Assembly: GCA_046290465.1 (NCBI GenBank)
Contig: JBKAGP010000001.1
Location: forward strand, 1,952,001 to 2,016,000
Origin: Planctomycetota bacterium
GTDB lineage: Bacteria > Planctomycetota > UBA1135 > UBA2386
Reading direction: 5' to 3'
Length of the DNA: 64,000 bases
In this document: one piece after another, positions 1-64,000 of the stretch
How the letters are laid out: each line of letters starts with the position of its first letter
Position numbering within the stretch: the stretch's first letter is position 1
The notes under the pieces: model-generated
What the model was told of the DNA's origin: nothing
The model's database searches: none
The model's input: the letters and a program-made list of their open reading frames with translations, nothing else
Translations under genes and position numbers: made by a program

Positions 1-1540
1 GGATGCGCACGTTGTTGGTCTGGTCGGTGCGGCCGATGCGCGGGGCCGGCTGGGGCTCGGGCACCGGACCGACCGGCGGCCGCATGCGGCCACCGCGCTG
101 GTCGCTGAGCGGACCGGTGCGGCGCGGGTTGAGCGCGGCGCCGTCCAGTTCGATCGTGCGCCGCACGAACGCGTAGTCCGACGACAGCTCGTTCCAGGCG
201 GTGCGCGGCGCGCGGCAGATCAGCACCAGGAACTGCTCGTCGAACGGGATCACGTCGACGGTCGCCTGCTGCACGTTGCGCGAATCGGACGCCTGCATGC
301 GGATCGCGTCGCGGCCGCGCACCTTCACGTGGAAGCGGCTGGCGATCTGCAGCTGTGGGTAGAGCAGCGCGAACCAGTTGCCGACGGCGTCGGCGGCGGT
401 CTCGATCTGCGTGCCGGGCTCGAGGTGGTCCAGCAGCGACAGGCGCACCTCGGCGGCATGCACGTCGCAGGTCAGCGCCAGGTGGCCGGGCGGCAGCGGC
501 TCGACCGCGCGCCAGGCCGGGTTGGGCACCCACAGGCCGAAGCGGCCGTCGGCCTCGGCGACGATCGCGCTCTGGATCGTGCTGACGCCGACCGCGGCGC
601 GCGCGCTCGCGGCGCTGCTCGGCATCGCGACCAGGGCGGGCCCGGCGAGTTCGCGGCGCACGACCTTCTGGTCGGCGTCGACCCACTCGCGGCTGCTGAC
701 GGCGTCGCCGTTGGCGGCCATCACGGCGACCTCGCCGACGCGCTGGCGCACGCCGTCGATCATCACCTGGCGGGCGCCGGTGCCATCGACGCGGCGCACG
801 ACCAGCTCCTCGTGGCGCGGATCGAACATCGACACCGGGCCGATCTTCGAGGCGGCCTGTCGCGCGAGCGTGCGCGCCAGCAGCGGGAACGTCGCCTCGG
901 GCGACCACGGCAGCTGCCGTTCGTGGCGGCCGCGGCCGTCCAGTCGGGAGACCACCAGCAGCTCGCCGTCGGCGTTGGCCTCGATGATGCGCTCGTCCTG
1001 CACGCGGTCGGCGCTGGCCAGCGGGTTGTCGATCGGCAGCTGGCGCTGCAGGCGCGGCTTGCTGACGCGCTCCCGGAAGTAGCAGCGCACGCCGTGGCCG
1101 TTCGGGTCGGCCGTGCACTGGTTGGTGACCTGGTAGCGGCGCACGCCGTTGACGAACTCGTACTCCTCGTTGACCGAGAACGAGCCGTCCTGCTGCGTGG
1201 TGATCGACGTGTGCAGCCAGCCGACCGAGTTGCCGTCGGCGTCGTGCAGCACGAACCACGAGTCGTCCGGGCGCACGACCGCGGCGCGCACCGGCGCGGC
1301 CTTGGCCTTGCGACGGACCTGCTTCACCATCGCGCGGCTGACGCCGATCGTGGCGCCGTCCTCGATCTCGATCTCGACGTAGCCGTCGAGTTCGTTGGTG
1401 ATCTTGCCGACCAGTTCGTCGCCGTTCTTCAGCTCGATCACGTCGAGCTTGACGGCCGGGTCGTCGGGCAGCGGCACCGCAACCGGGGCTTGCGGGTCCT
1501 GGATGAGGCAGGCGAGGAGGGTGGTCAGCAGAGCGTTCAT
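1..1540 (-). CDS. Hypothetical exported protein, 3' end runs off the window
   Basis: ATG at 1540 gives MNALLTTLLACLIQDPQAPVAVPLPDDPAVKLDVIELKNGDELVGKI. The same frame reads ...RIGRTDQTNNVRI at the window edge. Short hydrophobic N-terminus and strong GC3 bias. Absent from the ORF track because there is no stop. Confidence 0.75.
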   Translation of the reverse strand, partial: MNALLTTLLACLIQDPQAPVAVPLPDDPAVKLDVIELKNGDELVGKITNELDGYVEIEIEDGATIGVSRAMVKQVRRKAKAAPVRAAVVRPDDSWFVLHDADGNSVGWLHTSITTQQDGSFSVNEEYEFVNGVRRYQVTNQCTADPNGHGVRCYFRERVSKPRLQRQLPIDNPLASADRVQDERIIEANADGELLVVSRLDGRGRHERQLPWSPEATFPLLARTLARQAASKIGPVSMFDPRHEELVVRRVDGTGARQVMIDGVRQRVGEVAVMAANGDAVSSREWVDADQKVVRRELAGPALVAMPSSAASARAAVGVSTIQSAIVAEADGRFGLWVPNPAWRAVEPLPPGHLALTCDVHAAEVRLSLLDHLEPGTQIETAADAVGNWFALLYPQLQIASRFHVKVRGRDAIRMQASDSRNVQQATVDVIPFDEQFLVLICRAPRTAWNELSSDYAFVRRTIELDGAALNPRRTGPLSDQRGGRMRPPVGPVPEPQPAPRIGRTDQTNNVRI

Positions 1541-1590
1541 GATGGACGGAGGACTCCGCTCCGTTCATCGAACGCCCGATGGCACTGGCT

Positions 1591-3369
1591 TTACCCGTCC
1601 GTCGACGTTTCGGTGTGGGGATCCGCCGCAGCCGATCCGACGACGCCGGAATCCGCGGTCCGGAAGCCGGCATCGACGGCCCGATCGTCCCGCGCCAGCA
1701 TGCGCCAGCCGAACCACGCGCACCCAGAGCCGAGCAGCGCGAACGGCAGCACCAGCAGCAGCCCCGAGACGCCGTAGAGATCGCCCCAGAAGCGCCACCA
1801 AAGGTGCCGGCCGCGCCGGTCGGCCCAGTGGCGCGGTGCCAGCGCCTGCGCCGGAGCCACCGCGGCGACGCCGTAGACCGCCTCGACGGTGTGCGCGCTG
1901 TCGTCGATCGGCTTGCCGTGCTCGTCCTCGAAGCCACCGACGCAGCTGTTCCAGGCGTAGAGCCAGTTGCGGTACAGCGGCGAGTAGCGCCAGTGCCAGC
2001 CACCGACGTCGGCCGGGTCGATCGTCTTGTCGGCCGCCGCCATCTCGCCGGCGGCGATCGCGCGCTGTTCGTGCGCGGCCAGCGCCTGCGACATCAGCTG
2101 GATCTGGCCGCGCACCGGTGCGACCACACTGGTCAGGCTGACCAGGCAGCCGGCGACCACCGCGACCTTCCACGCGCGCGGGAAGCGCCGCCACGGCGCC
2201 GTCTGCGGCAGCACCAGGGCGCACAGCGCGACCACCCCGGGCGTCACGTAGCGGATCGCCCAAGCCTGGCCACCCTGCCAGCCGAGCGCGGTCGAGAAGA
2301 TCGCGACGGGCGTCAGGAACAGCACCCAAGCCAGCCAGCGCAGCTGCACGCGCTGGCGCCACGATGCGGCCATCGGCAGCGCCAGCCACAGCAGCGGCGA
2401 GCACCACATCAGGCCGCGGCCGGCGCCGAACAGGATCTTGCCGAGCCCGGCCAGCGGATCGGCCTGGAACCACTCGCCGATCGCGGGATAGCCGGTCTCG
2501 AACGGGTCGCCGAAGCGGAAGAAGTTGGTGCCGAGGAACAGCAGCAGCAGCGGTGCACCGCCGAGCACGAACGCCACCAGGTCGCGCCAGCAGCCGCGCC
2601 GCCGGCACGCCAACGCGACGATCGCCGCGAACACGACCACCGACAGCGCCGTCTGGTAGCGCAGCAGGACCGCGCAGCCCGACATCACGCCGGCCCACGT
2701 AGCGGTGGCGCGCGTGCCGGTGCCGCGGTGGATCCGCACCACCGGCAGCAGCGCCGCCAGCAGCAGCATCAGCCCGGGCCCGTCCGACAGCTGCTCGCGC
2801 CCGACCGAGAACGCCTGCGTCGCGAGCCCGATCGCGAGCGTCGACCAGACCGCGTCGCGGCCGCCGGCGCCGAGTTCGCGCGCGATCCGGTAGAGCAGCA
2901 GCAGCGACGTCGCGATGCACAGGGTCGGCACCAGCATCGACATCAGGCCCTGGGTGGCGACCGGCGTGCTCTCGACGAACGTGCGCATCGGCGTCCGCTG
3001 CTGCAGCCGCTGGTCCGCGTCGGGCAGCCAGTCCCCGACCGCGTCGCCGAGCGGCACCACCGGGGTCAGCAGGTAGACGTGGCCCATCGGGAACCACACG
3101 TAGGCCAGCCCGTCGACGCCGATCTTGCCGCACCGGCGCGTGCCGGCACGTTCGTTGGCCTTGATGTAGGCAGCGCCGCCCTGCTCGCCGAGGTTCGCCC
3201 CGCCTTCCTGCCGCGTCAGCAGCGCGCTGTCGCCGCGGTGCCACAGCGAACGCGCCGCGTGCATCGTGAAGCCGGCGTCGGTGGTCTCGAACGAGCCGTG
3301 CGCGACGCACACGAACAGCAGGAACGTGCCGAGCCAGGCGAGCACTCTGCCCGTCGTCGCGCCGTTCAC
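1591..3369 (-). CDS. Polytopic membrane protein, probable GT-C fold glycosyltransferase (ArnT/PMT-like)
   Basis: GTG start overlaps the upstream stop. Many TM segments; acidic first loop (GSFETTDA); EQLSD motif; NFFRFGDPFETGY; late GWQGGQAWAIRY motif. Confidence 0.6.
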   Translation of the reverse strand: MNGATTGRVLAWLGTFLLFVCVAHGSFETTDAGFTMHAARSLWHRGDSALLTRQEGGANLGEQGGAAYIKANERAGTRRCGKIGVDGLAYVWFPMGHVYLLTPVVPLGDAVGDWLPDADQRLQQRTPMRTFVESTPVATQGLMSMLVPTLCIATSLLLLYRIARELGAGGRDAVWSTLAIGLATQAFSVGREQLSDGPGLMLLLAALLPVVRIHRGTGTRATATWAGVMSGCAVLLRYQTALSVVVFAAIVALACRRRGCWRDLVAFVLGGAPLLLLFLGTNFFRFGDPFETGYPAIGEWFQADPLAGLGKILFGAGRGLMWCSPLLWLALPMAASWRQRVQLRWLAWVLFLTPVAIFSTALGWQGGQAWAIRYVTPGVVALCALVLPQTAPWRRFPRAWKVAVVAGCLVSLTSVVAPVRGQIQLMSQALAAHEQRAIAAGEMAAADKTIDPADVGGWHWRYSPLYRNWLYAWNSCVGGFEDEHGKPIDDSAHTVEAVYGVAAVAPAQALAPRHWADRRGRHLWWRFWGDLYGVSGLLLVLPFALLGSGCAWFGWRMLARDDRAVDAGFRTADSGVVGSAAADPHTETSTDG

Positions 3370-4973
3370 TTGCCGCCTCCGCTGGTCAAAACGCTGGTGT
3401 CCACGCCGCACAGGGGCAGCGCCCAGAACCATAGCACCGGCAGCAGGATCATGGCGGACAGCAGGTTGAGGCCGATGCCGGCGCGAGCCATCTGGCCGAA
3501 GCGGATCTGCCGCGACGCGAACACGATGGTGTTCGGCGGCGTCGAGATCGGCAGCATGAAGCTGCACGAAGCGCCGATGACAACGGGCAGCATCAGCACC
3601 AGCGGATCGATGCCGGACGCAATCGCGCCCTCGCGCACGATCGGCAGCGACAGCGTGGCGACCGCGGTGTTGCTGGCGACCTCGGACAGGAACGAGACGG
3701 CCAGGATGATGCACAGCATCAGCAGCACCGGGTGCATCGAGCCGATCAGCGGCCGCAGCAGCTCGCCGAAGGCCGCCGACAGGCCGGTCGGCCCGAACGC
3801 CTGCGCCATCGCGATGCCGCCGCCGAGCAGCAGCAGCAGGTCGAACGGCATCTGGCGCGCGGTCTGCCAGTCGCACAGCCGGCGCGGTTCGCCGCCGCCC
3901 GACGGGATCACGAACGCCAGGATCGCGACCAGCACCGCGACCGAACCGTCGGCCAGGAAGCGGTCGCGTTCGCCGGCCGGCACCAGGTAGTGGGCCCAGC
4001 CGTGCAGCACGCCGCCGTCGCCGAGCGGCAGATCGCCGCGCGTCATCCACAGCAGCACCGCGACGCCGAACAGCGCCGCGGTGCGCTTCTCGCCCGCACT
4101 CCAGCGCGGCTGGCTACGCGCCTCGTGCAGCAGTTCGTCGCCGCGCTGCAGACGGCGGCCCGGCATCGGCAGCGCGAACCGGGCGATCACCTGGCTGGCG
4201 CCGAACGACAGGATCAGCGAGAACGGCGCGAACGCCAGCAGCCACAGCAAGAACGACACCGGCCGCGCGCCGGCGTCGACCAGCGGTTCGTAGTTGGTGA
4301 AGAACAGCGCGTTCGGGGCGGTGCCGATCGGTGAGCCCATGCCGCCGATGGTCGCGCCGAACGCGATCGCGCACATGACCGCGGCGCCGAAGTTGGACTG
4401 GGCCCGGGCGTCGAGTTCGCCGAGGTCGGCGGTGCGCCGGACCAGCACCGTGCCGATCGGCAGCAGCAGCAGCGCGACCGCGGTGTTGCTGATCCACATC
4501 GACGCGCAGGTCGCCGCCAGCGCGAAGCCGAGCACCAGCCGGCGCGGATACGGCCCGAGCCTGCCGACGATGTTGAGCGCCATGCGACGGTGCAGGCCGC
4601 AGCGTTCGACCGCCTGCGCCAGCACGAAGCCGCCGCCGAACAGCCATAGGATCGGGTGGCCGTAGCCGCCGGTCAGCGAGGCCGTCGAACGCACGCCGAG
4701 GATCGGCAGCAGCGCCAGCGGCAGCAGCGACGCCGCCGCGATCGGCATCGCCGCGAGCAGCCACGACGAGGTGGTCAGGCCGACGACGAACAACAGCCGG
4801 CACGCGGCCGGGCCGTATTCGAGCTGGCCCGGCGGCAGCGGGCGCGGTTGCTCCGGGAACGGCAGATAGTGGCCGAGCCACCAGCAGCACAGGCCGATCC
4901 CCACCGCCAGCAGGATGCGCCAGCCGTGCACCTGGTCGCTGGGGTCCACGGCGGCGGGCTGCTCGGTCGACAC
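3366..4973 (-). CDS. SLC13/DASS family anion:sodium symporter
   Basis: SMWISNTA, GSPIGTAPN, SEVASNTA and FMLPISTPPNTIVF motifs; many TM helices. Confidence 0.92.
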   Translation of the reverse strand: MSTEQPAAVDPSDQVHGWRILLAVGIGLCCWWLGHYLPFPEQPRPLPPGQLEYGPAACRLLFVVGLTTSSWLLAAMPIAAASLLPLALLPILGVRSTASLTGGYGHPILWLFGGGFVLAQAVERCGLHRRMALNIVGRLGPYPRRLVLGFALAATCASMWISNTAVALLLLPIGTVLVRRTADLGELDARAQSNFGAAVMCAIAFGATIGGMGSPIGTAPNALFFTNYEPLVDAGARPVSFLLWLLAFAPFSLILSFGASQVIARFALPMPGRRLQRGDELLHEARSQPRWSAGEKRTAALFGVAVLLWMTRGDLPLGDGGVLHGWAHYLVPAGERDRFLADGSVAVLVAILAFVIPSGGGEPRRLCDWQTARQMPFDLLLLLGGGIAMAQAFGPTGLSAAFGELLRPLIGSMHPVLLMLCIILAVSFLSEVASNTAVATLSLPIVREGAIASGIDPLVLMLPVVIGASCSFMLPISTPPNTIVFASRQIRFGQMARAGIGLNLLSAMILLPVLWFWALPLCGVDTSVLTSGGGK

Positions 4974-4983
4974 GGCGGGCTCC

Positions 4984-5304
4984 TCAGGGCTGCACGGACT
5001 CGGCGATCCAGGACAGGTACGCCGGCAGGCCGGCGGCGACGTCGAGCGCGATCACCTCGGGCACGTCGTACGGGTGCAGCTCGGCGAGCCGGTCGCGCAG
5101 CGCCTCGAAGCCGCCGGCGGTGGTCTTGACGACCAGCAGTTGCTCGTCGGCGACGTCGGTCCGCCCCTGCCAGCGGAAGAACGAACGCACCTGCGGCAGC
5201 ACGTTGACGCACGCGCACAGCCGTTCGTCGACGACGGCGCGAGCGAGCCGTTCGGCGTGCTCGGCGGGCGCCGTGCACAGCGCGACCACGCAGTCGGACG
5301 CCAT
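4984..5304 (-). CDS. cutA: Divalent cation tolerance protein CutA
   Basis: MASDCVVALCTAP...LCACVN...SFFRWQG...VKT...HPYDVPEVI; 106 aa. Confidence 0.93.
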   Translation of the reverse strand: MASDCVVALCTAPAEHAERLARAVVDERLCACVNVLPQVRSFFRWQGRTDVADEQLLVVKTTAGGFEALRDRLAELHPYDVPEVIALDVAAGLPAYLSWIAESVQP

Positions 5305-5306
5305 CG

Positions 5307-6056
5307 CTACTTGCCCCGCGCCAGGCGCTCGGCCAGCGCCGGGTGCAGGCCGGCGGCGAGGATCTTGGCCTGGGTGCGGCGGAAGTCGTACGGCACCCGC
5401 TCGATCTGCACGCGATCGCCGCGCACCACCGCGAAGCTGGCGCGCGGGTCGCCGTCGCGCGGCTGGCCGACGCTGCCGACGTTGACGATGCACGGGCCGT
5501 CGATGACGAACTCGCGCTCGTCGTCGGTCGCCTGCGAGAACCGGTAGTCGGGGCGGTGCACGCCCGGCCAGTGCGTGTGGCCGACGAAGCACGGTCCGTC
5601 GACGTGCGCGAACAGCTGCTGCATCTTCTCCGGTTCGAGGAAGCCGTCGCTCTTCAGCACGTACTCCATCACCGGGTCGCGCGGCGAACCGTGGTAGAAC
5701 TTGAAGCCGAAGTCCTCCATGCGGTCGGGCAGCCCCTTGAGGAAGTCGTGCGCCTGGCGGCGGCGCGGACGCAGCCACGACGGCTTCAGCTGCTGGCGCG
5801 TGTACATCAGGGCCTCGCGCGCCAGCGGGTTGAAGTCGTCCATGTTGTGGAACATGCCCCAGTCGTGGTTGCCCTGGATGGTCCACTTGCACCGCTTCAT
5901 GACGAGCATCGTCACCGGCAGGGGGTCGGCTCCGTAGCCGACGATGTCGCCGAGGCAGACCACGTCCTGCACGCCGAGTTCGTCGATGCGGGCGAACACC
6001 GCGTCGAGCGCTTCGATGTTGCTGTGCAGGTCCGAGATGATCGCGAAGGTCGCCAC
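5307..6056 (-). CDS. Metallophosphoesterase (calcineurin-like)
   Basis: SDLHSN, LGDIVGY, GNHD, HGSP, GHTH and NVGSVGQPRD motifs. Confidence 0.92.
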   Translation of the reverse strand: MATFAIISDLHSNIEALDAVFARIDELGVQDVVCLGDIVGYGADPLPVTMLVMKRCKWTIQGNHDWGMFHNMDDFNPLAREALMYTRQQLKPSWLRPRRRQAHDFLKGLPDRMEDFGFKFYHGSPRDPVMEYVLKSDGFLEPEKMQQLFAHVDGPCFVGHTHWPGVHRPDYRFSQATDDEREFVIDGPCIVNVGSVGQPRDGDPRASFAVVRGDRVQIERVPYDFRRTQAKILAAGLHPALAERLARGK

Positions 6057-6077
6057 GATGGATACGCTTGGTGGTGC

Positions 6078-7079
6078 CTAGTGGCCGTTCTGCGGACTTG
6101 TGCCGGCCTGCTGACGCAAAAGGGCCTCCTGGATCGCCGACTCCAGCGCCTGCTCGGCCTCGTCGAGGCCCATCAGCATGGTAGCGCCGGCGGCCTTCTT
6201 GTGGCCACCGCCGCCGAACCGGCTGACGATCGCCTGCACGTCGACGTCGCCGCGCGCCCGCAGCGAACACTTGACGGTGCCGTCGAAGCGCTCCTTGAGC
6301 AGCGCCACGACCTCGACGCCGTCGATCGAACGCAGCGGTTCGAGCACGGCGTCGGTGTCGAAGTCGGCCTTCGAGCAGCGCTCGATCAGCGACTTGTCGA
6401 GGCTGATCATCACCAGCTGGTCGTTGCACAGCAGGCGGTGGCGGCGCAGCGCGTCGGCCAGCACCTGCGGCGAGTCGGCGTGGTTGCGACGATGGATCGT
6501 GTCGTAGATGCGCGACGGCTCGACGCCCATCGAGACCAGTTCGCTGGCCATCGCGAACACCTCGGCGTCGGCGTTGGAGTAGCGGAACCAGCCGGTGTCG
6601 GAGACCAACGACAAGAACACGCCCTCGCCGGCCTCGCGGCTCAGCTCGACGTCCATCTCGCGGAACAGGCGCCGCACCAGGGCGCCGGTCGCGGCCGCCG
6701 TCGCGTCGACGTAGCAGACGCTGCCGTCGCCGTGCTCGCTGCCGACGTGGTGGTCGATGACCGCGATCGGCTTGCCGCTCTCACCGAGGCGCTTGCCGAG
6801 CGACCCGACCCGCGACAGCTGCGAGCAGTCGAGCAGGATCGCGACGTCGAACTCCGGCAGCGGGTCGCCGTTGCGGTGGTTGTGGAACTCGGTGTGCTCG
6901 GCCAGCCAGTCGAAGTTCTTCGACAGCGGGTCCGGATTGACGATGTGGGCCGTCTTGCCCATCGCGCGCAGCAGGTGCGACAGCGCGGTCTGCGCGCCGA
7001 CACAGTCGCCGTCGGGGTTCTCGTGACCGGTGAGCAGGAAGGTCTGGTGCGAGCGCAGGAGGTCGGGGAGCGTGGTCAC
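6078..7079 (-). CDS. nrnA: DHH/DHHA1 phosphoesterase (bifunctional oligoribonuclease/PAP phosphatase, NrnA-like)
   Basis: HENPDGD, IDHH, SDTGWF and GGGGHKKAAG motifs; GTG start chosen at 7079. Confidence 0.85.
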   Translation of the reverse strand: MTTLPDLLRSHQTFLLTGHENPDGDCVGAQTALSHLLRAMGKTAHIVNPDPLSKNFDWLAEHTEFHNHRNGDPLPEFDVAILLDCSQLSRVGSLGKRLGESGKPIAVIDHHVGSEHGDGSVCYVDATAAATGALVRRLFREMDVELSREAGEGVFLSLVSDTGWFRYSNADAEVFAMASELVSMGVEPSRIYDTIHRRNHADSPQVLADALRRHRLLCNDQLVMISLDKSLIERCSKADFDTDAVLEPLRSIDGVEVVALLKERFDGTVKCSLRARGDVDVQAIVSRFGGGGHKKAAGATMLMGLDEAEQALESAIQEALLRQQAGTSPQNGH

Positions 7080-7113
7080 GTAGGGACCAATGTAGGCACT
7101 GCGAAGGCCCGGC

Positions 7114-8313
7114 TCAACGTTCGCGGGGGATGCGCTGGCTGGCGCCGCCCAGAACCACCCGGCGAACGCGCGCCTCGTCGTGCACGAACGCGGCCAGCGT
7201 GGCCTGCCAGTCCCCCGCCGCGTCGACCGCGACGAGGTCGGCGCGACGGCCGCGCCGCAGCGCCCCGCACGCCACGCCGACGGCCCGCCCACCGTGCTCG
7301 GTGGCCATGCGCAGCAGCTGCGACGGCGACAGCGTCGGCCACAGCTCCGCCGCAAGGCGTAGCTCGCCGCGCAAGGTCATCGCGGTGTTGCTGGCGCGCG
7401 AGTCGGTGCCGAGCGCGACCGGCACGCCGCGTCGCAGCCAGCCGGGCACGTCGGGGGGCGTGCGGTCGAACCAGCGGATCGTGCCGGGACAGACCGCGAT
7501 CGACGCCCCGCTCGCGGCGATGCGCGCGACGTCGCCGCGCTCGAGTTCCTGGCAGTGCACCAGCTGCGTGGTCGGGCGCAGCAGCCCGAGCCGTTCGAGG
7601 TGGCGCACCGCGCCGCAGCCCGGCGGCCGGAAGTCGTCGGGCAGCCGACCGAGCGCCGCCAGCAGCTCCGCGAACGGCCCGTCGCCGTCGCGCAGGAACT
7701 GCTGCTCTTCGGGCAGCTCGGCGCAGTGGATCGCGAGGTGGCGACTGCGCCTGGCGGCGGCGCGGAACAGGTCGGCCGAGACCGAATACGGCGCGTGCGG
7801 CGACAGGCCGGGAGCCATCGGGCCGGCCTCGTCCGGCCATAGCGCGCGCGCGTGCGCGGTGGCGTCGCGGCCGCGCAGGTGGAAGCCGGTCAGCTCGCGG
7901 TAGAGCCGGCCGGCCAGCGGCACGCGCCGCAGCGCGGCCGACGTCAGGCCGGTCGAGTCGATCTCGCCGACCGCGGTCACGCCGCCGTGCAGCAGTTCGC
8001 GCAGGTGGCGCACCGCCTGCTCGCGCAGGTCGCGTTCGGTGCAGGCACCGCGCGCCGCCATCACCTCGCGCACCCACGGCAGGAACCGTCGCTCGGTCCG
8101 CGGCAGCGCCCCGAGTTGCAGGTGGGCATGGGCGTTGACCAGCCCCGGGAGCACGGCGACGTCCTCGACCCTGCGGGTCTCGCCGGCGCGCAGGCGCCGC
8201 AGCGAGACGATGCGGCCCCCGGCGTCCCAACGGACCAGGCCCGGGGCCAGCACGCGCTCGGCGTCGAGCGCGACGAAGCGCGCGGCGAGTTCGCCGCGCT
8301 CGGTCCGGATCAC
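7114..8313 (-). CDS. Amidohydrolase family deaminase (aminodeoxyfutalosine/SAH deaminase-like)
   Basis: PGLVNAHAHL, SPHAPYS, IHCAE, LVHC and ALGTDS motifs; GTG start overlaps the upstream stop. Confidence 0.85.
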   Translation of the reverse strand: MIRTERGELAARFVALDAERVLAPGLVRWDAGGRIVSLRRLRAGETRRVEDVAVLPGLVNAHAHLQLGALPRTERRFLPWVREVMAARGACTERDLREQAVRHLRELLHGGVTAVGEIDSTGLTSAALRRVPLAGRLYRELTGFHLRGRDATAHARALWPDEAGPMAPGLSPHAPYSVSADLFRAAARRSRHLAIHCAELPEEQQFLRDGDGPFAELLAALGRLPDDFRPPGCGAVRHLERLGLLRPTTQLVHCQELERGDVARIAASGASIAVCPGTIRWFDRTPPDVPGWLRRGVPVALGTDSRASNTAMTLRGELRLAAELWPTLSPSQLLRMATEHGGRAVGVACGALRRGRRADLVAVDAAGDWQATLAAFVHDEARVRRVVLGGASQRIPRER

Positions 8314-11075
8314 GTGCGCGCGAACACGCGCAGCGCCGTCACGACCATGTCGGGGAACAGCGCGCGGTTGTAGGTCATCCGGAAGCGGAAGCCGGTGATC
8401 GAGTCGAGCTGGATGCCCGGGCCCGAACCCGAACCGACGCCTTCGCGCCACGGCTTGATCGTGCCCTCGATCGGGGTCGTGCCCGACTGGTCGAGCTCGG
8501 CGCCCTGGAACTCGATGACCACCGGCAGCGTGATCGGGCCACCGACCTCGAAGGCCTTCTGCGTGCCCGCCGCACCCGAGTCGGTGTAGGTGATGTCGAC
8601 CACGCCGTCACCGTCGGTGTCGACGTCGAGTTCGTAGCGCTCCCACGTCGGCGGGAACACCAGGCCGGTCGCGTACCACAGCGACGCGTCCCCCGACAGG
8701 TCGTCGCGGTCGGTCAGCGGGCCGCTGTTCTCCCCGTTGACGAACGACGGGAACGACGTGCCGCCGAAGGCGACCACGCCGTTGGCCTCGAGGCGGAAGT
8801 AGCCGTCCGAGCCATTGCCGGCCTGGCCGGTCATCGCCTGCAGCGTGTTGACCATGAAGCCGACCTGGCTGCCCGCGGCGCCGCGGGTGTCGAGCGTGCC
8901 GCCGAACGACAGGTCGCGGCCGGCCTGCAGGACGAACGAGCCACCGGAGCCACCGCCGCCGGGCGACGAGATGCCGTAGGTGTCGGTCGTCGACGTGCTG
9001 TTCGGGTCGTCGCCCGAGATCACCACGCCCTGGCCACCGCGAGCGGTGAACACGGCCGTCGCGGCGATGGTCATCGTGCCGCCGCAGCGGATCGCGGCAG
9101 CGCCGCCACCGCCGGTGCCGGCGTGGCCCTTCATCCAACGCTCGGTCGGGTTCGGACCGATCGCGAGCAGGCCGTAGCCGTGGCTGCCACCACCACCACC
9201 GCCCGAGCCGGCGACCAGGAAGTGGTCGAGCGACGTGTAGCCGGGGGGCGGCGAGGTCGGCGGGTAGGGCATCAGGCTGAACGCCTGGCCGCCCGCGACG
9301 ATCGGCTCGCTGATGATCGTGTTGGTCGTGTTGGTGTGCACCGGCGTCGCCGCCTGGCCACCGGGACCGTTGAAGCCGCCACCGCCGCCACCGGGGCTGA
9401 AGTAGGCGCTAGAGACGTTGCCGACCGTCGGGAACGGCGCGCTGCCCCAGGTGCCGGTGGCCGGCGTCTGGATGCTGCCGACGCCGCCGGTGCCCGCGGC
9501 GTTGCCGGCGTAGGCGTGACCGGCGCGCAGGCCGATGTCCTCACCGGGCTGGCCGTCGGTCAGGTTGATGCCGCCGACGATCAGCGGGCCGGTGTCGTCA
9601 CCTTCCTGGCCGCCGTTGCCGCCGCGACCGGCGCCCGGGCCACCGAGCGTGCCCTGCTGGACCGCCGTGGTCGGGTTGCCGATGCGGGCGTTGAACGTCG
9701 AGGCGCGCAGGCCCGTCGCCGGACCCGAGGTCTGGATCGTGAACGGCAGGTCGCTGCCGTCGACGTCGATGGTGCCGGCGATGTTGACGTCGCCGCGCAC
9801 GCGCACGACCGGCGGCACGGTGCCGGTGAAGCGCACGGTCGTGCCTTCCGGAACCGAGAAGTCGGTGAAGAAGAACCGGCCGTCGGTGATCGTGTATTCC
9901 TGGCCGGTCAGCGAGACCGACTGCGGGATCACGAACAGGTCGGTGTTCCACTCGAACGTGTTGGCGCCGACCGGGTTGCCCAGCGTCGGGTCGAACGAGC
10001 CGTGACGGCCGTCGCCACCGATCAGGCCCGGACGCGCGCCGGGGCCCTGGGCACCGCCCCAGGTGCCGCCCGAGACGACCGGCTCCTGCTTGGAGTTGCT
10101 CTGGAACGTCTCGGTGATCTCGATCGGCGTCGAGACGCCTTCCTGCGTCAGGATGATGAACTTGGCCGGAACCGCCGAGCGACCCGACAGGTCGCGCAGG
10201 TCGGCGGTCACGCGCACCGTCAGGCACGAGTTGCCGGGCAGCTGCACCGACGGCGTGTAGGTCACCACCGTGACCTCGCGCTGGCCGACCACCTCGGTCG
10301 ACAGCTGCGGCAGGCCACCGAGCGCGATGCCCTCGGCCTCTTCGTCGCACAGGCCGTTCGGCAGCTGGCCACGCAGCACGACGCGGATCGGCGAGGCTTC
10401 GCCGAGCGAGACCTGCAGCGGGGTCGTGTCGATCAGCTCCGAGAAGCGCAGCACGATCGTCGGGTTGACCGGCGCGTTGGTCAGCTGGGTCGGCGCGATC
10501 AGCTCGACCATCGGCGGCGCCTGGTCCTCGTCGAGGATGCCGAGCGACGCCACCACCGTGCACGAGAACTCCTGCTCGAGGCCGTCGCCCGACAGGTTCT
10601 TGACGCTCTGCGCGATCGAGGGGCCGCCGGCCAGCGTGATGATGTAGCTCTCGTTGCGCTGGAAGCCGAACGTGCTGACGCCGTTGACCGTGGTCACACG
10701 CGGCACGAACACCACCTCCGAGCCGGTGACCTGGAAGTCGCCGGCCGGCGCGACGCCCGTCGCGGTGCGGATCGAGATGCTCGCGCCGTTGACTGTGTCG
10801 GGAGCGACCGCGTCCGAAAACTTGAAGCGGATCCGCTGGTTCTCGGCGATCTCCGTGACGGAGCAGCCCGTCTGCGAGCAGCCGAGGTCACAGCTGATGA
10901 TGCAGAAGGCCTGGCCACCGAGGCAGCGGATGCGCAGGGACGACGAGGCGTCGCCGCCGCCGCTGCCGCAGCTGGTCAGCACCAGCGCGGTGACGAAGAA
11001 CAGGATGGAGAGGGCGTTGCGCATGATGGATGCAGATTGGGTCGAGATGCGGTGCGTGCCGTTCGAATCGGACAT
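8310..11075 (-). CDS. Large glycine-rich Ig-like-domain lipoprotein, class A paralog 1
   Basis: Lipobox LTSC followed by GSGGG; Cys cluster; two Ig-like modules (IRFKFSDAV, IVLRFSELID...LRDLSG); IGGDGRHGSF; long Gly-rich region. Alternative start at 11024. Confidence 0.8.
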   Translation of the reverse strand: MSDSNGTHRISTQSASIMRNALSILFFVTALVLTSCGSGGGDASSSLRIRCLGGQAFCIISCDLGCSQTGCSVTEIAENQRIRFKFSDAVAPDTVNGASISIRTATGVAPAGDFQVTGSEVVFVPRVTTVNGVSTFGFQRNESYIITLAGGPSIAQSVKNLSGDGLEQEFSCTVVASLGILDEDQAPPMVELIAPTQLTNAPVNPTIVLRFSELIDTTPLQVSLGEASPIRVVLRGQLPNGLCDEEAEGIALGGLPQLSTEVVGQREVTVVTYTPSVQLPGNSCLTVRVTADLRDLSGRSAVPAKFIILTQEGVSTPIEITETFQSNSKQEPVVSGGTWGGAQGPGARPGLIGGDGRHGSFDPTLGNPVGANTFEWNTDLFVIPQSVSLTGQEYTITDGRFFFTDFSVPEGTTVRFTGTVPPVVRVRGDVNIAGTIDVDGSDLPFTIQTSGPATGLRASTFNARIGNPTTAVQQGTLGGPGAGRGGNGGQEGDDTGPLIVGGINLTDGQPGEDIGLRAGHAYAGNAAGTGGVGSIQTPATGTWGSAPFPTVGNVSSAYFSPGGGGGGFNGPGGQAATPVHTNTTNTIISEPIVAGGQAFSLMPYPPTSPPPGYTSLDHFLVAGSGGGGGGSHGYGLLAIGPNPTERWMKGHAGTGGGGAAAIRCGGTMTIAATAVFTARGGQGVVISGDDPNSTSTTDTYGISSPGGGGSGGSFVLQAGRDLSFGGTLDTRGAAGSQVGFMVNTLQAMTGQAGNGSDGYFRLEANGVVAFGGTSFPSFVNGENSGPLTDRDDLSGDASLWYATGLVFPPTWERYELDVDTDGDGVVDITYTDSGAAGTQKAFEVGGPITLPVVIEFQGAELDQSGTTPIEGTIKPWREGVGSGSGPGIQLDSITGFRFRMTYNRALFPDMVVTALRVFART

Positions 11076-13729
11076 CAGTTGCGGTAGACGACGGTGAGCT
11101 TGTCGATGGTCACGTTCGTCGCCACCGTGCGGTCGATGAACAGCATGTAGCGGTAGCCGTTGAGACCGTCCGAGGCGATGCCGGTCTGGTTCGAGCTGCT
11201 GCGGACCGAGCTGCGCCACGGGCGCGGCACGGCGTTGAGGACCTCACCGGTGGTGACGTCGAGGTTGGCGGCCTGGAACAGCACGCGGATCGGCGCGCCG
11301 ATCGTCGCCTCCATCGGCGACACGGACGGATCGTCGCTGAACGTCATCGGCACGCCGTCGACGGTCGCCTCGATCACGTAGCGGGTGAACTCCGGGCCGA
11401 AGATCAGCTCGGTCGAGTAGTAGAGCGACCGCATGCTGACCAGGTCGTCGACCTCGGTAAGCGTGCCGACGTTGTCGACGGTCGGAGCCGGCGACATCGA
11501 CGACAGGTCGCCGACGGTCGGCGCGGTCGGCTTCTCGAAGCGCACGAAGCCGGGGCCGCCGTCGCCGCCCTGGATCTCGACGATGCCGTTGTTCGGACCG
11601 AGGCCGTTGCCGCCCTGACGACGGAAGAAGCCACCGTTGCCGCCGCGCACGTCGATCTGGCCGATCAGCTCCGAGGTGCCCGCCGTCTGCATGACGATCG
11701 AGCCGCCCGAGCCGCCGCCCGCCGGCGCGACCTGCGCACCGGCCGAGGTGCCGACGTAGTCGAAGGCGCTGCCGCCGACCGCCAGCAGGCGACCGTTCGG
11801 ACCGACGCGGAACGAACGACCCGAGCGCAGCGCCATCGCGCCAGCGCCGCCGCCGCCACCGGCACCCGACGCCCACGACTTGGCGAGGCTGAGCGACAGC
11901 GTGCAGCCGCTGCCCGAACCGCCGCCGCCGGCGCCGCCGACGAGGAAGTGCTGCGAGCTCGGCTGCAGGCCGGCGCCCGGGAACGGGAACAGCTGGAACG
12001 CGACGCCGCCGGGGGCCGGCGGGCCCATGAACGTCGCGGCGTTCGCCAGCGGGGTCGTGCCGCTGAAGATGTTGACGACGCGGCCATCGTCCCCGGGCTG
12101 GTAGAGGCCGCCGCCGCTGCCGCCGGCCGTGGCCGACAGGCTGTAGGCGAGACCGACCGGCGGGTTCTGGCCGAACTGCTGGTCGGCGTCGAGGCCGGAC
12201 GCGGGGTAGAGCTCGGAGCCCTGGCCGCCGGTGCCGGCGCGCGCGCCGAGGTAGCCGTGGCCGGCGAGCACGTTGACGTCGTCGCCGTCGCGGCCGTTGA
12301 ACTGGCCACCGACACCGGTGCCGACGCCGGCGCAACGGTCGGCACCCTGGCCACCGTCCCCACCGAAGATGCCGCCCGAGGCACCCAGCTGGCCCGAGAA
12401 CGTGTTGCCGATCTGGTTGGTCGTGACGCTCTGGCCGTTGACCTCGATGTCGCCCTGGATGTCGAGGCGGCCGGCGATCGTGATCACCGGCGGCGTGCTG
12501 CCGACGAAGCGCAGGCGCGCGTCGCCCGGCACGACCATCTTCGAGAAGAAGTAGCGGCCGTTGGTGATCGTCACCGCGGTGCCCGTCGTGGTGTTCTCCG
12601 ACGGGATCACGGTGTTGTCCGTGTTGAGCTGGTAGACGCGCTTGCCGTCGACGATCTGCTCGGTGTCGAACGCCAGGTCGAGCGAGAACTCGCCGTGGCG
12701 GCCGTCGCCGCCGATCTCGGCGAACTCGGCGATGCCGCCGGTCCACGTGCCGGCCGACGCATCGGTGTCCATCTGCGACTCGTCGTCGAAGTTCTCGATG
12801 ATCTCGAAGTCACTCAGCGGCACTTCGACCGTCTTGAACGCGAACACCTGCGGCTGCGCGGTGCGGCCCGACAGGTCGGCGACGCCGTTGGTGACGCTGA
12901 TCTCGATGCAGACGTTGCCGGGCAGCTCCTGCGCCGGCGTGAACGCCAGGATCGACACGCCGCGCGCGGCGTCGAAGCTGAGCGCCTGCGAGCCGGCGAG
13001 CGTCTGCGGCTGCGACTCGGGGTCGCACTCGGTGCCGCCGTTGCCGTCGGGACGGGTGCGGCGCACGGTGAACTCGACCGGGCTGTTCTGGCCGCTGAGG
13101 AACGGCGTGGCGTCGATCAGCTCGTTGAACTCGAGCACGATCTCGCTGTCGAGCGGCGCGGCTTCGAGGTTGGTCGGCGAGACCAGCGTCGCGCTCGGCG
13201 GCACGCCGTTGAGGTCGACGATGCCCTTGGTCGACTGCAGCGTGCAGGTCAGCGTCTGCCCGAACGGCTTGCCCGACGTGCTGCGCACGACCTCGGACTG
13301 GTTCTGGCCGCCGAGGATCGTCATCGTGTAGGTCTCACCCGAGGTGAAGCCGAAGAACGTCTGGCCACCCGAGATCGACAGCGTCGGCACGAACTCGACG
13401 CGGTTGTCGTTGACCAGGAACTCCCCCACCGGCTCGTCGCCGGTCGGCGTGCGGAAGCGGATCGACGAGCTGTTGACCGAGTTCTCGTCGACGGCCTCGC
13501 TGAAGAACAGCACGATGATCTCGTTCTGCGCGATGTCGGTGCGCGAGCAGCCGGTCGACGAGCAGCCGAGGTTGCAGCTCGCCAGGCACAGCACGCGCGA
13601 CGAGTCGCTCGAGCCGCAGTCGAATCCGGTGCTGCCCACCGTGCTGCCGCCGCCGGAGCAGCCGAAGCCACTCAGTGCAAACACCAACAGAGCAACGAGT
13701 AGCGCGTATCGAGAAACACCAACAGTCAT
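11075..13729 (-). CDS. Large glycine-rich Ig-like-domain lipoprotein, class A paralog 2
   Basis: Signal peptide ending GFGC-SGGG; same motif order as paralog 1 (CLASCNLGCSSTGC, FVPT, TFFGF, IGGDGRHGEF, HFLVGGAGGGG). Confidence 0.8.
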   Translation of the reverse strand: MTVGVSRYALLVALLVFALSGFGCSGGGSTVGSTGFDCGSSDSSRVLCLASCNLGCSSTGCSRTDIAQNEIIVLFFSEAVDENSVNSSSIRFRTPTGDEPVGEFLVNDNRVEFVPTLSISGGQTFFGFTSGETYTMTILGGQNQSEVVRSTSGKPFGQTLTCTLQSTKGIVDLNGVPPSATLVSPTNLEAAPLDSEIVLEFNELIDATPFLSGQNSPVEFTVRRTRPDGNGGTECDPESQPQTLAGSQALSFDAARGVSILAFTPAQELPGNVCIEISVTNGVADLSGRTAQPQVFAFKTVEVPLSDFEIIENFDDESQMDTDASAGTWTGGIAEFAEIGGDGRHGEFSLDLAFDTEQIVDGKRVYQLNTDNTVIPSENTTTGTAVTITNGRYFFSKMVVPGDARLRFVGSTPPVITIAGRLDIQGDIEVNGQSVTTNQIGNTFSGQLGASGGIFGGDGGQGADRCAGVGTGVGGQFNGRDGDDVNVLAGHGYLGARAGTGGQGSELYPASGLDADQQFGQNPPVGLAYSLSATAGGSGGGLYQPGDDGRVVNIFSGTTPLANAATFMGPPAPGGVAFQLFPFPGAGLQPSSQHFLVGGAGGGGSGSGCTLSLSLAKSWASGAGGGGGAGAMALRSGRSFRVGPNGRLLAVGGSAFDYVGTSAGAQVAPAGGGSGGSIVMQTAGTSELIGQIDVRGGNGGFFRRQGGNGLGPNNGIVEIQGGDGGPGFVRFEKPTAPTVGDLSSMSPAPTVDNVGTLTEVDDLVSMRSLYYSTELIFGPEFTRYVIEATVDGVPMTFSDDPSVSPMEATIGAPIRVLFQAANLDVTTGEVLNAVPRPWRSSVRSSSNQTGIASDGLNGYRYMLFIDRTVATNVTIDKLTVVYRN

Positions 13730-14232
13730 GTTCGCTCCGGGTTGAGAACCGCGTCGGGAGGGGACGGTCTCAGCTTGTTCTGTAATCGTCGGATCGGGGT
13801 CCACCGGAACACACCTCACCTTGGCGGGCGAGGCCTGCTCGAAGCGGATCTGAGCACACGATGTCTTTTCGGCGTTCGAGAGGGGGAATCGAAAGCCTGG
13901 GGGACGAGGGCGCAGATCGGGCAAGGAAACCATACCGCAGGAGTTGCTGCAAGGTCGGCGTGGGCCGGTGGATGGAGAAGGGCGAGGGGGACGGGTCGGG
14001 TACTGTCGACAATTTCCATGCCGCGACCCCTGGATCCCCCACCGCCCGCTGGCGCTCGCGACCAAGCCACGGCACCATCGCGACTTGCGGCTCGCCGACG
14101 GTGCGGCCGGACGCCCCCGGACGGGCGTTCGCGATCGCTCACCTCCGGGGCGGGATCGCTACGGCACGTTGCATTGTTCGACATCGAACAGAGGGTGACG
14201 ACCGGATCCAGCCCATCTAAGTTGCCTCCGAG

Positions 14233-15324
14233 ATGACTTCCGCAGCTCCCGAACGCCGCTCGCCGGCGACTGTTCTCCTGCTGACCGCGCTGACCGGCGT
14301 GGTCGCGTTCACCGGCTACCAGTCCTGGAGCAACGGCCGCCAGCTGCAGGACCAGGCCGAACGGCTGGCCGCATCGCAGCAGACCGTCGAGGAACTGCTC
14401 GGCGAGGTCACGCGCCTGCGCATCGAGCAGAGCGTGGACGGCATGGGCGCGCCGGCGCTGATCGAGCGGCTGCAGACCTACGCGCCGCTGATGTCGGATG
14501 CGCGCGTGACCGAGCCCGACTACAAGAACGCCAAGAAGGAGATCGTCGCGATCTTGCGCGCGTTCGAATCGCTCGACAAGGAAGAGGCTTGGGGACCGGT
14601 GGTCGCGCGCCTCGAGGAGGCCGATCCGCGCAAGGACTTCGAGGAGGTCAAGTGGCTGCTCGAGATCGCGGTGCGCGTCGACCTGACCGCCGGCAAGCAG
14701 ATCGTCAAGGAGGTCATGCTCGGCCTGCGGCTGCCCAACCCGCGGCTGCGCTGGTTCGCCTGCCGGGTGATGACCGAGCGCGACATCCAGCTCGCCCGCC
14801 AGCTGATGCGGCGGATCCTCGACACCGAGTCGGCGCGCGGCATCAACACCGACCGCGCGGCGACCTACGGCATGGCGGTCCCCGACAAGGCGGCCTACGC
14901 GGTCACCGGCTTCAACAACTTCGTCAGCCGCTACCTGCAGACCGACGATCCGAAGACCGAGGACACGCTGATCCAGCTGCTGCACCGCGTCGAGCACGAC
15001 CAGATCACCATCCAGGAGTGCGTGCGCGAACTCGGCCGGCGCAAGAGCAAGCGCGCCGTCAAGCTGATCAAGAAGCTCTACGACAACCCGCCGCTCGCGC
15101 AGCAGAACCCGCTGTTCTTCGGGCACGTGATCGACGCGATCGCGACCATCGAGGGCAAGGACTCGATCGAGTGGCTCGAGTCGAAGCTGCCGACCGCGGC
15201 GACCGACGTGGTCGCCGCGCGCATCCAGAACGCGCTCGACTGCGTGCGCGCCGGCAAGCCGGTGATGCCGCAGGTGCCGCAGGCCGGCATGGGCAACCGA
15301 CTCAACGCGGCGCGCGGCCGCTAG
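14233..15324 (+). CDS. Hypothetical membrane-anchored helical protein (coiled coil plus HEAT-like repeats)
   Basis: N-terminal TM segment, Q/E/L heptad region, amphipathic helical C-terminus; strong codon bias. Confidence 0.75.
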   Translation: MTSAAPERRSPATVLLLTALTGVVAFTGYQSWSNGRQLQDQAERLAASQQTVEELLGEVTRLRIEQSVDGMGAPALIERLQTYAPLMSDARVTEPDYKNAKKEIVAILRAFESLDKEEAWGPVVARLEEADPRKDFEEVKWLLEIAVRVDLTAGKQIVKEVMLGLRLPNPRLRWFACRVMTERDIQLARQLMRRILDTESARGINTDRAATYGMAVPDKAAYAVTGFNNFVSRYLQTDDPKTEDTLIQLLHRVEHDQITIQECVRELGRRKSKRAVKLIKKLYDNPPLAQQNPLFFGHVIDAIATIEGKDSIEWLESKLPTAATDVVAARIQNALDCVRAGKPVMPQVPQAGMGNRLNAARGR

Positions 15325-15341
15325 GGTGCCGCGTCGCGGCG

Positions 15342-18017
15342 TCAGTTCTCGTAGACGATCGTGACGCGCTGCACGACGACCTGCTGCGCGAACGCGCGGT
15401 CGACGACGACGCGGAAGCGCACCGCGTTGCCCTGGTCGCTCTGCACGCCCGGCTCGAACTGGGTCGAGCCGACGCGCGGCCGCCACGGCCCCACCACGGC
15501 GAACGCGCCGGTGGCCGGATCCTCGGTCGCAGCCTGGAACACCGCGCGCAGCGGCGCGCCCGGACCGGCCATCATCGGCGACACCTGCGGGTCGTCGCTG
15601 AACGACAGCTGCTGGCCGTCGACCAGCGCGTCGATCTGGTAGCGCACGAACCGCGGCGGCAGCGGCAGGCCGGTCGCGTAGAACGTCGACTGGCAGGCGA
15701 CGCGCAAGTCACGTTCGAGCAGTTCCCCGACGGTCCGCGCCGCGGCTGGCTGCACCGTGCCCTGCAGGGTTGCACTGGTGCCGGCGAGCGCCTCCTGGCG
15801 CACCAGACCGGCGCCGCCGTCGCCGGCGCGCGTCGACAGCGCCGCGCCGTTGGGCGGCGACAGGAAGCCGCGTTCGTAGAGGCCGCCGAGACCGCCGCGC
15901 ACGTCGAGCTGCCCGAACACGTCGTTGCTGCCGGCCGACTGCAGCACGATCGCCCCGCCGCCGCCGCCACCGCCGGGCACGCCCTGCACCGCAGCCCCGG
16001 TCGCCGTACTGTCGACGGTGCTGCCGCCGCGGGCCACGATGCTGCCGTCCGCGGTGACCAGCAGCGAGCCGCCGGCGCGCAGCGCGACCGCGCCGCCGCC
16101 GCCGCCGCCACCACCGCCCGGCGACCACTGCGCCACCGAACTCGAGTTGAACGACAGCATCGTGTTGCTGGCCGAACCGCCGCCGCCACCGCCACCGAGC
16201 AGGTAGTGCTCGGAGCTGCGCGCGCCGGCCGGGAACGGCAACAGCTGCGGCTCGGGCGACGGGCCGGCCGACGGACCGAAGGCTTCGGTCCACGGGGCGA
16301 CGCCGGAGACCGGATCGGGGATGTTGTTGGACTGCGCCGCGCCGGCCGTGCCCGCCGACGCGCCGCTGCCGCCGCCGCCGCCGGCGGGCGTGCTCAGGCA
16401 GACCGCGAACGTCGACGCCGCCGGGTTGAACAGGCGGTCCGCGTCGAGCCCGGTCGCCGGCACCAGCTGCGAGCCGCGACCGCCCGTTCCGGCGGCGGCG
16501 CCGGCGTAGGCGTGGCCCGCCGGCAGGCGCACGTCGTCGCCGTCGCGCCCGGCGAAGGCGCCGCCGCCGGTGCCCGAACCGTCGGCCTGGTCGCCGCCGT
16601 CGCCACCGCCACCGCCGCCGGCGCCGCCGCGGCCACCGGGCTGGCCGGCCGGGTCGTTGAAGCCCGAGACGGCGACGACCGAACCGCCGGACAGGTCGAG
16701 TTCGCCCCGCACCTCGATGCGGCCCGCGACCGAGATCCGCGCCGGGCTGTCGCCGACGAACCGCACGCGCACGTCGGCCGGGATCACGAACTCGCTGAAG
16801 AAGAAGCGGCCGTCGGTCACCGTCAGTTCGCTGCCGGTGCCGGTGCGCGACGCTGGCACGGTCGTCTGGTCACAGTCGATCGTGTAGGTGTCGATGCCGC
16901 CTTCGACGACCGGCGTGCCCGCCAGCGACAGCTCGAACGCGCCGTGTCGGGCATCGCCGCCGATCGCCGCGAAGCGCAGCTCGCCCTGCCCCCACTGGCC
17001 ACCGGATCGATCCGCGTCGAAGCGCGCCTGGTCGGTGAACGCCTCGACGATCGGCAGCTCCGTCAGCGGCTGCGCGAAGGTCGTGAACGAGAACGCCGCG
17101 GGGATCGCCGAGCGCCCCGAGAGGTCGGTCACCGCCGAGGTCACCTCGACCTCGACGCACGCGTTGGGCGGCAGCGGCTGCGACGGCTGGAACAGGATCA
17201 CGCTGACCCCGCGCGCCGCGTCGAACTGCGCGAACTGCGAGCCGGGCAGCGCCTCCGGGGTCGACCCCGGATCGCAGGCCAGCCCGCCGTTGCCGTCGTC
17301 GACCGTGCCGCGCACGGTGACCTTCACCGGCGTCTCGCCGCCACCGAGGAACGGCGTCACGTCGATCAGTTCGCTGAACTCGAGTTCGACCAGGGCATCG
17401 GGCGCGACGTTGCTGGCCGCGATCGGGCTGCGCAGCGTCGCGACCGGCGGCGACTCGTCGAAGTCGACGATGCCGAGCCTCGACTGCAGCGTGCACGACA
17501 GCGTGCGGCCGAACGCGCGGCCCGACGTGCCGCGCACGACCCGCGCCGAGTTCTCGCCGCCGACGATCGTCAGCACGTAGGTCTCGCCGCTGGTGAAGCC
17601 GAAGAACGTCTGGCCGCCCGACACCGACACCGTCGGCACGAACTCGACGCGGTTGCCGACGACGACCAGTTCGCCGACCGCCGGCGCGCCGTTCGCCGTG
17701 CGGATCACGATCGACGAGTTGTCGACCGTGGTCGGGTCGAGGTTCTCGCTGAACACCAGTTGCAGGCGTTCGTTCTGCGCGATCTCGGTGCGGCCACAGC
17801 CGGTCGACGAACAGCCGAGGCTGCAGCTCTGCAGGCACAGCGTGTCGGCGCCATCGCCTTCGCAGCGGAACGTCTGCTCGCCGCGCGGCAGGTCGCCGCC
17901 GCCGCCACCACAGGACGTCGACAGGCTCGCCGCCGCGACGAGCATCAGGGACAGAAGGAACGGGACAGAGCAGTGGCGCGAACGCGCCGCGCGCGAACCG
18001 ACAGATCGGGCAGGCAT
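15342..18017 (-). CDS. Large glycine-rich Ig-like-domain lipoprotein, class A paralog 3
   Basis: Lipobox STSC-GGGGG; CLQSCSLGCSSTGC; collinear with paralog 2 (RVEFVPTxSxSGGQTFFGFTSGETY shared). Confidence 0.8.
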   Translation of the reverse strand: MPARSVGSRAARSRHCSVPFLLSLMLVAAASLSTSCGGGGGDLPRGEQTFRCEGDGADTLCLQSCSLGCSSTGCGRTEIAQNERLQLVFSENLDPTTVDNSSIVIRTANGAPAVGELVVVGNRVEFVPTVSVSGGQTFFGFTSGETYVLTIVGGENSARVVRGTSGRAFGRTLSCTLQSRLGIVDFDESPPVATLRSPIAASNVAPDALVELEFSELIDVTPFLGGGETPVKVTVRGTVDDGNGGLACDPGSTPEALPGSQFAQFDAARGVSVILFQPSQPLPPNACVEVEVTSAVTDLSGRSAIPAAFSFTTFAQPLTELPIVEAFTDQARFDADRSGGQWGQGELRFAAIGGDARHGAFELSLAGTPVVEGGIDTYTIDCDQTTVPASRTGTGSELTVTDGRFFFSEFVIPADVRVRFVGDSPARISVAGRIEVRGELDLSGGSVVAVSGFNDPAGQPGGRGGAGGGGGGDGGDQADGSGTGGGAFAGRDGDDVRLPAGHAYAGAAAGTGGRGSQLVPATGLDADRLFNPAASTFAVCLSTPAGGGGGSGASAGTAGAAQSNNIPDPVSGVAPWTEAFGPSAGPSPEPQLLPFPAGARSSEHYLLGGGGGGGSASNTMLSFNSSSVAQWSPGGGGGGGGGAVALRAGGSLLVTADGSIVARGGSTVDSTATGAAVQGVPGGGGGGGAIVLQSAGSNDVFGQLDVRGGLGGLYERGFLSPPNGAALSTRAGDGGAGLVRQEALAGTSATLQGTVQPAAARTVGELLERDLRVACQSTFYATGLPLPPRFVRYQIDALVDGQQLSFSDDPQVSPMMAGPGAPLRAVFQAATEDPATGAFAVVGPWRPRVGSTQFEPGVQSDQGNAVRFRVVVDRAFAQQVVVQRVTIVYEN

Positions 18018-18172
18018 CGGATCCTCCGAAGTTGGCGGTTCGTCCTGGCGCCCTGCCGAAGACTCACCGTTCGGATGAGGGGCTGCCGGTACCTAGCCCG
18101 GCCGCGCGCGGAGGTGACGCGTCGCGCGCGGATTCCTGCCGGGCGTGCACTTGCGCACGCCGCTCGCGGCGA

Positions 18173-18640
18173 TCAGCCGAGGAACTCGATCGCGCCGCCG
18201 GGCAGGAAGTACAGGATCACCATCTCGCCGTCGGTGACCGTCGGCACGTGCTCGCTGTCCTTGCCGTAGACGACCCAACCCTCGCCGTTGCCGTCGAAGC
18301 GCGCCGCGCCCTTGGTCGCGAAGCACAGGTCGATCTCGCCGTTGGGGTGGCGATGGCGCGGGCCCGGGCTGTTCATCCAGACGCAGTCGACGCTGAAGCC
18401 GCACAGGTCCTTGGCGACGCGGCCGAAGCGCACGCCGCCGGCCTCCTTCGGCAGCAGCCAGTCGGAGTCGACGTTGGCGAGCGCAGCCGCGCGGATCGCC
18501 ACGACCTGCTCGCCGGCGAACGCCGCCTTGGACTCTGCCTGCGCCGCGGCGTCGGCGGCGTCGACGTCGACCTGCTGCAGCTTCTCGGCCAGCGGCCGCA
18601 GCATCTCGACGAACTGTTCCTTGCTCAGTGCTTCACTCAT
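18173..18640 (-). CDS. DUF4863 family cupin (PnbB/4-hydroxylaminobenzoate lyase-like)
   Basis: GVRFGRV, GFSVD, GPRHRHPNGEID, FDG.GEGWVVY...H.PTV and LYFLPGGAIEF motifs. Confidence 0.75.
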   Translation of the reverse strand: MSEALSKEQFVEMLRPLAEKLQQVDVDAADAAAQAESKAAFAGEQVVAIRAAALANVDSDWLLPKEAGGVRFGRVAKDLCGFSVDCVWMNSPGPRHRHPNGEIDLCFATKGAARFDGNGEGWVVYGKDSEHVPTVTDGEMVILYFLPGGAIEFLG

Positions 18641-18647
18641 GGTCTCG

Positions 18648-19190
18648 CTACTTGCCCTTCGGCCGGAACACCTCGACCACCTCGGGGTTGCCCTCGAGGC
18701 GCGGCCCGCCGATCAGGTCGATGCAGTACGGGATCGCCGGGAACACCGCATCGAGGCAGACGCGGATCGAGCCCGGCTTGCCGGGCAGCGTCACCACCAG
18801 CGCCTGCTCGAGGATCGCCGCGGTCTGGCGCGACAGGATCGCGGTCGGCACGCCGACGTCGAGCGACGCCGCGCGCATCTTCTCGCCGAAGCCCGGCAGC
18901 TCCTTGTGGCAGACGTCGCGGATCGCCTCGGGCGTGACGTCGCGCGGCGACGGACCGGTGCCGCCGGTCGTGCAGATCAGGCAGCAGCCGCTCGCGGCCA
19001 GCTCCCGGATCGTCGCGCCGATCAACGCCCGTTCGTCCGCGATCACGCGCTTGTCGAAGTCGCAGTCGGTCGCCAGGTAGTCGCGCAGCGCGGCCTCGAT
19101 CGCCGGCCCCGACTGGTCCTCGTAGACGCCCTGGCTGGCGCGGTCACTGATCGTCACCACGCCGATGCGCGGCGGGCGCTCGGCGCTCAC
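18648..19190 (-). CDS. mog: Molybdopterin adenylyltransferase
   Basis: ISDRASQGVYED.SG, TTGGTGP.PRDVTPEA, PGFGE.MR, PTAILSRQ and LPGKP motifs. Confidence 0.93.
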   Translation of the reverse strand: MSAERPPRIGVVTISDRASQGVYEDQSGPAIEAALRDYLATDCDFDKRVIADERALIGATIRELAASGCCLICTTGGTGPSPRDVTPEAIRDVCHKELPGFGEKMRAASLDVGVPTAILSRQTAAILEQALVVTLPGKPGSIRVCLDAVFPAIPYCIDLIGGPRLEGNPEVVEVFRPKGK

Positions 19191-20899
19191 AGGTTGGCCT
19201 CCGGCAGGTCGTCGCCCTCTTGCGGCTGGTCCTCGCCGGCAGCGACCCGCTGCTTGATGCGGATGCGGAACTCGCCGCGCTCCTCGGGCTCGGCGAGGCG
19301 CCAGCGGCCCTGCTGTCGACGTCGCTCGATCGCCGCGCGCTGCATCATCACCGAGGTGACGTGGCGGCCGTCGGGCGTGAACACGTGCACGCGTCCCTTC
19401 GGCCCGAGCACGACGACCGTGCTCTGGTCGATGTCCCACAGGATCGAGCTGTCGCTGGCCTCCCCGGCATCGGGGTAGGCGCGCGACGTCGGCCGCTGGC
19501 CCTGCTCGCTGCGCTCGAGTCCGTGCTGGGTGCGGCGGCCCGCGTTGCGGGTGCGGCTCTGCAGCTGCCTGGCCAGATCCTGCAGCAGCGGCAGCACGAA
19601 CTCCTCCTCGTCGACCTCGCCGTTCTTGAGCTTGCCCTCGAGGCGCAGCGCCTCGCCGTCTAGCTTGCGCTGGAAGCGGCTCAGGATCTGCATCAACGCC
19701 GGGTCGGCCAGGTCCATCGGGTCGATCGCGCCGACGCAGTGCAGGCGCAGCCGCACGCGGCCTTCGAGGGTCGTGCCGCGCAGCAGCTGGAAGCTGAACG
19801 CGCAGCGACCGGCGTCGTTGAGGGTGCGGAACAGGCCGGCGTTGACCTGGCCGAGGATCTTGAAGACCGGCGACTGGCCGCCGAACTCGGCGAGCTGCTG
19901 GGTGCGCAGCACGCGCCCCATGGTCACGTGCGTGGTGACGATCTCCTCCCCGGCGAGCATGCGCTCGATCTCCGGATCCTTGCGTTCGATCGCGAGCGTC
20001 ACGAAGTCGGTGAAGTTGGGCTTGCCGGTCGACGAGTAGCCGTCGAACACCTGCCGCGGCTCGGTCGGACGGCAGCCTTCGGCGTGCGAGCTGTCGGCGA
20101 AGTAGCTGTAGACCGCCCCCGGCCGCAGCGCCTGCTCGTGCTCGCGCACCTCGCGCACGCGCTGCAGGATCTGTTCGACCGCGGTGCCGGCGGCGTGGCG
20201 CACGTCGTTGCCGCCGTCGAGCGGCACGCGCAGGTTGAGGTCGAGGTAGCGCGGCATCGCCAGCGGATCGACGCCTTCGATCTTGAGCAGCGCCTGCGCC
20301 ATGTCGGCGAGCGCGCGCACCGCCTGCATCGCCGAGTGCTGCGAGTCGCGACCGGGCTTGCGACGCTCGCCCTTCGCCGGCCGCGGCGGGCGCTGGGCCT
20401 TCTTGCGCTGCCGCGGCTGCTGCGAACGGCCGCCCTTCGACGCGTTGCCTTCGCCGCCTTCGCCGCGGGCCTCGTCGCCCGCCGAACCCTCGGCGCCGTC
20501 GGCCTGCTCGCCCCCCTCGCCCGCCGGCTTCTTGCGGCGACGACGGCGGCGACGTCGCTTCTTCTCGTCGCCCCCGCCGTCGGAGTCCCCACCGTCCGGG
20601 CTGCCGCCGTCCGGGCTGCTGCCGTCCGGGCCTGCTCCTTGTCGACCACCATCATCGGCGGGCGCGGCACGGTCGGGAGCGGAGCTGTCGGACCCGACAC
20701 CGTCGGACCCGGAGCTGCCGGGCCCGGCCGAAGGCTCGGCAGAAGGCCGCGCCGCCGGCTCACCAGCAGGCTGCGACGGCGGCTGCGCAGCAGCCGGATC
20801 CGCCGGATGGTTGTCGGGAGCCGCAGCCGGCTCCGGCGACGGCGACGTCGGCGGCGCGGGATCGGGTTGCGGGACGCTCTGCGGCTCGGAGTCGTTCAC
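19187..20899 (-). CDS. Hypothetical protein with a disordered Pro/Gly/Asp- and Arg-rich N-terminus
   Basis: Long ORF with GC3 bias; stop overlaps the mog start; start uncertain (GTG at 20899). Confidence 0.7.
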   Translation of the reverse strand: MNDSEPQSVPQPDPAPPTSPSPEPAAAPDNHPADPAAAQPPSQPAGEPAARPSAEPSAGPGSSGSDGVGSDSSAPDRAAPADDGGRQGAGPDGSSPDGGSPDGGDSDGGGDEKKRRRRRRRRKKPAGEGGEQADGAEGSAGDEARGEGGEGNASKGGRSQQPRQRKKAQRPPRPAKGERRKPGRDSQHSAMQAVRALADMAQALLKIEGVDPLAMPRYLDLNLRVPLDGGNDVRHAAGTAVEQILQRVREVREHEQALRPGAVYSYFADSSHAEGCRPTEPRQVFDGYSSTGKPNFTDFVTLAIERKDPEIERMLAGEEIVTTHVTMGRVLRTQQLAEFGGQSPVFKILGQVNAGLFRTLNDAGRCAFSFQLLRGTTLEGRVRLRLHCVGAIDPMDLADPALMQILSRFQRKLDGEALRLEGKLKNGEVDEEEFVLPLLQDLARQLQSRTRNAGRRTQHGLERSEQGQRPTSRAYPDAGEASDSSILWDIDQSTVVVLGPKGRVHVFTPDGRHVTSVMMQRAAIERRRQQGRWRLAEPEERGEFRIRIKQRVAAGEDQPQEGDDLPEANL

Positions 20900-21042
20900 G
20901 GGGCGGAAGACGATGCGCACAACGGCAGGGCCGGACAAGAACGAGCCGGAAAGAAACCGCCGCCGCGGCCGCGACCAGCCCGGCGGCGGCATTCCCTTCG
21001 CCGTGCGGGCCTGCTTAGCTAGGGGCCAATCTCCGCGCAATC

Positions 21043-22397
<1,355 letters not shown>

Positions 22398-22401
<4 letters not shown>

Positions 22402-23054
22402 GCATGAACTTCGGACGGGAGCAGGCGCTGCTGCGTCAGCGTTTGACCGAGAAGGGCTCCCCCGAGCTCGCGGCCGAACAGCAGGCCCGGTTCGGAGACA
22501 AGATGAAGTGCCTGGGCGCGGCGGACGACGAGGTGCTGGCCGCGGCGTCCGACCTGGTCGAGCAGTTCCCGACGATGGGACGGGCGCAGATGACGGCGTT
22601 CGTGCGCACGCTCTGGGGCAGCAAGACCCACGAGCTGCGCGGCGTCGGCGTCGAGATCCTGGCGCGCCGCGCCGAGCTGCTCGAGCCGCCCGACCTGGCG
22701 TTCGTCGAGGGCCTGCTCAAGGACGGCCACGATGCGGACATGCAGGCGCGGCTGGCGAGCGACGTGCTCGGCGCGCTGGTCTGCAAGAACAAGAAGCTCT
22801 GGAAGGATCTGCAGAAGCTCGCCAAGAGCGCCGACGACAAGCTGCGGCTCGCGGCGGTGCGCGCGGCGAAGGCGCCGTGCGCCAGCGACGGCAGCGTGTT
22901 CGACCGCTTCGAGAAGCTGGTCACGCCGCTGCTGGCCGAGGCCGACGAGCACCTGCAGGCGGCGGTCGACGAGGTGCTGCGCGCGGCGGCCGAACAGGAC
23001 GCCGAGGCCGTCAAGGCCTTCGCCAGCGAGCACGGCCTGTCGTTCGACGGGTAG
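22398..23054 (+). CDS. HEAT/ARM-like protein (AlkD DNA alkylation repair-like fold)
   Basis: ATGA overlap with cbs; LW.S..HE.R motif and helical repeats resemble the AlkD family. Confidence 0.55.
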
Positions 23055-23100
23055 CGGCTGGTTGCCGGGGTCGGCTCGGCGACCCGATGTGGGCCGGCTG

Positions 23101-23982
23101 CTAGTTGCCGCCGAGCTTGCCGCGCAGCTCCGTGTTGTTCGGGTGCCGCGTCGCGCCCTGCTGCCAGATCTGCCGGGCACGTTCCGGGTCCTCGTCCGCC
23201 AGCATGTTGCCGAGGTAGAGGTAGGTCTGCGCGTGGTGGTCCTGCACCGGCTGCGACTTCTGCTGCTCGATCAGCGTCTCGAAGTGGCTGATCGCCTCCT
23301 TGTTCTTGCCGAGGAACTTCGGCCAGAAGGTGTAGCTCACCGCCTTGGTGAAGCGCGCCTCCCAGTGGTTGCCGTCGATCGCCAGCACCTTGTCGAACTG
23401 CTTGTCGGCGAGCATCGACATGTTCCACTTGCTGTTGTCCATCTGCAGGTAGGCCATGTAGGCGTTCGCCAGGTCCATCTGCGCCTTGGGATCGTTGGGG
23501 TTGGCGTCGGCCAGCTCCTTGAACGCGTCGATAACCTCGTCCATCTTGCCGGCGTCGAAGGCGCGCTTCCACGCGTCGGCGTTGTCCCAGTAGTTGCTGC
23601 CGAGCAGCGTGTCGAGGTCGCCCTCGACGTCGAACGCGAGCTCGGCGTCGCCCGCCTTCTGGGCCGCGGCATCGGCCGGACCGCTGCCGCGCCGGTCGAG
23701 GTAGGCCTCGACCGCGGCCGCGACCTGGTCGGGCGACAGCGTCGGCGCCTCGGTGCGCTGCAGGCTCGCGGGCGCCGCCGCGGAGGCGGCCTTGGCGCGG
23801 ACCTCGTCGAGCCGGGTCTGCAGCTGTTCGTTCTGCTTGCGCAGGTCCTTGACGTCGGCCTGCAGGCCTTCGATCACCAGTTGGTCCCCGGAGCCGGCCT
23901 CGGGCTGCATGGCGATGGTGATGCCGGCGGCTGCGGCCGAGGCGAACAGGACGGAGACGACGACGGAGGCGGTTGCGTTCAT
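23101..23982 (-). CDS. Membrane-anchored coiled-coil TPR protein
   Basis: N-terminal hydrophobic segment, heptad repeat, TPR-like helices (ANPNDPKAQMDLANAY, AQTYLYLGN). Confidence 0.8.
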   Translation of the reverse strand: MNATASVVVSVLFASAAAAGITIAMQPEAGSGDQLVIEGLQADVKDLRKQNEQLQTRLDEVRAKAASAAAPASLQRTEAPTLSPDQVAAAVEAYLDRRGSGPADAAAQKAGDAELAFDVEGDLDTLLGSNYWDNADAWKRAFDAGKMDEVIDAFKELADANPNDPKAQMDLANAYMAYLQMDNSKWNMSMLADKQFDKVLAIDGNHWEARFTKAVSYTFWPKFLGKNKEAISHFETLIEQQKSQPVQDHHAQTYLYLGNMLADEDPERARQIWQQGATRHPNNTELRGKLGGN

Positions 23983-24076
23983 GGAGAGGGGGCGTGGGTT
24001 GTGGCCGGGAAACGACGCTCGCCGTCTCCCGGGCGCGGGCTACTGTAGCCGGCCGAGACTATTTCGAGACGCCCCC

Positions 24077-24826
24077 ATGCAGGTCTACGACACCCACTGC
24101 CACATCGGCCTCGACGGCAAGGTCGCCCCCGAGGACGACCACGCGCGCGCGGTCGCCGCCAACGTCGGCGCGCTGCTCGTGGTCGGCATCGACGCCCCCA
24201 CCAGCGAGGCCGCGCGCGCGCTCGCGCGGCTGCCCGGCGTGCGTTGGAGCGCCGGCCTGCACCCCAACGACAGCAGCCACTTCGACGAGCAGTGGCCGGC
24301 GATCGAGGCGCTGGCGCGCGATCCGTCGTGCACCGCGGTCGGCGAGACCGGCCTCGACTGCTTCCGCGACCGCACGCCGTTGCAGCAGCAGGAACGTTCG
24401 CTGCGCGCGCACCTGGCGCTGGCGCGCGAACTCGACCTGCCGGTGATCTTCCACTGCCGCGACGCGTTCGAGCCGCTGTTCGCGGTGCTCGACGACGAGC
24501 CGTCGGTGCGCGGCGTCATGCACTGCTTCTCCGGCGGCGTCGCCGAGGCGAAGCGTTCGCTGGACCTCGGCCTCTACCTGTCGTTCGCCGGCCCGCTGAC
24601 CTACAAGAAGAACGACGTGCTGCGCGAGGCGTGCGCGTTCACCCCGGCCGACCGCGTGCTGGTCGAGACCGACGCGCCGTTCCTGCCGCCACAGTCGCGG
24701 CGCGGCAAGCGCAACGAACCCGCGCTGATCCTCGAGACCCTCACCCGGCTGGCGGAGGTCCGTTCCCTCACCCTCGAAGCCGCCGCCACCCAGACCTACG
24801 ACAACGCCATCCGCCTCTTCGGCTGA
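24077..24826 (+). CDS. tatD: TatD family hydrolase/DNase
   Basis: DTHCH, GLHP, VGETGLD, HCR, VMHCFSG, ETDAPFL and RGKRNEP motifs. Confidence 0.93.
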   Translation: MQVYDTHCHIGLDGKVAPEDDHARAVAANVGALLVVGIDAPTSEAARALARLPGVRWSAGLHPNDSSHFDEQWPAIEALARDPSCTAVGETGLDCFRDRTPLQQQERSLRAHLALARELDLPVIFHCRDAFEPLFAVLDDEPSVRGVMHCFSGGVAEAKRSLDLGLYLSFAGPLTYKKNDVLREACAFTPADRVLVETDAPFLPPQSRRGKRNEPALILETLTRLAEVRSLTLEAAATQTYDNAIRLFG

Positions 24827-24837
24827 CCCACCGCACG

Positions 24838-25045
24838 GTCGGAAGGTCTGGTTCCGGTATTGGCTGGTTCCGGTATGGCTGGTTCCGGGAGCAGACCTTG
24901 CGGACCGGCTCGCCAGGTGGCGCAACCTGAACCGGGTTCGGTATGCGGCGTCCGGAAGGTCGGTTCTGGCAGCAGATCGTTCGGACCGGCTGCCAGGTGG
25001 CGCAACTTGAACCGGGTTCGGTATGCGGGGTCCGGTATGCGGGGG
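24838..25045. repeat. Composite intergenic direct repeats (about 81-bp period duplication plus GGCTGGTTCCGGTAT units)
   Basis: Copies starting at 24890 and 24971 share cggaccggct(c)gccaggtggcgcaacYtgaaccgggttcggtatgcggSgtccgg. Three ggttccgg units lie at 24850-24888. Confidence 0.85.
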
Positions 25046-25049
25046 CTGG

Positions 25050-26915
25050 TCAGCGGCCGGAGGGGGCGGCTGGGGATTGGAAGGCGCGGATGGCGTGGAT
25101 GGTGCGGGGGTCGGTCGGGTAGCGGCGCTGCAGGTCCTGCAGGGCGCGGCGCGCGTCGGCCGGCCGGCCGAGGTCGACCAGCGTGCGAACGCGCTGGATG
25201 CAGACGTCGATGGTCGGCAGGCCCGAGGCCATGCTGGTGTCGAGGTGGTGCAGCGCGCCGTCGAGGTCGTCGAGGCCCCGTCGCGCGAACGCGGCCAGCA
25301 GGTAGACGTAGCCCTTCGGCGGCGCGATCTCGAGGCACGACAGCGCCAGTCGCTCGGCGGTCTCGAAGTGCTCGTCCCCCAGCCCGGCGCGGCCCGCCTG
25401 CAGGTTGGCCTGCGCGACCAGCGTGCGCACCCACGGATCGTCCGGGCTGCGCTGCTGCAGTTCGGCGCTCGTCGCCAGCGACAACCACGGGAACGCGTGC
25501 TCGTCGTCCTGCGCGATCAGTGCCTCGACGTAGTTGCGCAGCGCATCGTGGTGGCCAGGATACAGCATGTGCGCCCGCTGCAGCGGACCGAGCGCGCCGG
25601 CCATGTCGCGATGGCGCATGCGGCTGGTGCCGAGCCCCCACCAGGCGCGGAACGACTCCGGGTGCTGCGACAGCTCCTGCTGCCACAGCGCGCGCTCGTC
25701 GCGATAGAGCCACGAACGTTGCGCCGACCAAGTCACCCCGACGGCCAGCAGCAGCGCGAACGCAGCCCGCAGCGCCCCGATCGGCAGCCGGCCACCGCAG
25801 GCGCGGCGCAGACGCGGAACGACCCCGACGCCGATCGCCGCGAAGCCGAGCAGCGGCCCGTAGAAGCGGTGCTCGGCGAACGGCATGTTCAGCGGGATCA
25901 CGATCCACGGCAGCGCGATCGCCCACGCCGTGCACGTCCCGAGGCGACGCAACCGCGCGTTGGGCCCGTTCCACAGTCCGGCGACCGTCAACCCGGCGAT
26001 GCTGCTCCAGCCGAGCAGCACCAGCGGATCGGCGAACGAACTGCGGTAGCCGACCTCCGGATCGAGCGTCAGCTGCGCCGGCACGACCGCCTGCCACAGC
26101 ATCTGCGGCAGCAGCGTGCCCATCGTCGCCAGCTGCATCGTCAGCGTGCGGCCATGGCCGCTCGAAGGATCCTCGCCGGTCCGGCCGAGCAGCTGCACGG
26201 TCGCCTCGCCGAGCAGCAGCTTGCGCGCGACCAGGTAGGCCACCACCAGCGCGACCACAGGCGCGATCCCGACCAGCAGACGGCGCCACTCGCGGCCGTT
26301 GGGCAGGCGGTGGCGCAGCACAAAGGCCTGCACCAGCATCAGCCCGGGCAACACGACGCCGGTCTCCTTGCTGCCGCACGCGAGCACCGTGCCGAGCAGC
26401 ATGCCGGCGACCGGCCGCACCGAGCCGCGGCCGCGCAGCCAGGCGAGCTGTGCGTGCAGGCCGAGCAACACGCCGAACGTCGACAGCAGCTCACTGCGCG
26501 CCGACACCAGGTTGATCGCCTCGGACGCGAGCGGGTGCACCGCGAACAACGCGGCACAGACGAACGCGGCGCGGCTCTGCCGCGACAGCTGCCACAGCCA
26601 TCGGAACAGCAGCGTCGCGACGCCGCAGTGGATCAACAGGTTGCCGCCCTTCAGCGACCACGCCGCCGGACTGACCGCGATGTTGAGCGCGAAGCTGGTC
26701 AGCAAGGCCGGGCGGTACATGCGCGCGGCCGCGCCGCTGAAGGCGTCGGGATCGGTCCAGAAGCTGCCGAGGTTCGACAGGCTCTGCACGGCCGGGTTGG
26801 CCGAGACCGAGTGCACGTCGTCGAACACGTAGTCGCCGCCAAGCGCGGCGCCGTAGGCTAGCACCGCGAGCAATGCGACCAACCAGCCCAGACGGGCGAC
26901 GAGACGTTCGCTCAC
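25050..26915 (-). CDS. TMTC-like GT-C glycosyltransferase with C-terminal TPRs (putative protein O-mannosyltransferase)
   Basis: YVFDD...NP, YRP, NLLIH, ALFAVHPL.SEA...SARSELL, SKETG and AEHRFY motifs, followed by TPR repeats. Confidence 0.8.
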   Translation of the reverse strand: MSERLVARLGWLVALLAVLAYGAALGGDYVFDDVHSVSANPAVQSLSNLGSFWTDPDAFSGAAARMYRPALLTSFALNIAVSPAAWSLKGGNLLIHCGVATLLFRWLWQLSRQSRAAFVCAALFAVHPLASEAINLVSARSELLSTFGVLLGLHAQLAWLRGRGSVRPVAGMLLGTVLACGSKETGVVLPGLMLVQAFVLRHRLPNGREWRRLLVGIAPVVALVVAYLVARKLLLGEATVQLLGRTGEDPSSGHGRTLTMQLATMGTLLPQMLWQAVVPAQLTLDPEVGYRSSFADPLVLLGWSSIAGLTVAGLWNGPNARLRRLGTCTAWAIALPWIVIPLNMPFAEHRFYGPLLGFAAIGVGVVPRLRRACGGRLPIGALRAAFALLLAVGVTWSAQRSWLYRDERALWQQELSQHPESFRAWWGLGTSRMRHRDMAGALGPLQRAHMLYPGHHDALRNYVEALIAQDDEHAFPWLSLATSAELQQRSPDDPWVRTLVAQANLQAGRAGLGDEHFETAERLALSCLEIAPPKGYVYLLAAFARRGLDDLDGALHHLDTSMASGLPTIDVCIQRVRTLVDLGRPADARRALQDLQRRYPTDPRTIHAIRAFQSPAAPSGR

Positions 26916-28057
26916 GCGGCCCCCGAGAAGCGGATCGGGTTGCAGCGCGACAGCACCTCGCGCCAGCGCCCGGCCAGCTGCGCGGTGCCGAAGTGGCGCT
27001 CGTAGGCGGCGCGCGCGCCGGCAGCGGCGCTGGCCAGCAGCGGCGGCGACGCCGCGAGGCGGCGCAGTTCGGCCGCGAGCGCGCCCGCGTCGCCGGCCCT
27101 GCTCGAGAACACGACCCCACTGCCGTCGAGCCAGCGCGCGATCGCGGGCGTATCGGCGGTCAGCACCGGCCGGCCCGCGGCGAGCGCGTGCACGACCTTG
27201 AACGGCACCACGCGCTGGGTCTTGCCGCCGGCACCGAACACGCCGGCGACTAGATGGCAGGACCCGAGCAGTTCGCGCAGGCGATCGCGATCGACAAACG
27301 CAGGCCCGATCGACACCCGCGAACCGAGCTTCGCCTTGGCGAAGCGGCGATCGTCGTCGGTGCCACCGACCAGCGTCAGCCGCACGTCGGCGACGCCCGC
27401 GACCGCGGTGATCAGCGTGCGCAGGCCGTGCAGCGGCACCCCGGTGCCGAAGAACAACAGCTCAAGCGGCATGCCCGGGAGCGGCGCGCGCCACGGATCG
27501 ACCTCGGAAGGCGCATCGGGATCGTGCACCGGCAGCCAGGTGAACCGTTCGGCCGGCAGCCCGGTCAGCTCCTGCACGTAGCTGGCGTTCTCGGGCGTGT
27601 CGAGCACGACCAGGTCGGCCGCGGCGCACGCCTGCGTGTCCACGCGGCGCAGGTAGTTGGCGACGATCGAGCCCGGACGCACCAGCCGCCGGTCCTCGAC
27701 GATCGTGTCGTACGCCGACAAGAACATGTCGAACGCGACCGGCGCGGCGACGCGCTCCTTGATGGCACGCACCAGACGGTGGCCCGGATACGGCACCACC
27801 ACGGCGTGCGGGCGCGTGCGTTCGACGGTCTGCTCCAGCGTCGACAGCAACCGTTCGCGCTGCCGCCGCTGCTGCAGCCACATCGACGGCCACCGCCACG
27901 GCTGCTGCAGCATGCGCTGCTTGCTGCGGCCGAGACCGGCCACGCGGCATTCGCCGACCTCGATGCCGGCCGCCTCGAGCCCCTGGCGCAGCGAACGGGT
28001 GCGCGGGTAGCCGGCACCTTCGTCCCAGGCCCCGCACAACAGGACGCGATCGTGCAT
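26912..28057 (-). CDS. Glycosyltransferase family 4-like (GT-B)
   Basis: YPR at the N-terminus; FFGTGVPLHG; KTQRVVPFKVVHALAAGRPVLTADT; coupled by overlaps on both sides. Confidence 0.85.
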   Translation of the reverse strand: MHDRVLLCGAWDEGAGYPRTRSLRQGLEAAGIEVGECRVAGLGRSKQRMLQQPWRWPSMWLQQRRQRERLLSTLEQTVERTRPHAVVVPYPGHRLVRAIKERVAAPVAFDMFLSAYDTIVEDRRLVRPGSIVANYLRRVDTQACAAADLVVLDTPENASYVQELTGLPAERFTWLPVHDPDAPSEVDPWRAPLPGMPLELLFFGTGVPLHGLRTLITAVAGVADVRLTLVGGTDDDRRFAKAKLGSRVSIGPAFVDRDRLRELLGSCHLVAGVFGAGGKTQRVVPFKVVHALAAGRPVLTADTPAIARWLDGSGVVFSSRAGDAGALAAELRRLAASPPLLASAAAGARAAYERHFGTAQLAGRWREVLSRCNPIRFSGAA

Positions 28058-29193
28058 CACGCGGCTCCTTCGTCGTGCTGGCCGGTCCCGCTCGGCGGCG
28101 TGCCGCCCTGGGCGAGCCCCTGGAACCGCAGCGCGGCGATCTGCTCGGCGATCAGGCCGAGCGCGAACAGCAGCATCGCCTGCGTCAGCAGCAGCACGGC
28201 CATGTTGGTGAAGCGGCCCTCGGTCAGCCAGGTGTTGAGGTACCACGCCACGCCGATCGCGCCGGTCACCAGCGACGCGGGCAGGAACACCCGCAGCGGC
28301 GCGAACATCGTGGCGATGCGCAGGATGATCACGAAGAACCGCGAGCCGTCGGCGAACAGGCGCACGTGGCTCTTGCCCTTGCGTTGGCGCACCTGGAACG
28401 GGTGGAAGCCCACCGACCAGCCGCCGCGCAGCATCGACATCGTGATCGTGGTCGGATAGCTGAACGTGTTGGGCAGCAGCCAGACGAGGCTCTTGGCGAC
28501 GTCGGCCCGCATCAGGCGGAAGCCGCTGGTCAGGTCCGGGATCCGTCGACCCGACACGTAGCTCGCGAAGCGGTTGTAGATCTGGTTGGCGAGGTTGCGG
28601 TGCACGCTGCCGCCGCGGCCGCCGCGCGAGGCGACCACCATGTCGTGGTGCTCGCGTTCGATCTGGTCGATCATCGCCGGCAGCTCGTGCGGCGGATGCT
28701 GGCCGTCGCCGTCGAGCAGCAGGATCCAGTCGCCCTTCGCCTCGCGGATGCCGCGCTTGACGGCCGCGCCGTTGCCGAGACCGACGCCGTGGTGCACGAC
28801 CTTGGCGTCGCGTTCGGCCGCGAGCTGCGGCGTCTCGTCGGTCGAGCCGTCGTTGACGACGATCACCTCGCAGAACGGCAGCTGCAGCTCGGCGAGCTCC
28901 CGGTTGATCTCGTCGAGCAGGCCGCCGACGTTGAGCGCCTCGTTGCGCGCCGGCACGACGATCGACAGGCTGCGCACCCGCGCGCGCTGCGCCGGCGTGC
29001 GCAGCGGCGGTGTCGCGGGCGCGGCCGGCACCTCGACCGCAGCATCGGTGAGCGCGGTCGGCCGTGCCTGCTCGGCGACCGGCGCGGTTGCCGAAGGCAG
29101 CTCCCCCACCGCCATCAGCGAAGCCAGAACGTTCTCACGGACCTCGAGTTCCGGACCCTGCAGCTGCGTCGACATCGTCGGTGCTATCGGCAT
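28057..29193 (-). CDS. Glycosyltransferase family 2, polyprenol-phosphate glycosyl synthase-like
   Basis: SIVVPARNE, VVNDGSTD, LDGDGQH and DLTSGFR motifs; two C-terminal TM helices; start uncertain. Confidence 0.88.
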   Translation of the reverse strand: MPIAPTMSTQLQGPELEVRENVLASLMAVGELPSATAPVAEQARPTALTDAAVEVPAAPATPPLRTPAQRARVRSLSIVVPARNEALNVGGLLDEINRELAELQLPFCEVIVVNDGSTDETPQLAAERDAKVVHHGVGLGNGAAVKRGIREAKGDWILLLDGDGQHPPHELPAMIDQIEREHHDMVVASRGGRGGSVHRNLANQIYNRFASYVSGRRIPDLTSGFRLMRADVAKSLVWLLPNTFSYPTTITMSMLRGGWSVGFHPFQVRQRKGKSHVRLFADGSRFFVIILRIATMFAPLRVFLPASLVTGAIGVAWYLNTWLTEGRFTNMAVLLLTQAMLLFALGLIAEQIAALRFQGLAQGGTPPSGTGQHDEGAA

Positions 29194-29309
29194 TCCGGGG
29201 GCCAGACCTCATGCCCGGCCCGTACAAACGCAACGCGCCCGCGTGCAGCCGAGGCTGCGCGCGGGCGCGTCGTTGCTGCGGTCATGCGACCGCATCGAGC
29301 CCGTCGTCC

Positions 29310-29993
29310 TTACTGGACGACGACCCAGGTGTTGCCGTCGCGAGCGACGGTGTTCGCGGCAACCGCGGCACCCATGCTGGCCGAGGCCGTCGCGACGAAC
29401 GCGTCGTCGAACGTCGGGACCGTGCTGGTCGCGTTGCTGTACTGCGTGTTGGCGCCGTTGGTGGCGAGCACGTCACCCGACTGGTTGATGAAGAACGTGC
29501 GGTTGCCGCTGTTGCCAGCGACGGCCGGCCACGCGTAGCAGCACCAGAGCACTTCGGCCTGGCCGGCGTCGACGCTCGAGCCGGTGTAGCCGCCCGTGGC
29601 GTCTTCGGCGATGCCCTGGGCCGTGGTGTCCGGCAGGAACATCTGGAATACGTAGCCCGAGCGCGTGACGCGCGAGGCGGCGATGTTGCCGAACGCGGCC
29701 GACAGGACCGGCGGCGTGATCGTGGCCGTGCTGCCGCGGATCGCGACGCGGCCCGACAGCTCGCCGAAGTAGCCGTACTCGCCCTGGCCGTTGCTGTTGG
29801 CGTCGATGACACCCGAAGCCTGGCACTGCGACTGGCCCGACGAGATGTTCTTCAGCGTGGCGATGGCGGCCGACTCGTTGGCGTTCAGGCGCGCGCTGAG
29901 GAGGTTCGGAATAGCGATCGATGCGATGATGGCGATGATCGCGACGACGATCATCAGTTCGATGAGCGTAAAGCCCTGTTCCCGCTTGGACAT
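29310..29993 (-). CDS. Type IV pilin with DUF2950-like C-terminal domain (candidate major pilin)
   Basis: Class III signal MSKREQG|FTLIELMIVVAIIAIIASIAIP; NESAAIATL; SGY.F; YAWP...GNRTFFINQSG. Confidence 0.9.
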   Translation of the reverse strand: MSKREQGFTLIELMIVVAIIAIIASIAIPNLLSARLNANESAAIATLKNISSGQSQCQASGVIDANSNGQGEYGYFGELSGRVAIRGSTATITPPVLSAAFGNIAASRVTRSGYVFQMFLPDTTAQGIAEDATGGYTGSSVDAGQAEVLWCCYAWPAVAGNSGNRTFFINQSGDVLATNGANTQYSNATSTVPTFDDAFVATASASMGAAVAANTVARDGNTWVVVQ

Positions 29994-30081
29994 TTGGTTC
30001 TCCATTGACAACCGATTGATGGATGCAGCCCGACATGGGCCGCGTTTCGTTTCCCCTAACTCTCTTTCCTTCTGATCCCGC

Positions 30082-30960
30082 TCAGCGCCCAGGGGACGCC
30101 GGCTGCGAGACCGTGATCTGCTGGAAGCGCGCGTCGTGGCTGACGACCGACCAGGCATCCGCTTCGTCGCGAAGCTTCTGCCTCACCTCGGCCGGCCGCG
30201 CCTTGCTGACGCGCTCCAACATCTCGATGCAGGTATCGACGTCACCCTGACGCAACTTGAGGCGCGCAAGGTAGTAATCCGCGATTGGAACCTCGCCCTG
30301 GATGCTCTCGAGCGCATCGAGGGCATGCTGTTCCTGGCCCAGTTCGAGGTACTCGCGGCCCGCTTGCAGCCTTGCCACCGGCGATGCCTCGACGTCGCCG
30401 CGGACCACGTCGAGGCGCTGCACGGCCTCGTCGTCGCGACCGAGGCCGCGCAGAATCTGGGCCTCTTCGAGGCGTCGCTGGTGGCCGAAGCGTTCGTCGA
30501 GCGCTTCCTGGTTGCGGCGGAACACCTCGAGCGCCTGCACGCCGTCGCCGGCCTTGGCCAGCATGCGCGCCTGGTTGAACGCGAGGATGTCGTGCTGCTC
30601 GTCGCCGCAGTCCTCGCAGCGGCGAGCCGCGCCATAACACTGCGCCGCCTCGGCGAACTCGCCGTGCAGCATGTGCGCGAAGCCGCGGAACTCGGCGGTC
30701 ACCGCCATGCCCGGCTGCATCCGTTCGACCTTGGCGAGCTGGCCGACCGCCGCGGTGATCATGTTCTCGCGCGTGTCGAGCGCCTTGCCCTGCGCATCGG
30801 TGGCAGGGATCGCGTGCGCCATGCGCAGCTGCACGTCGGCGCTGCTCAGCAGCGTCATGACGTCGGCCTCGGTCTCGGTGTTGGCCCACATGACGGCGAT
30901 GCCGCCCATGGCCAGAACGGCGCCGCCGTACAGCAGCGCCCGACTCAACGGTTCGTTCAT
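30082..30960 (-). CDS. Membrane-anchored TPR protein
   Basis: N-terminal TM segment and multiple TPR-like repeats; lies between pilC and the pilin. Confidence 0.8.
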   Translation of the reverse strand: MNEPLSRALLYGGAVLAMGGIAVMWANTETEADVMTLLSSADVQLRMAHAIPATDAQGKALDTRENMITAAVGQLAKVERMQPGMAVTAEFRGFAHMLHGEFAEAAQCYGAARRCEDCGDEQHDILAFNQARMLAKAGDGVQALEVFRRNQEALDERFGHQRRLEEAQILRGLGRDDEAVQRLDVVRGDVEASPVARLQAGREYLELGQEQHALDALESIQGEVPIADYYLARLKLRQGDVDTCIEMLERVSKARPAEVRQKLRDEADAWSVVSHDARFQQITVSQPASPGR

Positions 30961-30989
30961 AGCTTCCCTTCGCCTCTGCCGGTGGCGGC

Positions 30990-32225
30990 CTAGCCGCCCG
31001 ACAGCTTCTCCTGCAGCTTGAAGATCGGCAGGAACACCGCGAGCACGATGCCGCCGACGATCACGCCCATCACCGCGATCATGATCGGTTCGATCATCGA
31101 GGTGAGTCCCTTCACCTCGGCCTCGACCTGCTGGTCGTAGAACTCGGCGATCTTCTCGAGCAGCGCGTCGAGCGCGCCGGAGCGCTCCCCGATCGCCATC
31201 ATCTTGACGACCATCGGCGGGAACACCGTCGACTGCATGAACGGCTCGGACAGGCTGTCGCCGTTCCTGACGCTGTCCTTGGCGCGGTCGACGATGCCCG
31301 AGATGACCTTGTTGCCCGCGGTGTCGGACACGATCTCCATCGCGCCGAGGATCGGCACGCCGGACTTGACCAGCGTCGAGAACGTGCGCGCGAAGCGCGA
31401 CAGCGCGACCTTCTTGAACAGGATGCCGAACACCGGGACGCGCAGCATCACCATGTCCTTGATGTAGCAGCCCTTCTCGGTCTTGCAGGCCGCGCCGATC
31501 CCGAAGAACGCTGCACCGATGCCGCCGAAGATGACGTACCAGTAGTTCTTCATGAAGAACGCGATGTCCATCGTCAGCACCGTGAGCGGCGGCAGGTCGA
31601 CCTCGAGCGACTCGAACACCGGCTTGAACGATGGCACGATGCCGATCATCAGGAACGACGCGATGCCGATGACGAGCACCAGCGAGATGACCGGATAGGT
31701 CATCGCCGACTTGATCTCGTTGCGCAGGTGGGCCGCCGCCTCGAGGTACTCCGCGAGGCGCTGCAGGATGATGTCGATCTGACCCGACACCTCACCGGCG
31801 CGGATCATGCTGACGTAGATGTGGCTGAAGACCTTCTTGTGCGGCTCGAGCGCCTTGCTGAGGTCGGAGCCGTTGCGGATGTCGTCGACGACCTTGTCGA
31901 GACAGAACGCGAAGCCGGGGCTCTCGGCCTGGTCCGCGAGGATCTCGAGCGCCTCGAGCATCGGGATACCCGCGCCGAGCATCGTCGACAGCTGCCGCGT
32001 GAAGACCTCGAGCTCGCCCTTCTTGACCGACGACTTCTTGGCCTTCGGCTTCTGCCCGGCCTTGGCCAGCAGCCCGCCGAGACCGGCCGACTTGCTGACG
32101 TCGAGAGGAGTCAGGTTGCGGCGCCGGACCTCGGCGATCGCCTCCTGCTGCGAACCCGCCGACACGGTGCCCTTGACCACCTTGCCGGTCTCGTCCCGAG
32201 CCTCGTACTTGAACTTGGTTGCCAT
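30990..32225 (-). CDS. pilC: Type IV pilus platform protein PilC (T2SS F family)
   Basis: FTRQLSTML.AGIP, AGEVSG, IKSAMTYP, FPPMV..M..GE.SG.LD and MIEP motifs. Confidence 0.95.
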   Translation of the reverse strand: MATKFKYEARDETGKVVKGTVSAGSQQEAIAEVRRRNLTPLDVSKSAGLGGLLAKAGQKPKAKKSSVKKGELEVFTRQLSTMLGAGIPMLEALEILADQAESPGFAFCLDKVVDDIRNGSDLSKALEPHKKVFSHIYVSMIRAGEVSGQIDIILQRLAEYLEAAAHLRNEIKSAMTYPVISLVLVIGIASFLMIGIVPSFKPVFESLEVDLPPLTVLTMDIAFFMKNYWYVIFGGIGAAFFGIGAACKTEKGCYIKDMVMLRVPVFGILFKKVALSRFARTFSTLVKSGVPILGAMEIVSDTAGNKVISGIVDRAKDSVRNGDSLSEPFMQSTVFPPMVVKMMAIGERSGALDALLEKIAEFYDQQVEAEVKGLTSMIEPIMIAVMGVIVGGIVLAVFLPIFKLQEKLSGG

Positions 32226-32277
32226 CGTCTGCCGTCCCCGTATTCCGTTCCCTTGATTCCCCTGACGACGTCGCGGA

Positions 32278-33993
32278 CTAGTCCGCCATCGTCCTCGCCT
32301 CGACTTCCTGCAGGCTGGTCTTGCCGCGCGAGGCGTTGAGCAGCGCGCAGCGGCGCAGCGTCAACATGCCCTCGTCGAGCGCCTTCTTCTTGACGTCCGC
32401 GATGTTGGCGCGGTCGACGACCATGCGGCGGACCTCGTCCGACATCCGCATCGTCTCGAGCAGCGCGAAGCGGCCCTTGTAGCCACCGGCGCAACGCGGG
32501 CAGCCGACCGGCTCGAAGAACTCCATGTTGATGTCCGGGTTCTCGAAGTCGGCCTCGTGGAAGCCGAGTTCGATCAGCGCCTTCTTCGGCACGTCGACCT
32601 TCTTCTTGCAGTTCGGACAGAGCTTCTTGCCCAGACGCTGGGCACAGATCAGCAGCGCCGCGCTCGACACCATGAACGGGTCGACGCCCATGTCGATCAT
32701 GCGGGTGATCGTCGACGGCGCGTCGTTGGTGTGCAGCGTGCTGAGCACCAGGTGGCCCGTGAGCGCCGCCTTGATCGCGATCTCGAGCGTCTCCTGGTCG
32801 CGGATCTCGCCGAGCAGCACCACGTCCGGGTCCTGACGCAGGATCGAGCGCAGCGCACCGCCGAACGTCAGGCCGGCCTTCGGGTTGACCGGCACCTGGT
32901 TGATGCCCTCGAGCTGGTATTCGACCGGGTCCTCGACCGTCACCAGGTTGATGTCCGGCGACGCGATGTGGCGCACCGCCGAGTACAGCGTGGTCGACTT
33001 ACCAGAACCCGTAGGACCGGTGACCAGGATCATCCCGTAGGGCTGTGCACAGGCCCACAGGTAGTCCTCCATGCAGCGCTGCTCGAAGCCGAGCGATTGG
33101 ATGTCGAGCGCCAGGTTGGACGAGTCGAGGATCCGGAAGACGGTCTTCTCGCCCCAGACGACCGGCAGGATCGAGACGCGGAAGTCGACCGCCTTGCGGC
33201 CGATCTTCATCTGGAACTTGCCGTCCTGCGGACGCCGCTTCTCGGCGATGTCCAGCTTGGACATGATCTTGATGCGCGAGGTGATGTTCGCCTGCATCCG
33301 CTTGGGCAGCGTCATCGCCTCCTGCATGGTGCCGTCCTTGCGATAACGGACGATCGTCTTCTTCTCGAACGGCTCGATGTGGATGTCGGAGACGCCCTGG
33401 TTGCAGGCGTCGAGGATCATCTTGTTGACGAGCTTGACGACCGGCGAGTCCTCGTCGCTGATCGCGCTGAGGTCGGTGCCGTCGTCCTCGATGTCGTCTT
33501 CCTTGAGCGTGACGTCGCTCTCGTCGAACGAATCGAGGATGCCGTCGACGGACTCGGTCTCCTGCTGGTAGCTCTTGCCGCGGGTGCGCTCGATCTCCTC
33601 CTCGGTCGAGACGACCAGGCGCAGCTGACAACCGGTGACGATCCGGATGTCGTCGAGCTTCAGCACGTCGAACGGGTTGGCGACCGCGATCGTGATGATC
33701 GAGCCGATCTTGTCGACCGGGAACACGCCGTAGTCACGCGCGACGTCCTCGGGCACCGACTCGAGCACCTCCTTGTTGAGGGTCAGCTTCGACAGGTCGA
33801 TCGGCGGGATGTTGGCCGACTTGGCGATCAGCGCGACCAGCTCCTGCTCGGTCGCGACGCCGTTCTTGACCAACACCTCGGTGAACGGGCGCTTCGTCGA
33901 CTGCGCCTCGGCGAGCAACGTGTCGCCAGCGCCCTCTTCGAGCTTGCCCGCCTTCTCGAGGATGGCGCGGAGCTTCTTGCCGAACTGCGACAT
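32278..33993 (-). CDS. pilB: Type IV pilus assembly ATPase PilB
   Basis: SDIHIEP, LDIAEKRRPQDG, GPTGSGKST, LRQDPD, TGHLVLSTLHTN; two CxxC zinc motifs. Confidence 0.95.
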   Translation of the reverse strand: MSQFGKKLRAILEKAGKLEEGAGDTLLAEAQSTKRPFTEVLVKNGVATEQELVALIAKSANIPPIDLSKLTLNKEVLESVPEDVARDYGVFPVDKIGSIITIAVANPFDVLKLDDIRIVTGCQLRLVVSTEEEIERTRGKSYQQETESVDGILDSFDESDVTLKEDDIEDDGTDLSAISDEDSPVVKLVNKMILDACNQGVSDIHIEPFEKKTIVRYRKDGTMQEAMTLPKRMQANITSRIKIMSKLDIAEKRRPQDGKFQMKIGRKAVDFRVSILPVVWGEKTVFRILDSSNLALDIQSLGFEQRCMEDYLWACAQPYGMILVTGPTGSGKSTTLYSAVRHIASPDINLVTVEDPVEYQLEGINQVPVNPKAGLTFGGALRSILRQDPDVVLLGEIRDQETLEIAIKAALTGHLVLSTLHTNDAPSTITRMIDMGVDPFMVSSAALLICAQRLGKKLCPNCKKKVDVPKKALIELGFHEADFENPDINMEFFEPVGCPRCAGGYKGRFALLETMRMSDEVRRMVVDRANIADVKKKALDEGMLTLRRCALLNASRGKTSLQEVEARTMAD

Positions 33994-33996
33994 GGC

Positions 33997-35121
33997 TTAG
34001 CGCTGCCGCCTCCCGTAGCCGCCGCTGGCACCGCCGCCGCCAGCGCCGCCGCCGACGCCGTGGCGTTCCATCAGCCGCTGGAAGTCGGCCTCGTCGCCGG
34101 TGTGCTCGAGCGCGTCCTCGTAGCTGACCGTGCCGTTCTTGTAGAGCTCGAACAGCGACTGGTTCATCGTGCGCATGCCGACCTGCGCGCCGGTCTGGAT
34201 GATCGACATGATCTGGTGCGACTTGTTGTCGCGGATCAGCGCGCGGATCGCCGGGTTGGCGACCATCACCTCGGCGGCCAGCGCGCGGCCCTTGCCGTGC
34301 TGCCGCGGCACCAGCTGCTGGCAGACGATCGCCTGCAGCGTGAACGACAGCATCGTGCGGATCTGCTGCTGCTGGTGCGCCGGGAACACGTCGACGATGC
34401 GGTTGACGGTCTGCGCGACGTCGGACGTGTGCAGCGTCGCGAACGTCAGGTGGCCGGTCTCGGCGAGCGTCAGCGCCGCCTCGATCGTCTCGAGGTCGCG
34501 CATCTCGCCGACCAGCACGACGTCGGGGTCCTGACGCAGCACCGACTTCAGCGCCTTGCCGAACGCGTGCGTGTCGCCGCCGACCTCACGCTGGTTGATC
34601 AGGCAGCCCTTGTTGCGGTGCGAGAACTCGATCGGGTCCTCGATCGTGACGATGTGGCCCTGCGTGTGCTCGTTGATGTAGTTGACCATCGAGGCCAACG
34701 TCGTCGACTTGCCGGAGCCGGTGGAGCCGGTGCACAGCACCAGGCCGCGCGGCAGGTTGCAGATCCACTCGCAGACCTTGCGCGGCAGGCCGATCGTCTC
34801 GAAGTCGAAGACCTCGAACGGGATCACCCGCAGCACCGCCGCGACCGTGCCGCGCTGGATGAACGCGTTGGTCCGGAAGCGGCCGAGGTTGGCGACGCCG
34901 AACGAGAAGTCGAGCTCGAGGTTCTTCTCGAACTTGGCGACCTGGTCGGCGCCGAGCACGGAGTAGACCAGCTTCTTGGTCGCCTCGGGCATCAGTGCCT
35001 CGTACTCCGTGTCGACGAGCTTGCCGTCGACGCGGATTCGCGGCGGAGAACCCACCGAGATGTGAAGGTCGGAACCACCGCGCTGAACCATCAGGTTCAG
35101 CAGTTCTTCCATCGAGACCAT
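33997..35121 (-). CDS. pilT: Type IV pilus retraction ATPase PilT
   Basis: GSDLH, GSTGSGKST, TIEDPIE, LRQDPD, AETGHL, AIRALIR and GMRTMNQSL motifs. Confidence 0.95.
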   Translation of the reverse strand: MVSMEELLNLMVQRGGSDLHISVGSPPRIRVDGKLVDTEYEALMPEATKKLVYSVLGADQVAKFEKNLELDFSFGVANLGRFRTNAFIQRGTVAAVLRVIPFEVFDFETIGLPRKVCEWICNLPRGLVLCTGSTGSGKSTTLASMVNYINEHTQGHIVTIEDPIEFSHRNKGCLINQREVGGDTHAFGKALKSVLRQDPDVVLVGEMRDLETIEAALTLAETGHLTFATLHTSDVAQTVNRIVDVFPAHQQQQIRTMLSFTLQAIVCQQLVPRQHGKGRALAAEVMVANPAIRALIRDNKSHQIMSIIQTGAQVGMRTMNQSLFELYKNGTVSYEDALEHTGDEADFQRLMERHGVGGGAGGGGASGGYGRRQR

Positions 35122-35325
35122 GCTGTCGCGCTCCTGTGCAGACCCGCCGACACGGCAGGTCGGTCTCGTCTATCGGCGCACAGGTGGGCGCGCATTGAGG
35201 GTCCCGTGGCCCCCTGTCGAAAACCCCTGCCGGCGGCCCCGAGCCGGCGGCCCCGCCGCCTCTGCCGGCCGCCGCACGGGCCTTGCGCGGACGGCAAGGC
35301 GGTCTCGTCGCGGGACGCGCGCCGC

Positions 35326-37341
35326 TCAGCTGGCGGCGGCGCCGTGGCGTTTCACGACATCGGCCTGCACGTTCGGCGGCACCGGCTCGTAGTGCGCGAA
35401 CCGCATCGAGAACGAGCCCTCACCGGCCGTGATCGAACGCAGCTGGGTGGAGTAGTCCAGCATGGTCGCCAACGGACACTGGGCCTGGATCGTCTGGATG
35501 CCGTTCTCGACCTCCATCCCGGACAATCGACCCCGGTGGCTCGACAGGCTGCCGGCGACGTCGCCGGTGAAGCGATCCGGCACGCGGATCACCACGTCCA
35601 TGATCGGCTCGAGCAACAGCCCGCGCCCCTTCTCGAACGCGTCGACACACGCCCTCTCCGCGGCCAGCTGGAAGCTGATCGCGTCGCTGTCGACATCGTG
35701 GTACTTGCCGTCGTGCAGCTCGACGCCGACGTCGACGACCGGGAACCCGGCGAGCGGCCCCTTGGCCAGGAACCGGCGCGCGCCCTTCTCGACCTCGGGG
35801 ATGAACGCGCGCGGCACCGAACCGCCGACCACCGAGTCACGGAACTCGAAGCCGGCGCCGTGTTCTCGCGGGTGCATGCGCAGGTGCACCTCGGCGAACT
35901 GGCCGCGACCGCCCGACTGCTTCTTGTGGCGGTGGTGGCCAGCCGACGGCACCGTCACGGTCTCGCGATACGGGATCGTCGGCGGCCCCTGCTCGACGTC
36001 GACGCCGTGCCGACGGTGCAGCCGCTGGAACGTGATCTCGAGGTGAATCGGGCTCATCCCGGTCACCAGCAGTTCGCCGGTCTCGGGGTCGCGCGAGTGC
36101 GTCAGCGTCGCGTCCTCGGCGGCGAGCTTCTCGAGCGCGTGGCCGATCTTCTGTTCGTCCCCGCGCGCCTTCGGCCAGATGTGGCGCGAGTAGGTCGGCT
36201 CGGGGAACGCCGGCCGCGGGAACTCGAGCAGCGCCCCCTCGGCGGTCAGCGTGTCGCCGAGCCCGAAATCCTCGATCTTGCTGATCGCGAACAGGTCGCC
36301 GGCGACGACCCGATCGGTCTCCTTGGTCTCCGTGCCGTGCACGCTGTGCAGGTGGCCGATCTTGTGGCTCTTGCCGGTGTGCGTGTCGACCAGCGTCTCG
36401 TCCTTCTGCAGCGCGCCCCGGTAGGCCCGCAAGAACGTCAGGCGGCCGACGTAGGGATCGGAGACGACCTTCCAGACCTTGGCCGCGAACGGCCCCTGGT
36501 CCGGCTCGACCAGCTGCCCGAACACGTCGGTGCCCGGCTTGGCGGCGCCGCGCGCGCCGAAGCAGACCGGCGACGGGAAGTGCAGCTCCATGAACTCGAC
36601 CAACCGCTCCATGCCGAGCCCGCGGTTGGGGCAGACCGCGAACACCGGCACCAGCTTGCCGGCGGCGATCGCGCGACGCAGGTTGTCCTCGAACTCCTGC
36701 TGCGACAGGTGCCCTTCTTCGAGGTAGTGCTCCATCAGCGTGTCGTCGACCTCGGCTTCGTCCTCCTCGATCATCTCGTGGTACTTCGCCGACAACGGCC
36801 CTTCGTCGTGGGTTACGTCGTGCACCGCCGTGAACGAACCGCCCGAGCCGTCGGGGTAGGTCACCGGCACGACCGCATGCCCGAACGCCTCGCGCAGCTC
36901 GGCGACCGTGCGTTCGAAGTCGGTGTTGTCCTGGTCGAGGTGCGTCACGACGATCGCGCGGCCGACGCCGGCGCGGGTCGCGGCGTCCCACAGCTGCCGC
37001 GCGTGGAACGTCAGCGGGCTCGATGCGTTGATCGTCAGCACCGCCGTCTCGACCACGTCGATCGCCGCGATCGCCTCGGCGAGGAAGTCCGGGTGCCCGG
37101 GCGTGTCGAAGACGTTGAGGTCGACCTTGCCCGCCGGGATCCGGAAGACGTGCGACTGCAGCGTCTGGTGGCGCTCCTTCTCCTCCGGCTCGGTGTCGCT
37201 GATCGACGTTCCCTGGCGGGTGTCGCCGAGCCGCGTGGTCAGCTTGAGGTGGTGCGCGATCGCGTCGACCAGGGCCGTCTTGCCAGCGTGTCCGTGGCCA
37301 ACCACAGCCAGGTTGCGAATGTCATCCGAGGCTCTTGCCAT
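35326..37341 (-). CDS. Elongation factor G-like protein (EF-G2 type)
   Basis: GHGHAGKT, DTPGHPDF, PYRET, KKQSGGRGQF, YHDVDSD and LRSITAGEGSF. The canonical RGIT and NKMD motifs are replaced. Confidence 0.9.
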   Translation of the reverse strand: MARASDDIRNLAVVGHGHAGKTALVDAIAHHLKLTTRLGDTRQGTSISDTEPEEKERHQTLQSHVFRIPAGKVDLNVFDTPGHPDFLAEAIAAIDVVETAVLTINASSPLTFHARQLWDAATRAGVGRAIVVTHLDQDNTDFERTVAELREAFGHAVVPVTYPDGSGGSFTAVHDVTHDEGPLSAKYHEMIEEDEAEVDDTLMEHYLEEGHLSQQEFEDNLRRAIAAGKLVPVFAVCPNRGLGMERLVEFMELHFPSPVCFGARGAAKPGTDVFGQLVEPDQGPFAAKVWKVVSDPYVGRLTFLRAYRGALQKDETLVDTHTGKSHKIGHLHSVHGTETKETDRVVAGDLFAISKIEDFGLGDTLTAEGALLEFPRPAFPEPTYSRHIWPKARGDEQKIGHALEKLAAEDATLTHSRDPETGELLVTGMSPIHLEITFQRLHRRHGVDVEQGPPTIPYRETVTVPSAGHHRHKKQSGGRGQFAEVHLRMHPREHGAGFEFRDSVVGGSVPRAFIPEVEKGARRFLAKGPLAGFPVVDVGVELHDGKYHDVDSDAISFQLAAERACVDAFEKGRGLLLEPIMDVVIRVPDRFTGDVAGSLSSHRGRLSGMEVENGIQTIQAQCPLATMLDYSTQLRSITAGEGSFSMRFAHYEPVPPNVQADVVKRHGAAAS

Positions 37342-37997
37342 GTCAGGTACTCCGTGAGGTTGCGCGCCTCGGACCGCAACCAAGAGAGGCTAGGGAGCGG
37401 GCCAGGGGCGCCGAGAACGGCTGCCCCGACACCGCGGGGAACCTGCACGGAGAGGGCCGACCGGAGAACCGCGGCACCAGGGAACCCCCGCTTATATCCC
37501 TTTCCCGCCTCCTGCGCCGGCCGCCCCGGTCCCCACAACTGCCGGGCCAAACGAGCCACGACGCCACCGATTGTGGACAAACCACAACCGCACCTTCCCA
37601 TCCCCCGCCGCCACGGCACCTTCAGCCGTTCTGGCCCAGCCCCCTGCACCACCCCCCGAGCGACCCCGGAAGGCCCCCGGTACACAACCATCACGCACAC
37701 TGCCTCACGCGCACCGCAGCCCCACAGGGAGCGAGGCACACCGAGCAGAGCACAGCGGGCCGAGCACAACGGGCCATGCACGACGCGCAACCATCCCGCC
37801 AACGTAGCCGCCTACCCGCAGGGCGCCGCAGGCGTGCGCTGGCAAGGAGGACCAGCAAGGCGAGCGGAGGCGGGGCCACGCCCCGCTGAGCATCGCCGCC
37901 GCGCCGCCGGCCCTCGGGGCCGGCCGCCGCGCAGCAGCGGTCCGACGCCGTCCCGCGCGCGCCTGCGGCGTCCCCCCGCCCGTCGAAGCGTGCGCTC

Positions 37998-38642
37998 CTA
38001 CAGGGTGTCGCCGACGACGATCTCAACCCGCCGGTTCGAGGCCTTGTTGCCCCGGTTGAGCGGATCGAACTGGCCGTAGCCGACGATGACGATGGCCGAC
38101 TCGGGCACGCCCTGCTGGATCAGGTAGCGCGCGACGGCGTCGGCGCGCTTGGCCGACAGGTCGCGGTTGCTCGAGTACTTGTCCTTGGTCTTGCTGATCG
38201 GGTCGGTGTCGGTGTGGCCCTCGACGAAGAACCGGCGACCCGAGAACTTCGAGCGCAGCGCCGACGCGACGTTGCGCAGCACCTGGTGGGCCGAGCTCTT
38301 CAACGCGACGCTGCCCGAGTCGAACGTGACCCGGTTGTTGACGCCGATGCTGATGCGACCGCGGCGGTAGCTGACGTCGGCGTCGGTGCCGAGGTCGTTC
38401 TGCAGTTCGTTCAGCAGGCTGTTCGGTTCGCGGCGCGGCGCGGCGGCCTCGACCGGCGCCGGGCGCGAGGAGAGGCGGTTCTGCAACTCCTCGTTCTCGC
38501 CACGGAGGCGGGCGATGTCGCCGTTGAGCGCGCGGATGCGGTCGTCGCGATCGCGCAACATGTCTTGGTAGCGCGTGGTGCAGCTCGTGGCCAGCGACGT
38601 GGCGATGAGCGAGAGAATGAGGAATGCCTTACGGAACTTCAT
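37998..38642 (-). CDS. OmpA/MotB C-terminal domain lipoprotein
   Basis: Lipobox ATSC; coiled coil; FDSGS, VEGHTD, N..LS..RA..V and NRRVEI motifs. Confidence 0.9.
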   Translation of the reverse strand: MKFRKAFLILSLIATSLATSCTTRYQDMLRDRDDRIRALNGDIARLRGENEELQNRLSSRPAPVEAAAPRREPNSLLNELQNDLGTDADVSYRRGRISIGVNNRVTFDSGSVALKSSAHQVLRNVASALRSKFSGRRFFVEGHTDTDPISKTKDKYSSNRDLSAKRADAVARYLIQQGVPESAIVIVGYGQFDPLNRGNKASNRRVEIVVGDTL

Positions 38643-38705
38643 GGTGCCTCCCTGTCGAGAACGACGGTGAAAGAACGGATGGCTGCGAGTTGGTGAGGGT
38701 TGCCG

Positions 38706-39665
38706 TCAACGCCGGGCGCGACGCAGCAACCAGAGCATCAGGAACATGGCGCCGACGGCGATCGTCAGCACCAGATACATCGAGGAGGGGTTCTGCCGCT
38801 GCCACTCGGGCCAGTCGACGAACAGCAGCTGCAACAGCCACTCGCCGCCGAACATCGCGACCAGCGCCCCCATGGCGAGATACGGACCGAACGGGATGCG
38901 CGCGAGCAGGCCGCCGCGAAGCGCCAGCACCACGCCGACGACCGCGCCGAACACGCAGCCGAGGAACAGGGTCAGCAGCGCCGCCTTCCAACCGAGGAAC
39001 GCGCCGATCATGCCCATCAGCTTGACGTCGCCGAAGCCCATCGCCTCCTTCTTGAAGACGGCAGAGCCCAGCGCGCGCACGCCCCAGGTGACGCCTCCGC
39101 CGACCACCAGGCCGAGCACGCTCGCCAGCAGCGAACGCAGTTCTGGCGACAGGCTCGCATCGTCGGAGATCATCCCGGCGAGCCCCGGATAGAAGCCCGC
39201 GATCACGCCGACCGCCATGCCCGGCTTGGTCAGCACATCGGGCAGCAGCTGCGTGTCGAAGTCGATGAACGTCAGCGCGATCAGCATCGACACGAACGTC
39301 AGGTGGAAGCCCAGCGCCGTCGCCGCGGCCGCGTCGACGCTGCCGTCGGGCGCGAAGACCGGCCCGAACGGCGGCCACATCGCCAGCACGAACCAGAACG
39401 CGGCGGTCAGCAGTTCGATCGCCGGGTAGCGGAACGAGATGCGCGTGCCACAGCAACGCGCCTTGCCGCGCAGCATCAGCCAGCCGAGCACCGGCACGTT
39501 GTCGTGCCACTGGATCGGGGTGCCGCAGCCAGGGCAGTACGAACGCCCCATCACCGAGCGCTTGCTCGGATCCTCCTGCGGCAGTCGCCAGATGACGACG
39601 TTCAGGAACGAACCGATGCACGCTCCGAACAGAGCTGCTCCCGTTGCGAACACCGTCGAGTCCAT
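38706..39665 (-). CDS. pilD: Prepilin peptidase (A24 family)
   Basis: GSFLNVVIWRLP, RSYCPGC, DNVP, RYPAIE, FIDFD, MGFGDVKL and IPFGPYL motifs. Confidence 0.95.
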   Translation of the reverse strand: MDSTVFATGAALFGACIGSFLNVVIWRLPQEDPSKRSVMGRSYCPGCGTPIQWHDNVPVLGWLMLRGKARCCGTRISFRYPAIELLTAAFWFVLAMWPPFGPVFAPDGSVDAAAATALGFHLTFVSMLIALTFIDFDTQLLPDVLTKPGMAVGVIAGFYPGLAGMISDDASLSPELRSLLASVLGLVVGGGVTWGVRALGSAVFKKEAMGFGDVKLMGMIGAFLGWKAALLTLFLGCVFGAVVGVVLALRGGLLARIPFGPYLAMGALVAMFGGEWLLQLLFVDWPEWQRQNPSSMYLVLTIAVGAMFLMLWLLRRARR

Positions 39666-39866
39666 CGACAGACTTGCGAATGTCGCGCATGCGCGACCCC
39701 TCGTGTGACCGTTGCCGGATGCGGGTTGCGGCCCCTACGACCGCCAGGACGCGCTGACCCACGTCCTGTCTGACCGCCCGCTGGCTGCACGCACCATACG
39801 GTCCCGCCGAACCTGATTCCAGCACGCGTTGCCGCGGTTCCGCGGTCGATTCGTTCAGCCCGGTTG

Positions 39867-39934
39867 GCCCAGCTCAGTAAGCCCAGCTCAGTAAGCCCAG
39901 CCCAGTAAGCCCAGCCCAGTAAGCCCAGCCCAGT
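39867..39934. repeat. 14-bp tandem repeat (GCCCAGCYCAGTAA, about 4.9 copies)
   Basis: Units start at 39867, 39881, 39895, 39909 and 39923. Confidence 0.93.
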
Positions 39935-39952
39935 CGGACCGACCCAGTCGGC

Positions 39953-41836
39953 TCAGCGCTGCTCGACGAGGCGCAGCCGCTCGATCGACGGCAGCGGCTC
40001 GCCGCTGTGCACCGTCGCGCGCAGGCGCAGCCGCACGAACGCGCCGGCGCCGGCGACCACGACGTCGCGGTCGCGCGCCGCCTGCCAGCGCCCCATCCGG
40101 CCGGCGCTGGTGTCCGGGCTCTCGCCGCGGATCGGATCGGCCGGGGTGGACTGCCATTCGACCGACAGGCCGCGGCCGAGGCCACCGAGGTGCAGCGTGC
40201 CGCTGTCGCGGTGGTCGGGCAGCTGCCGCCACGGCAGCAGGCCGACCACGTCGAACGCGCTGCCCGACGCGAGCCCGGGCGTGAAGGTCGCGGGGTAGAC
40301 GCGCGACTGGCCGCGGGCGCCGTCGATGCGCGAGCCTGGCTCGCCGGAGCGGGCCTCGACCACCAGCATGGTCTGGAACGGCAGCGTGCCGCGCAGCCGC
40401 AGGTTGGCGGCGCTGGCGAGCAGCAGCGAGGTCTCGGAACCGGTGATCTCGACGTCGGCGGCGATCGTGCCGAGCACCTGCACGTCGCCGGCGGCGACGA
40501 TGCTGACCGGTGCGAGGTCGACCAGGTCGGCCACCGGCTGCGAGCCGAAGCGGCCGGTCGGCAGCGCCACGGTCGGCGCCAGCAGACGCACTTCGCCGGC
40601 GATGCGCACCCCGCCGGTGGCGCACAGGTGCACCGGCTCGCCCTGCGCGTCGATCGTGACGGTCACGCCTTCGGGCACGTCGATCTGCGAGAACGCGAAC
40701 AGCGGGCCGTTGCTGACCTGCAGCTGGCCGTCGCCGCAGTCGAACGGCTCGCCCGGGCGCAGCGTCAGGTCGCGCTGCGGGCGGAACACGCCGAGCGCGC
40801 CGTTGCCGGCCTCGACCCGGACGCGCGGGCGGATGGTCGTGCCGACGACCTCGAAGCCCGGGGCCAGCCCCGCCTCGTCGGCGAAGCCCTCGTCGGCGCC
40901 GGGCCACTCGCAGATCGGCAGGCTGCGCCCCTCGACGACGCTCCAGTAGCTGGCGGTCGCCGGCAGCGGCCGCTGGCCGCCGTAGTCCGTGATCGAACTG
41001 CCGGCGCGCACCGCGACGCTGATCCAGTCGCCTTCGGCGAGCGCGCGCGTGGTGCCGTCGGCGAGGCGCGGCAGCGCGCCGAGGTCGAGCTCGACGGTCG
41101 AGCCCGGGTGGTCGTCGATCGGCGAGGTCAGCACCCGCACGCTGCGCGGCTCGATCTCGGCCGCGGCACCGAGCACCTGGACCTGGAACGCATCGACGTC
41201 GACGGTGCTCGGCAGCAGCGGCTGGGTGAAGTGCAGCAGCAGCCGGGGATCGTCGGCCGCGACATCGAGCGGCACCTCCGAGCGGCGCACGACGAACGGC
41301 AGTTCGCTCGCGGTCGGACGCAGGATCGACGGCAGACCGGCGGGAGCCTGGTGGCGGTCGGCGACGAACACGTCGAACGTCACGGCGGCGTCGAGCCAGC
41401 GGCCGTCCGCGGCGCGGATCGAGTCGGGCCGCGGCTGGCCGGCCAGCTGCAGGCGGTAGCGCGCGCCCGGGCGGAACGAACCGTCCGTCAGGTCGGCGCC
41501 GAGCGGCGGGTCCGGTTGGAACGAGACCCAGTTGCTGCCGACCTCGAGCGTTCCGGGGACGTTGTGGCCCTGTTCGTCGAGCAGCGTCACCGAGTCCTCG
41601 GTGACCGTCATCTTGCGCAGGTCGCCCGAGAAGTAGACCGTCAGCGCGTCGTTGAGCAGCACCGGCTGCTGCGGATCCCCCAGCGCCGGCGAGGTGCGAT
41701 CGACGACCAGCGGCCGGCCTTCGTCGGCCTGCTGCCAGCATCCGCCGAGTGGCGCCGCGGCGAGCAGCGCCACGGCGGCCAGCGGCAGCGCCGGCTCGGC
41801 GCGGCGGCCGGTCGGATTCGGTCGATGGGATCGCAT
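39953..41836 (-). CDS. Ig-like-domain lipoprotein, short class A paralog lacking the Gly-rich inserts
   Basis: Lipobox LGGC; LNDALTVYFS...FQP...FRPG..Y Ig module as in 46181..49630; EAGNGALGVF; FAFSQIDVPEGVTV; family-type C-terminus. Confidence 0.75.
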   Translation of the reverse strand: MRSHRPNPTGRRAEPALPLAAVALLAAAPLGGCWQQADEGRPLVVDRTSPALGDPQQPVLLNDALTVYFSGDLRKMTVTEDSVTLLDEQGHNVPGTLEVGSNWVSFQPDPPLGADLTDGSFRPGARYRLQLAGQPRPDSIRAADGRWLDAAVTFDVFVADRHQAPAGLPSILRPTASELPFVVRRSEVPLDVAADDPRLLLHFTQPLLPSTVDVDAFQVQVLGAAAEIEPRSVRVLTSPIDDHPGSTVELDLGALPRLADGTTRALAEGDWISVAVRAGSSITDYGGQRPLPATASYWSVVEGRSLPICEWPGADEGFADEAGLAPGFEVVGTTIRPRVRVEAGNGALGVFRPQRDLTLRPGEPFDCGDGQLQVSNGPLFAFSQIDVPEGVTVTIDAQGEPVHLCATGGVRIAGEVRLLAPTVALPTGRFGSQPVADLVDLAPVSIVAAGDVQVLGTIAADVEITGSETSLLLASAANLRLRGTLPFQTMLVVEARSGEPGSRIDGARGQSRVYPATFTPGLASGSAFDVVGLLPWRQLPDHRDSGTLHLGGLGRGLSVEWQSTPADPIRGESPDTSAGRMGRWQAARDRDVVVAGAGAFVRLRLRATVHSGEPLPSIERLRLVEQR

Positions 41837-41925
41837 GATTCGCGCCAAGGATATCGGAGGAGGGCCCGGTTGACCCGAAGGCAACCCGCGAAACGAGCGC
41901 TTGCGACGAATGCTCCACAAACGCC

Positions 41926-41953
41926 GACGGGCCGCCCAGTTGGACGGCCCGTC
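41926..41953 (-). terminator. Possible terminator or stabilising hairpin
   Basis: Inverted repeat gacgggccg-N10-cggcccgtc about 100 bp downstream of the 42057 stop; weak U-tract. Confidence 0.35.
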
Positions 41954-42056
41954 TGCGGCGCCGGATGGCGCATCCTCCTGACGAACCGCGCGGCGGGATG
42001 GCGCGCGCGCGGTCGCAGTATGTTCAGGCGCCGGAAACGGCCTGACCGAACCGGCC

Positions 42057-45000
42057 TTACTGGCCGGGCGTCAGGCGGTAGACGACGCTCATGCTGCGCA
42101 GCGACGGCGACAGCGCCGGCGACACGTCGACGTTGTTGCTCATGACGAGGCGCAGGTTCAGGAAGCGCGGCAGCAGGCCGGTCGCCGGGTCGCGGATGTC
42201 GCTGACCTGGTCTTCCGTCACGTAGGCCGTCATGCCGTCGGCGGCGATGCGCGGGGCGGCGTTGAAGTTCGGCGTCGAGTAGCGGTAGGCCTCACACGCG
42301 TAGTTCACGTTCAGCAGGTTGCCGCGCGTGATCGTGTCGTCCGGGTTGGCGCCGAAGCTCGGGTTGTAGAGCACGTTGTTGTTGTCGAACGTCTCGCAAC
42401 CACGCATCTCGACGACCACGCCGGTGCCGGCCGGCTGCTGGGTCTGCGGCGGGTCCAGCTGGACCAGCACGTCCGACATGCGCAGGTTCGGGTTGACCGA
42501 CAGCCAGTCCGGGTAGCCCGGCAGCGCCTGCACCTGCTGGTTCTGGTCGACCAGTTCGGCGCGCTGCGGCTGCAGCGTGTCGAAGAAGCCGAACGTCACC
42601 GTCGAGACGCGACGCACGAAGTCGGCGCGGGCCCAGTAGAGCATGCCGTCGCCCGGGGGCGCCTGGAACAGCGCGGTGACCGCGTTGCCCAGCGCCGGGT
42701 CCTTGACGATGTTCTGGGCGTTGGCCTGCAGCGCGTTGGCCGGGTCCACCAGGATCTCGGCGCCGGTGATCAGGTCGAAGCCACCCGAGGCGTGCACGCG
42801 GACGCGCGGCCACGGCGGGAAACCACCGCCACAGCCACTGCCGAACGTGTCGTAGTAGCCACCGATCGAGTTGTTGACGCTCGGCGGGCCGAGCATCGCG
42901 ACCTGGAAGCCGTTGGTGGCCGAAGCGACGCCGTTCGCCGGGTCCTCCGGGAAGACCTTCATGTCGACCAGCAGCGGCAGCGCGATCGGGTCGTGGTCAC
43001 GCTGCAGGAAGCCGACGAAGTCCTCGTTGTCCATCACCCAGGTGCCCGAACCGCCCTGGAGGAACTCCGGGTCGGGACGGCTGGTGATCCACGGCGAGTC
43101 GATGTGCGCCGTGACGTCGTTGTTCGGGACGTTGGCGTTCGGGTTCTGCGCGCCACCGAGGCCGATGACGTTGCCGCTGGCGTCGACCGTGACCAGGCGC
43201 GAGTCACGCCAGGTGTAGGTCTGGTCGAAGCGCGGGAACGGCACGTAAGCGACGCCGAACTCGTCGCGGCGGACGTCGTTCGGGTTGATCGTGTAGATGC
43301 GGTCCTCGAAGACCGGCGTCATCTGGCTGCCGTCCAGCACGTTGTCGGCGAAGACGTTCGACAGGCCCGAGTTCATCGAGGCGCAGTCGAGCACACACCA
43401 CGACTCCGGCGTCGCGTCGACGACCAGCACCCAGCGCTCGTCCGCACGGGTGCGGGCGTGGCCGAGCGACATCGTGAAGCGATCGAACTCGTCGTAGAGC
43501 ACGGTCTCGTCGTTGAAGGGGCTCCAGTAGAGCTGCTCGATGTCGAGGCCGAAGTCCGACGGCTGCGTGTAGCCGAGCGAGAAGTCGTCCTCGATGTAGC
43601 GCATCTGCATGCGCGAGCCCTGCGGCTTCATCGGCTCGATGACGCGGCCCGACGGCTGCGGCAGCTGCTGGTAGTACTCGTAGACCTGCGGCACGGCCGG
43701 CGGGTTGACCTGGTCGCTCATCCGCGGCTCCCAGTAGAGCAGGCCCGGGTGCGGAGCACCCTGGGTGTCGACCGGGACCACGCCCGGCGCGCCGAGGCGC
43801 GGCAGGATCAGCTGGTTCTGGGTCGCTTCCGTGCCGGGGTAGTTGAACGGGTTGTTCGGCTCGGCCGGCGGCGGATCGCTGTTGTCGGGCTGACCCGAGT
43901 CCCAGCACTCACCGCGGTTGATGCGGCTGATGGCGGCCAGGTTGTTGTTGTTGGCCGAGCGGCGGAAGCGCACACCCGTCGCGCCGGTGAGGCGACCGTT
44001 CTCCAGGCGGAACTGGCCGAACAGGTCGACCGAGCCCGGCTGGGTGCCGTCCTCGTCCTCCGACGTGAACATGTAGGTGTGCCAACCGATCAGGTTCGAA
44101 TTGGCGGACGGATCGAGCTGGAAGTCGACCGACCAGGCCTCCTGCGGGTTCGAGATGTCGTCGAAGATCTCGAGGGTGTTGCCGGCGAGGTCGGTGATGC
44201 CCGCGTTGCCGAGACGGATGTGGGCGCTGTAGACCTCGGCCAAGCCCGCCTGGTGGGCGAAGCCCAGCTGCGGCTGCAGGCGCAGGACCGTGCCGTCGCC
44301 GTCGAGGTCCGTCAGGCGCGACGGCACGACGTGCATCGTGGCGCGCTTCGGATCGGTCATCTGCGAGCCGAACGACTGGTTCGGCTGGTCCGGCTTGGTC
44401 AGCAGCAGGTTGTCCGTGACGTCGACCTGGTCGAGGTCCATCGGCTTGTTGAACTCGAACGCGATCGACGCGTCCGGGTCGATGTCGACGCCCGGCTGGC
44501 CCGGGGCCGGCTCGATGCGCACGAACAGGTTGCGCCAGGCGCGGTCGGTCAGGGCTCCGCCGCCGACGGCGAACGGCACCTCTTCGACGTACGACGCACG
44601 CAGCGTGCAGTCCTCACCGGCCGGCGTGGTGTTGGCCTTGAACGAGACCCGGTTGCCCTCCGAGTCCCGAACCGGGCTGATGGTCGCGACGCGCAGGTTG
44701 ACGACCGGGACGGTCTCGCCCTGGCCCGAGTCGCCCGACGGCGCGTTCGGCGCCTTGCCGAGGCTCGGGTCGCCGGCCTGTGCGGTGATCGACAGGTTCT
44801 CGAGGACCTCGGCGCGGACCGTGACGGTCTCGAACAGGCCCGTCGACAGCTGCACGATGACTTCCTGCGAGATCAGGTCGCCGGCCTCGAGCGGGCGCTG
44901 CACCGGGACGGTGAGCGGGCCGAGCGGCAGGCCGGTGCTGTCCAGCGGACCGTCGACGAACGGGTAACGGGCGCGGATCGGAACGAAGTTCAGGCGCTTG

Positions 45001-46007
45001 TTGACCGTGAGCACGTTGTTGGCGGCGTCGACGCTGACGATGCCCATCGGCAGCGAACCGACCAGCTTCGGCGCCTCCGGCTCCAGCAGGCGGCCGGCTT
45101 CGCCGTCCTGCAGGTTGCCCGAACGGAAGTCGCGGATGACCGACTGGCGGCCGGCGCTGTCCACGCCGTTGAGCTCGGTGACGCCATCGCGATCGATGTA
45201 GAACGACGACAGCACCTGCCCGCGGCTCGGGATCGCGACGCGGATGTTCGCGGTCACGTTGTCGGCCGAGGTCGGCATGCCCGCCGACGTGATGCCGCCG
45301 CCGGCCTCACCACCGAGGATGGTCGTGTCCAGCACCAGCGAGTTGGTGCCGACGACCATGCGGTACGGCAGGATGCGGAACGCGTCGACCGGCTCGACGA
45401 AGTTCGGGTCGCCCTTGAACTCGAGCAGCTGCACCGCCGACGGGTTGGCCGCGAAGAAGTCGGCCGAGGCGCTGAGCGGGCCCGTGAAGGTCAGCTTGAT
45501 CGCCGCGTTGCGCGGCACGATCGGGATCGGGCGCGTCTGCGTGTTCTGGCCGCGGTACGAGTCCGGCAGCGGCACCAGGCCGGTCTGCGCGTTGCTCAGG
45601 GCCTGGTTGAAGTTCTGCTGCTCCGGGCCGGCGCGGTCGTCCCACAGGATCACCAGCTGCTCGTGGCCGACGTCCTTGTCGAACGGCAGGAACTCGTAGT
45701 TGGCGGTCGCCACCGCGTTGCCCGCGGCGTCGAAGATCGACTGCGACTCGATGCCGGGGTTGACCACGACATCCTGCGCGATCAGCTCCAGCTGACGGTT
45801 GCTGCGCAGGCGGCGGTCGCCGACGCTCGGGTCGATCCGGCGGAACGCGTATACGTCGACGAGTCGACCGATCTCGACCCTCGCCAGCGACGGGTTGTTG
45901 CCGTCCTGGCCGACCTGGCCAACCGTCGAGCTCCCGTCACATGCCCACAGGGCGGTGAGGGCGACGGCCAGTGGCCACGCTCGGAACCGGTTCTTCGCTT
46001 GCATCAT
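42057..46007 (-). CDS. Very large Ig-like-domain lipoprotein, class B paralog 1
   Basis: Lipobox LWAC; GRLVDVY, IVPRNAAI, ANIRVA, IRDFRSGN, IEQLYWSP, DEFDR and IALPLL are shared with 49950..53894. Confidence 0.8.
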   Translation of the reverse strand: MMQAKNRFRAWPLAVALTALWACDGSSTVGQVGQDGNNPSLARVEIGRLVDVYAFRRIDPSVGDRRLRSNRQLELIAQDVVVNPGIESQSIFDAAGNAVATANYEFLPFDKDVGHEQLVILWDDRAGPEQQNFNQALSNAQTGLVPLPDSYRGQNTQTRPIPIVPRNAAIKLTFTGPLSASADFFAANPSAVQLLEFKGDPNFVEPVDAFRILPYRMVVGTNSLVLDTTILGGEAGGGITSAGMPTSADNVTANIRVAIPSRGQVLSSFYIDRDGVTELNGVDSAGRQSVIRDFRSGNLQDGEAGRLLEPEAPKLVGSLPMGIVSVDAANNVLTVNKRLNFVPIRARYPFVDGPLDSTGLPLGPLTVPVQRPLEAGDLISQEVIVQLSTGLFETVTVRAEVLENLSITAQAGDPSLGKAPNAPSGDSGQGETVPVVNLRVATISPVRDSEGNRVSFKANTTPAGEDCTLRASYVEEVPFAVGGGALTDRAWRNLFVRIEPAPGQPGVDIDPDASIAFEFNKPMDLDQVDVTDNLLLTKPDQPNQSFGSQMTDPKRATMHVVPSRLTDLDGDGTVLRLQPQLGFAHQAGLAEVYSAHIRLGNAGITDLAGNTLEIFDDISNPQEAWSVDFQLDPSANSNLIGWHTYMFTSEDEDGTQPGSVDLFGQFRLENGRLTGATGVRFRRSANNNNLAAISRINRGECWDSGQPDNSDPPPAEPNNPFNYPGTEATQNQLILPRLGAPGVVPVDTQGAPHPGLLYWEPRMSDQVNPPAVPQVYEYYQQLPQPSGRVIEPMKPQGSRMQMRYIEDDFSLGYTQPSDFGLDIEQLYWSPFNDETVLYDEFDRFTMSLGHARTRADERWVLVVDATPESWCVLDCASMNSGLSNVFADNVLDGSQMTPVFEDRIYTINPNDVRRDEFGVAYVPFPRFDQTYTWRDSRLVTVDASGNVIGLGGAQNPNANVPNNDVTAHIDSPWITSRPDPEFLQGGSGTWVMDNEDFVGFLQRDHDPIALPLLVDMKVFPEDPANGVASATNGFQVAMLGPPSVNNSIGGYYDTFGSGCGGGFPPWPRVRVHASGGFDLITGAEILVDPANALQANAQNIVKDPALGNAVTALFQAPPGDGMLYWARADFVRRVSTVTFGFFDTLQPQRAELVDQNQQVQALPGYPDWLSVNPNLRMSDVLVQLDPPQTQQPAGTGVVVEMRGCETFDNNNVLYNPSFGANPDDTITRGNLLNVNYACEAYRYSTPNFNAAPRIAADGMTAYVTEDQVSDIRDPATGLLPRFLNLRLVMSNNVDVSPALSPSLRSMSVVYRLTPGQ

Positions 46008-46180
46008 GTCAGTGCCTTCGTTGTGGGGGCCGGCGGGCAAGGGCCGGCGGTTTGTCTGCGAGCCATATTGCAGCCTCGCAGGCAGGTATCGGAATCTGGA
46101 GGGATTGTGCGTGTAGCGTTCGGGAAGGTCCGTTGCCATCGGCCTGGGCGGCCGCGGCTCAGGACCTCCCCATCAGGGGA

Positions 46181-49100
46181 CTAGAACCGGAACGGCAGGC
46201 GGAGGAAGTGCAGTTCCGGACGCGGGGTCTCGGGGTTGAGGCCCGGCGGCGAATCGGCGGCGACCGCTCGGAACGCCGTGTCGAACGTCAGGTCCCACTG
46301 CACGAAGCTGGCGCCGAGCTGGCGAACCTGCTCCTGCACGGCCGGGTCCGTCAGGTCGTAGAGGAACGTGCCCTCCTGCGCCGGCAGGCGCTGCGCCGAC
46401 GGGTCGGCCGGGTTCTGGTGGAACGCGAAGCCGAAGCGGATGTTCGAGACCGGCACGCGGTTCGACGCGCTGCCGGCGTAGGTCGGGCCGAGGCCTTCGC
46501 TGCCGTTGGTCACGATCGAGAAGAACTTGGCGATGACGCGGACCTGCGTGGCCGCGACCTCGAGCGCACCCGACTCGGGCGACAGCACCAGTTCGTTCTG
46601 CGTGTGCGCCAGGATCCGGTAGCTGCCGAGCACCTCGTTGCTCGACGCGAGCAGCTGCGCCTCGTACTGGACGTAGCGGTCGTCGGTCTGCCCCATCGCC
46701 GCCGAGGCCAGCGTGACCCGGTAGGCCGGGCGGCCCAGGTAGGTCGAGTTGGCGTTGCGGTTCAGGATGCCGACCGGAGCGACGACCTCGGGGTTGACGA
46801 CGCGCGCCTGGCCCTGCACGACCTCGAACTTGGCGTAGCCGAGTGAGACGCTCGACGCGTTGTCCTCGACGCCGAGCCACTCGTACTTCGGACCGGCCTG
46901 CGCGCCCGCCTGCTCGACGATGCCGCGCGGCAGGTTGTCGTCGGCGATCAGCGCGCGGCGCGCGGTGGCGCCGGTGTCGATCCACTTCGAGCGCAGGCGC
47001 GAGGTGTTGGCGAACGGCGACGGCAGCAGCACCGGCGCCGGCCGGATCTCGCCCTCGTCCTCGTTGAGCGGGTTGACCGGCTGGCCCTGGTCGTCGACGC
47101 CGATGCCGAACGAGTTCGGGAAGCCCTGCCAGCGCAGCAGGTCGATCTTGCTCTGGCCGAGCGCCTCGATGCCGCCGGTGAAGACGCGGATGTTGTCGTC
47201 GAGCACCGTGTTGGTGTTGTCGACGCTGTTGTCCCCCGGCGGCACCATCAGCTGCACGATGCCCATGCCGCCGAAGCCGCCGAGCGGCGCGTCGTCGTAG
47301 GTCTCGACCCAGCTGTTGATGGCGATGTCGGGGTTGTAGGTGATCGCGGTGCCGCTCGCCGGGTACTTGCCCGTCACGACCGGCGGCTGGGCGCCGGTGA
47401 CGCACACGCCACCGTCGGCCGAGATCGCGAAGTCGTAGTCGTTGTCCTCGTACGAGTAGTTCAGGCCGTTGCCCGAGCTGGCGTTGATCACGATGCCCTT
47501 GGCCGACATCAGGATGACCATGCCGCCGGCACCACCGCCGCCACCGCCACCGCGGGTCGACGACGAGGACGGCTCACCACCGCCACCGCTGCCGCCGTCG
47601 GCGGTGATGCGACCACCTTCGTTGATAATGATCTCCTCGAGCGCCTTGACGATCAGCACGCCGCCGCCGCCACCGCCGCCGCCGCCGGAGCTGTCGTTCT
47701 CGAAGTTCGGGTCGGTGACGCCGCAGTCCGAGTTGTACGACAGGTCGCCGCCGCCGCCGCCACCGCCGCCGCCGATCGGGACCGACAGCTCACCGGTGAT
47801 GCGGAGGTTGGTATCGTAGCGAACACCGACGCCCCAGAAGTTGTTGTCGTTGCGGGCATCGACGAACACCGTCGGACCCGGGACCGCGCCCTCGAGGCTG
47901 CGGGTCGGGCGACCGGTGTCGCCTTCGCAGCCCTGGCCGCCGACGCCCGTCTGCTGCTGGAACACCGGGAACGGGTTGACCGGGGCCGGGTTGCCGGTGC
48001 CGATCGGGACCGTGCCCGCCGGCTGGATCTGCTGCTTGAAGCCCGGGTCCCCCTGGGTCGCGAGCGAGCCGCCACCGCCACCAGCGCCGCGGCCACAGCC
48101 AGCGGTGCACGACAGCGCGCCGCCGCGGCCACCCTGGCCGGCGGCCTGCAGCGGGCCGTTGCCGGTCTCACCGGCGAGGTCGCGCTCGGTCGCGCTCGGC
48201 GAGCCGGCGCCGCCGTCACCGCCGCCACACACGCCCGCGCCGCCGCTCTTGGCGACGTTGGCGTTGCCCGACGTGTTGACGCGCTGGCCGTCGCCACCGC
48301 GGACCGACAGCGTGCCCGAGACCTCGAAGGTCTCCGACACCAGCCAGACCATCGGGTTGGTGCCCTGGCCCTGGACCGTGCGGCCGGCCGGGATGTTGAC
48401 GCTGCGGAAGTTGAAGACGCCGCCCGAGACGTTGAACGGCGAGCCGTTCTTGGGCTGGACCAGCGTGAAGTCCGTGTTGAGCACGGTCATCGGCGCGGTC
48501 GGCTCGAACTCGGCTCCGGTGACGTTGCCTTCGAAGTCGAAGCCCGCCTTCAGGAAGCCGGGGCCGACTTCGCCGACCGGCTCCGAGAACGCGGCGGTCA
48601 TGTCGACGTTGGAGGTCGCCAGGAAGTCGTCGACCAGGCCGTCGAACTGCTGCTCGTAGGCGCGGCGCGTCTTGAAGGTCGCGAAGATCCGCTCGTAGGC
48701 GACGTTGGCGACGTTCGACTCACCGGAGATGTCCTCGAGGGTGCGCTCGACGACGACGCGGATGGTCGCGTTGTTCGGCAGCACACCGAGCGGACGCATG
48801 ACCAGCGTGGCGCCGTCCGAGGCGTTCGTCTCGAGCTCGACGTCGGCCGGGATCCAGACGTTGTCGCCGAACTCCGGGTCGTCGTACTCGAGGAACACCC
48901 GGCCGCGGCTGTTGCTGTTGCGCGTCAGCGGGTCGGTCTGGATCGCGGTCGGCACGTTGGTGCTCGACGGGTTGAGCGGCTGGTCGAAGCGCAGACGCAG
49001 CTCGACCGGGGCCGCGCCCAGCTTGTTCAGCACGACGCCGGTGGTGTCCGGCGTCGGGGTGACCTCGAACGCCGTCCGCCTCGGCCCGCCCGGCGCCGTG

Positions 49101-49630
49101 TTGCGGAACAGCGCCGACGGCGTCGTGCCGTCGGCCGTCTTGAAGCGGAACGTGCGCGGCAGCGCCAGCGCCTTGCCGCCGACGTCCCGCAGCACCGTGC
49201 CGTTGTTGCGGTTGCCCCCCACCAGCTGCACCTCGTAGGTGCGGCCCGGGCGGAAGCCGCCGTTGGTGTAGAGGTTGTTGGTCGGCAGCACCGGCACGAA
49301 GCGCAGACGACGGCCCGCTTCCGTGTCACCCGGACTGGTGCCCAGCTCGAAGCGACCGGCGACCGGTTCGGCGACCGGCTGCCCGATCTGGTCGAAGACC
49401 TGGAACGTGAAGGTCGACAGGTTGACCGAGTCGAGGTTCACGCGGTTGCTGAAGTCGATCCGGATCGGGTCGTTCAGGAACAGTTGGCCGTTGTCACTCG
49501 GCTCGGTGCTGAGGACGACGAAGTCGCCTCCGGTCTTGACGCCCCCGGTCGAGCCACCGCCGCCGCCACAGGAGGCGAGAGCAGCCAGAACGGCCAGGGA
49601 GAACAGTCGGGTGGTGGACACTCGAGTCAT
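46181..49630 (-). CDS. Large glycine-rich Ig-like-domain lipoprotein, class A (long) paralog
   Basis: Lipobox LASC-GGGGG; two Ig-like modules; GVFNFRSVNIP..VQG; several poly-Gly tracts; SKWIDTG. Confidence 0.8.
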   Translation of the reverse strand: MTRVSTTRLFSLAVLAALASCGGGGGSTGGVKTGGDFVVLSTEPSDNGQLFLNDPIRIDFSNRVNLDSVNLSTFTFQVFDQIGQPVAEPVAGRFELGTSPGDTEAGRRLRFVPVLPTNNLYTNGGFRPGRTYEVQLVGGNRNNGTVLRDVGGKALALPRTFRFKTADGTTPSALFRNTAPGGPRRTAFEVTPTPDTTGVVLNKLGAAPVELRLRFDQPLNPSSTNVPTAIQTDPLTRNSNSRGRVFLEYDDPEFGDNVWIPADVELETNASDGATLVMRPLGVLPNNATIRVVVERTLEDISGESNVANVAYERIFATFKTRRAYEQQFDGLVDDFLATSNVDMTAAFSEPVGEVGPGFLKAGFDFEGNVTGAEFEPTAPMTVLNTDFTLVQPKNGSPFNVSGGVFNFRSVNIPAGRTVQGQGTNPMVWLVSETFEVSGTLSVRGGDGQRVNTSGNANVAKSGGAGVCGGGDGGAGSPSATERDLAGETGNGPLQAAGQGGRGGALSCTAGCGRGAGGGGGSLATQGDPGFKQQIQPAGTVPIGTGNPAPVNPFPVFQQQTGVGGQGCEGDTGRPTRSLEGAVPGPTVFVDARNDNNFWGVGVRYDTNLRITGELSVPIGGGGGGGGGDLSYNSDCGVTDPNFENDSSGGGGGGGGGVLIVKALEEIIINEGGRITADGGSGGGGEPSSSSTRGGGGGGGAGGMVILMSAKGIVINASSGNGLNYSYEDNDYDFAISADGGVCVTGAQPPVVTGKYPASGTAITYNPDIAINSWVETYDDAPLGGFGGMGIVQLMVPPGDNSVDNTNTVLDDNIRVFTGGIEALGQSKIDLLRWQGFPNSFGIGVDDQGQPVNPLNEDEGEIRPAPVLLPSPFANTSRLRSKWIDTGATARRALIADDNLPRGIVEQAGAQAGPKYEWLGVEDNASSVSLGYAKFEVVQGQARVVNPEVVAPVGILNRNANSTYLGRPAYRVTLASAAMGQTDDRYVQYEAQLLASSNEVLGSYRILAHTQNELVLSPESGALEVAATQVRVIAKFFSIVTNGSEGLGPTYAGSASNRVPVSNIRFGFAFHQNPADPSAQRLPAQEGTFLYDLTDPAVQEQVRQLGASFVQWDLTFDTAFRAVAADSPPGLNPETPRPELHFLRLPFRF

Positions 49631-49949
49631 GGCGCTATTGCGAGCTGGACCGACCCATGTCGGTCCTGCCGTGAAATCTAGGGCGGGAGAGGGTTTCCAA
49701 GGGCGAAGCCAACCCGAGTCTACCCCACGCAAAGCACATACGGCGCACGGACGTCCGGCCGGAGAGCCGCTCGTTGCGTTGCATCGTTGCCATGGGGAGG
49801 TGCTCGCGTCGCAGCGCGAGAGCGCGACGCAAAAGGGGACTCGGGGGGAGAAGGCTCGGCCCTCGGGGAGGGGCCATCAGGGGAATGGGAAGGTCAGGAG
49901 TTGCGGCCGATCGCGCGCTGGGGAGAACGCGCGACCGGGGTCGCGCCCC

Positions 49950-52900
49950 CTACTGCTGCTGCCAGCGGTAGGAGAGCGCGAAGGTCTCGATCGTCGGCGA
50001 GACCGGCGGGTTGGCTTCGGCGTTGTTGGCCGCGATGAAGCGCCAGTTGACGAAGCGGATGTCGCGCGGGTTGAACGTCTCGTTCGGGCCCGCGAAGTCC
50101 AGCGTGTAGGCCGGATCCATCAGCGTGTTCGGGTCCTCGACGTAGGTCGTGACCGTGCGGTTGTAGAGGTAGGTCCACCAGTTCCGCGCCTGGGACGAAC
50201 CCGGGATCGGACGGTTGTCCCACTTGCGCATGTGTGCGTCGCCGGCCTTGAACGGGTCGAGCGGGAAGTTGTCGTTGGTCGGCCGCAGCTGGGCGCGGTC
50301 GTTCGCCGAGAACTCGTTGTTGGTGAACAGCGACGACGAGTTGGCGATCCAGGCGTTGTAGTAGAACGGGATCGTGTCGACGGCGCTGGCGCCGCGGAAC
50401 TGCGGCACGATCGACGTGCCCGACGGCAGCAGCGACAGCGGCGGGTCGAACTCGTAGGCGAACGACGGCAGCACGCCCTGCGGCGCGGCCGGCTGGCCGT
50501 TGACCAGGTAGAACGGACCGAGGCGCGGGTCCTCGAAACCTTCCGGCACCCGGTGCGGGTTGTAGAGGTCGATGAAGCCGTTGGTGATGACGGTCTGGCG
50601 CTTCGCGCAGTCCATCATGATCCAGTAGAACGTGTTGTCGCCACCACCGGCCGGCGTCACGCCGCCGGTCGGGGTGAAGCCACCCGAGGCGGTGTTCCAC
50701 TGGCTGTCGCCGGGGCCGCGGCAGATCGGCGGCGAACCGTTCGGCAGCGCGGCGCGGCCGGCGCTGACGACGCGGAAGTTCGGCTTCGGGTCGGACTGGA
50801 CCGTCACCGCGGTCTGCCAACCGTTGGTGCCGAGCGCGATGTAGCCACCACCCGCCGGGAGCTCCGACGAGTCGCAGTAGGTCCAGAAGTCGGCCAGCAG
50901 CGGCAGCGCGATGTTGCCCATCAGGCCGCCGGTGTAGTCGTCGACGTTGGCCGGCGTCGCCAGCGAGTGGCTGCGGGCGTCGTTCCAGTAGCTGTTGACG
51001 AAGCGCACGGCGCCGGGGGCACCGTCGTCGTCGATCCAGCGGCTGCCCTGACCCATGCTGAACGGCGACAGGATGTAGGGCGCGTAGTCGGCGCCGTTGA
51101 TGTCCGAGCCGTCGTTCGGCGAGTCGGCCGAACGGCCGCCCTGCTCGATGACCGTCTCGTCGCGGTAGACGAAGTAGGGCTCCTGGAAGGTCGGCAGCGG
51201 CAGGAAGCGGTTGACCTGGTTGACCTCGAGCACGACCTGCGACGGATCGATCACCATGTTGGTGTCGACGTAGGCCGCGTTGCGGGGCGCCTGGCTCTCG
51301 ATCGTGTTGCCGTTGCCGCTCGGGACGCCGTTCCAGGCGAAGTTGCGCTCGAACGACGTGCGCAGACCCGACTGGGTGAACGACGGCAGCGAGCTGAAGT
51401 CCCCGACACACGGGATCGGGCGGTACTCCGAGTGGCCGAGCCACATCGACACGCGGTCGAACTCGTCGAACGTCAGGTTGGTGCCCGTGTAGGGCGCCCA
51501 GTACATCTGCTCGATGTCGAGGTTGAAGTCGAACGGGTCGGTGCGCGACAGGCTCAGGTCGATCTCGCGCCAGACGGTCTGCAGGCGGCAGCCGTACGGG
51601 TTCAGCGGGTTCTGGATGCCGGCAGGCACCAGGTTGTTCGCCGAGTTCGAGCCGACCTGCGTCTCGTTGGTGAAGAACTGCGGGCACCAGCCGAGCGGGT
51701 TCTGCGGCGCCGGCGTGGCCGGCTGCTGCTGGATCGGCGACTGGTTGAGGTTGTCGGCGACCACGCGCACGCGGGTCGTCGGGCGCGCCTGCAGCTTGTT
51801 GTCGAGGTAGAGGAACGCGCCGAACATGTCCTCGAGCGGGTAGGCCTTGGCGATCTGCGCCTGGCCTTCCCCCTGCACCTCTTCGGGCAGGAAGTAGCTC
51901 GGCCGGGCGTCCTCGTCGCGCGACGCGAAGCGGCGCACGATGTTGATCGACAGGTTGTCGGCGAACACCGGCTCGGCGCCGTTCATGCGGGTGTCGACCG
52001 TGAACGGGATCACCACGCTGTTGCTGCGATCGGCGGTCGTGCCCTGCAGGTCGAGCGGGTTGCCCGCCAGGTCCTTGATGCCACCGTCGTCCGAGTCGGA
52101 GATCAGGTGCAGGAAGTAGCGGTAGTCGGCGCCCGACGGCGGGTTCCGCATCGTGTCGTCGAGGTAGAAGCCGGTCGACGGCTGCAGGCGCAGCGACGTC
52201 TGCGAACCGTCCTCGTCGAACACGCGCGACGTGATCAGGTAGGGCGTGCGGTACTTCGCCAGGTCGAACGTGGCCGGGTTCATGCCCGTGCCGGTGACGC
52301 CGCCGTTGTTCCACGGCCGGCTGGCGATGAACTCCTCGATGCTGTCCTCGGTCGAGAGGTCGCGCATCGCGAAGAAGAACGTGTCGGCCCACTTGACCGT
52401 CTCGAGGTCGATCGGCTTCGTGAAGCGCACGACCGCGCCGGCGAACGGCGACACGAACTCGTTCTGCTGCGGGCGGTAGCCGTTCAGCTCGAGCGGCGCC
52501 GGCGTGAACTGCAGGAAGTTGCGCGGATCGTCGCGGCCCTCGGCGGCGCCGGCGGTGAACTCGGCGACGACGACCGAACGCGGCGCGTTGAGCACCAGCC
52601 ACGGCTCCCGTTCGGAGAGCGACGACGGGTAGCCCGGCAGGTTGCGCGGGTCGATGGTCTCGAGGTTCTCGATGCGCCGGATGCGCACGCGCACGTGCTG
52701 CACGGCCGGGTTGTCGCGGTCGTCCTCCGGGTCGACGACGACCTCGGCGCTGCCGAACGGCACGCCCGACGAGTCGTTGACGAAGCGGATCACGTCGCCG
52801 CGGTCGATCTCGTGGCTGAGGCCGTTCTTGTAGACCGTGACCTCCTGCGTGAACTGGTTGATGCTCTCGACGCGCTCGAGATACATCGGGATCTCACCGA

Positions 52901-53894
52901 TGACGCGCAGCGGCAGCGGATCGCGCACGAAGCCCCGCGCGATGTCGGCCGAGTCGTCGTTCTGGTTGCCCGAACGGAAGTCGCGCACGATCGAGTTGCG
53001 CTGGCTGTTGTTCAGGCCGGACAGGCCGCCGCTGGTCTGCAGGCGCAGGCCCGGAATCGCCAGCGGGCCCTCGAGGGCCAGCGCGACGCGGATGTTGGCG
53101 CCGAACTGGTCCGGCGAGGCCGGCAGGCCGGCCGCGTTGTTGGCGGTCTGGTACTGCAGGCCCTCGGTGCCAAGCAGCACCGGGTCGAGCACCAGCTGCG
53201 ACTCACCCACCACGATTCGGACCGGCATCGGCACGAAGCCGTTCGGCTGCGTCGGGTCGTCGACGATGCGCAGCAGCTGCACCGCCTCGGTGTTGCGCAG
53301 TTCGTTGACCTGGCCGTTGGCGTCGCGGCCGACGAAGAAGCTGTCGTCGATGCCGAGCTTGGCCGAGAAGCGCAGGCGGATGCCGGCGTTGCGCGGCACG
53401 ACCGAGAACGGCACGCCGTTGCTCTGCTGGCCGAACAGCATCGGCGAGACCGTGCGCAGCTGGTCGTCGAGCGCCTCGAAGGCGGTCGCGAACTCGGTGC
53501 CGGTCACGTCGCGCGGGATGAACAGTCGCGCCTGCAGCGTGTCCGGGTCGGTGCCGATGAAGTCGTAGGTGATCTCGCTGTCGGACAGGTTCGAGTTGGT
53601 CCCGCGCTGATCCTGGATGTTGCCGCCGATGACCACGTCCTTGCGATACAGCGTGATCGTCGAACCCTGCGGCGTGATCTGCAGGCCGTAGACGTCGACC
53701 AGGCGGCCGTATTCGACTGCGACCAGTTCGGGCTGCACGGTCGCGCCGGGGGTCGTGTTGGCGACACCGCCGCCGCCACTGCCGCTACATCCGCCGAGGG
53801 AGAGCGCGCCGAGCGCGAACGCGCCGGCCAGCAGGAGCTGGGAGCCGAGGGAGCGACCGGGGGCGCCGGTCGGCGTGCAATTGTCTGCCATCAT
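49950..53894 (-). CDS. Very large Ig-like-domain lipoprotein, class B paralog 2
   Basis: Lipobox LGGC-SGSGGG; collinear motifs with 42057..46007; start uncertain (53891/53894/53924). Confidence 0.8.
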   Translation of the reverse strand: MMADNCTPTGAPGRSLGSQLLLAGAFALGALSLGGCSGSGGGGVANTTPGATVQPELVAVEYGRLVDVYGLQITPQGSTITLYRKDVVIGGNIQDQRGTNSNLSDSEITYDFIGTDPDTLQARLFIPRDVTGTEFATAFEALDDQLRTVSPMLFGQQSNGVPFSVVPRNAGIRLRFSAKLGIDDSFFVGRDANGQVNELRNTEAVQLLRIVDDPTQPNGFVPMPVRIVVGESQLVLDPVLLGTEGLQYQTANNAAGLPASPDQFGANIRVALALEGPLAIPGLRLQTSGGLSGLNNSQRNSIVRDFRSGNQNDDSADIARGFVRDPLPLRVIGEIPMYLERVESINQFTQEVTVYKNGLSHEIDRGDVIRFVNDSSGVPFGSAEVVVDPEDDRDNPAVQHVRVRIRRIENLETIDPRNLPGYPSSLSEREPWLVLNAPRSVVVAEFTAGAAEGRDDPRNFLQFTPAPLELNGYRPQQNEFVSPFAGAVVRFTKPIDLETVKWADTFFFAMRDLSTEDSIEEFIASRPWNNGGVTGTGMNPATFDLAKYRTPYLITSRVFDEDGSQTSLRLQPSTGFYLDDTMRNPPSGADYRYFLHLISDSDDGGIKDLAGNPLDLQGTTADRSNSVVIPFTVDTRMNGAEPVFADNLSINIVRRFASRDEDARPSYFLPEEVQGEGQAQIAKAYPLEDMFGAFLYLDNKLQARPTTRVRVVADNLNQSPIQQQPATPAPQNPLGWCPQFFTNETQVGSNSANNLVPAGIQNPLNPYGCRLQTVWREIDLSLSRTDPFDFNLDIEQMYWAPYTGTNLTFDEFDRVSMWLGHSEYRPIPCVGDFSSLPSFTQSGLRTSFERNFAWNGVPSGNGNTIESQAPRNAAYVDTNMVIDPSQVVLEVNQVNRFLPLPTFQEPYFVYRDETVIEQGGRSADSPNDGSDINGADYAPYILSPFSMGQGSRWIDDDGAPGAVRFVNSYWNDARSHSLATPANVDDYTGGLMGNIALPLLADFWTYCDSSELPAGGGYIALGTNGWQTAVTVQSDPKPNFRVVSAGRAALPNGSPPICRGPGDSQWNTASGGFTPTGGVTPAGGGDNTFYWIMMDCAKRQTVITNGFIDLYNPHRVPEGFEDPRLGPFYLVNGQPAAPQGVLPSFAYEFDPPLSLLPSGTSIVPQFRGASAVDTIPFYYNAWIANSSSLFTNNEFSANDRAQLRPTNDNFPLDPFKAGDAHMRKWDNRPIPGSSQARNWWTYLYNRTVTTYVEDPNTLMDPAYTLDFAGPNETFNPRDIRFVNWRFIAANNAEANPPVSPTIETFALSYRWQQQ

Positions 53895-54264
53895 GGGAAG
53901 CAAAGATGGGGAATGAGGCGACATGGAATGGGGTTGGCCCACCGCTGGATCCGTGCGGCGGCCGTTGCTGGACGAGTCTCGTGCGGGCCCGTGCACGCGC
54001 CACGCTAAGTGACGCAGAGAGGGACCCTAAAGATGCTACATCGGGCGTCGCGGGGTGCCGGGGTAAGCTCCGCGCGCCGCCGATGTCTCGGGAGGGGCAC
54101 AACAAACATCATGCCGTCACCGGCGCCGGCTGCAAGCATCCCCAACCATCGCATTTTCAGGACCTTGCATGATCACCCCCCGACCGGGTGGCGGCCCCGG
54201 GCGAGCGCCCGGACGCACCTTCGGGTGCGATTCCGCTCGGCGGATTGCGCAACGGCCGCTGCGG

Positions 54265-55614
54265 TCAACCGTTCGGGAACGCGAAGCCGGCCGCCAGCGC
54301 CTGGTCCTCGGTCTCGAAGTAGACCCGATCGCCGGCCTCGATCGCGGCGACCGCGGCGTCGCCGTGCGGGTGCAGCGCGCGGCTCGACAGCGCGCCGACG
54401 AAGCGGGCCTCGACCTCGCGTTCGCAGTAGGCGCACGCGAGCACTACCGGCGAGGTGTCGGGGCGCACCCGGAAGTCGCGCTCGAGGTAGCGCACGCCCT
54501 CGTTGTTGGTGATGCAGCGCTCGTTGCGGCAGCGCGGGCCGACGCCGCCGGCGCCGGTGTCGCCGGGCGCGACCGACAGCATCTCCGGCGGCGCGGCGCG
54601 CAGCTGGATCTTGCCGAGCTGGTAGGCCATCAGCGCCATCCGCATCGGCACGCCGAGCTCCGCCTGGCGGAAGTAGACCGAGCGCGGGTCGTCGTCGAGT
54701 TCGTAGCTGATCTCGTCGACCCGCGGCAGCGGGTGCATGACGCGCGCGTCCTTGGTGGCGGCGGCGCCCATCGTCGAGCGCGTCAGCCGCGGGTAGTCCT
54801 TGGTGTCCTCGCCGTCGTGCCGCTCGCGCTGCGCGCGGGTCATGTAGATCGCGTCGATGCGCGACACCTCGACGTTGCCGAGGTTGGTGAACAGCGCCAG
54901 CTGGTGCGGCTTGCTCGCGGTCAGGTAGGCCGCGGCGTTGCTGCTGCCGGCGAGGCCGGGCAGGTCGCCGACCGACGCGGTCGCGGCCTGCACCCCGTAG
55001 TCACGACGCAGCCGCTGCAGCACGTAGTCCGGCAGTTCGAAGCCCGGGTAGGGCATCGTCACGATGTTGGCGCCGAACCGCGCCAGCGCGTAGCAGAACG
55101 AGTGGATCGTGCGCGAGTAGCGCAGGTCGCCGCAGAGCACCACCTCGAGGCCCTCGAGGCGGCCCTTCTCCTTCCACAGCGTGTAGAGGTCGCAGAGGGT
55201 CTGCGTCGGGTGCTCGTGCGCGCCGTCGCCGCCGTTGACGACCGGCACGGTGGCGTAGCGTGCGGCGACCCGGGCGGCGCCGTCCTCGGGGTGGCGCACG
55301 ACCAGGATGTCGGCGTAGCTGCCGCCGACGACCCGCACGGTGTCGGCGAGCGACTCGCCCTTGGCACGGCTGGTGCTCTCGCCGTCGGCCGCGGTGATCA
55401 CGCCGCCGCCGAGTCGCAGCATCGCCGACTCGAAGCTCAGGCGCGTGCGCGTCGACGGCTCGAAGAACAGCGTCGCCATGATCGCGCCGCGACACAGGTC
55501 CGACCAGGCGTGCAGGTTGGCCCGGAATTCGTCGGCGTGGTGGAAGAGTTCGAGGATCTCGGCGGTGCTCAGGTCCTCGATGGAAACCAGGTCACGCTTG
55601 ACGTGTTCGGCCAT
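54265..55614 (-). CDS. pyrB: Aspartate carbamoyltransferase catalytic chain fused to a PyrI-like Zn domain
   Basis: FFEPSTRTR, KGESL.DT, HPTQ, GDLRYSRT and HPLPR, followed by CRNERC...CAYCE. The start may be 55629. Confidence 0.92.
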   Translation of the reverse strand: MAEHVKRDLVSIEDLSTAEILELFHHADEFRANLHAWSDLCRGAIMATLFFEPSTRTRLSFESAMLRLGGGVITAADGESTSRAKGESLADTVRVVGGSYADILVVRHPEDGAARVAARYATVPVVNGGDGAHEHPTQTLCDLYTLWKEKGRLEGLEVVLCGDLRYSRTIHSFCYALARFGANIVTMPYPGFELPDYVLQRLRRDYGVQAATASVGDLPGLAGSSNAAAYLTASKPHQLALFTNLGNVEVSRIDAIYMTRAQRERHDGEDTKDYPRLTRSTMGAAATKDARVMHPLPRVDEISYELDDDPRSVYFRQAELGVPMRMALMAYQLGKIQLRAAPPEMLSVAPGDTGAGGVGPRCRNERCITNNEGVRYLERDFRVRPDTSPVVLACAYCEREVEARFVGALSSRALHPHGDAAVAAIEAGDRVYFETEDQALAAGFAFPNG

Positions 55615-55625
55615 CGACCCCGACA

Positions 55626-56660
55626 TCATGCCGGCGGAGGCGCCGCGGGTCCATCGACATCGATCGCGTTCAGCCGCCGCAGCTGCGCCTCGTCGAGCGC
55701 GCAGAAGCCCCCCACCGGCGCTGCCGCCGGCAACCCGCGCACGGCGGCGAGCAGCCGGCCGAGCTCGTCGCGCACCTGCTGCGGCGACTGCCGTTCGGCC
55801 GAGAACGACGCGTCGCAACGCAGCTCGTCGGGCCACGGCGCCGGCGCCAGATCGTCCTTGCTGCGCACCAGCAGCGCGCAGCGCGCGAACAGTTCGCGGT
55901 CGTCCGGGTGCGGACCGACGCCGCCGTCGACCACGGCGACCAGCAGCGCGCCGTTCCGCTGCGCCCGGCCCAGCTCGATCGCGGCCGCGTCGAGCGCGGT
56001 CGGTGCGGCTCCTTCGCCGGCGGTGTCGATCAGTTCGTACGGGTAGCCGGCCAGGGTCGTGGTCTCGGCGATCGGGTCGCGGGTCAGCCCCGGCGTGTCG
56101 CCGGTCAGCGCGCGCTCGCGGAACAGCAGCAGGTTGAACAGCGTCGACTTGCCGGCGTTCTGGCGGCCGACCAGCGCGACCCGCTGCGGGACCGCCAGCG
56201 CCAGCGCCAGCGCGCTGCGGGCGCGCGCGGCGTCGACCGCGGCGCGGCGAGCGGCCGGTGGCATCGCAGCGAGCGCGGCCAGCTCGGCGTCGAAGTCGTA
56301 GCCGCGCTGCTCGACGGCGAGGTCGAACTGCTGGTCCGACAGCGCCTCGCGCAGCAGCCGTTCGGCGGGGGTGGCGGCCGGCGCCACCTCGAGGTCGAAG
56401 CGCGCGGCGATCTGGTCGAGCACCGCGGGCGAACCGTGCGTGTGCAGTTCGAGCGCGCCGTCGGCGCGCGCGACGACCAGCACGTCGTCGACGTCGCGGC
56501 CGTCGATGCGCAGCGCCGCCCGCTGCGGCGGCCGTCCGGGCGAAGGCGCGCACGGGCGGCCGTCGGCGAGCTGCAGGCAGGCGAGCACGTCGGCGCGTTC
56601 GCCCGGTTCGACGCGCAGCACCGCGACGCCGGCCAGCCCGGGTGGCGTCAGCAACTTCAT
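55626..56660 (-). CDS. Short MnmE/TrmE-like GTPase
   Basis: TPPG.AGVAVLR, DDVLV and ELHTHG N-domain; GRQNAGKS, PGLTRD, DTAG and SKDD G motifs; 344 aa. Confidence 0.75.
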   Translation of the reverse strand: MKLLTPPGLAGVAVLRVEPGERADVLACLQLADGRPCAPSPGRPPQRAALRIDGRDVDDVLVVARADGALELHTHGSPAVLDQIAARFDLEVAPAATPAERLLREALSDQQFDLAVEQRGYDFDAELAALAAMPPAARRAAVDAARARSALALALAVPQRVALVGRQNAGKSTLFNLLLFRERALTGDTPGLTRDPIAETTTLAGYPYELIDTAGEGAAPTALDAAAIELGRAQRNGALLVAVVDGGVGPHPDDRELFARCALLVRSKDDLAPAPWPDELRCDASFSAERQSPQQVRDELGRLLAAVRGLPAAAPVGGFCALDEAQLRRLNAIDVDGPAAPPPA

Positions 56661-57376
56661 CGCGGCACCGCCGCCAGCGCGCGCAGGCCGTCGTGCAGCA
56701 GGTCGGGACGGTGCTCGGCCCGCATCGGCGTGCGCGCGAGCAGCCGCTGCGCGTTGCCGCCGGTCACCACCAGCGCGGCGTCGGGCGCGCCGACGCGCGC
56801 TTCTGCGACCAGCCGTTCGACCAGACCGGCCCAGCCGAGCAGCACCCCGGCATCGACGCAGCCCTGCGTGCTCGGAGCTGGGAACGCCACGGTGGCATCG
56901 AGGTCGGCGGGCGGCAACGCCGGCGCGGTCGCCCGCATGCCGGCGACGAACGCGGACAGCCCGGGCGCAATCGCGCCGCCGCGGAACGCGCCCGACGCAT
57001 CGACGACGTTGACCGTCGTCGCGGTCCCGCAGTCGACCGTGATCGCCGCGCCGAACCGCTGATGGGCAGCGAACGCGCCGAGCCACCGGTCGGCGCCGAG
57101 AGTGTCGACGGTGTCGTAGGCGAGCGACAGCGGACACGGCAGGTCCGTGCCGGCGACCTCGACCGCGATCCCGAGCCGCTGCAGCGCCGCGCGCAGCGCG
57201 GCCAGCGCAGCCGGCACGACGCTGACCGCGATGGCACGCGGACGTCGGCCCGCGACGAACGCGTCGAGCGTCGCGAAGTCGGGCGCGGGGCTCGCGGTCT
57301 GCCAGACCGCGCCGTCGTCGTCGCGGCAGCGGATCGTGCTGTTGCCGCAGTCGATCGTCAGCAGCGCGCGCGCCAC
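56657..57376 (-). CDS. coaX: Type III pantothenate kinase
   Basis: IDCGNS, LGADR, VDCGTATT, GGAIAPG and VTGG motifs. Confidence 0.92.
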   Translation of the reverse strand: MARALLTIDCGNSTIRCRDDDGAVWQTASPAPDFATLDAFVAGRRPRAIAVSVVPAALAALRAALQRLGIAVEVAGTDLPCPLSLAYDTVDTLGADRWLGAFAAHQRFGAAITVDCGTATTVNVVDASGAFRGGAIAPGLSAFVAGMRATAPALPPADLDATVAFPAPSTQGCVDAGVLLGWAGLVERLVAEARVGAPDAALVVTGGNAQRLLARTPMRAEHRPDLLHDGLRALAAVPR

Positions 57377-57390
57377 CCGATCCGCCGCGG

Positions 57391-58701
57391 CTACTTCTTG
57401 TCGGGCGCCTGGTAGACGCGCTCGACGACTTGGCCGTTCGAAAGCCACTTGGTCGAGAAGGTGCGCACGCCGCGCTGGTAGTCCTTCTTGACCATGTTGG
57501 TGGCCTGCGCCTTCGACGAGATCTTGCGGTTGTTGACCTCGAGCAGCACGTCGCCGGTCTGGATGCCGTAGGACTGCGCGAGCTTCGGCTCGACGCTGCG
57601 CACCGACACCCCGCGCAGGTTGGACGTCTTGCTGACGTAGGTGTCGACGTAGACGTTGTTGAAGAAGTCGCCCGAGTCGCGGAACCGCTTCTCGTCCTTG
57701 CGGCCGATGTGGAACTGGTTGCCGAAGCGCGTGGTCTCCTCGACCTCGCGCCACGGGTTGCTCGCCGACGCCGCACTGTCGCTGCGCGCGGTGCGCTCGC
57801 CTTCGCGTCCCTGCAGCTTGCGCAGCGCCAGCAGCACCTCCTGCGGGATGTCGGCGGTCGTCTTCAGCAGCTCCTCTTCCTTGGGCTCCTCGCCGGCCTC
57901 GCCCTCGCCCTTTGGCTGCGCGCGCACGAAGAACGCCGACTGCGCGTCGGAGGCGACCCGGACCAGCTTGATGTGGCCATAGTTGTCCCAGAGCTGCGCG
58001 GCGCGGCGCGGGTTGCCGCCGTCATCGACCCAGATCTTCTGCAGGATCTCGCGACCGGTCAGCGTCGACGTCGTCGGCATCGTGGTCGGCTGCGCGCCGC
58101 GCGGGTTGCCGCGGTTGCCGCGGTTGCCGCGGTTGCCGCGGGTGTTGCGGTTGATGCTGCCGCGCGTGGTGCGCGCCGTCGAAGGCGCTGCCGCGAGATC
58201 CCGCGGGCCGCCCGTCGGCTGCGCGCCCGACGGCGGCGTGTTCTCCTTGATCCACCACTCGGGCGGCTCGACGTTGGCCGTCGGCTTGTAGCGGATGATC
58301 ACGTGGGTGTCGCCGCCCTTGCCGCCGTCCTTGCCGTCGTAGACCAGCGAGACCAGCTCGAAGATGTCCTCGAGCGGCGTCATGTCGACCTTGGGCTTCT
58401 CCGCCTCCTGCTTGGCCGCGATCTCGGCCGCGGTCGGCTGCTTGGGCGGCAGCTTGCCGATCAGGTTGACCTGCTTGAGCTGCTCCCACCAGGCCGGCGC
58501 GTTGAAGTTGATGTCGCTGGACTGCTGGCCCGAGCCCTTGCCCTTGGCCAACAGCTCGATCGCCTTGTCGCGCCCGTCGCGGGATGCCTGCTCGCGCGTC
58601 TTGACGTCCCAGAGCGGCAGCGAGTTGTAGACCGTCCATCCCGCCCAACCGAACAGGCCGAGCGCCGTGACGTACAGAAGGAACGGAAGTGGCAGTCTCA
58701 T
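57391..58701 (-). CDS. Membrane-anchored PDZ-domain protein (GspC-like architecture)
   Basis: N-terminal TM segment; C-terminal PDZ (YGIQTGDVLLEVN); internal (RGN)4 repeat. Confidence 0.7.
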   Translation of the reverse strand: MRLPLPFLLYVTALGLFGWAGWTVYNSLPLWDVKTREQASRDGRDKAIELLAKGKGSGQQSSDINFNAPAWWEQLKQVNLIGKLPPKQPTAAEIAAKQEAEKPKVDMTPLEDIFELVSLVYDGKDGGKGGDTHVIIRYKPTANVEPPEWWIKENTPPSGAQPTGGPRDLAAAPSTARTTRGSINRNTRGNRGNRGNRGNPRGAQPTTMPTTSTLTGREILQKIWVDDGGNPRRAAQLWDNYGHIKLVRVASDAQSAFFVRAQPKGEGEAGEEPKEEELLKTTADIPQEVLLALRKLQGREGERTARSDSAASASNPWREVEETTRFGNQFHIGRKDEKRFRDSGDFFNNVYVDTYVSKTSNLRGVSVRSVEPKLAQSYGIQTGDVLLEVNNRKISSKAQATNMVKKDYQRGVRTFSTKWLSNGQVVERVYQAPDKK

Positions 58702-58923
58702 CGGCGGTTGCTGATCCTAGCGGAATCCGGGACGCCCGGGAACGTCGGCGGGGACGGAATGCGACCTGCTTCGGACGGAGTCGAGGGACCAGGTATTCCC
58801 GCGCGGGCCGGGTTTCGGTCACCGGGACAGCCGCAGGGTGCCTTCGACGAACGCGATACAAAACCCAGAACGCCTCGCGCGAGGCGAGGCGTCCGGAGAG
58901 TCTCAGAGGCGTGCTGCCTTACG

Positions 58924-58987
58924 AGGCACAGTGCCTATCAGGCACAGTGCTTATCAGGCACTGTGCTTATCAGGCACTGTGCTTACC
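58924..58987. repeat. 16-bp palindromic tandem repeat (AGGCACWGTGCYTAYC x4)
   Basis: Units start at 58924, 58940, 58956 and 58972; the last one overlaps the rpsG stop codon. Confidence 0.93.
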
Positions 58988-59456
58988 AAGCAAAGTGGCT
59001 GTAAGCGCTGTTCGCCTCGGCCATCTTGTGCACGTTCTCCTTCTTGGTGACCGCGGCGCCCTGGTTGTTGTAGGCGTCGAACAGTTCCTCGGCGAGGCAC
59101 TTGGCCATCGGCTTGCCGCGCTTGCTGCGGGCGGCGTCGACCATCCAGCGGATGGCGAGGCTCTGCTGACGGCGCTTGTTGACTTCGCGCGGGACCTGGT
59201 AGGTCGCACCACCGACGCGCTTCGAACGGACCTCGACGCGCGGCTTGATGTTCTCGATCGCCTTGGTGAAGACCTCGACCGGCTCGGCTCCTTCGACCTT
59301 GGCACAGACGATGTCGACCGCGTCGTAGAACAGCGTCTGCGCGGTGGTCTTCTTCCCGTCGAGCATGATCTTGTTGATGATCTTGCTGGCGAGCTTGTTG
59401 TTGTAGCGAGGATCGCCCTTCAGGTAGACCTCGGTGGACTTGTAGGAACGCGGCAT
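58983..59456 (-). CDS. rpsG: 30S ribosomal protein S7
   Basis: DGKK, P.VEVRSKRVGGATYQVP and HKMAEAN motifs. Confidence 0.98.
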   Translation of the reverse strand: MPRSYKSTEVYLKGDPRYNNKLASKIINKIMLDGKKTTAQTLFYDAVDIVCAKVEGAEPVEVFTKAIENIKPRVEVRSKRVGGATYQVPREVNKRRQQSLAIRWMVDAARSKRGKPMAKCLAEELFDAYNNQGAAVTKKENVHKMAEANSAYSHFAW

Positions 59457-59487
59457 TTCGGTTCTCGAGTTGGTCGGTTAGGCGGGC

Positions 59488-59865
59488 TTACTTGCTCTTC
59501 GGACGCTTGGCGCCGTACTTGCTGCGACCACGGCGGCGCGATTCGACGCCGGACGCGTCGAGGCAGCCACGCAGGACGTGGTAGCGAACACCCGGGAGGT
59601 CACGGACGCGGCCACCGCGGATCAGCACGATCGAGTGCTCCTGCAGGTTGTGGCCCTCACCCCCGATGTAGACCGTCGTCTCCTTGCCGTTGCTGAGGCG
59701 CACGCGGGCGATCTTGCGAAGCGCCGAGTTCGGCTTCTTCGGCGTCATCGTCTTCACCTGGAGACAGACGCCGCGCTTGTGCGGGCAGCGGTCGAGGATC
59801 GGCGACTTGCTCTTCTCCTTGATGACCTTGCGGCCCTTGCGGATGAGTTGGTTGATCGTGGGCAT
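59488..59865 (-). CDS. rpsL: 30S ribosomal protein S12
   Basis: [28 protein letters not shown] and DLPGVRY motifs. Confidence 0.99.
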
Positions 59866-60054
59866 TACAGTGGGATCGACAGTCCGTTGGCGGGTGCGCC
59901 GAAGGAGGGCGGACCCGGTGTCGACCGGCGGACCGGTCGGGAATGAGGGCGGGACAAGATACGGAAAGAGGTGGCGAAAGCAAGTCCGCCGAGGGCCCCG
60001 AACGCAGAACGCGTCGGGCCCCCATCGGGGCGCCGGGCACGGCCCGGCACCGTT

Positions 60055-64000
<3,946 letters not shown>

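Follow-up and report, generated by a model that had tools for sequence, protein, structure and literature searches.

Several described systems combine large extracytoplasmic proteins with a lipid anchor, repeated domains or an association with secretion machinery. Deinococcus HPI and haloarchaeal csg form lipid-anchored S-layers rich in immunoglobulin-like (Ig) domains, PilY1 is an adhesin of type IV pili, and PulA and SslE are surface lipoproteins exported by type II secretion systems, with the polyglycine-II sandwich adhesins, such as phage gp38 and the glycine-rich domain of ALK/LTK, offering a further point of reference for glycine-rich proteins. In the available part of its description, Engelhardtia mirabilis shifts shape and carries membrane invaginations whose structural basis is not known (10.1101/817700). 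Here, we describe a locus in a 64,000-nucleotide stretch of DNA from a Planctomycetota bacterium (the window) that encodes seven giant lipoproteins, which are members of one protein superfamily without a curated family model, and a homologue of which is present in cultured E. mirabilis (class B, below; WP_145068104.1).

The seven genes had been proposed by an earlier, sequence-only reading of the window and they prove to be real: all are minus-strand open reading frames that end where that reading had placed them (8310, 11075, 15342, 39953, 42057, 46181 and 49950), their GC3 of 0.93-0.96 is typical of coding DNA and, counted from likely starts at 11024, 13729, 18017, 41836, 46007, 49630 and 53894, they sum to ~21.3 kb. 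By inspection, 7/7 open with the claimed lipoprotein signal, a hydrophobic stretch followed by a lipobox Cys, and the Ig-like modules were recovered as Pfam Big_5 matches above the cut-off in five of the seven (gene 42057 falls below it at E 0.0075 and gene 49950 has no match), with the same Ig folds in the structural model of class B. The label glycine-rich suits four of the genes (15-17% Gly) and does not extend to 39953, 42057 and 49950 (8-10% Gly); the computed composition of the lipoproteins is acidic and low in Lys. The features of the locus, with A and B denoting the two sequence classes, are as follows:

8310..11024, minus strand: A1a, lipoprotein with predicted Ig-Ig-jelly-roll architecture and Gly-rich head, 886 aa mature
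11075..13729, minus strand: A1b, paralogue of A1a and A1c, 861 aa mature
14233..15324, plus strand: membrane-anchored HEAT-repeat protein, a homologue of which adjoins A1 in families f1 and f7
15342..18017, minus strand: A1c, paralogue of A1a and A1b, 856 aa mature
25050..26915, minus strand: membrane protein with TPRs and an N-terminal DD motif (TPR matches only)
26912..29193, minus strand: GT4 and GT2 glycosyltransferases (domain matches)
29310..35121, minus strand: pilin, TPR protein, pilC, pilB and pilT (domain matches)
35326..38642, minus strand: EF-G2 and an OmpA-domain coiled-coil protein (domain matches)
38706..39665, minus strand: pilD, prepilin peptidase (domain match)
39953..41836, minus strand: A3, short class-A lipoprotein without the Gly-rich head, 595 aa mature
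42057..46007, minus strand: B2, class-B lipoprotein with Asp at +2, 1294 aa mature
46181..49630, minus strand: A2, core class-A lipoprotein, 1129 aa mature
49950..53894, minus strand: B1, core class-B lipoprotein, 1279 aa mature
54265..58701, minus strand: upstream neighbours pyrB, an mnmE/trmE-like gene (label read from the sequence, without a domain scan), coaX and a PDZ protein

A1a has an alternative ATG at 11075 that overlaps the stop codon of A1b (TGATG), and in some families A3 has shrunk to about 230-270 aa, comprising the Ig part only. A simple lipobox-like pattern was found in 87/120, 111/120 and 128/149 sequences of the homologue sets. Domain searches agree with the earlier assignment of pilT, pilB, pilC, pilin, pilD and an OmpA-domain gene between the clusters, and of the three glycosyltransferases also placed there GT2 and GT4 stand, the third (25050) being possibly a TMTC-like enzyme, judged by its DD motif. 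The interval further holds genes for EF-G2, cystathionine beta-synthase (CBS), a MoCF-biosynthesis protein, TPR proteins and a TatD-like protein. A promoter and terminator scan of 37-57 kb, which gave no promoter-like site and no minus-strand terminator, is uninformative at 70% GC. Of the raw RNA runs, X15 had 5 reads and X17 had 3 over 20 kb, with none on lipoprotein genes; the contig runs X2 and X1, the latter possibly DNA, reach these genes at low depth and are uninformative on expression level, as contigs cannot rank genes.

The division into two classes is borne out by BLASTP, but the classes do not map onto the two clusters, the left cluster holding A1 only and the right one B1-A2-B2-A3. 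Class A comprises 8310, 11075 and 15342 (mutual identity 35-49%), joined over partial alignments by 46181 and 39953 at 23-30%, and class B of 42057 and 49950, which are 25% identical. Profile comparison links B with A2 through the C-terminal half of the jelly-roll (probability 95%, E 2e-8) and the Ig domains (94-95%), against 0.2-0.4% for four mismatched control pairs. A2 and B have barrels of one fold type but without a sequence signal in common (profile probability 0.2%), and the C-terminal part of A3 matched neither the A2 nor the B C-terminal profile, so that a jelly-roll in A3 is putative. The suggestion that the lipoprotein genes evolve more slowly than their housekeeping neighbours fails against pyrB, EF-G2, CBS and pilT/B/C; the divergence of B and A2 is about equal to that of pilD and ompA in four closer genomes and faster in two distant ones.

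Searches for a described relative agree with the earlier statement that no named system has this make-up, full-length matches being absent from Pfam, NCBIfam and PDB. Profiles of B and A2 reached best E-values of 0.11 and 0.25 against PDB sequences, NCBIfam and PHROGs gave no real match (best PHROG E 0.0085), and the ESM Atlas returned just unnamed or Big_5 clusters, below 0.9. A literature search, with subscription papers outside its scope, found no description of the family; supplements of two preprints could list the genes.

Structure prediction suggests a single plan for both classes, in which two Big_5/SbsC-type Ig domains precede a split jelly-roll with a nested head. AlphaFold models of B1, through the 44% identical orthologue L011, and of A2 itself are confident (pLDDT 90.5 and 90.3, pTM 0.87 and 0.82) and show an identical domain order. 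The A2 model places Ig domains at 16-148 and 165-302 and the split jelly-roll at 307-1129, enclosing a head at 346-845 and a barrel at 928-1014; the L011 model has Ig domains at 19-280 and 296-563, the latter with a barrel at 302-408, and a split jelly-roll at 578-1125 with its head at 614-962. The modelled heads differ, that of B being a lectin-like sandwich and that of A a beta-helix with a Gly-rich region, whose glycine-rich runs in A2 are modelled confidently, without regular secondary structure; neither phage gp38 nor the ALK/LTK domain is among the 50 A2 fold matches listed. Matches of the jelly-roll and heads reach Z 6-7.8 only, which is the common-fold range. Of the 65 positions conserved at >=90% across 150 B sequences, 33 fall in the B head; Asp, Glu, His, Ser and Arg residues are among them and could mark the active site of an extracytoplasmic enzyme or uptake receptor. 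We consider such a role for B very improbable: Gly or Pro accounts for many of the conserved positions, the fold matches of the head are to non-catalytic sandwich domains (Z about 7), and B matched no enzyme family in Pfam, NCBIfam or PDB sequence searches.

The superfamily is widely kept. Class B occurs in 201/201 genomes of the Planctomycetota taxonomic class searched, those of 1.8-2.5 Mb included, with a match at E <= 2e-145 in 200 of the 201, and A2 in 41/41 relatives. The expected co-occurrence of A and B extends beyond this class, where 27 genomes have both, 2 have A2 only and 0 have B only (full-length, n=373), a co-occurrence that rests on five related families and on a B profile partly built from 14 of those genomes, with E-value cut-offs chosen afterwards at gaps in the match lists. 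An A2-like gene adjoins B in 14/16 families examined. Expansion of DUF1559 is typical of Planctomycetia, and it was seen in the single genome tested from family f13, in which the lipoproteins were found in 0/24 genomes. Such a distribution bears on the idea that the proteins are surface adhesins or glycan receptors acting independently, related by descent and encoded at one locus but not parts of a fixed complex. The idea draws on the variable copy number of B (1-3 in tandem, with 17/79 B loci being orphans), which argues against a fixed stoichiometry, on four further paralogues elsewhere in this genome, on one A1 head here that is fused behind an unrelated N-terminal region, and on fold matches to CBM16, Fbs lectins, the lectin-like domain of Cwp84 and ice-binding beta-helices. 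Adhesins are usually patchy, yet B is universal in the class and tracks A2 closely, and we regard this explanation as unlikely.

Synteny shows the two clusters to be the ends of one conserved locus, an old one in which the B-A2-A3-pilD order and the A1 genes go together. The A block is followed by pilD in 25/25 scorable loci and in 10/16 families, the upstream side often has a second pilT and a PDZ gene, family f9 retains a divergent pilin-like gene in place, and the genome has seven secretin matches, so that export through another such system is possible. On these observations the lipoproteins could be accessory to the type IV pilus next door or be exported as cargo by a type II-like secretion system, and cooperation with the pilus had been proposed at the outset. 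That proposal is not supported as it was worded: the lipoproteins are kept at loci without local pilT-pilB-pilC in f9 (6/6), f6 (1/1) and f68 (6/6), and in f30 and f93 A2 and B lie away from pil genes. Searches of four genomes from f9 gave a best PilB identity of 39-41%, compared with 52% for a control from f10, so that a close PilB match is lacking there, and no comparable pilin was found. Moreover, pyrB and trmE lie upstream in 39/39 scorable loci, the housekeeping neighbours being kept as well as pilD or better, so the neighbourhood is explicable by gene-order inertia, and PilT-family genes occur in 393/401 genomes of the phylum, so PilT co-occurrence says nothing. The pilus link is not obligatory, and we judge a dedicated pilus or secretion role improbable. 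A need for the glycosyltransferases is likewise not supported, GT2/GT4 being at the locus in just 4 of the 10 families with pilD there.

We tentatively favour, at somewhat less than even confidence, the explanation that members of the superfamily assemble together into a coat or scaffold of the envelope, which is anchored in the membrane and does not depend on the pilus nearby. Each protein would be exported by Sec and lipidated at its Cys, a signal that is seen and whose processing would follow established lipoprotein biology. The two SbsC/CopC-type Ig domains are predicted to keep the remainder off the membrane, and the jelly-roll common to A and B, made from two distant chain segments, may serve as the assembly platform. 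The heads differ between the classes, B having a conserved lectin-like sandwich and A a beta-helix that carries glycine-rich runs, and might then provide glycan-binding or adhesive surfaces. The minimal set would be one each of B, A2, A3 and A1, passed on by vertical descent with local duplication, as shown for B by its tree, in which copies cluster by family, and for the other members by synteny. The outer face of the outer membrane would be the most likely location. Arguing against a coat are the variable copy number, the common-fold-range Z values, the narrow base of the co-occurrence described above and families f30 and f93, in which A2 and B sit at separate loci. A further counter-argument comes from the available part of the Saltatorellota preprint, which presents cryo-ET of E. 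mirabilis, has 0 occurrences of 'S-layer' and calls the outer membrane fragile.

The same architecture could instead face the periplasm, as a scaffold on the inner or outer membrane that tethers or curves membranes together with the OmpA-domain protein, whose gene shares the block in most class loci. Asp at +2 is the inner-membrane retention signal of E. coli, and B2 carries it; comparable Ig stalks also occur in periplasmic alpha-2-macroglobulin and L,D-transpeptidases. The interconnected, highly curved invaginations of E. mirabilis, as described in the available part of the source, would suit such a scaffold (10.1101/817700). On the other side, the loci of f68 and f103 gave no ompA, and most homologues have Ser or Gly at +2. 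Heads of the beta-helix and lectin-like kinds are, in addition, more typical of surface proteins, and a periplasmic placement seems to us rather unlikely.

As regards significance, a protein of 1000-1300 residues without a family model, in every class genome searched, down to the smallest, is probably a core part of the envelope of that class, and the lipoproteins are a marker for one branch of the phylum. Their genes are concrete targets for study of the envelope of E. mirabilis. A bolder and doubtful extension of the coat explanation is that B, A2, A3 and A1 make up a lipid-anchored membrane coat of several subunits, of a kind not known before, which is a defining trait of the Saltatorellus branch of Planctomycetota and underlies its shape-shifting cells and highly curved membranes, as a flexible alternative to a crystalline S-layer.

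Set against described systems, the lipoproteins share single features with many. Phage tail nozzle and baseplate proteins (Pa223, VP1, SU10, HFTV1 and phi812) also have a jelly-roll in which N- and C-terminal segments enclose a large insert (Z 6.3-7.8), but those values lie in the common-fold range, query-normalised BFVD TM-scores are at most 0.11, and the genes described here are chromosomal core genes with lipoboxes; the top Foldseek matches of B (phi812 baseplate, E 9e-8) were rejected as whole-chain matches at TM about 0.1 and rmsd >30. Bacterial alpha-2-macroglobulin has a similar tandem Ig stalk, A2 8-302 superposing on MG0-NIE-MG1 of the E. coli protein (Z 9.8, rmsd 6.5), and a single Ig domain of A2 matches Mycobacterium LdtMt2 (Z 10.5), both being envelope lipoproteins with Ig stalks, but no thioester or transpeptidase domain was matched in the lipoproteins. 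With PilY1, PulA and SslE they share a large size, an extracytoplasmic location and genes next to pilD and pilB/pilC; unlike them, they match no beta-propeller, vWA or enzyme domain (for the PilY1 propeller, none in Pfam or NCBIfam and none among the fold matches listed) and persist where pil motor genes have gone from the locus. The S-layers Deinococcus HPI and haloarchaeal csg are alike in lipid anchor, Ig modules, acidic low-Lys composition and, in some lineages, nearby glycosyltransferases, whereas here the subunits are of at least four different types, no match to those S-layers is reported in sequence or fold, and the available part of the E. mirabilis account reports no lattice. The N-terminal domains match Big_5 proteins (PF13205, SbsA-type Ig), a membership at domain level only, and superpose on one domain of the Geobacillus S-layer protein SbsC at Z 7.5-10 (best match Z 10.0, rmsd 2.8, 98 residues aligned), the sole match to S-layer proteins and one without a sequence match. 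It spans about 100 residues, with whole-chain TM-scores of at most 0.2, and, unlike Big_5 proteins and SbsC, the proteins of this locus combine a lipid anchor with a predicted split jelly-roll and nested head.

The seven minus-strand genes picked out by the sequence-only reading encode members of a real, lineage-defining superfamily of envelope proteins that is without a curated model, NCBIfam giving no real match to any of them. All seven ORFs lie where that reading had placed them, occupying about 21.3 kb together with coding-type GC3 (0.93-0.96), and BLASTP among the products separates two classes, A and B:

8310, minus strand: A1a, class A
11075, minus strand: A1b, class A
15342, minus strand: A1c, class A
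39953, minus strand: A3, class A
42057, minus strand: B2, class B
46181, minus strand: A2, class A
49950, minus strand: B1, class B

The SbsA-type Ig-like domain Big_5 (PF13205) scores above cut-off in five of the seven, while the proposed glycine richness holds for A1a-c and A2 and fails for A3, B1 and B2. A lipobox cysteine is present in every protein, as the predicted lipoprotein signals implied; that these lipoproteins form a membrane scaffold on the periplasmic side is one reading, which we consider rather unlikely. The genes of the interval are pilD, an OmpA-domain gene, EF-G2, pilT, pilB, pilC, a pilin gene, GT2, GT4, a TPR membrane protein and unrelated metabolic genes. Elsewhere in the window, rpsL-rpsG (58983-59865) lacks a fusA directly after it, an EF-G2-type gene (35326-37383) lying 21 kb downstream within the lipoprotein/pil block, and pyrB (54265-55620) is a fusion with the PyrI C-terminal metal-binding domain, likewise in one relative (L056).

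The source genome holds four further paralogues outside the main locus. Orphan copies comprise two paralogues of A2 (53-54%) and one of B1 (59%), at G000:C1:1763485-1767114, 2521255-2524773 and 4565006-4569139. The gene at G000:C1:6211433-6214564 has a jelly-roll and Gly-rich head of A1 type (48% to A1a, 607 aa) fused behind some 460 aa of unrelated N-terminal sequence, which shows the head module to be mobile.

Homologues come, by source name, mostly from Planctomycetota. A profile built from 24 B proteins matches all 201 genomes of the class to which the source genome belongs (200 at E <= 2e-145), those of 1.8-2.5 Mb included, and 515 proteins of the representative library at E <= 1e-30; A2 is matched in 41/41 relatives. 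Among the 373 genomes outside the class in our phylum sample of 401, full-length B (E < 1e-80) occurs in 27 and full-length A2 (E < 1e-50) in 29, at cut-offs chosen post hoc at gaps in the match lists. All 27 fall within the 29, which upholds the joint conservation of the classes, the 27 representing five families (f26, f30, f68, f93 and f103) and hence not being independent, and 14 of the outside genomes having fed the B profile and two the A2 profile. Roughly a dozen other families have distant relatives that are shorter, and 273/401 genomes have no B-profile match with two candidates scored per genome, so that weak relatives may be missed. Family f13 gave none of these proteins (0/24 genomes) and, judged by 53 DUF1559 matches in one of its genomes, resembles Planctomycetia. 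Our leading, still tentative, reading is that A and B proteins co-assemble to build a coat or scaffold of the envelope, with the outer surface the likeliest site; that they act as independent adhesins seems a fairly poor prospect.

The cultured Engelhardtia mirabilis encodes a class-B protein (P0423, annotated 'Ig-like domain-containing protein') scoring 705 bits on the B profile, inside the range of class members. Another protein, P0428, sits in a B1 cluster and is deposited as Symbiodinium, probably because an algal assembly was contaminated with bacterial sequence. The literature searched yielded no account of the family. The available part of one study covers shape-shifting cells, type IV pilus genes and peptidoglycan, together with curved invaginations seen by cryo-ET of E. 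mirabilis and an outer membrane described as fragile, and the words S-layer and lipoprotein are absent from that part (10.1101/817700). The Saltatorellus clade is placed apart from Planctomycetia, Phycisphaerae and Brocadiia in the accessible portion of another (10.64898/2026.10.26.761892).

In a quick, midpoint-rooted tree of 46 B sequences, copies cluster by family, the B1/B2 split being common to f1 and f7 and separate duplications occurring in f2, f9, f30 and f93. Among closer genomes, B and A2 diverge at about the rate of pilD and ompA, and faster than pyrB, EF-G2 and pilT/B/C.

The home locus runs coaX, trmE, pyrB, B (1-3 copies), A2, A3, pilD, ompA, EF-G2, pilT, pilB, pilC, pilin, optional glycosyltransferases, a TatD-like gene, A1, amidohydrolase and DHH, a conserved order that makes the two lipoprotein clusters opposite ends of a single old locus. 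The 79 loci comprise 50 of home-like order, 17 with an orphan B copy and 12 whose length does not permit a call; wherever the position could be scored, pilD comes next after the A block (25/25 loci) and B is preceded by pyrB and trmE (39/39). By our own tally over 16 families, based on BLASTP with the window proteins and for most families on 1-6 genomes, B adjoins an A2-like gene in 14 and coaX/trmE/pyrB lie upstream in 14, with pilD downstream of the lipoproteins in 10, pilT-pilC in seven and GT2/GT4 in four. The TatD-like gene, labelled from its motif (window about 24080-24826, plus strand), lies on the opposite strand directly upstream of A1 in 18/19 loci. In f33, f42 and f61 (L069, L166, L167, L168), the same position after pilT-PDZ-coaX-pyrB is occupied by a B-like gene of reduced length (680-870 aa) together with an A-like one, and in f42 and f61 radical SAM/SPASM genes come next, not pilD.

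The dependence on a local pilus and glycosylation locus envisaged initially is probably wrong, given the presence of GT2/GT4 in four families and the loci of f9 (6/6), f6 (1/1) and f68 (6/6), where the lipoproteins persist but the stretch from pilD to the A1/amidohydrolase genes shows no pilT-pilB-pilC. Four f9 genomes of 89-92% completeness match the window PilB at 39-41% identity at best, whereas an f10 control reaches 52%, and nothing comparable matches the window pilin; five f9 genomes each have one PilT-sized match, sited in another cluster. Despite this loss, pilD and, after EF-G2, a divergent pilin-like gene persist at the f9 loci (L169-L174), and this, with 4-6 secretin matches, makes export via another pilus-type system possible; a role as pilus accessory or secretion cargo is nonetheless decidedly unlikely. 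The A2 and B copies examined in f30 and f93 sit apart from one another and from pil genes, and this separation, with retention in the absence of local motor genes, means that the pilus link is best read as inherited gene order. The source genome has seven secretin matches, none inside the window, and 13 T2SSE-family ATPase matches. The PilT family exceeds the TIGR01420 cut-off in 393/401 phylum-sample genomes, in contrast to the statement in 10.1101/817700 that Planctomycetes seem to be without a retraction ATPase.

AlphaFold models were examined for a B1 orthologue from a relative (L011; 44% identical in alignment; pLDDT 90.5, pTM 0.87) and for the window's own A2 (pLDDT 90.3, pTM 0.82), with domain boundaries from VIA-align:

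B, 19-280: Ig domain
B, 296-563: Ig domain with inserted barrel (302-408)
B, near 578-613 and 963-1125: split jelly-roll
B, 614-962: beta-sandwich head, enclosed by the jelly-roll
A2, 16-148: Ig domain (Z 10-11)
A2, to 302: second Ig domain
A2, 307-1129: split jelly-roll like that of B (Z up to 7.8), with barrel 928-1014
A2, 346-845: head, a beta-helix interleaved with Gly-rich runs

Both classes are predicted to comprise a stalk, a platform and a head. Full-length B and A2 profiles match with a probability of only 78%; compared domain by domain, the C-terminal halves reach 95% (E 2e-8) and the Ig domains 94-95%, against 0.2-0.4% for four mismatched control pairs, which supports common descent. 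A1 strongly matches the Ig domains and head of A2 and weakly its C-terminus, and A3 strongly matches the first Ig, the remainder being weak or absent.

A full-length match to a characterised family was not found: in Foldseek neither model was matched over its entire chain (query-normalised TM no higher than 0.11), and the B and A2 profiles hit nothing significant among PDB sequences. An enzymatic function appears very improbable. At the level of domains, the Ig domains of B resemble SbsC and CopC (Z 7.9 each) and its jelly-roll resembles CBM16, Eph, Fbs and a phage nozzle (Z 6.3-7.3), matches below Z 8 that may stem from common folds; the models point to a superfamily in which known folds are set in a new arrangement.
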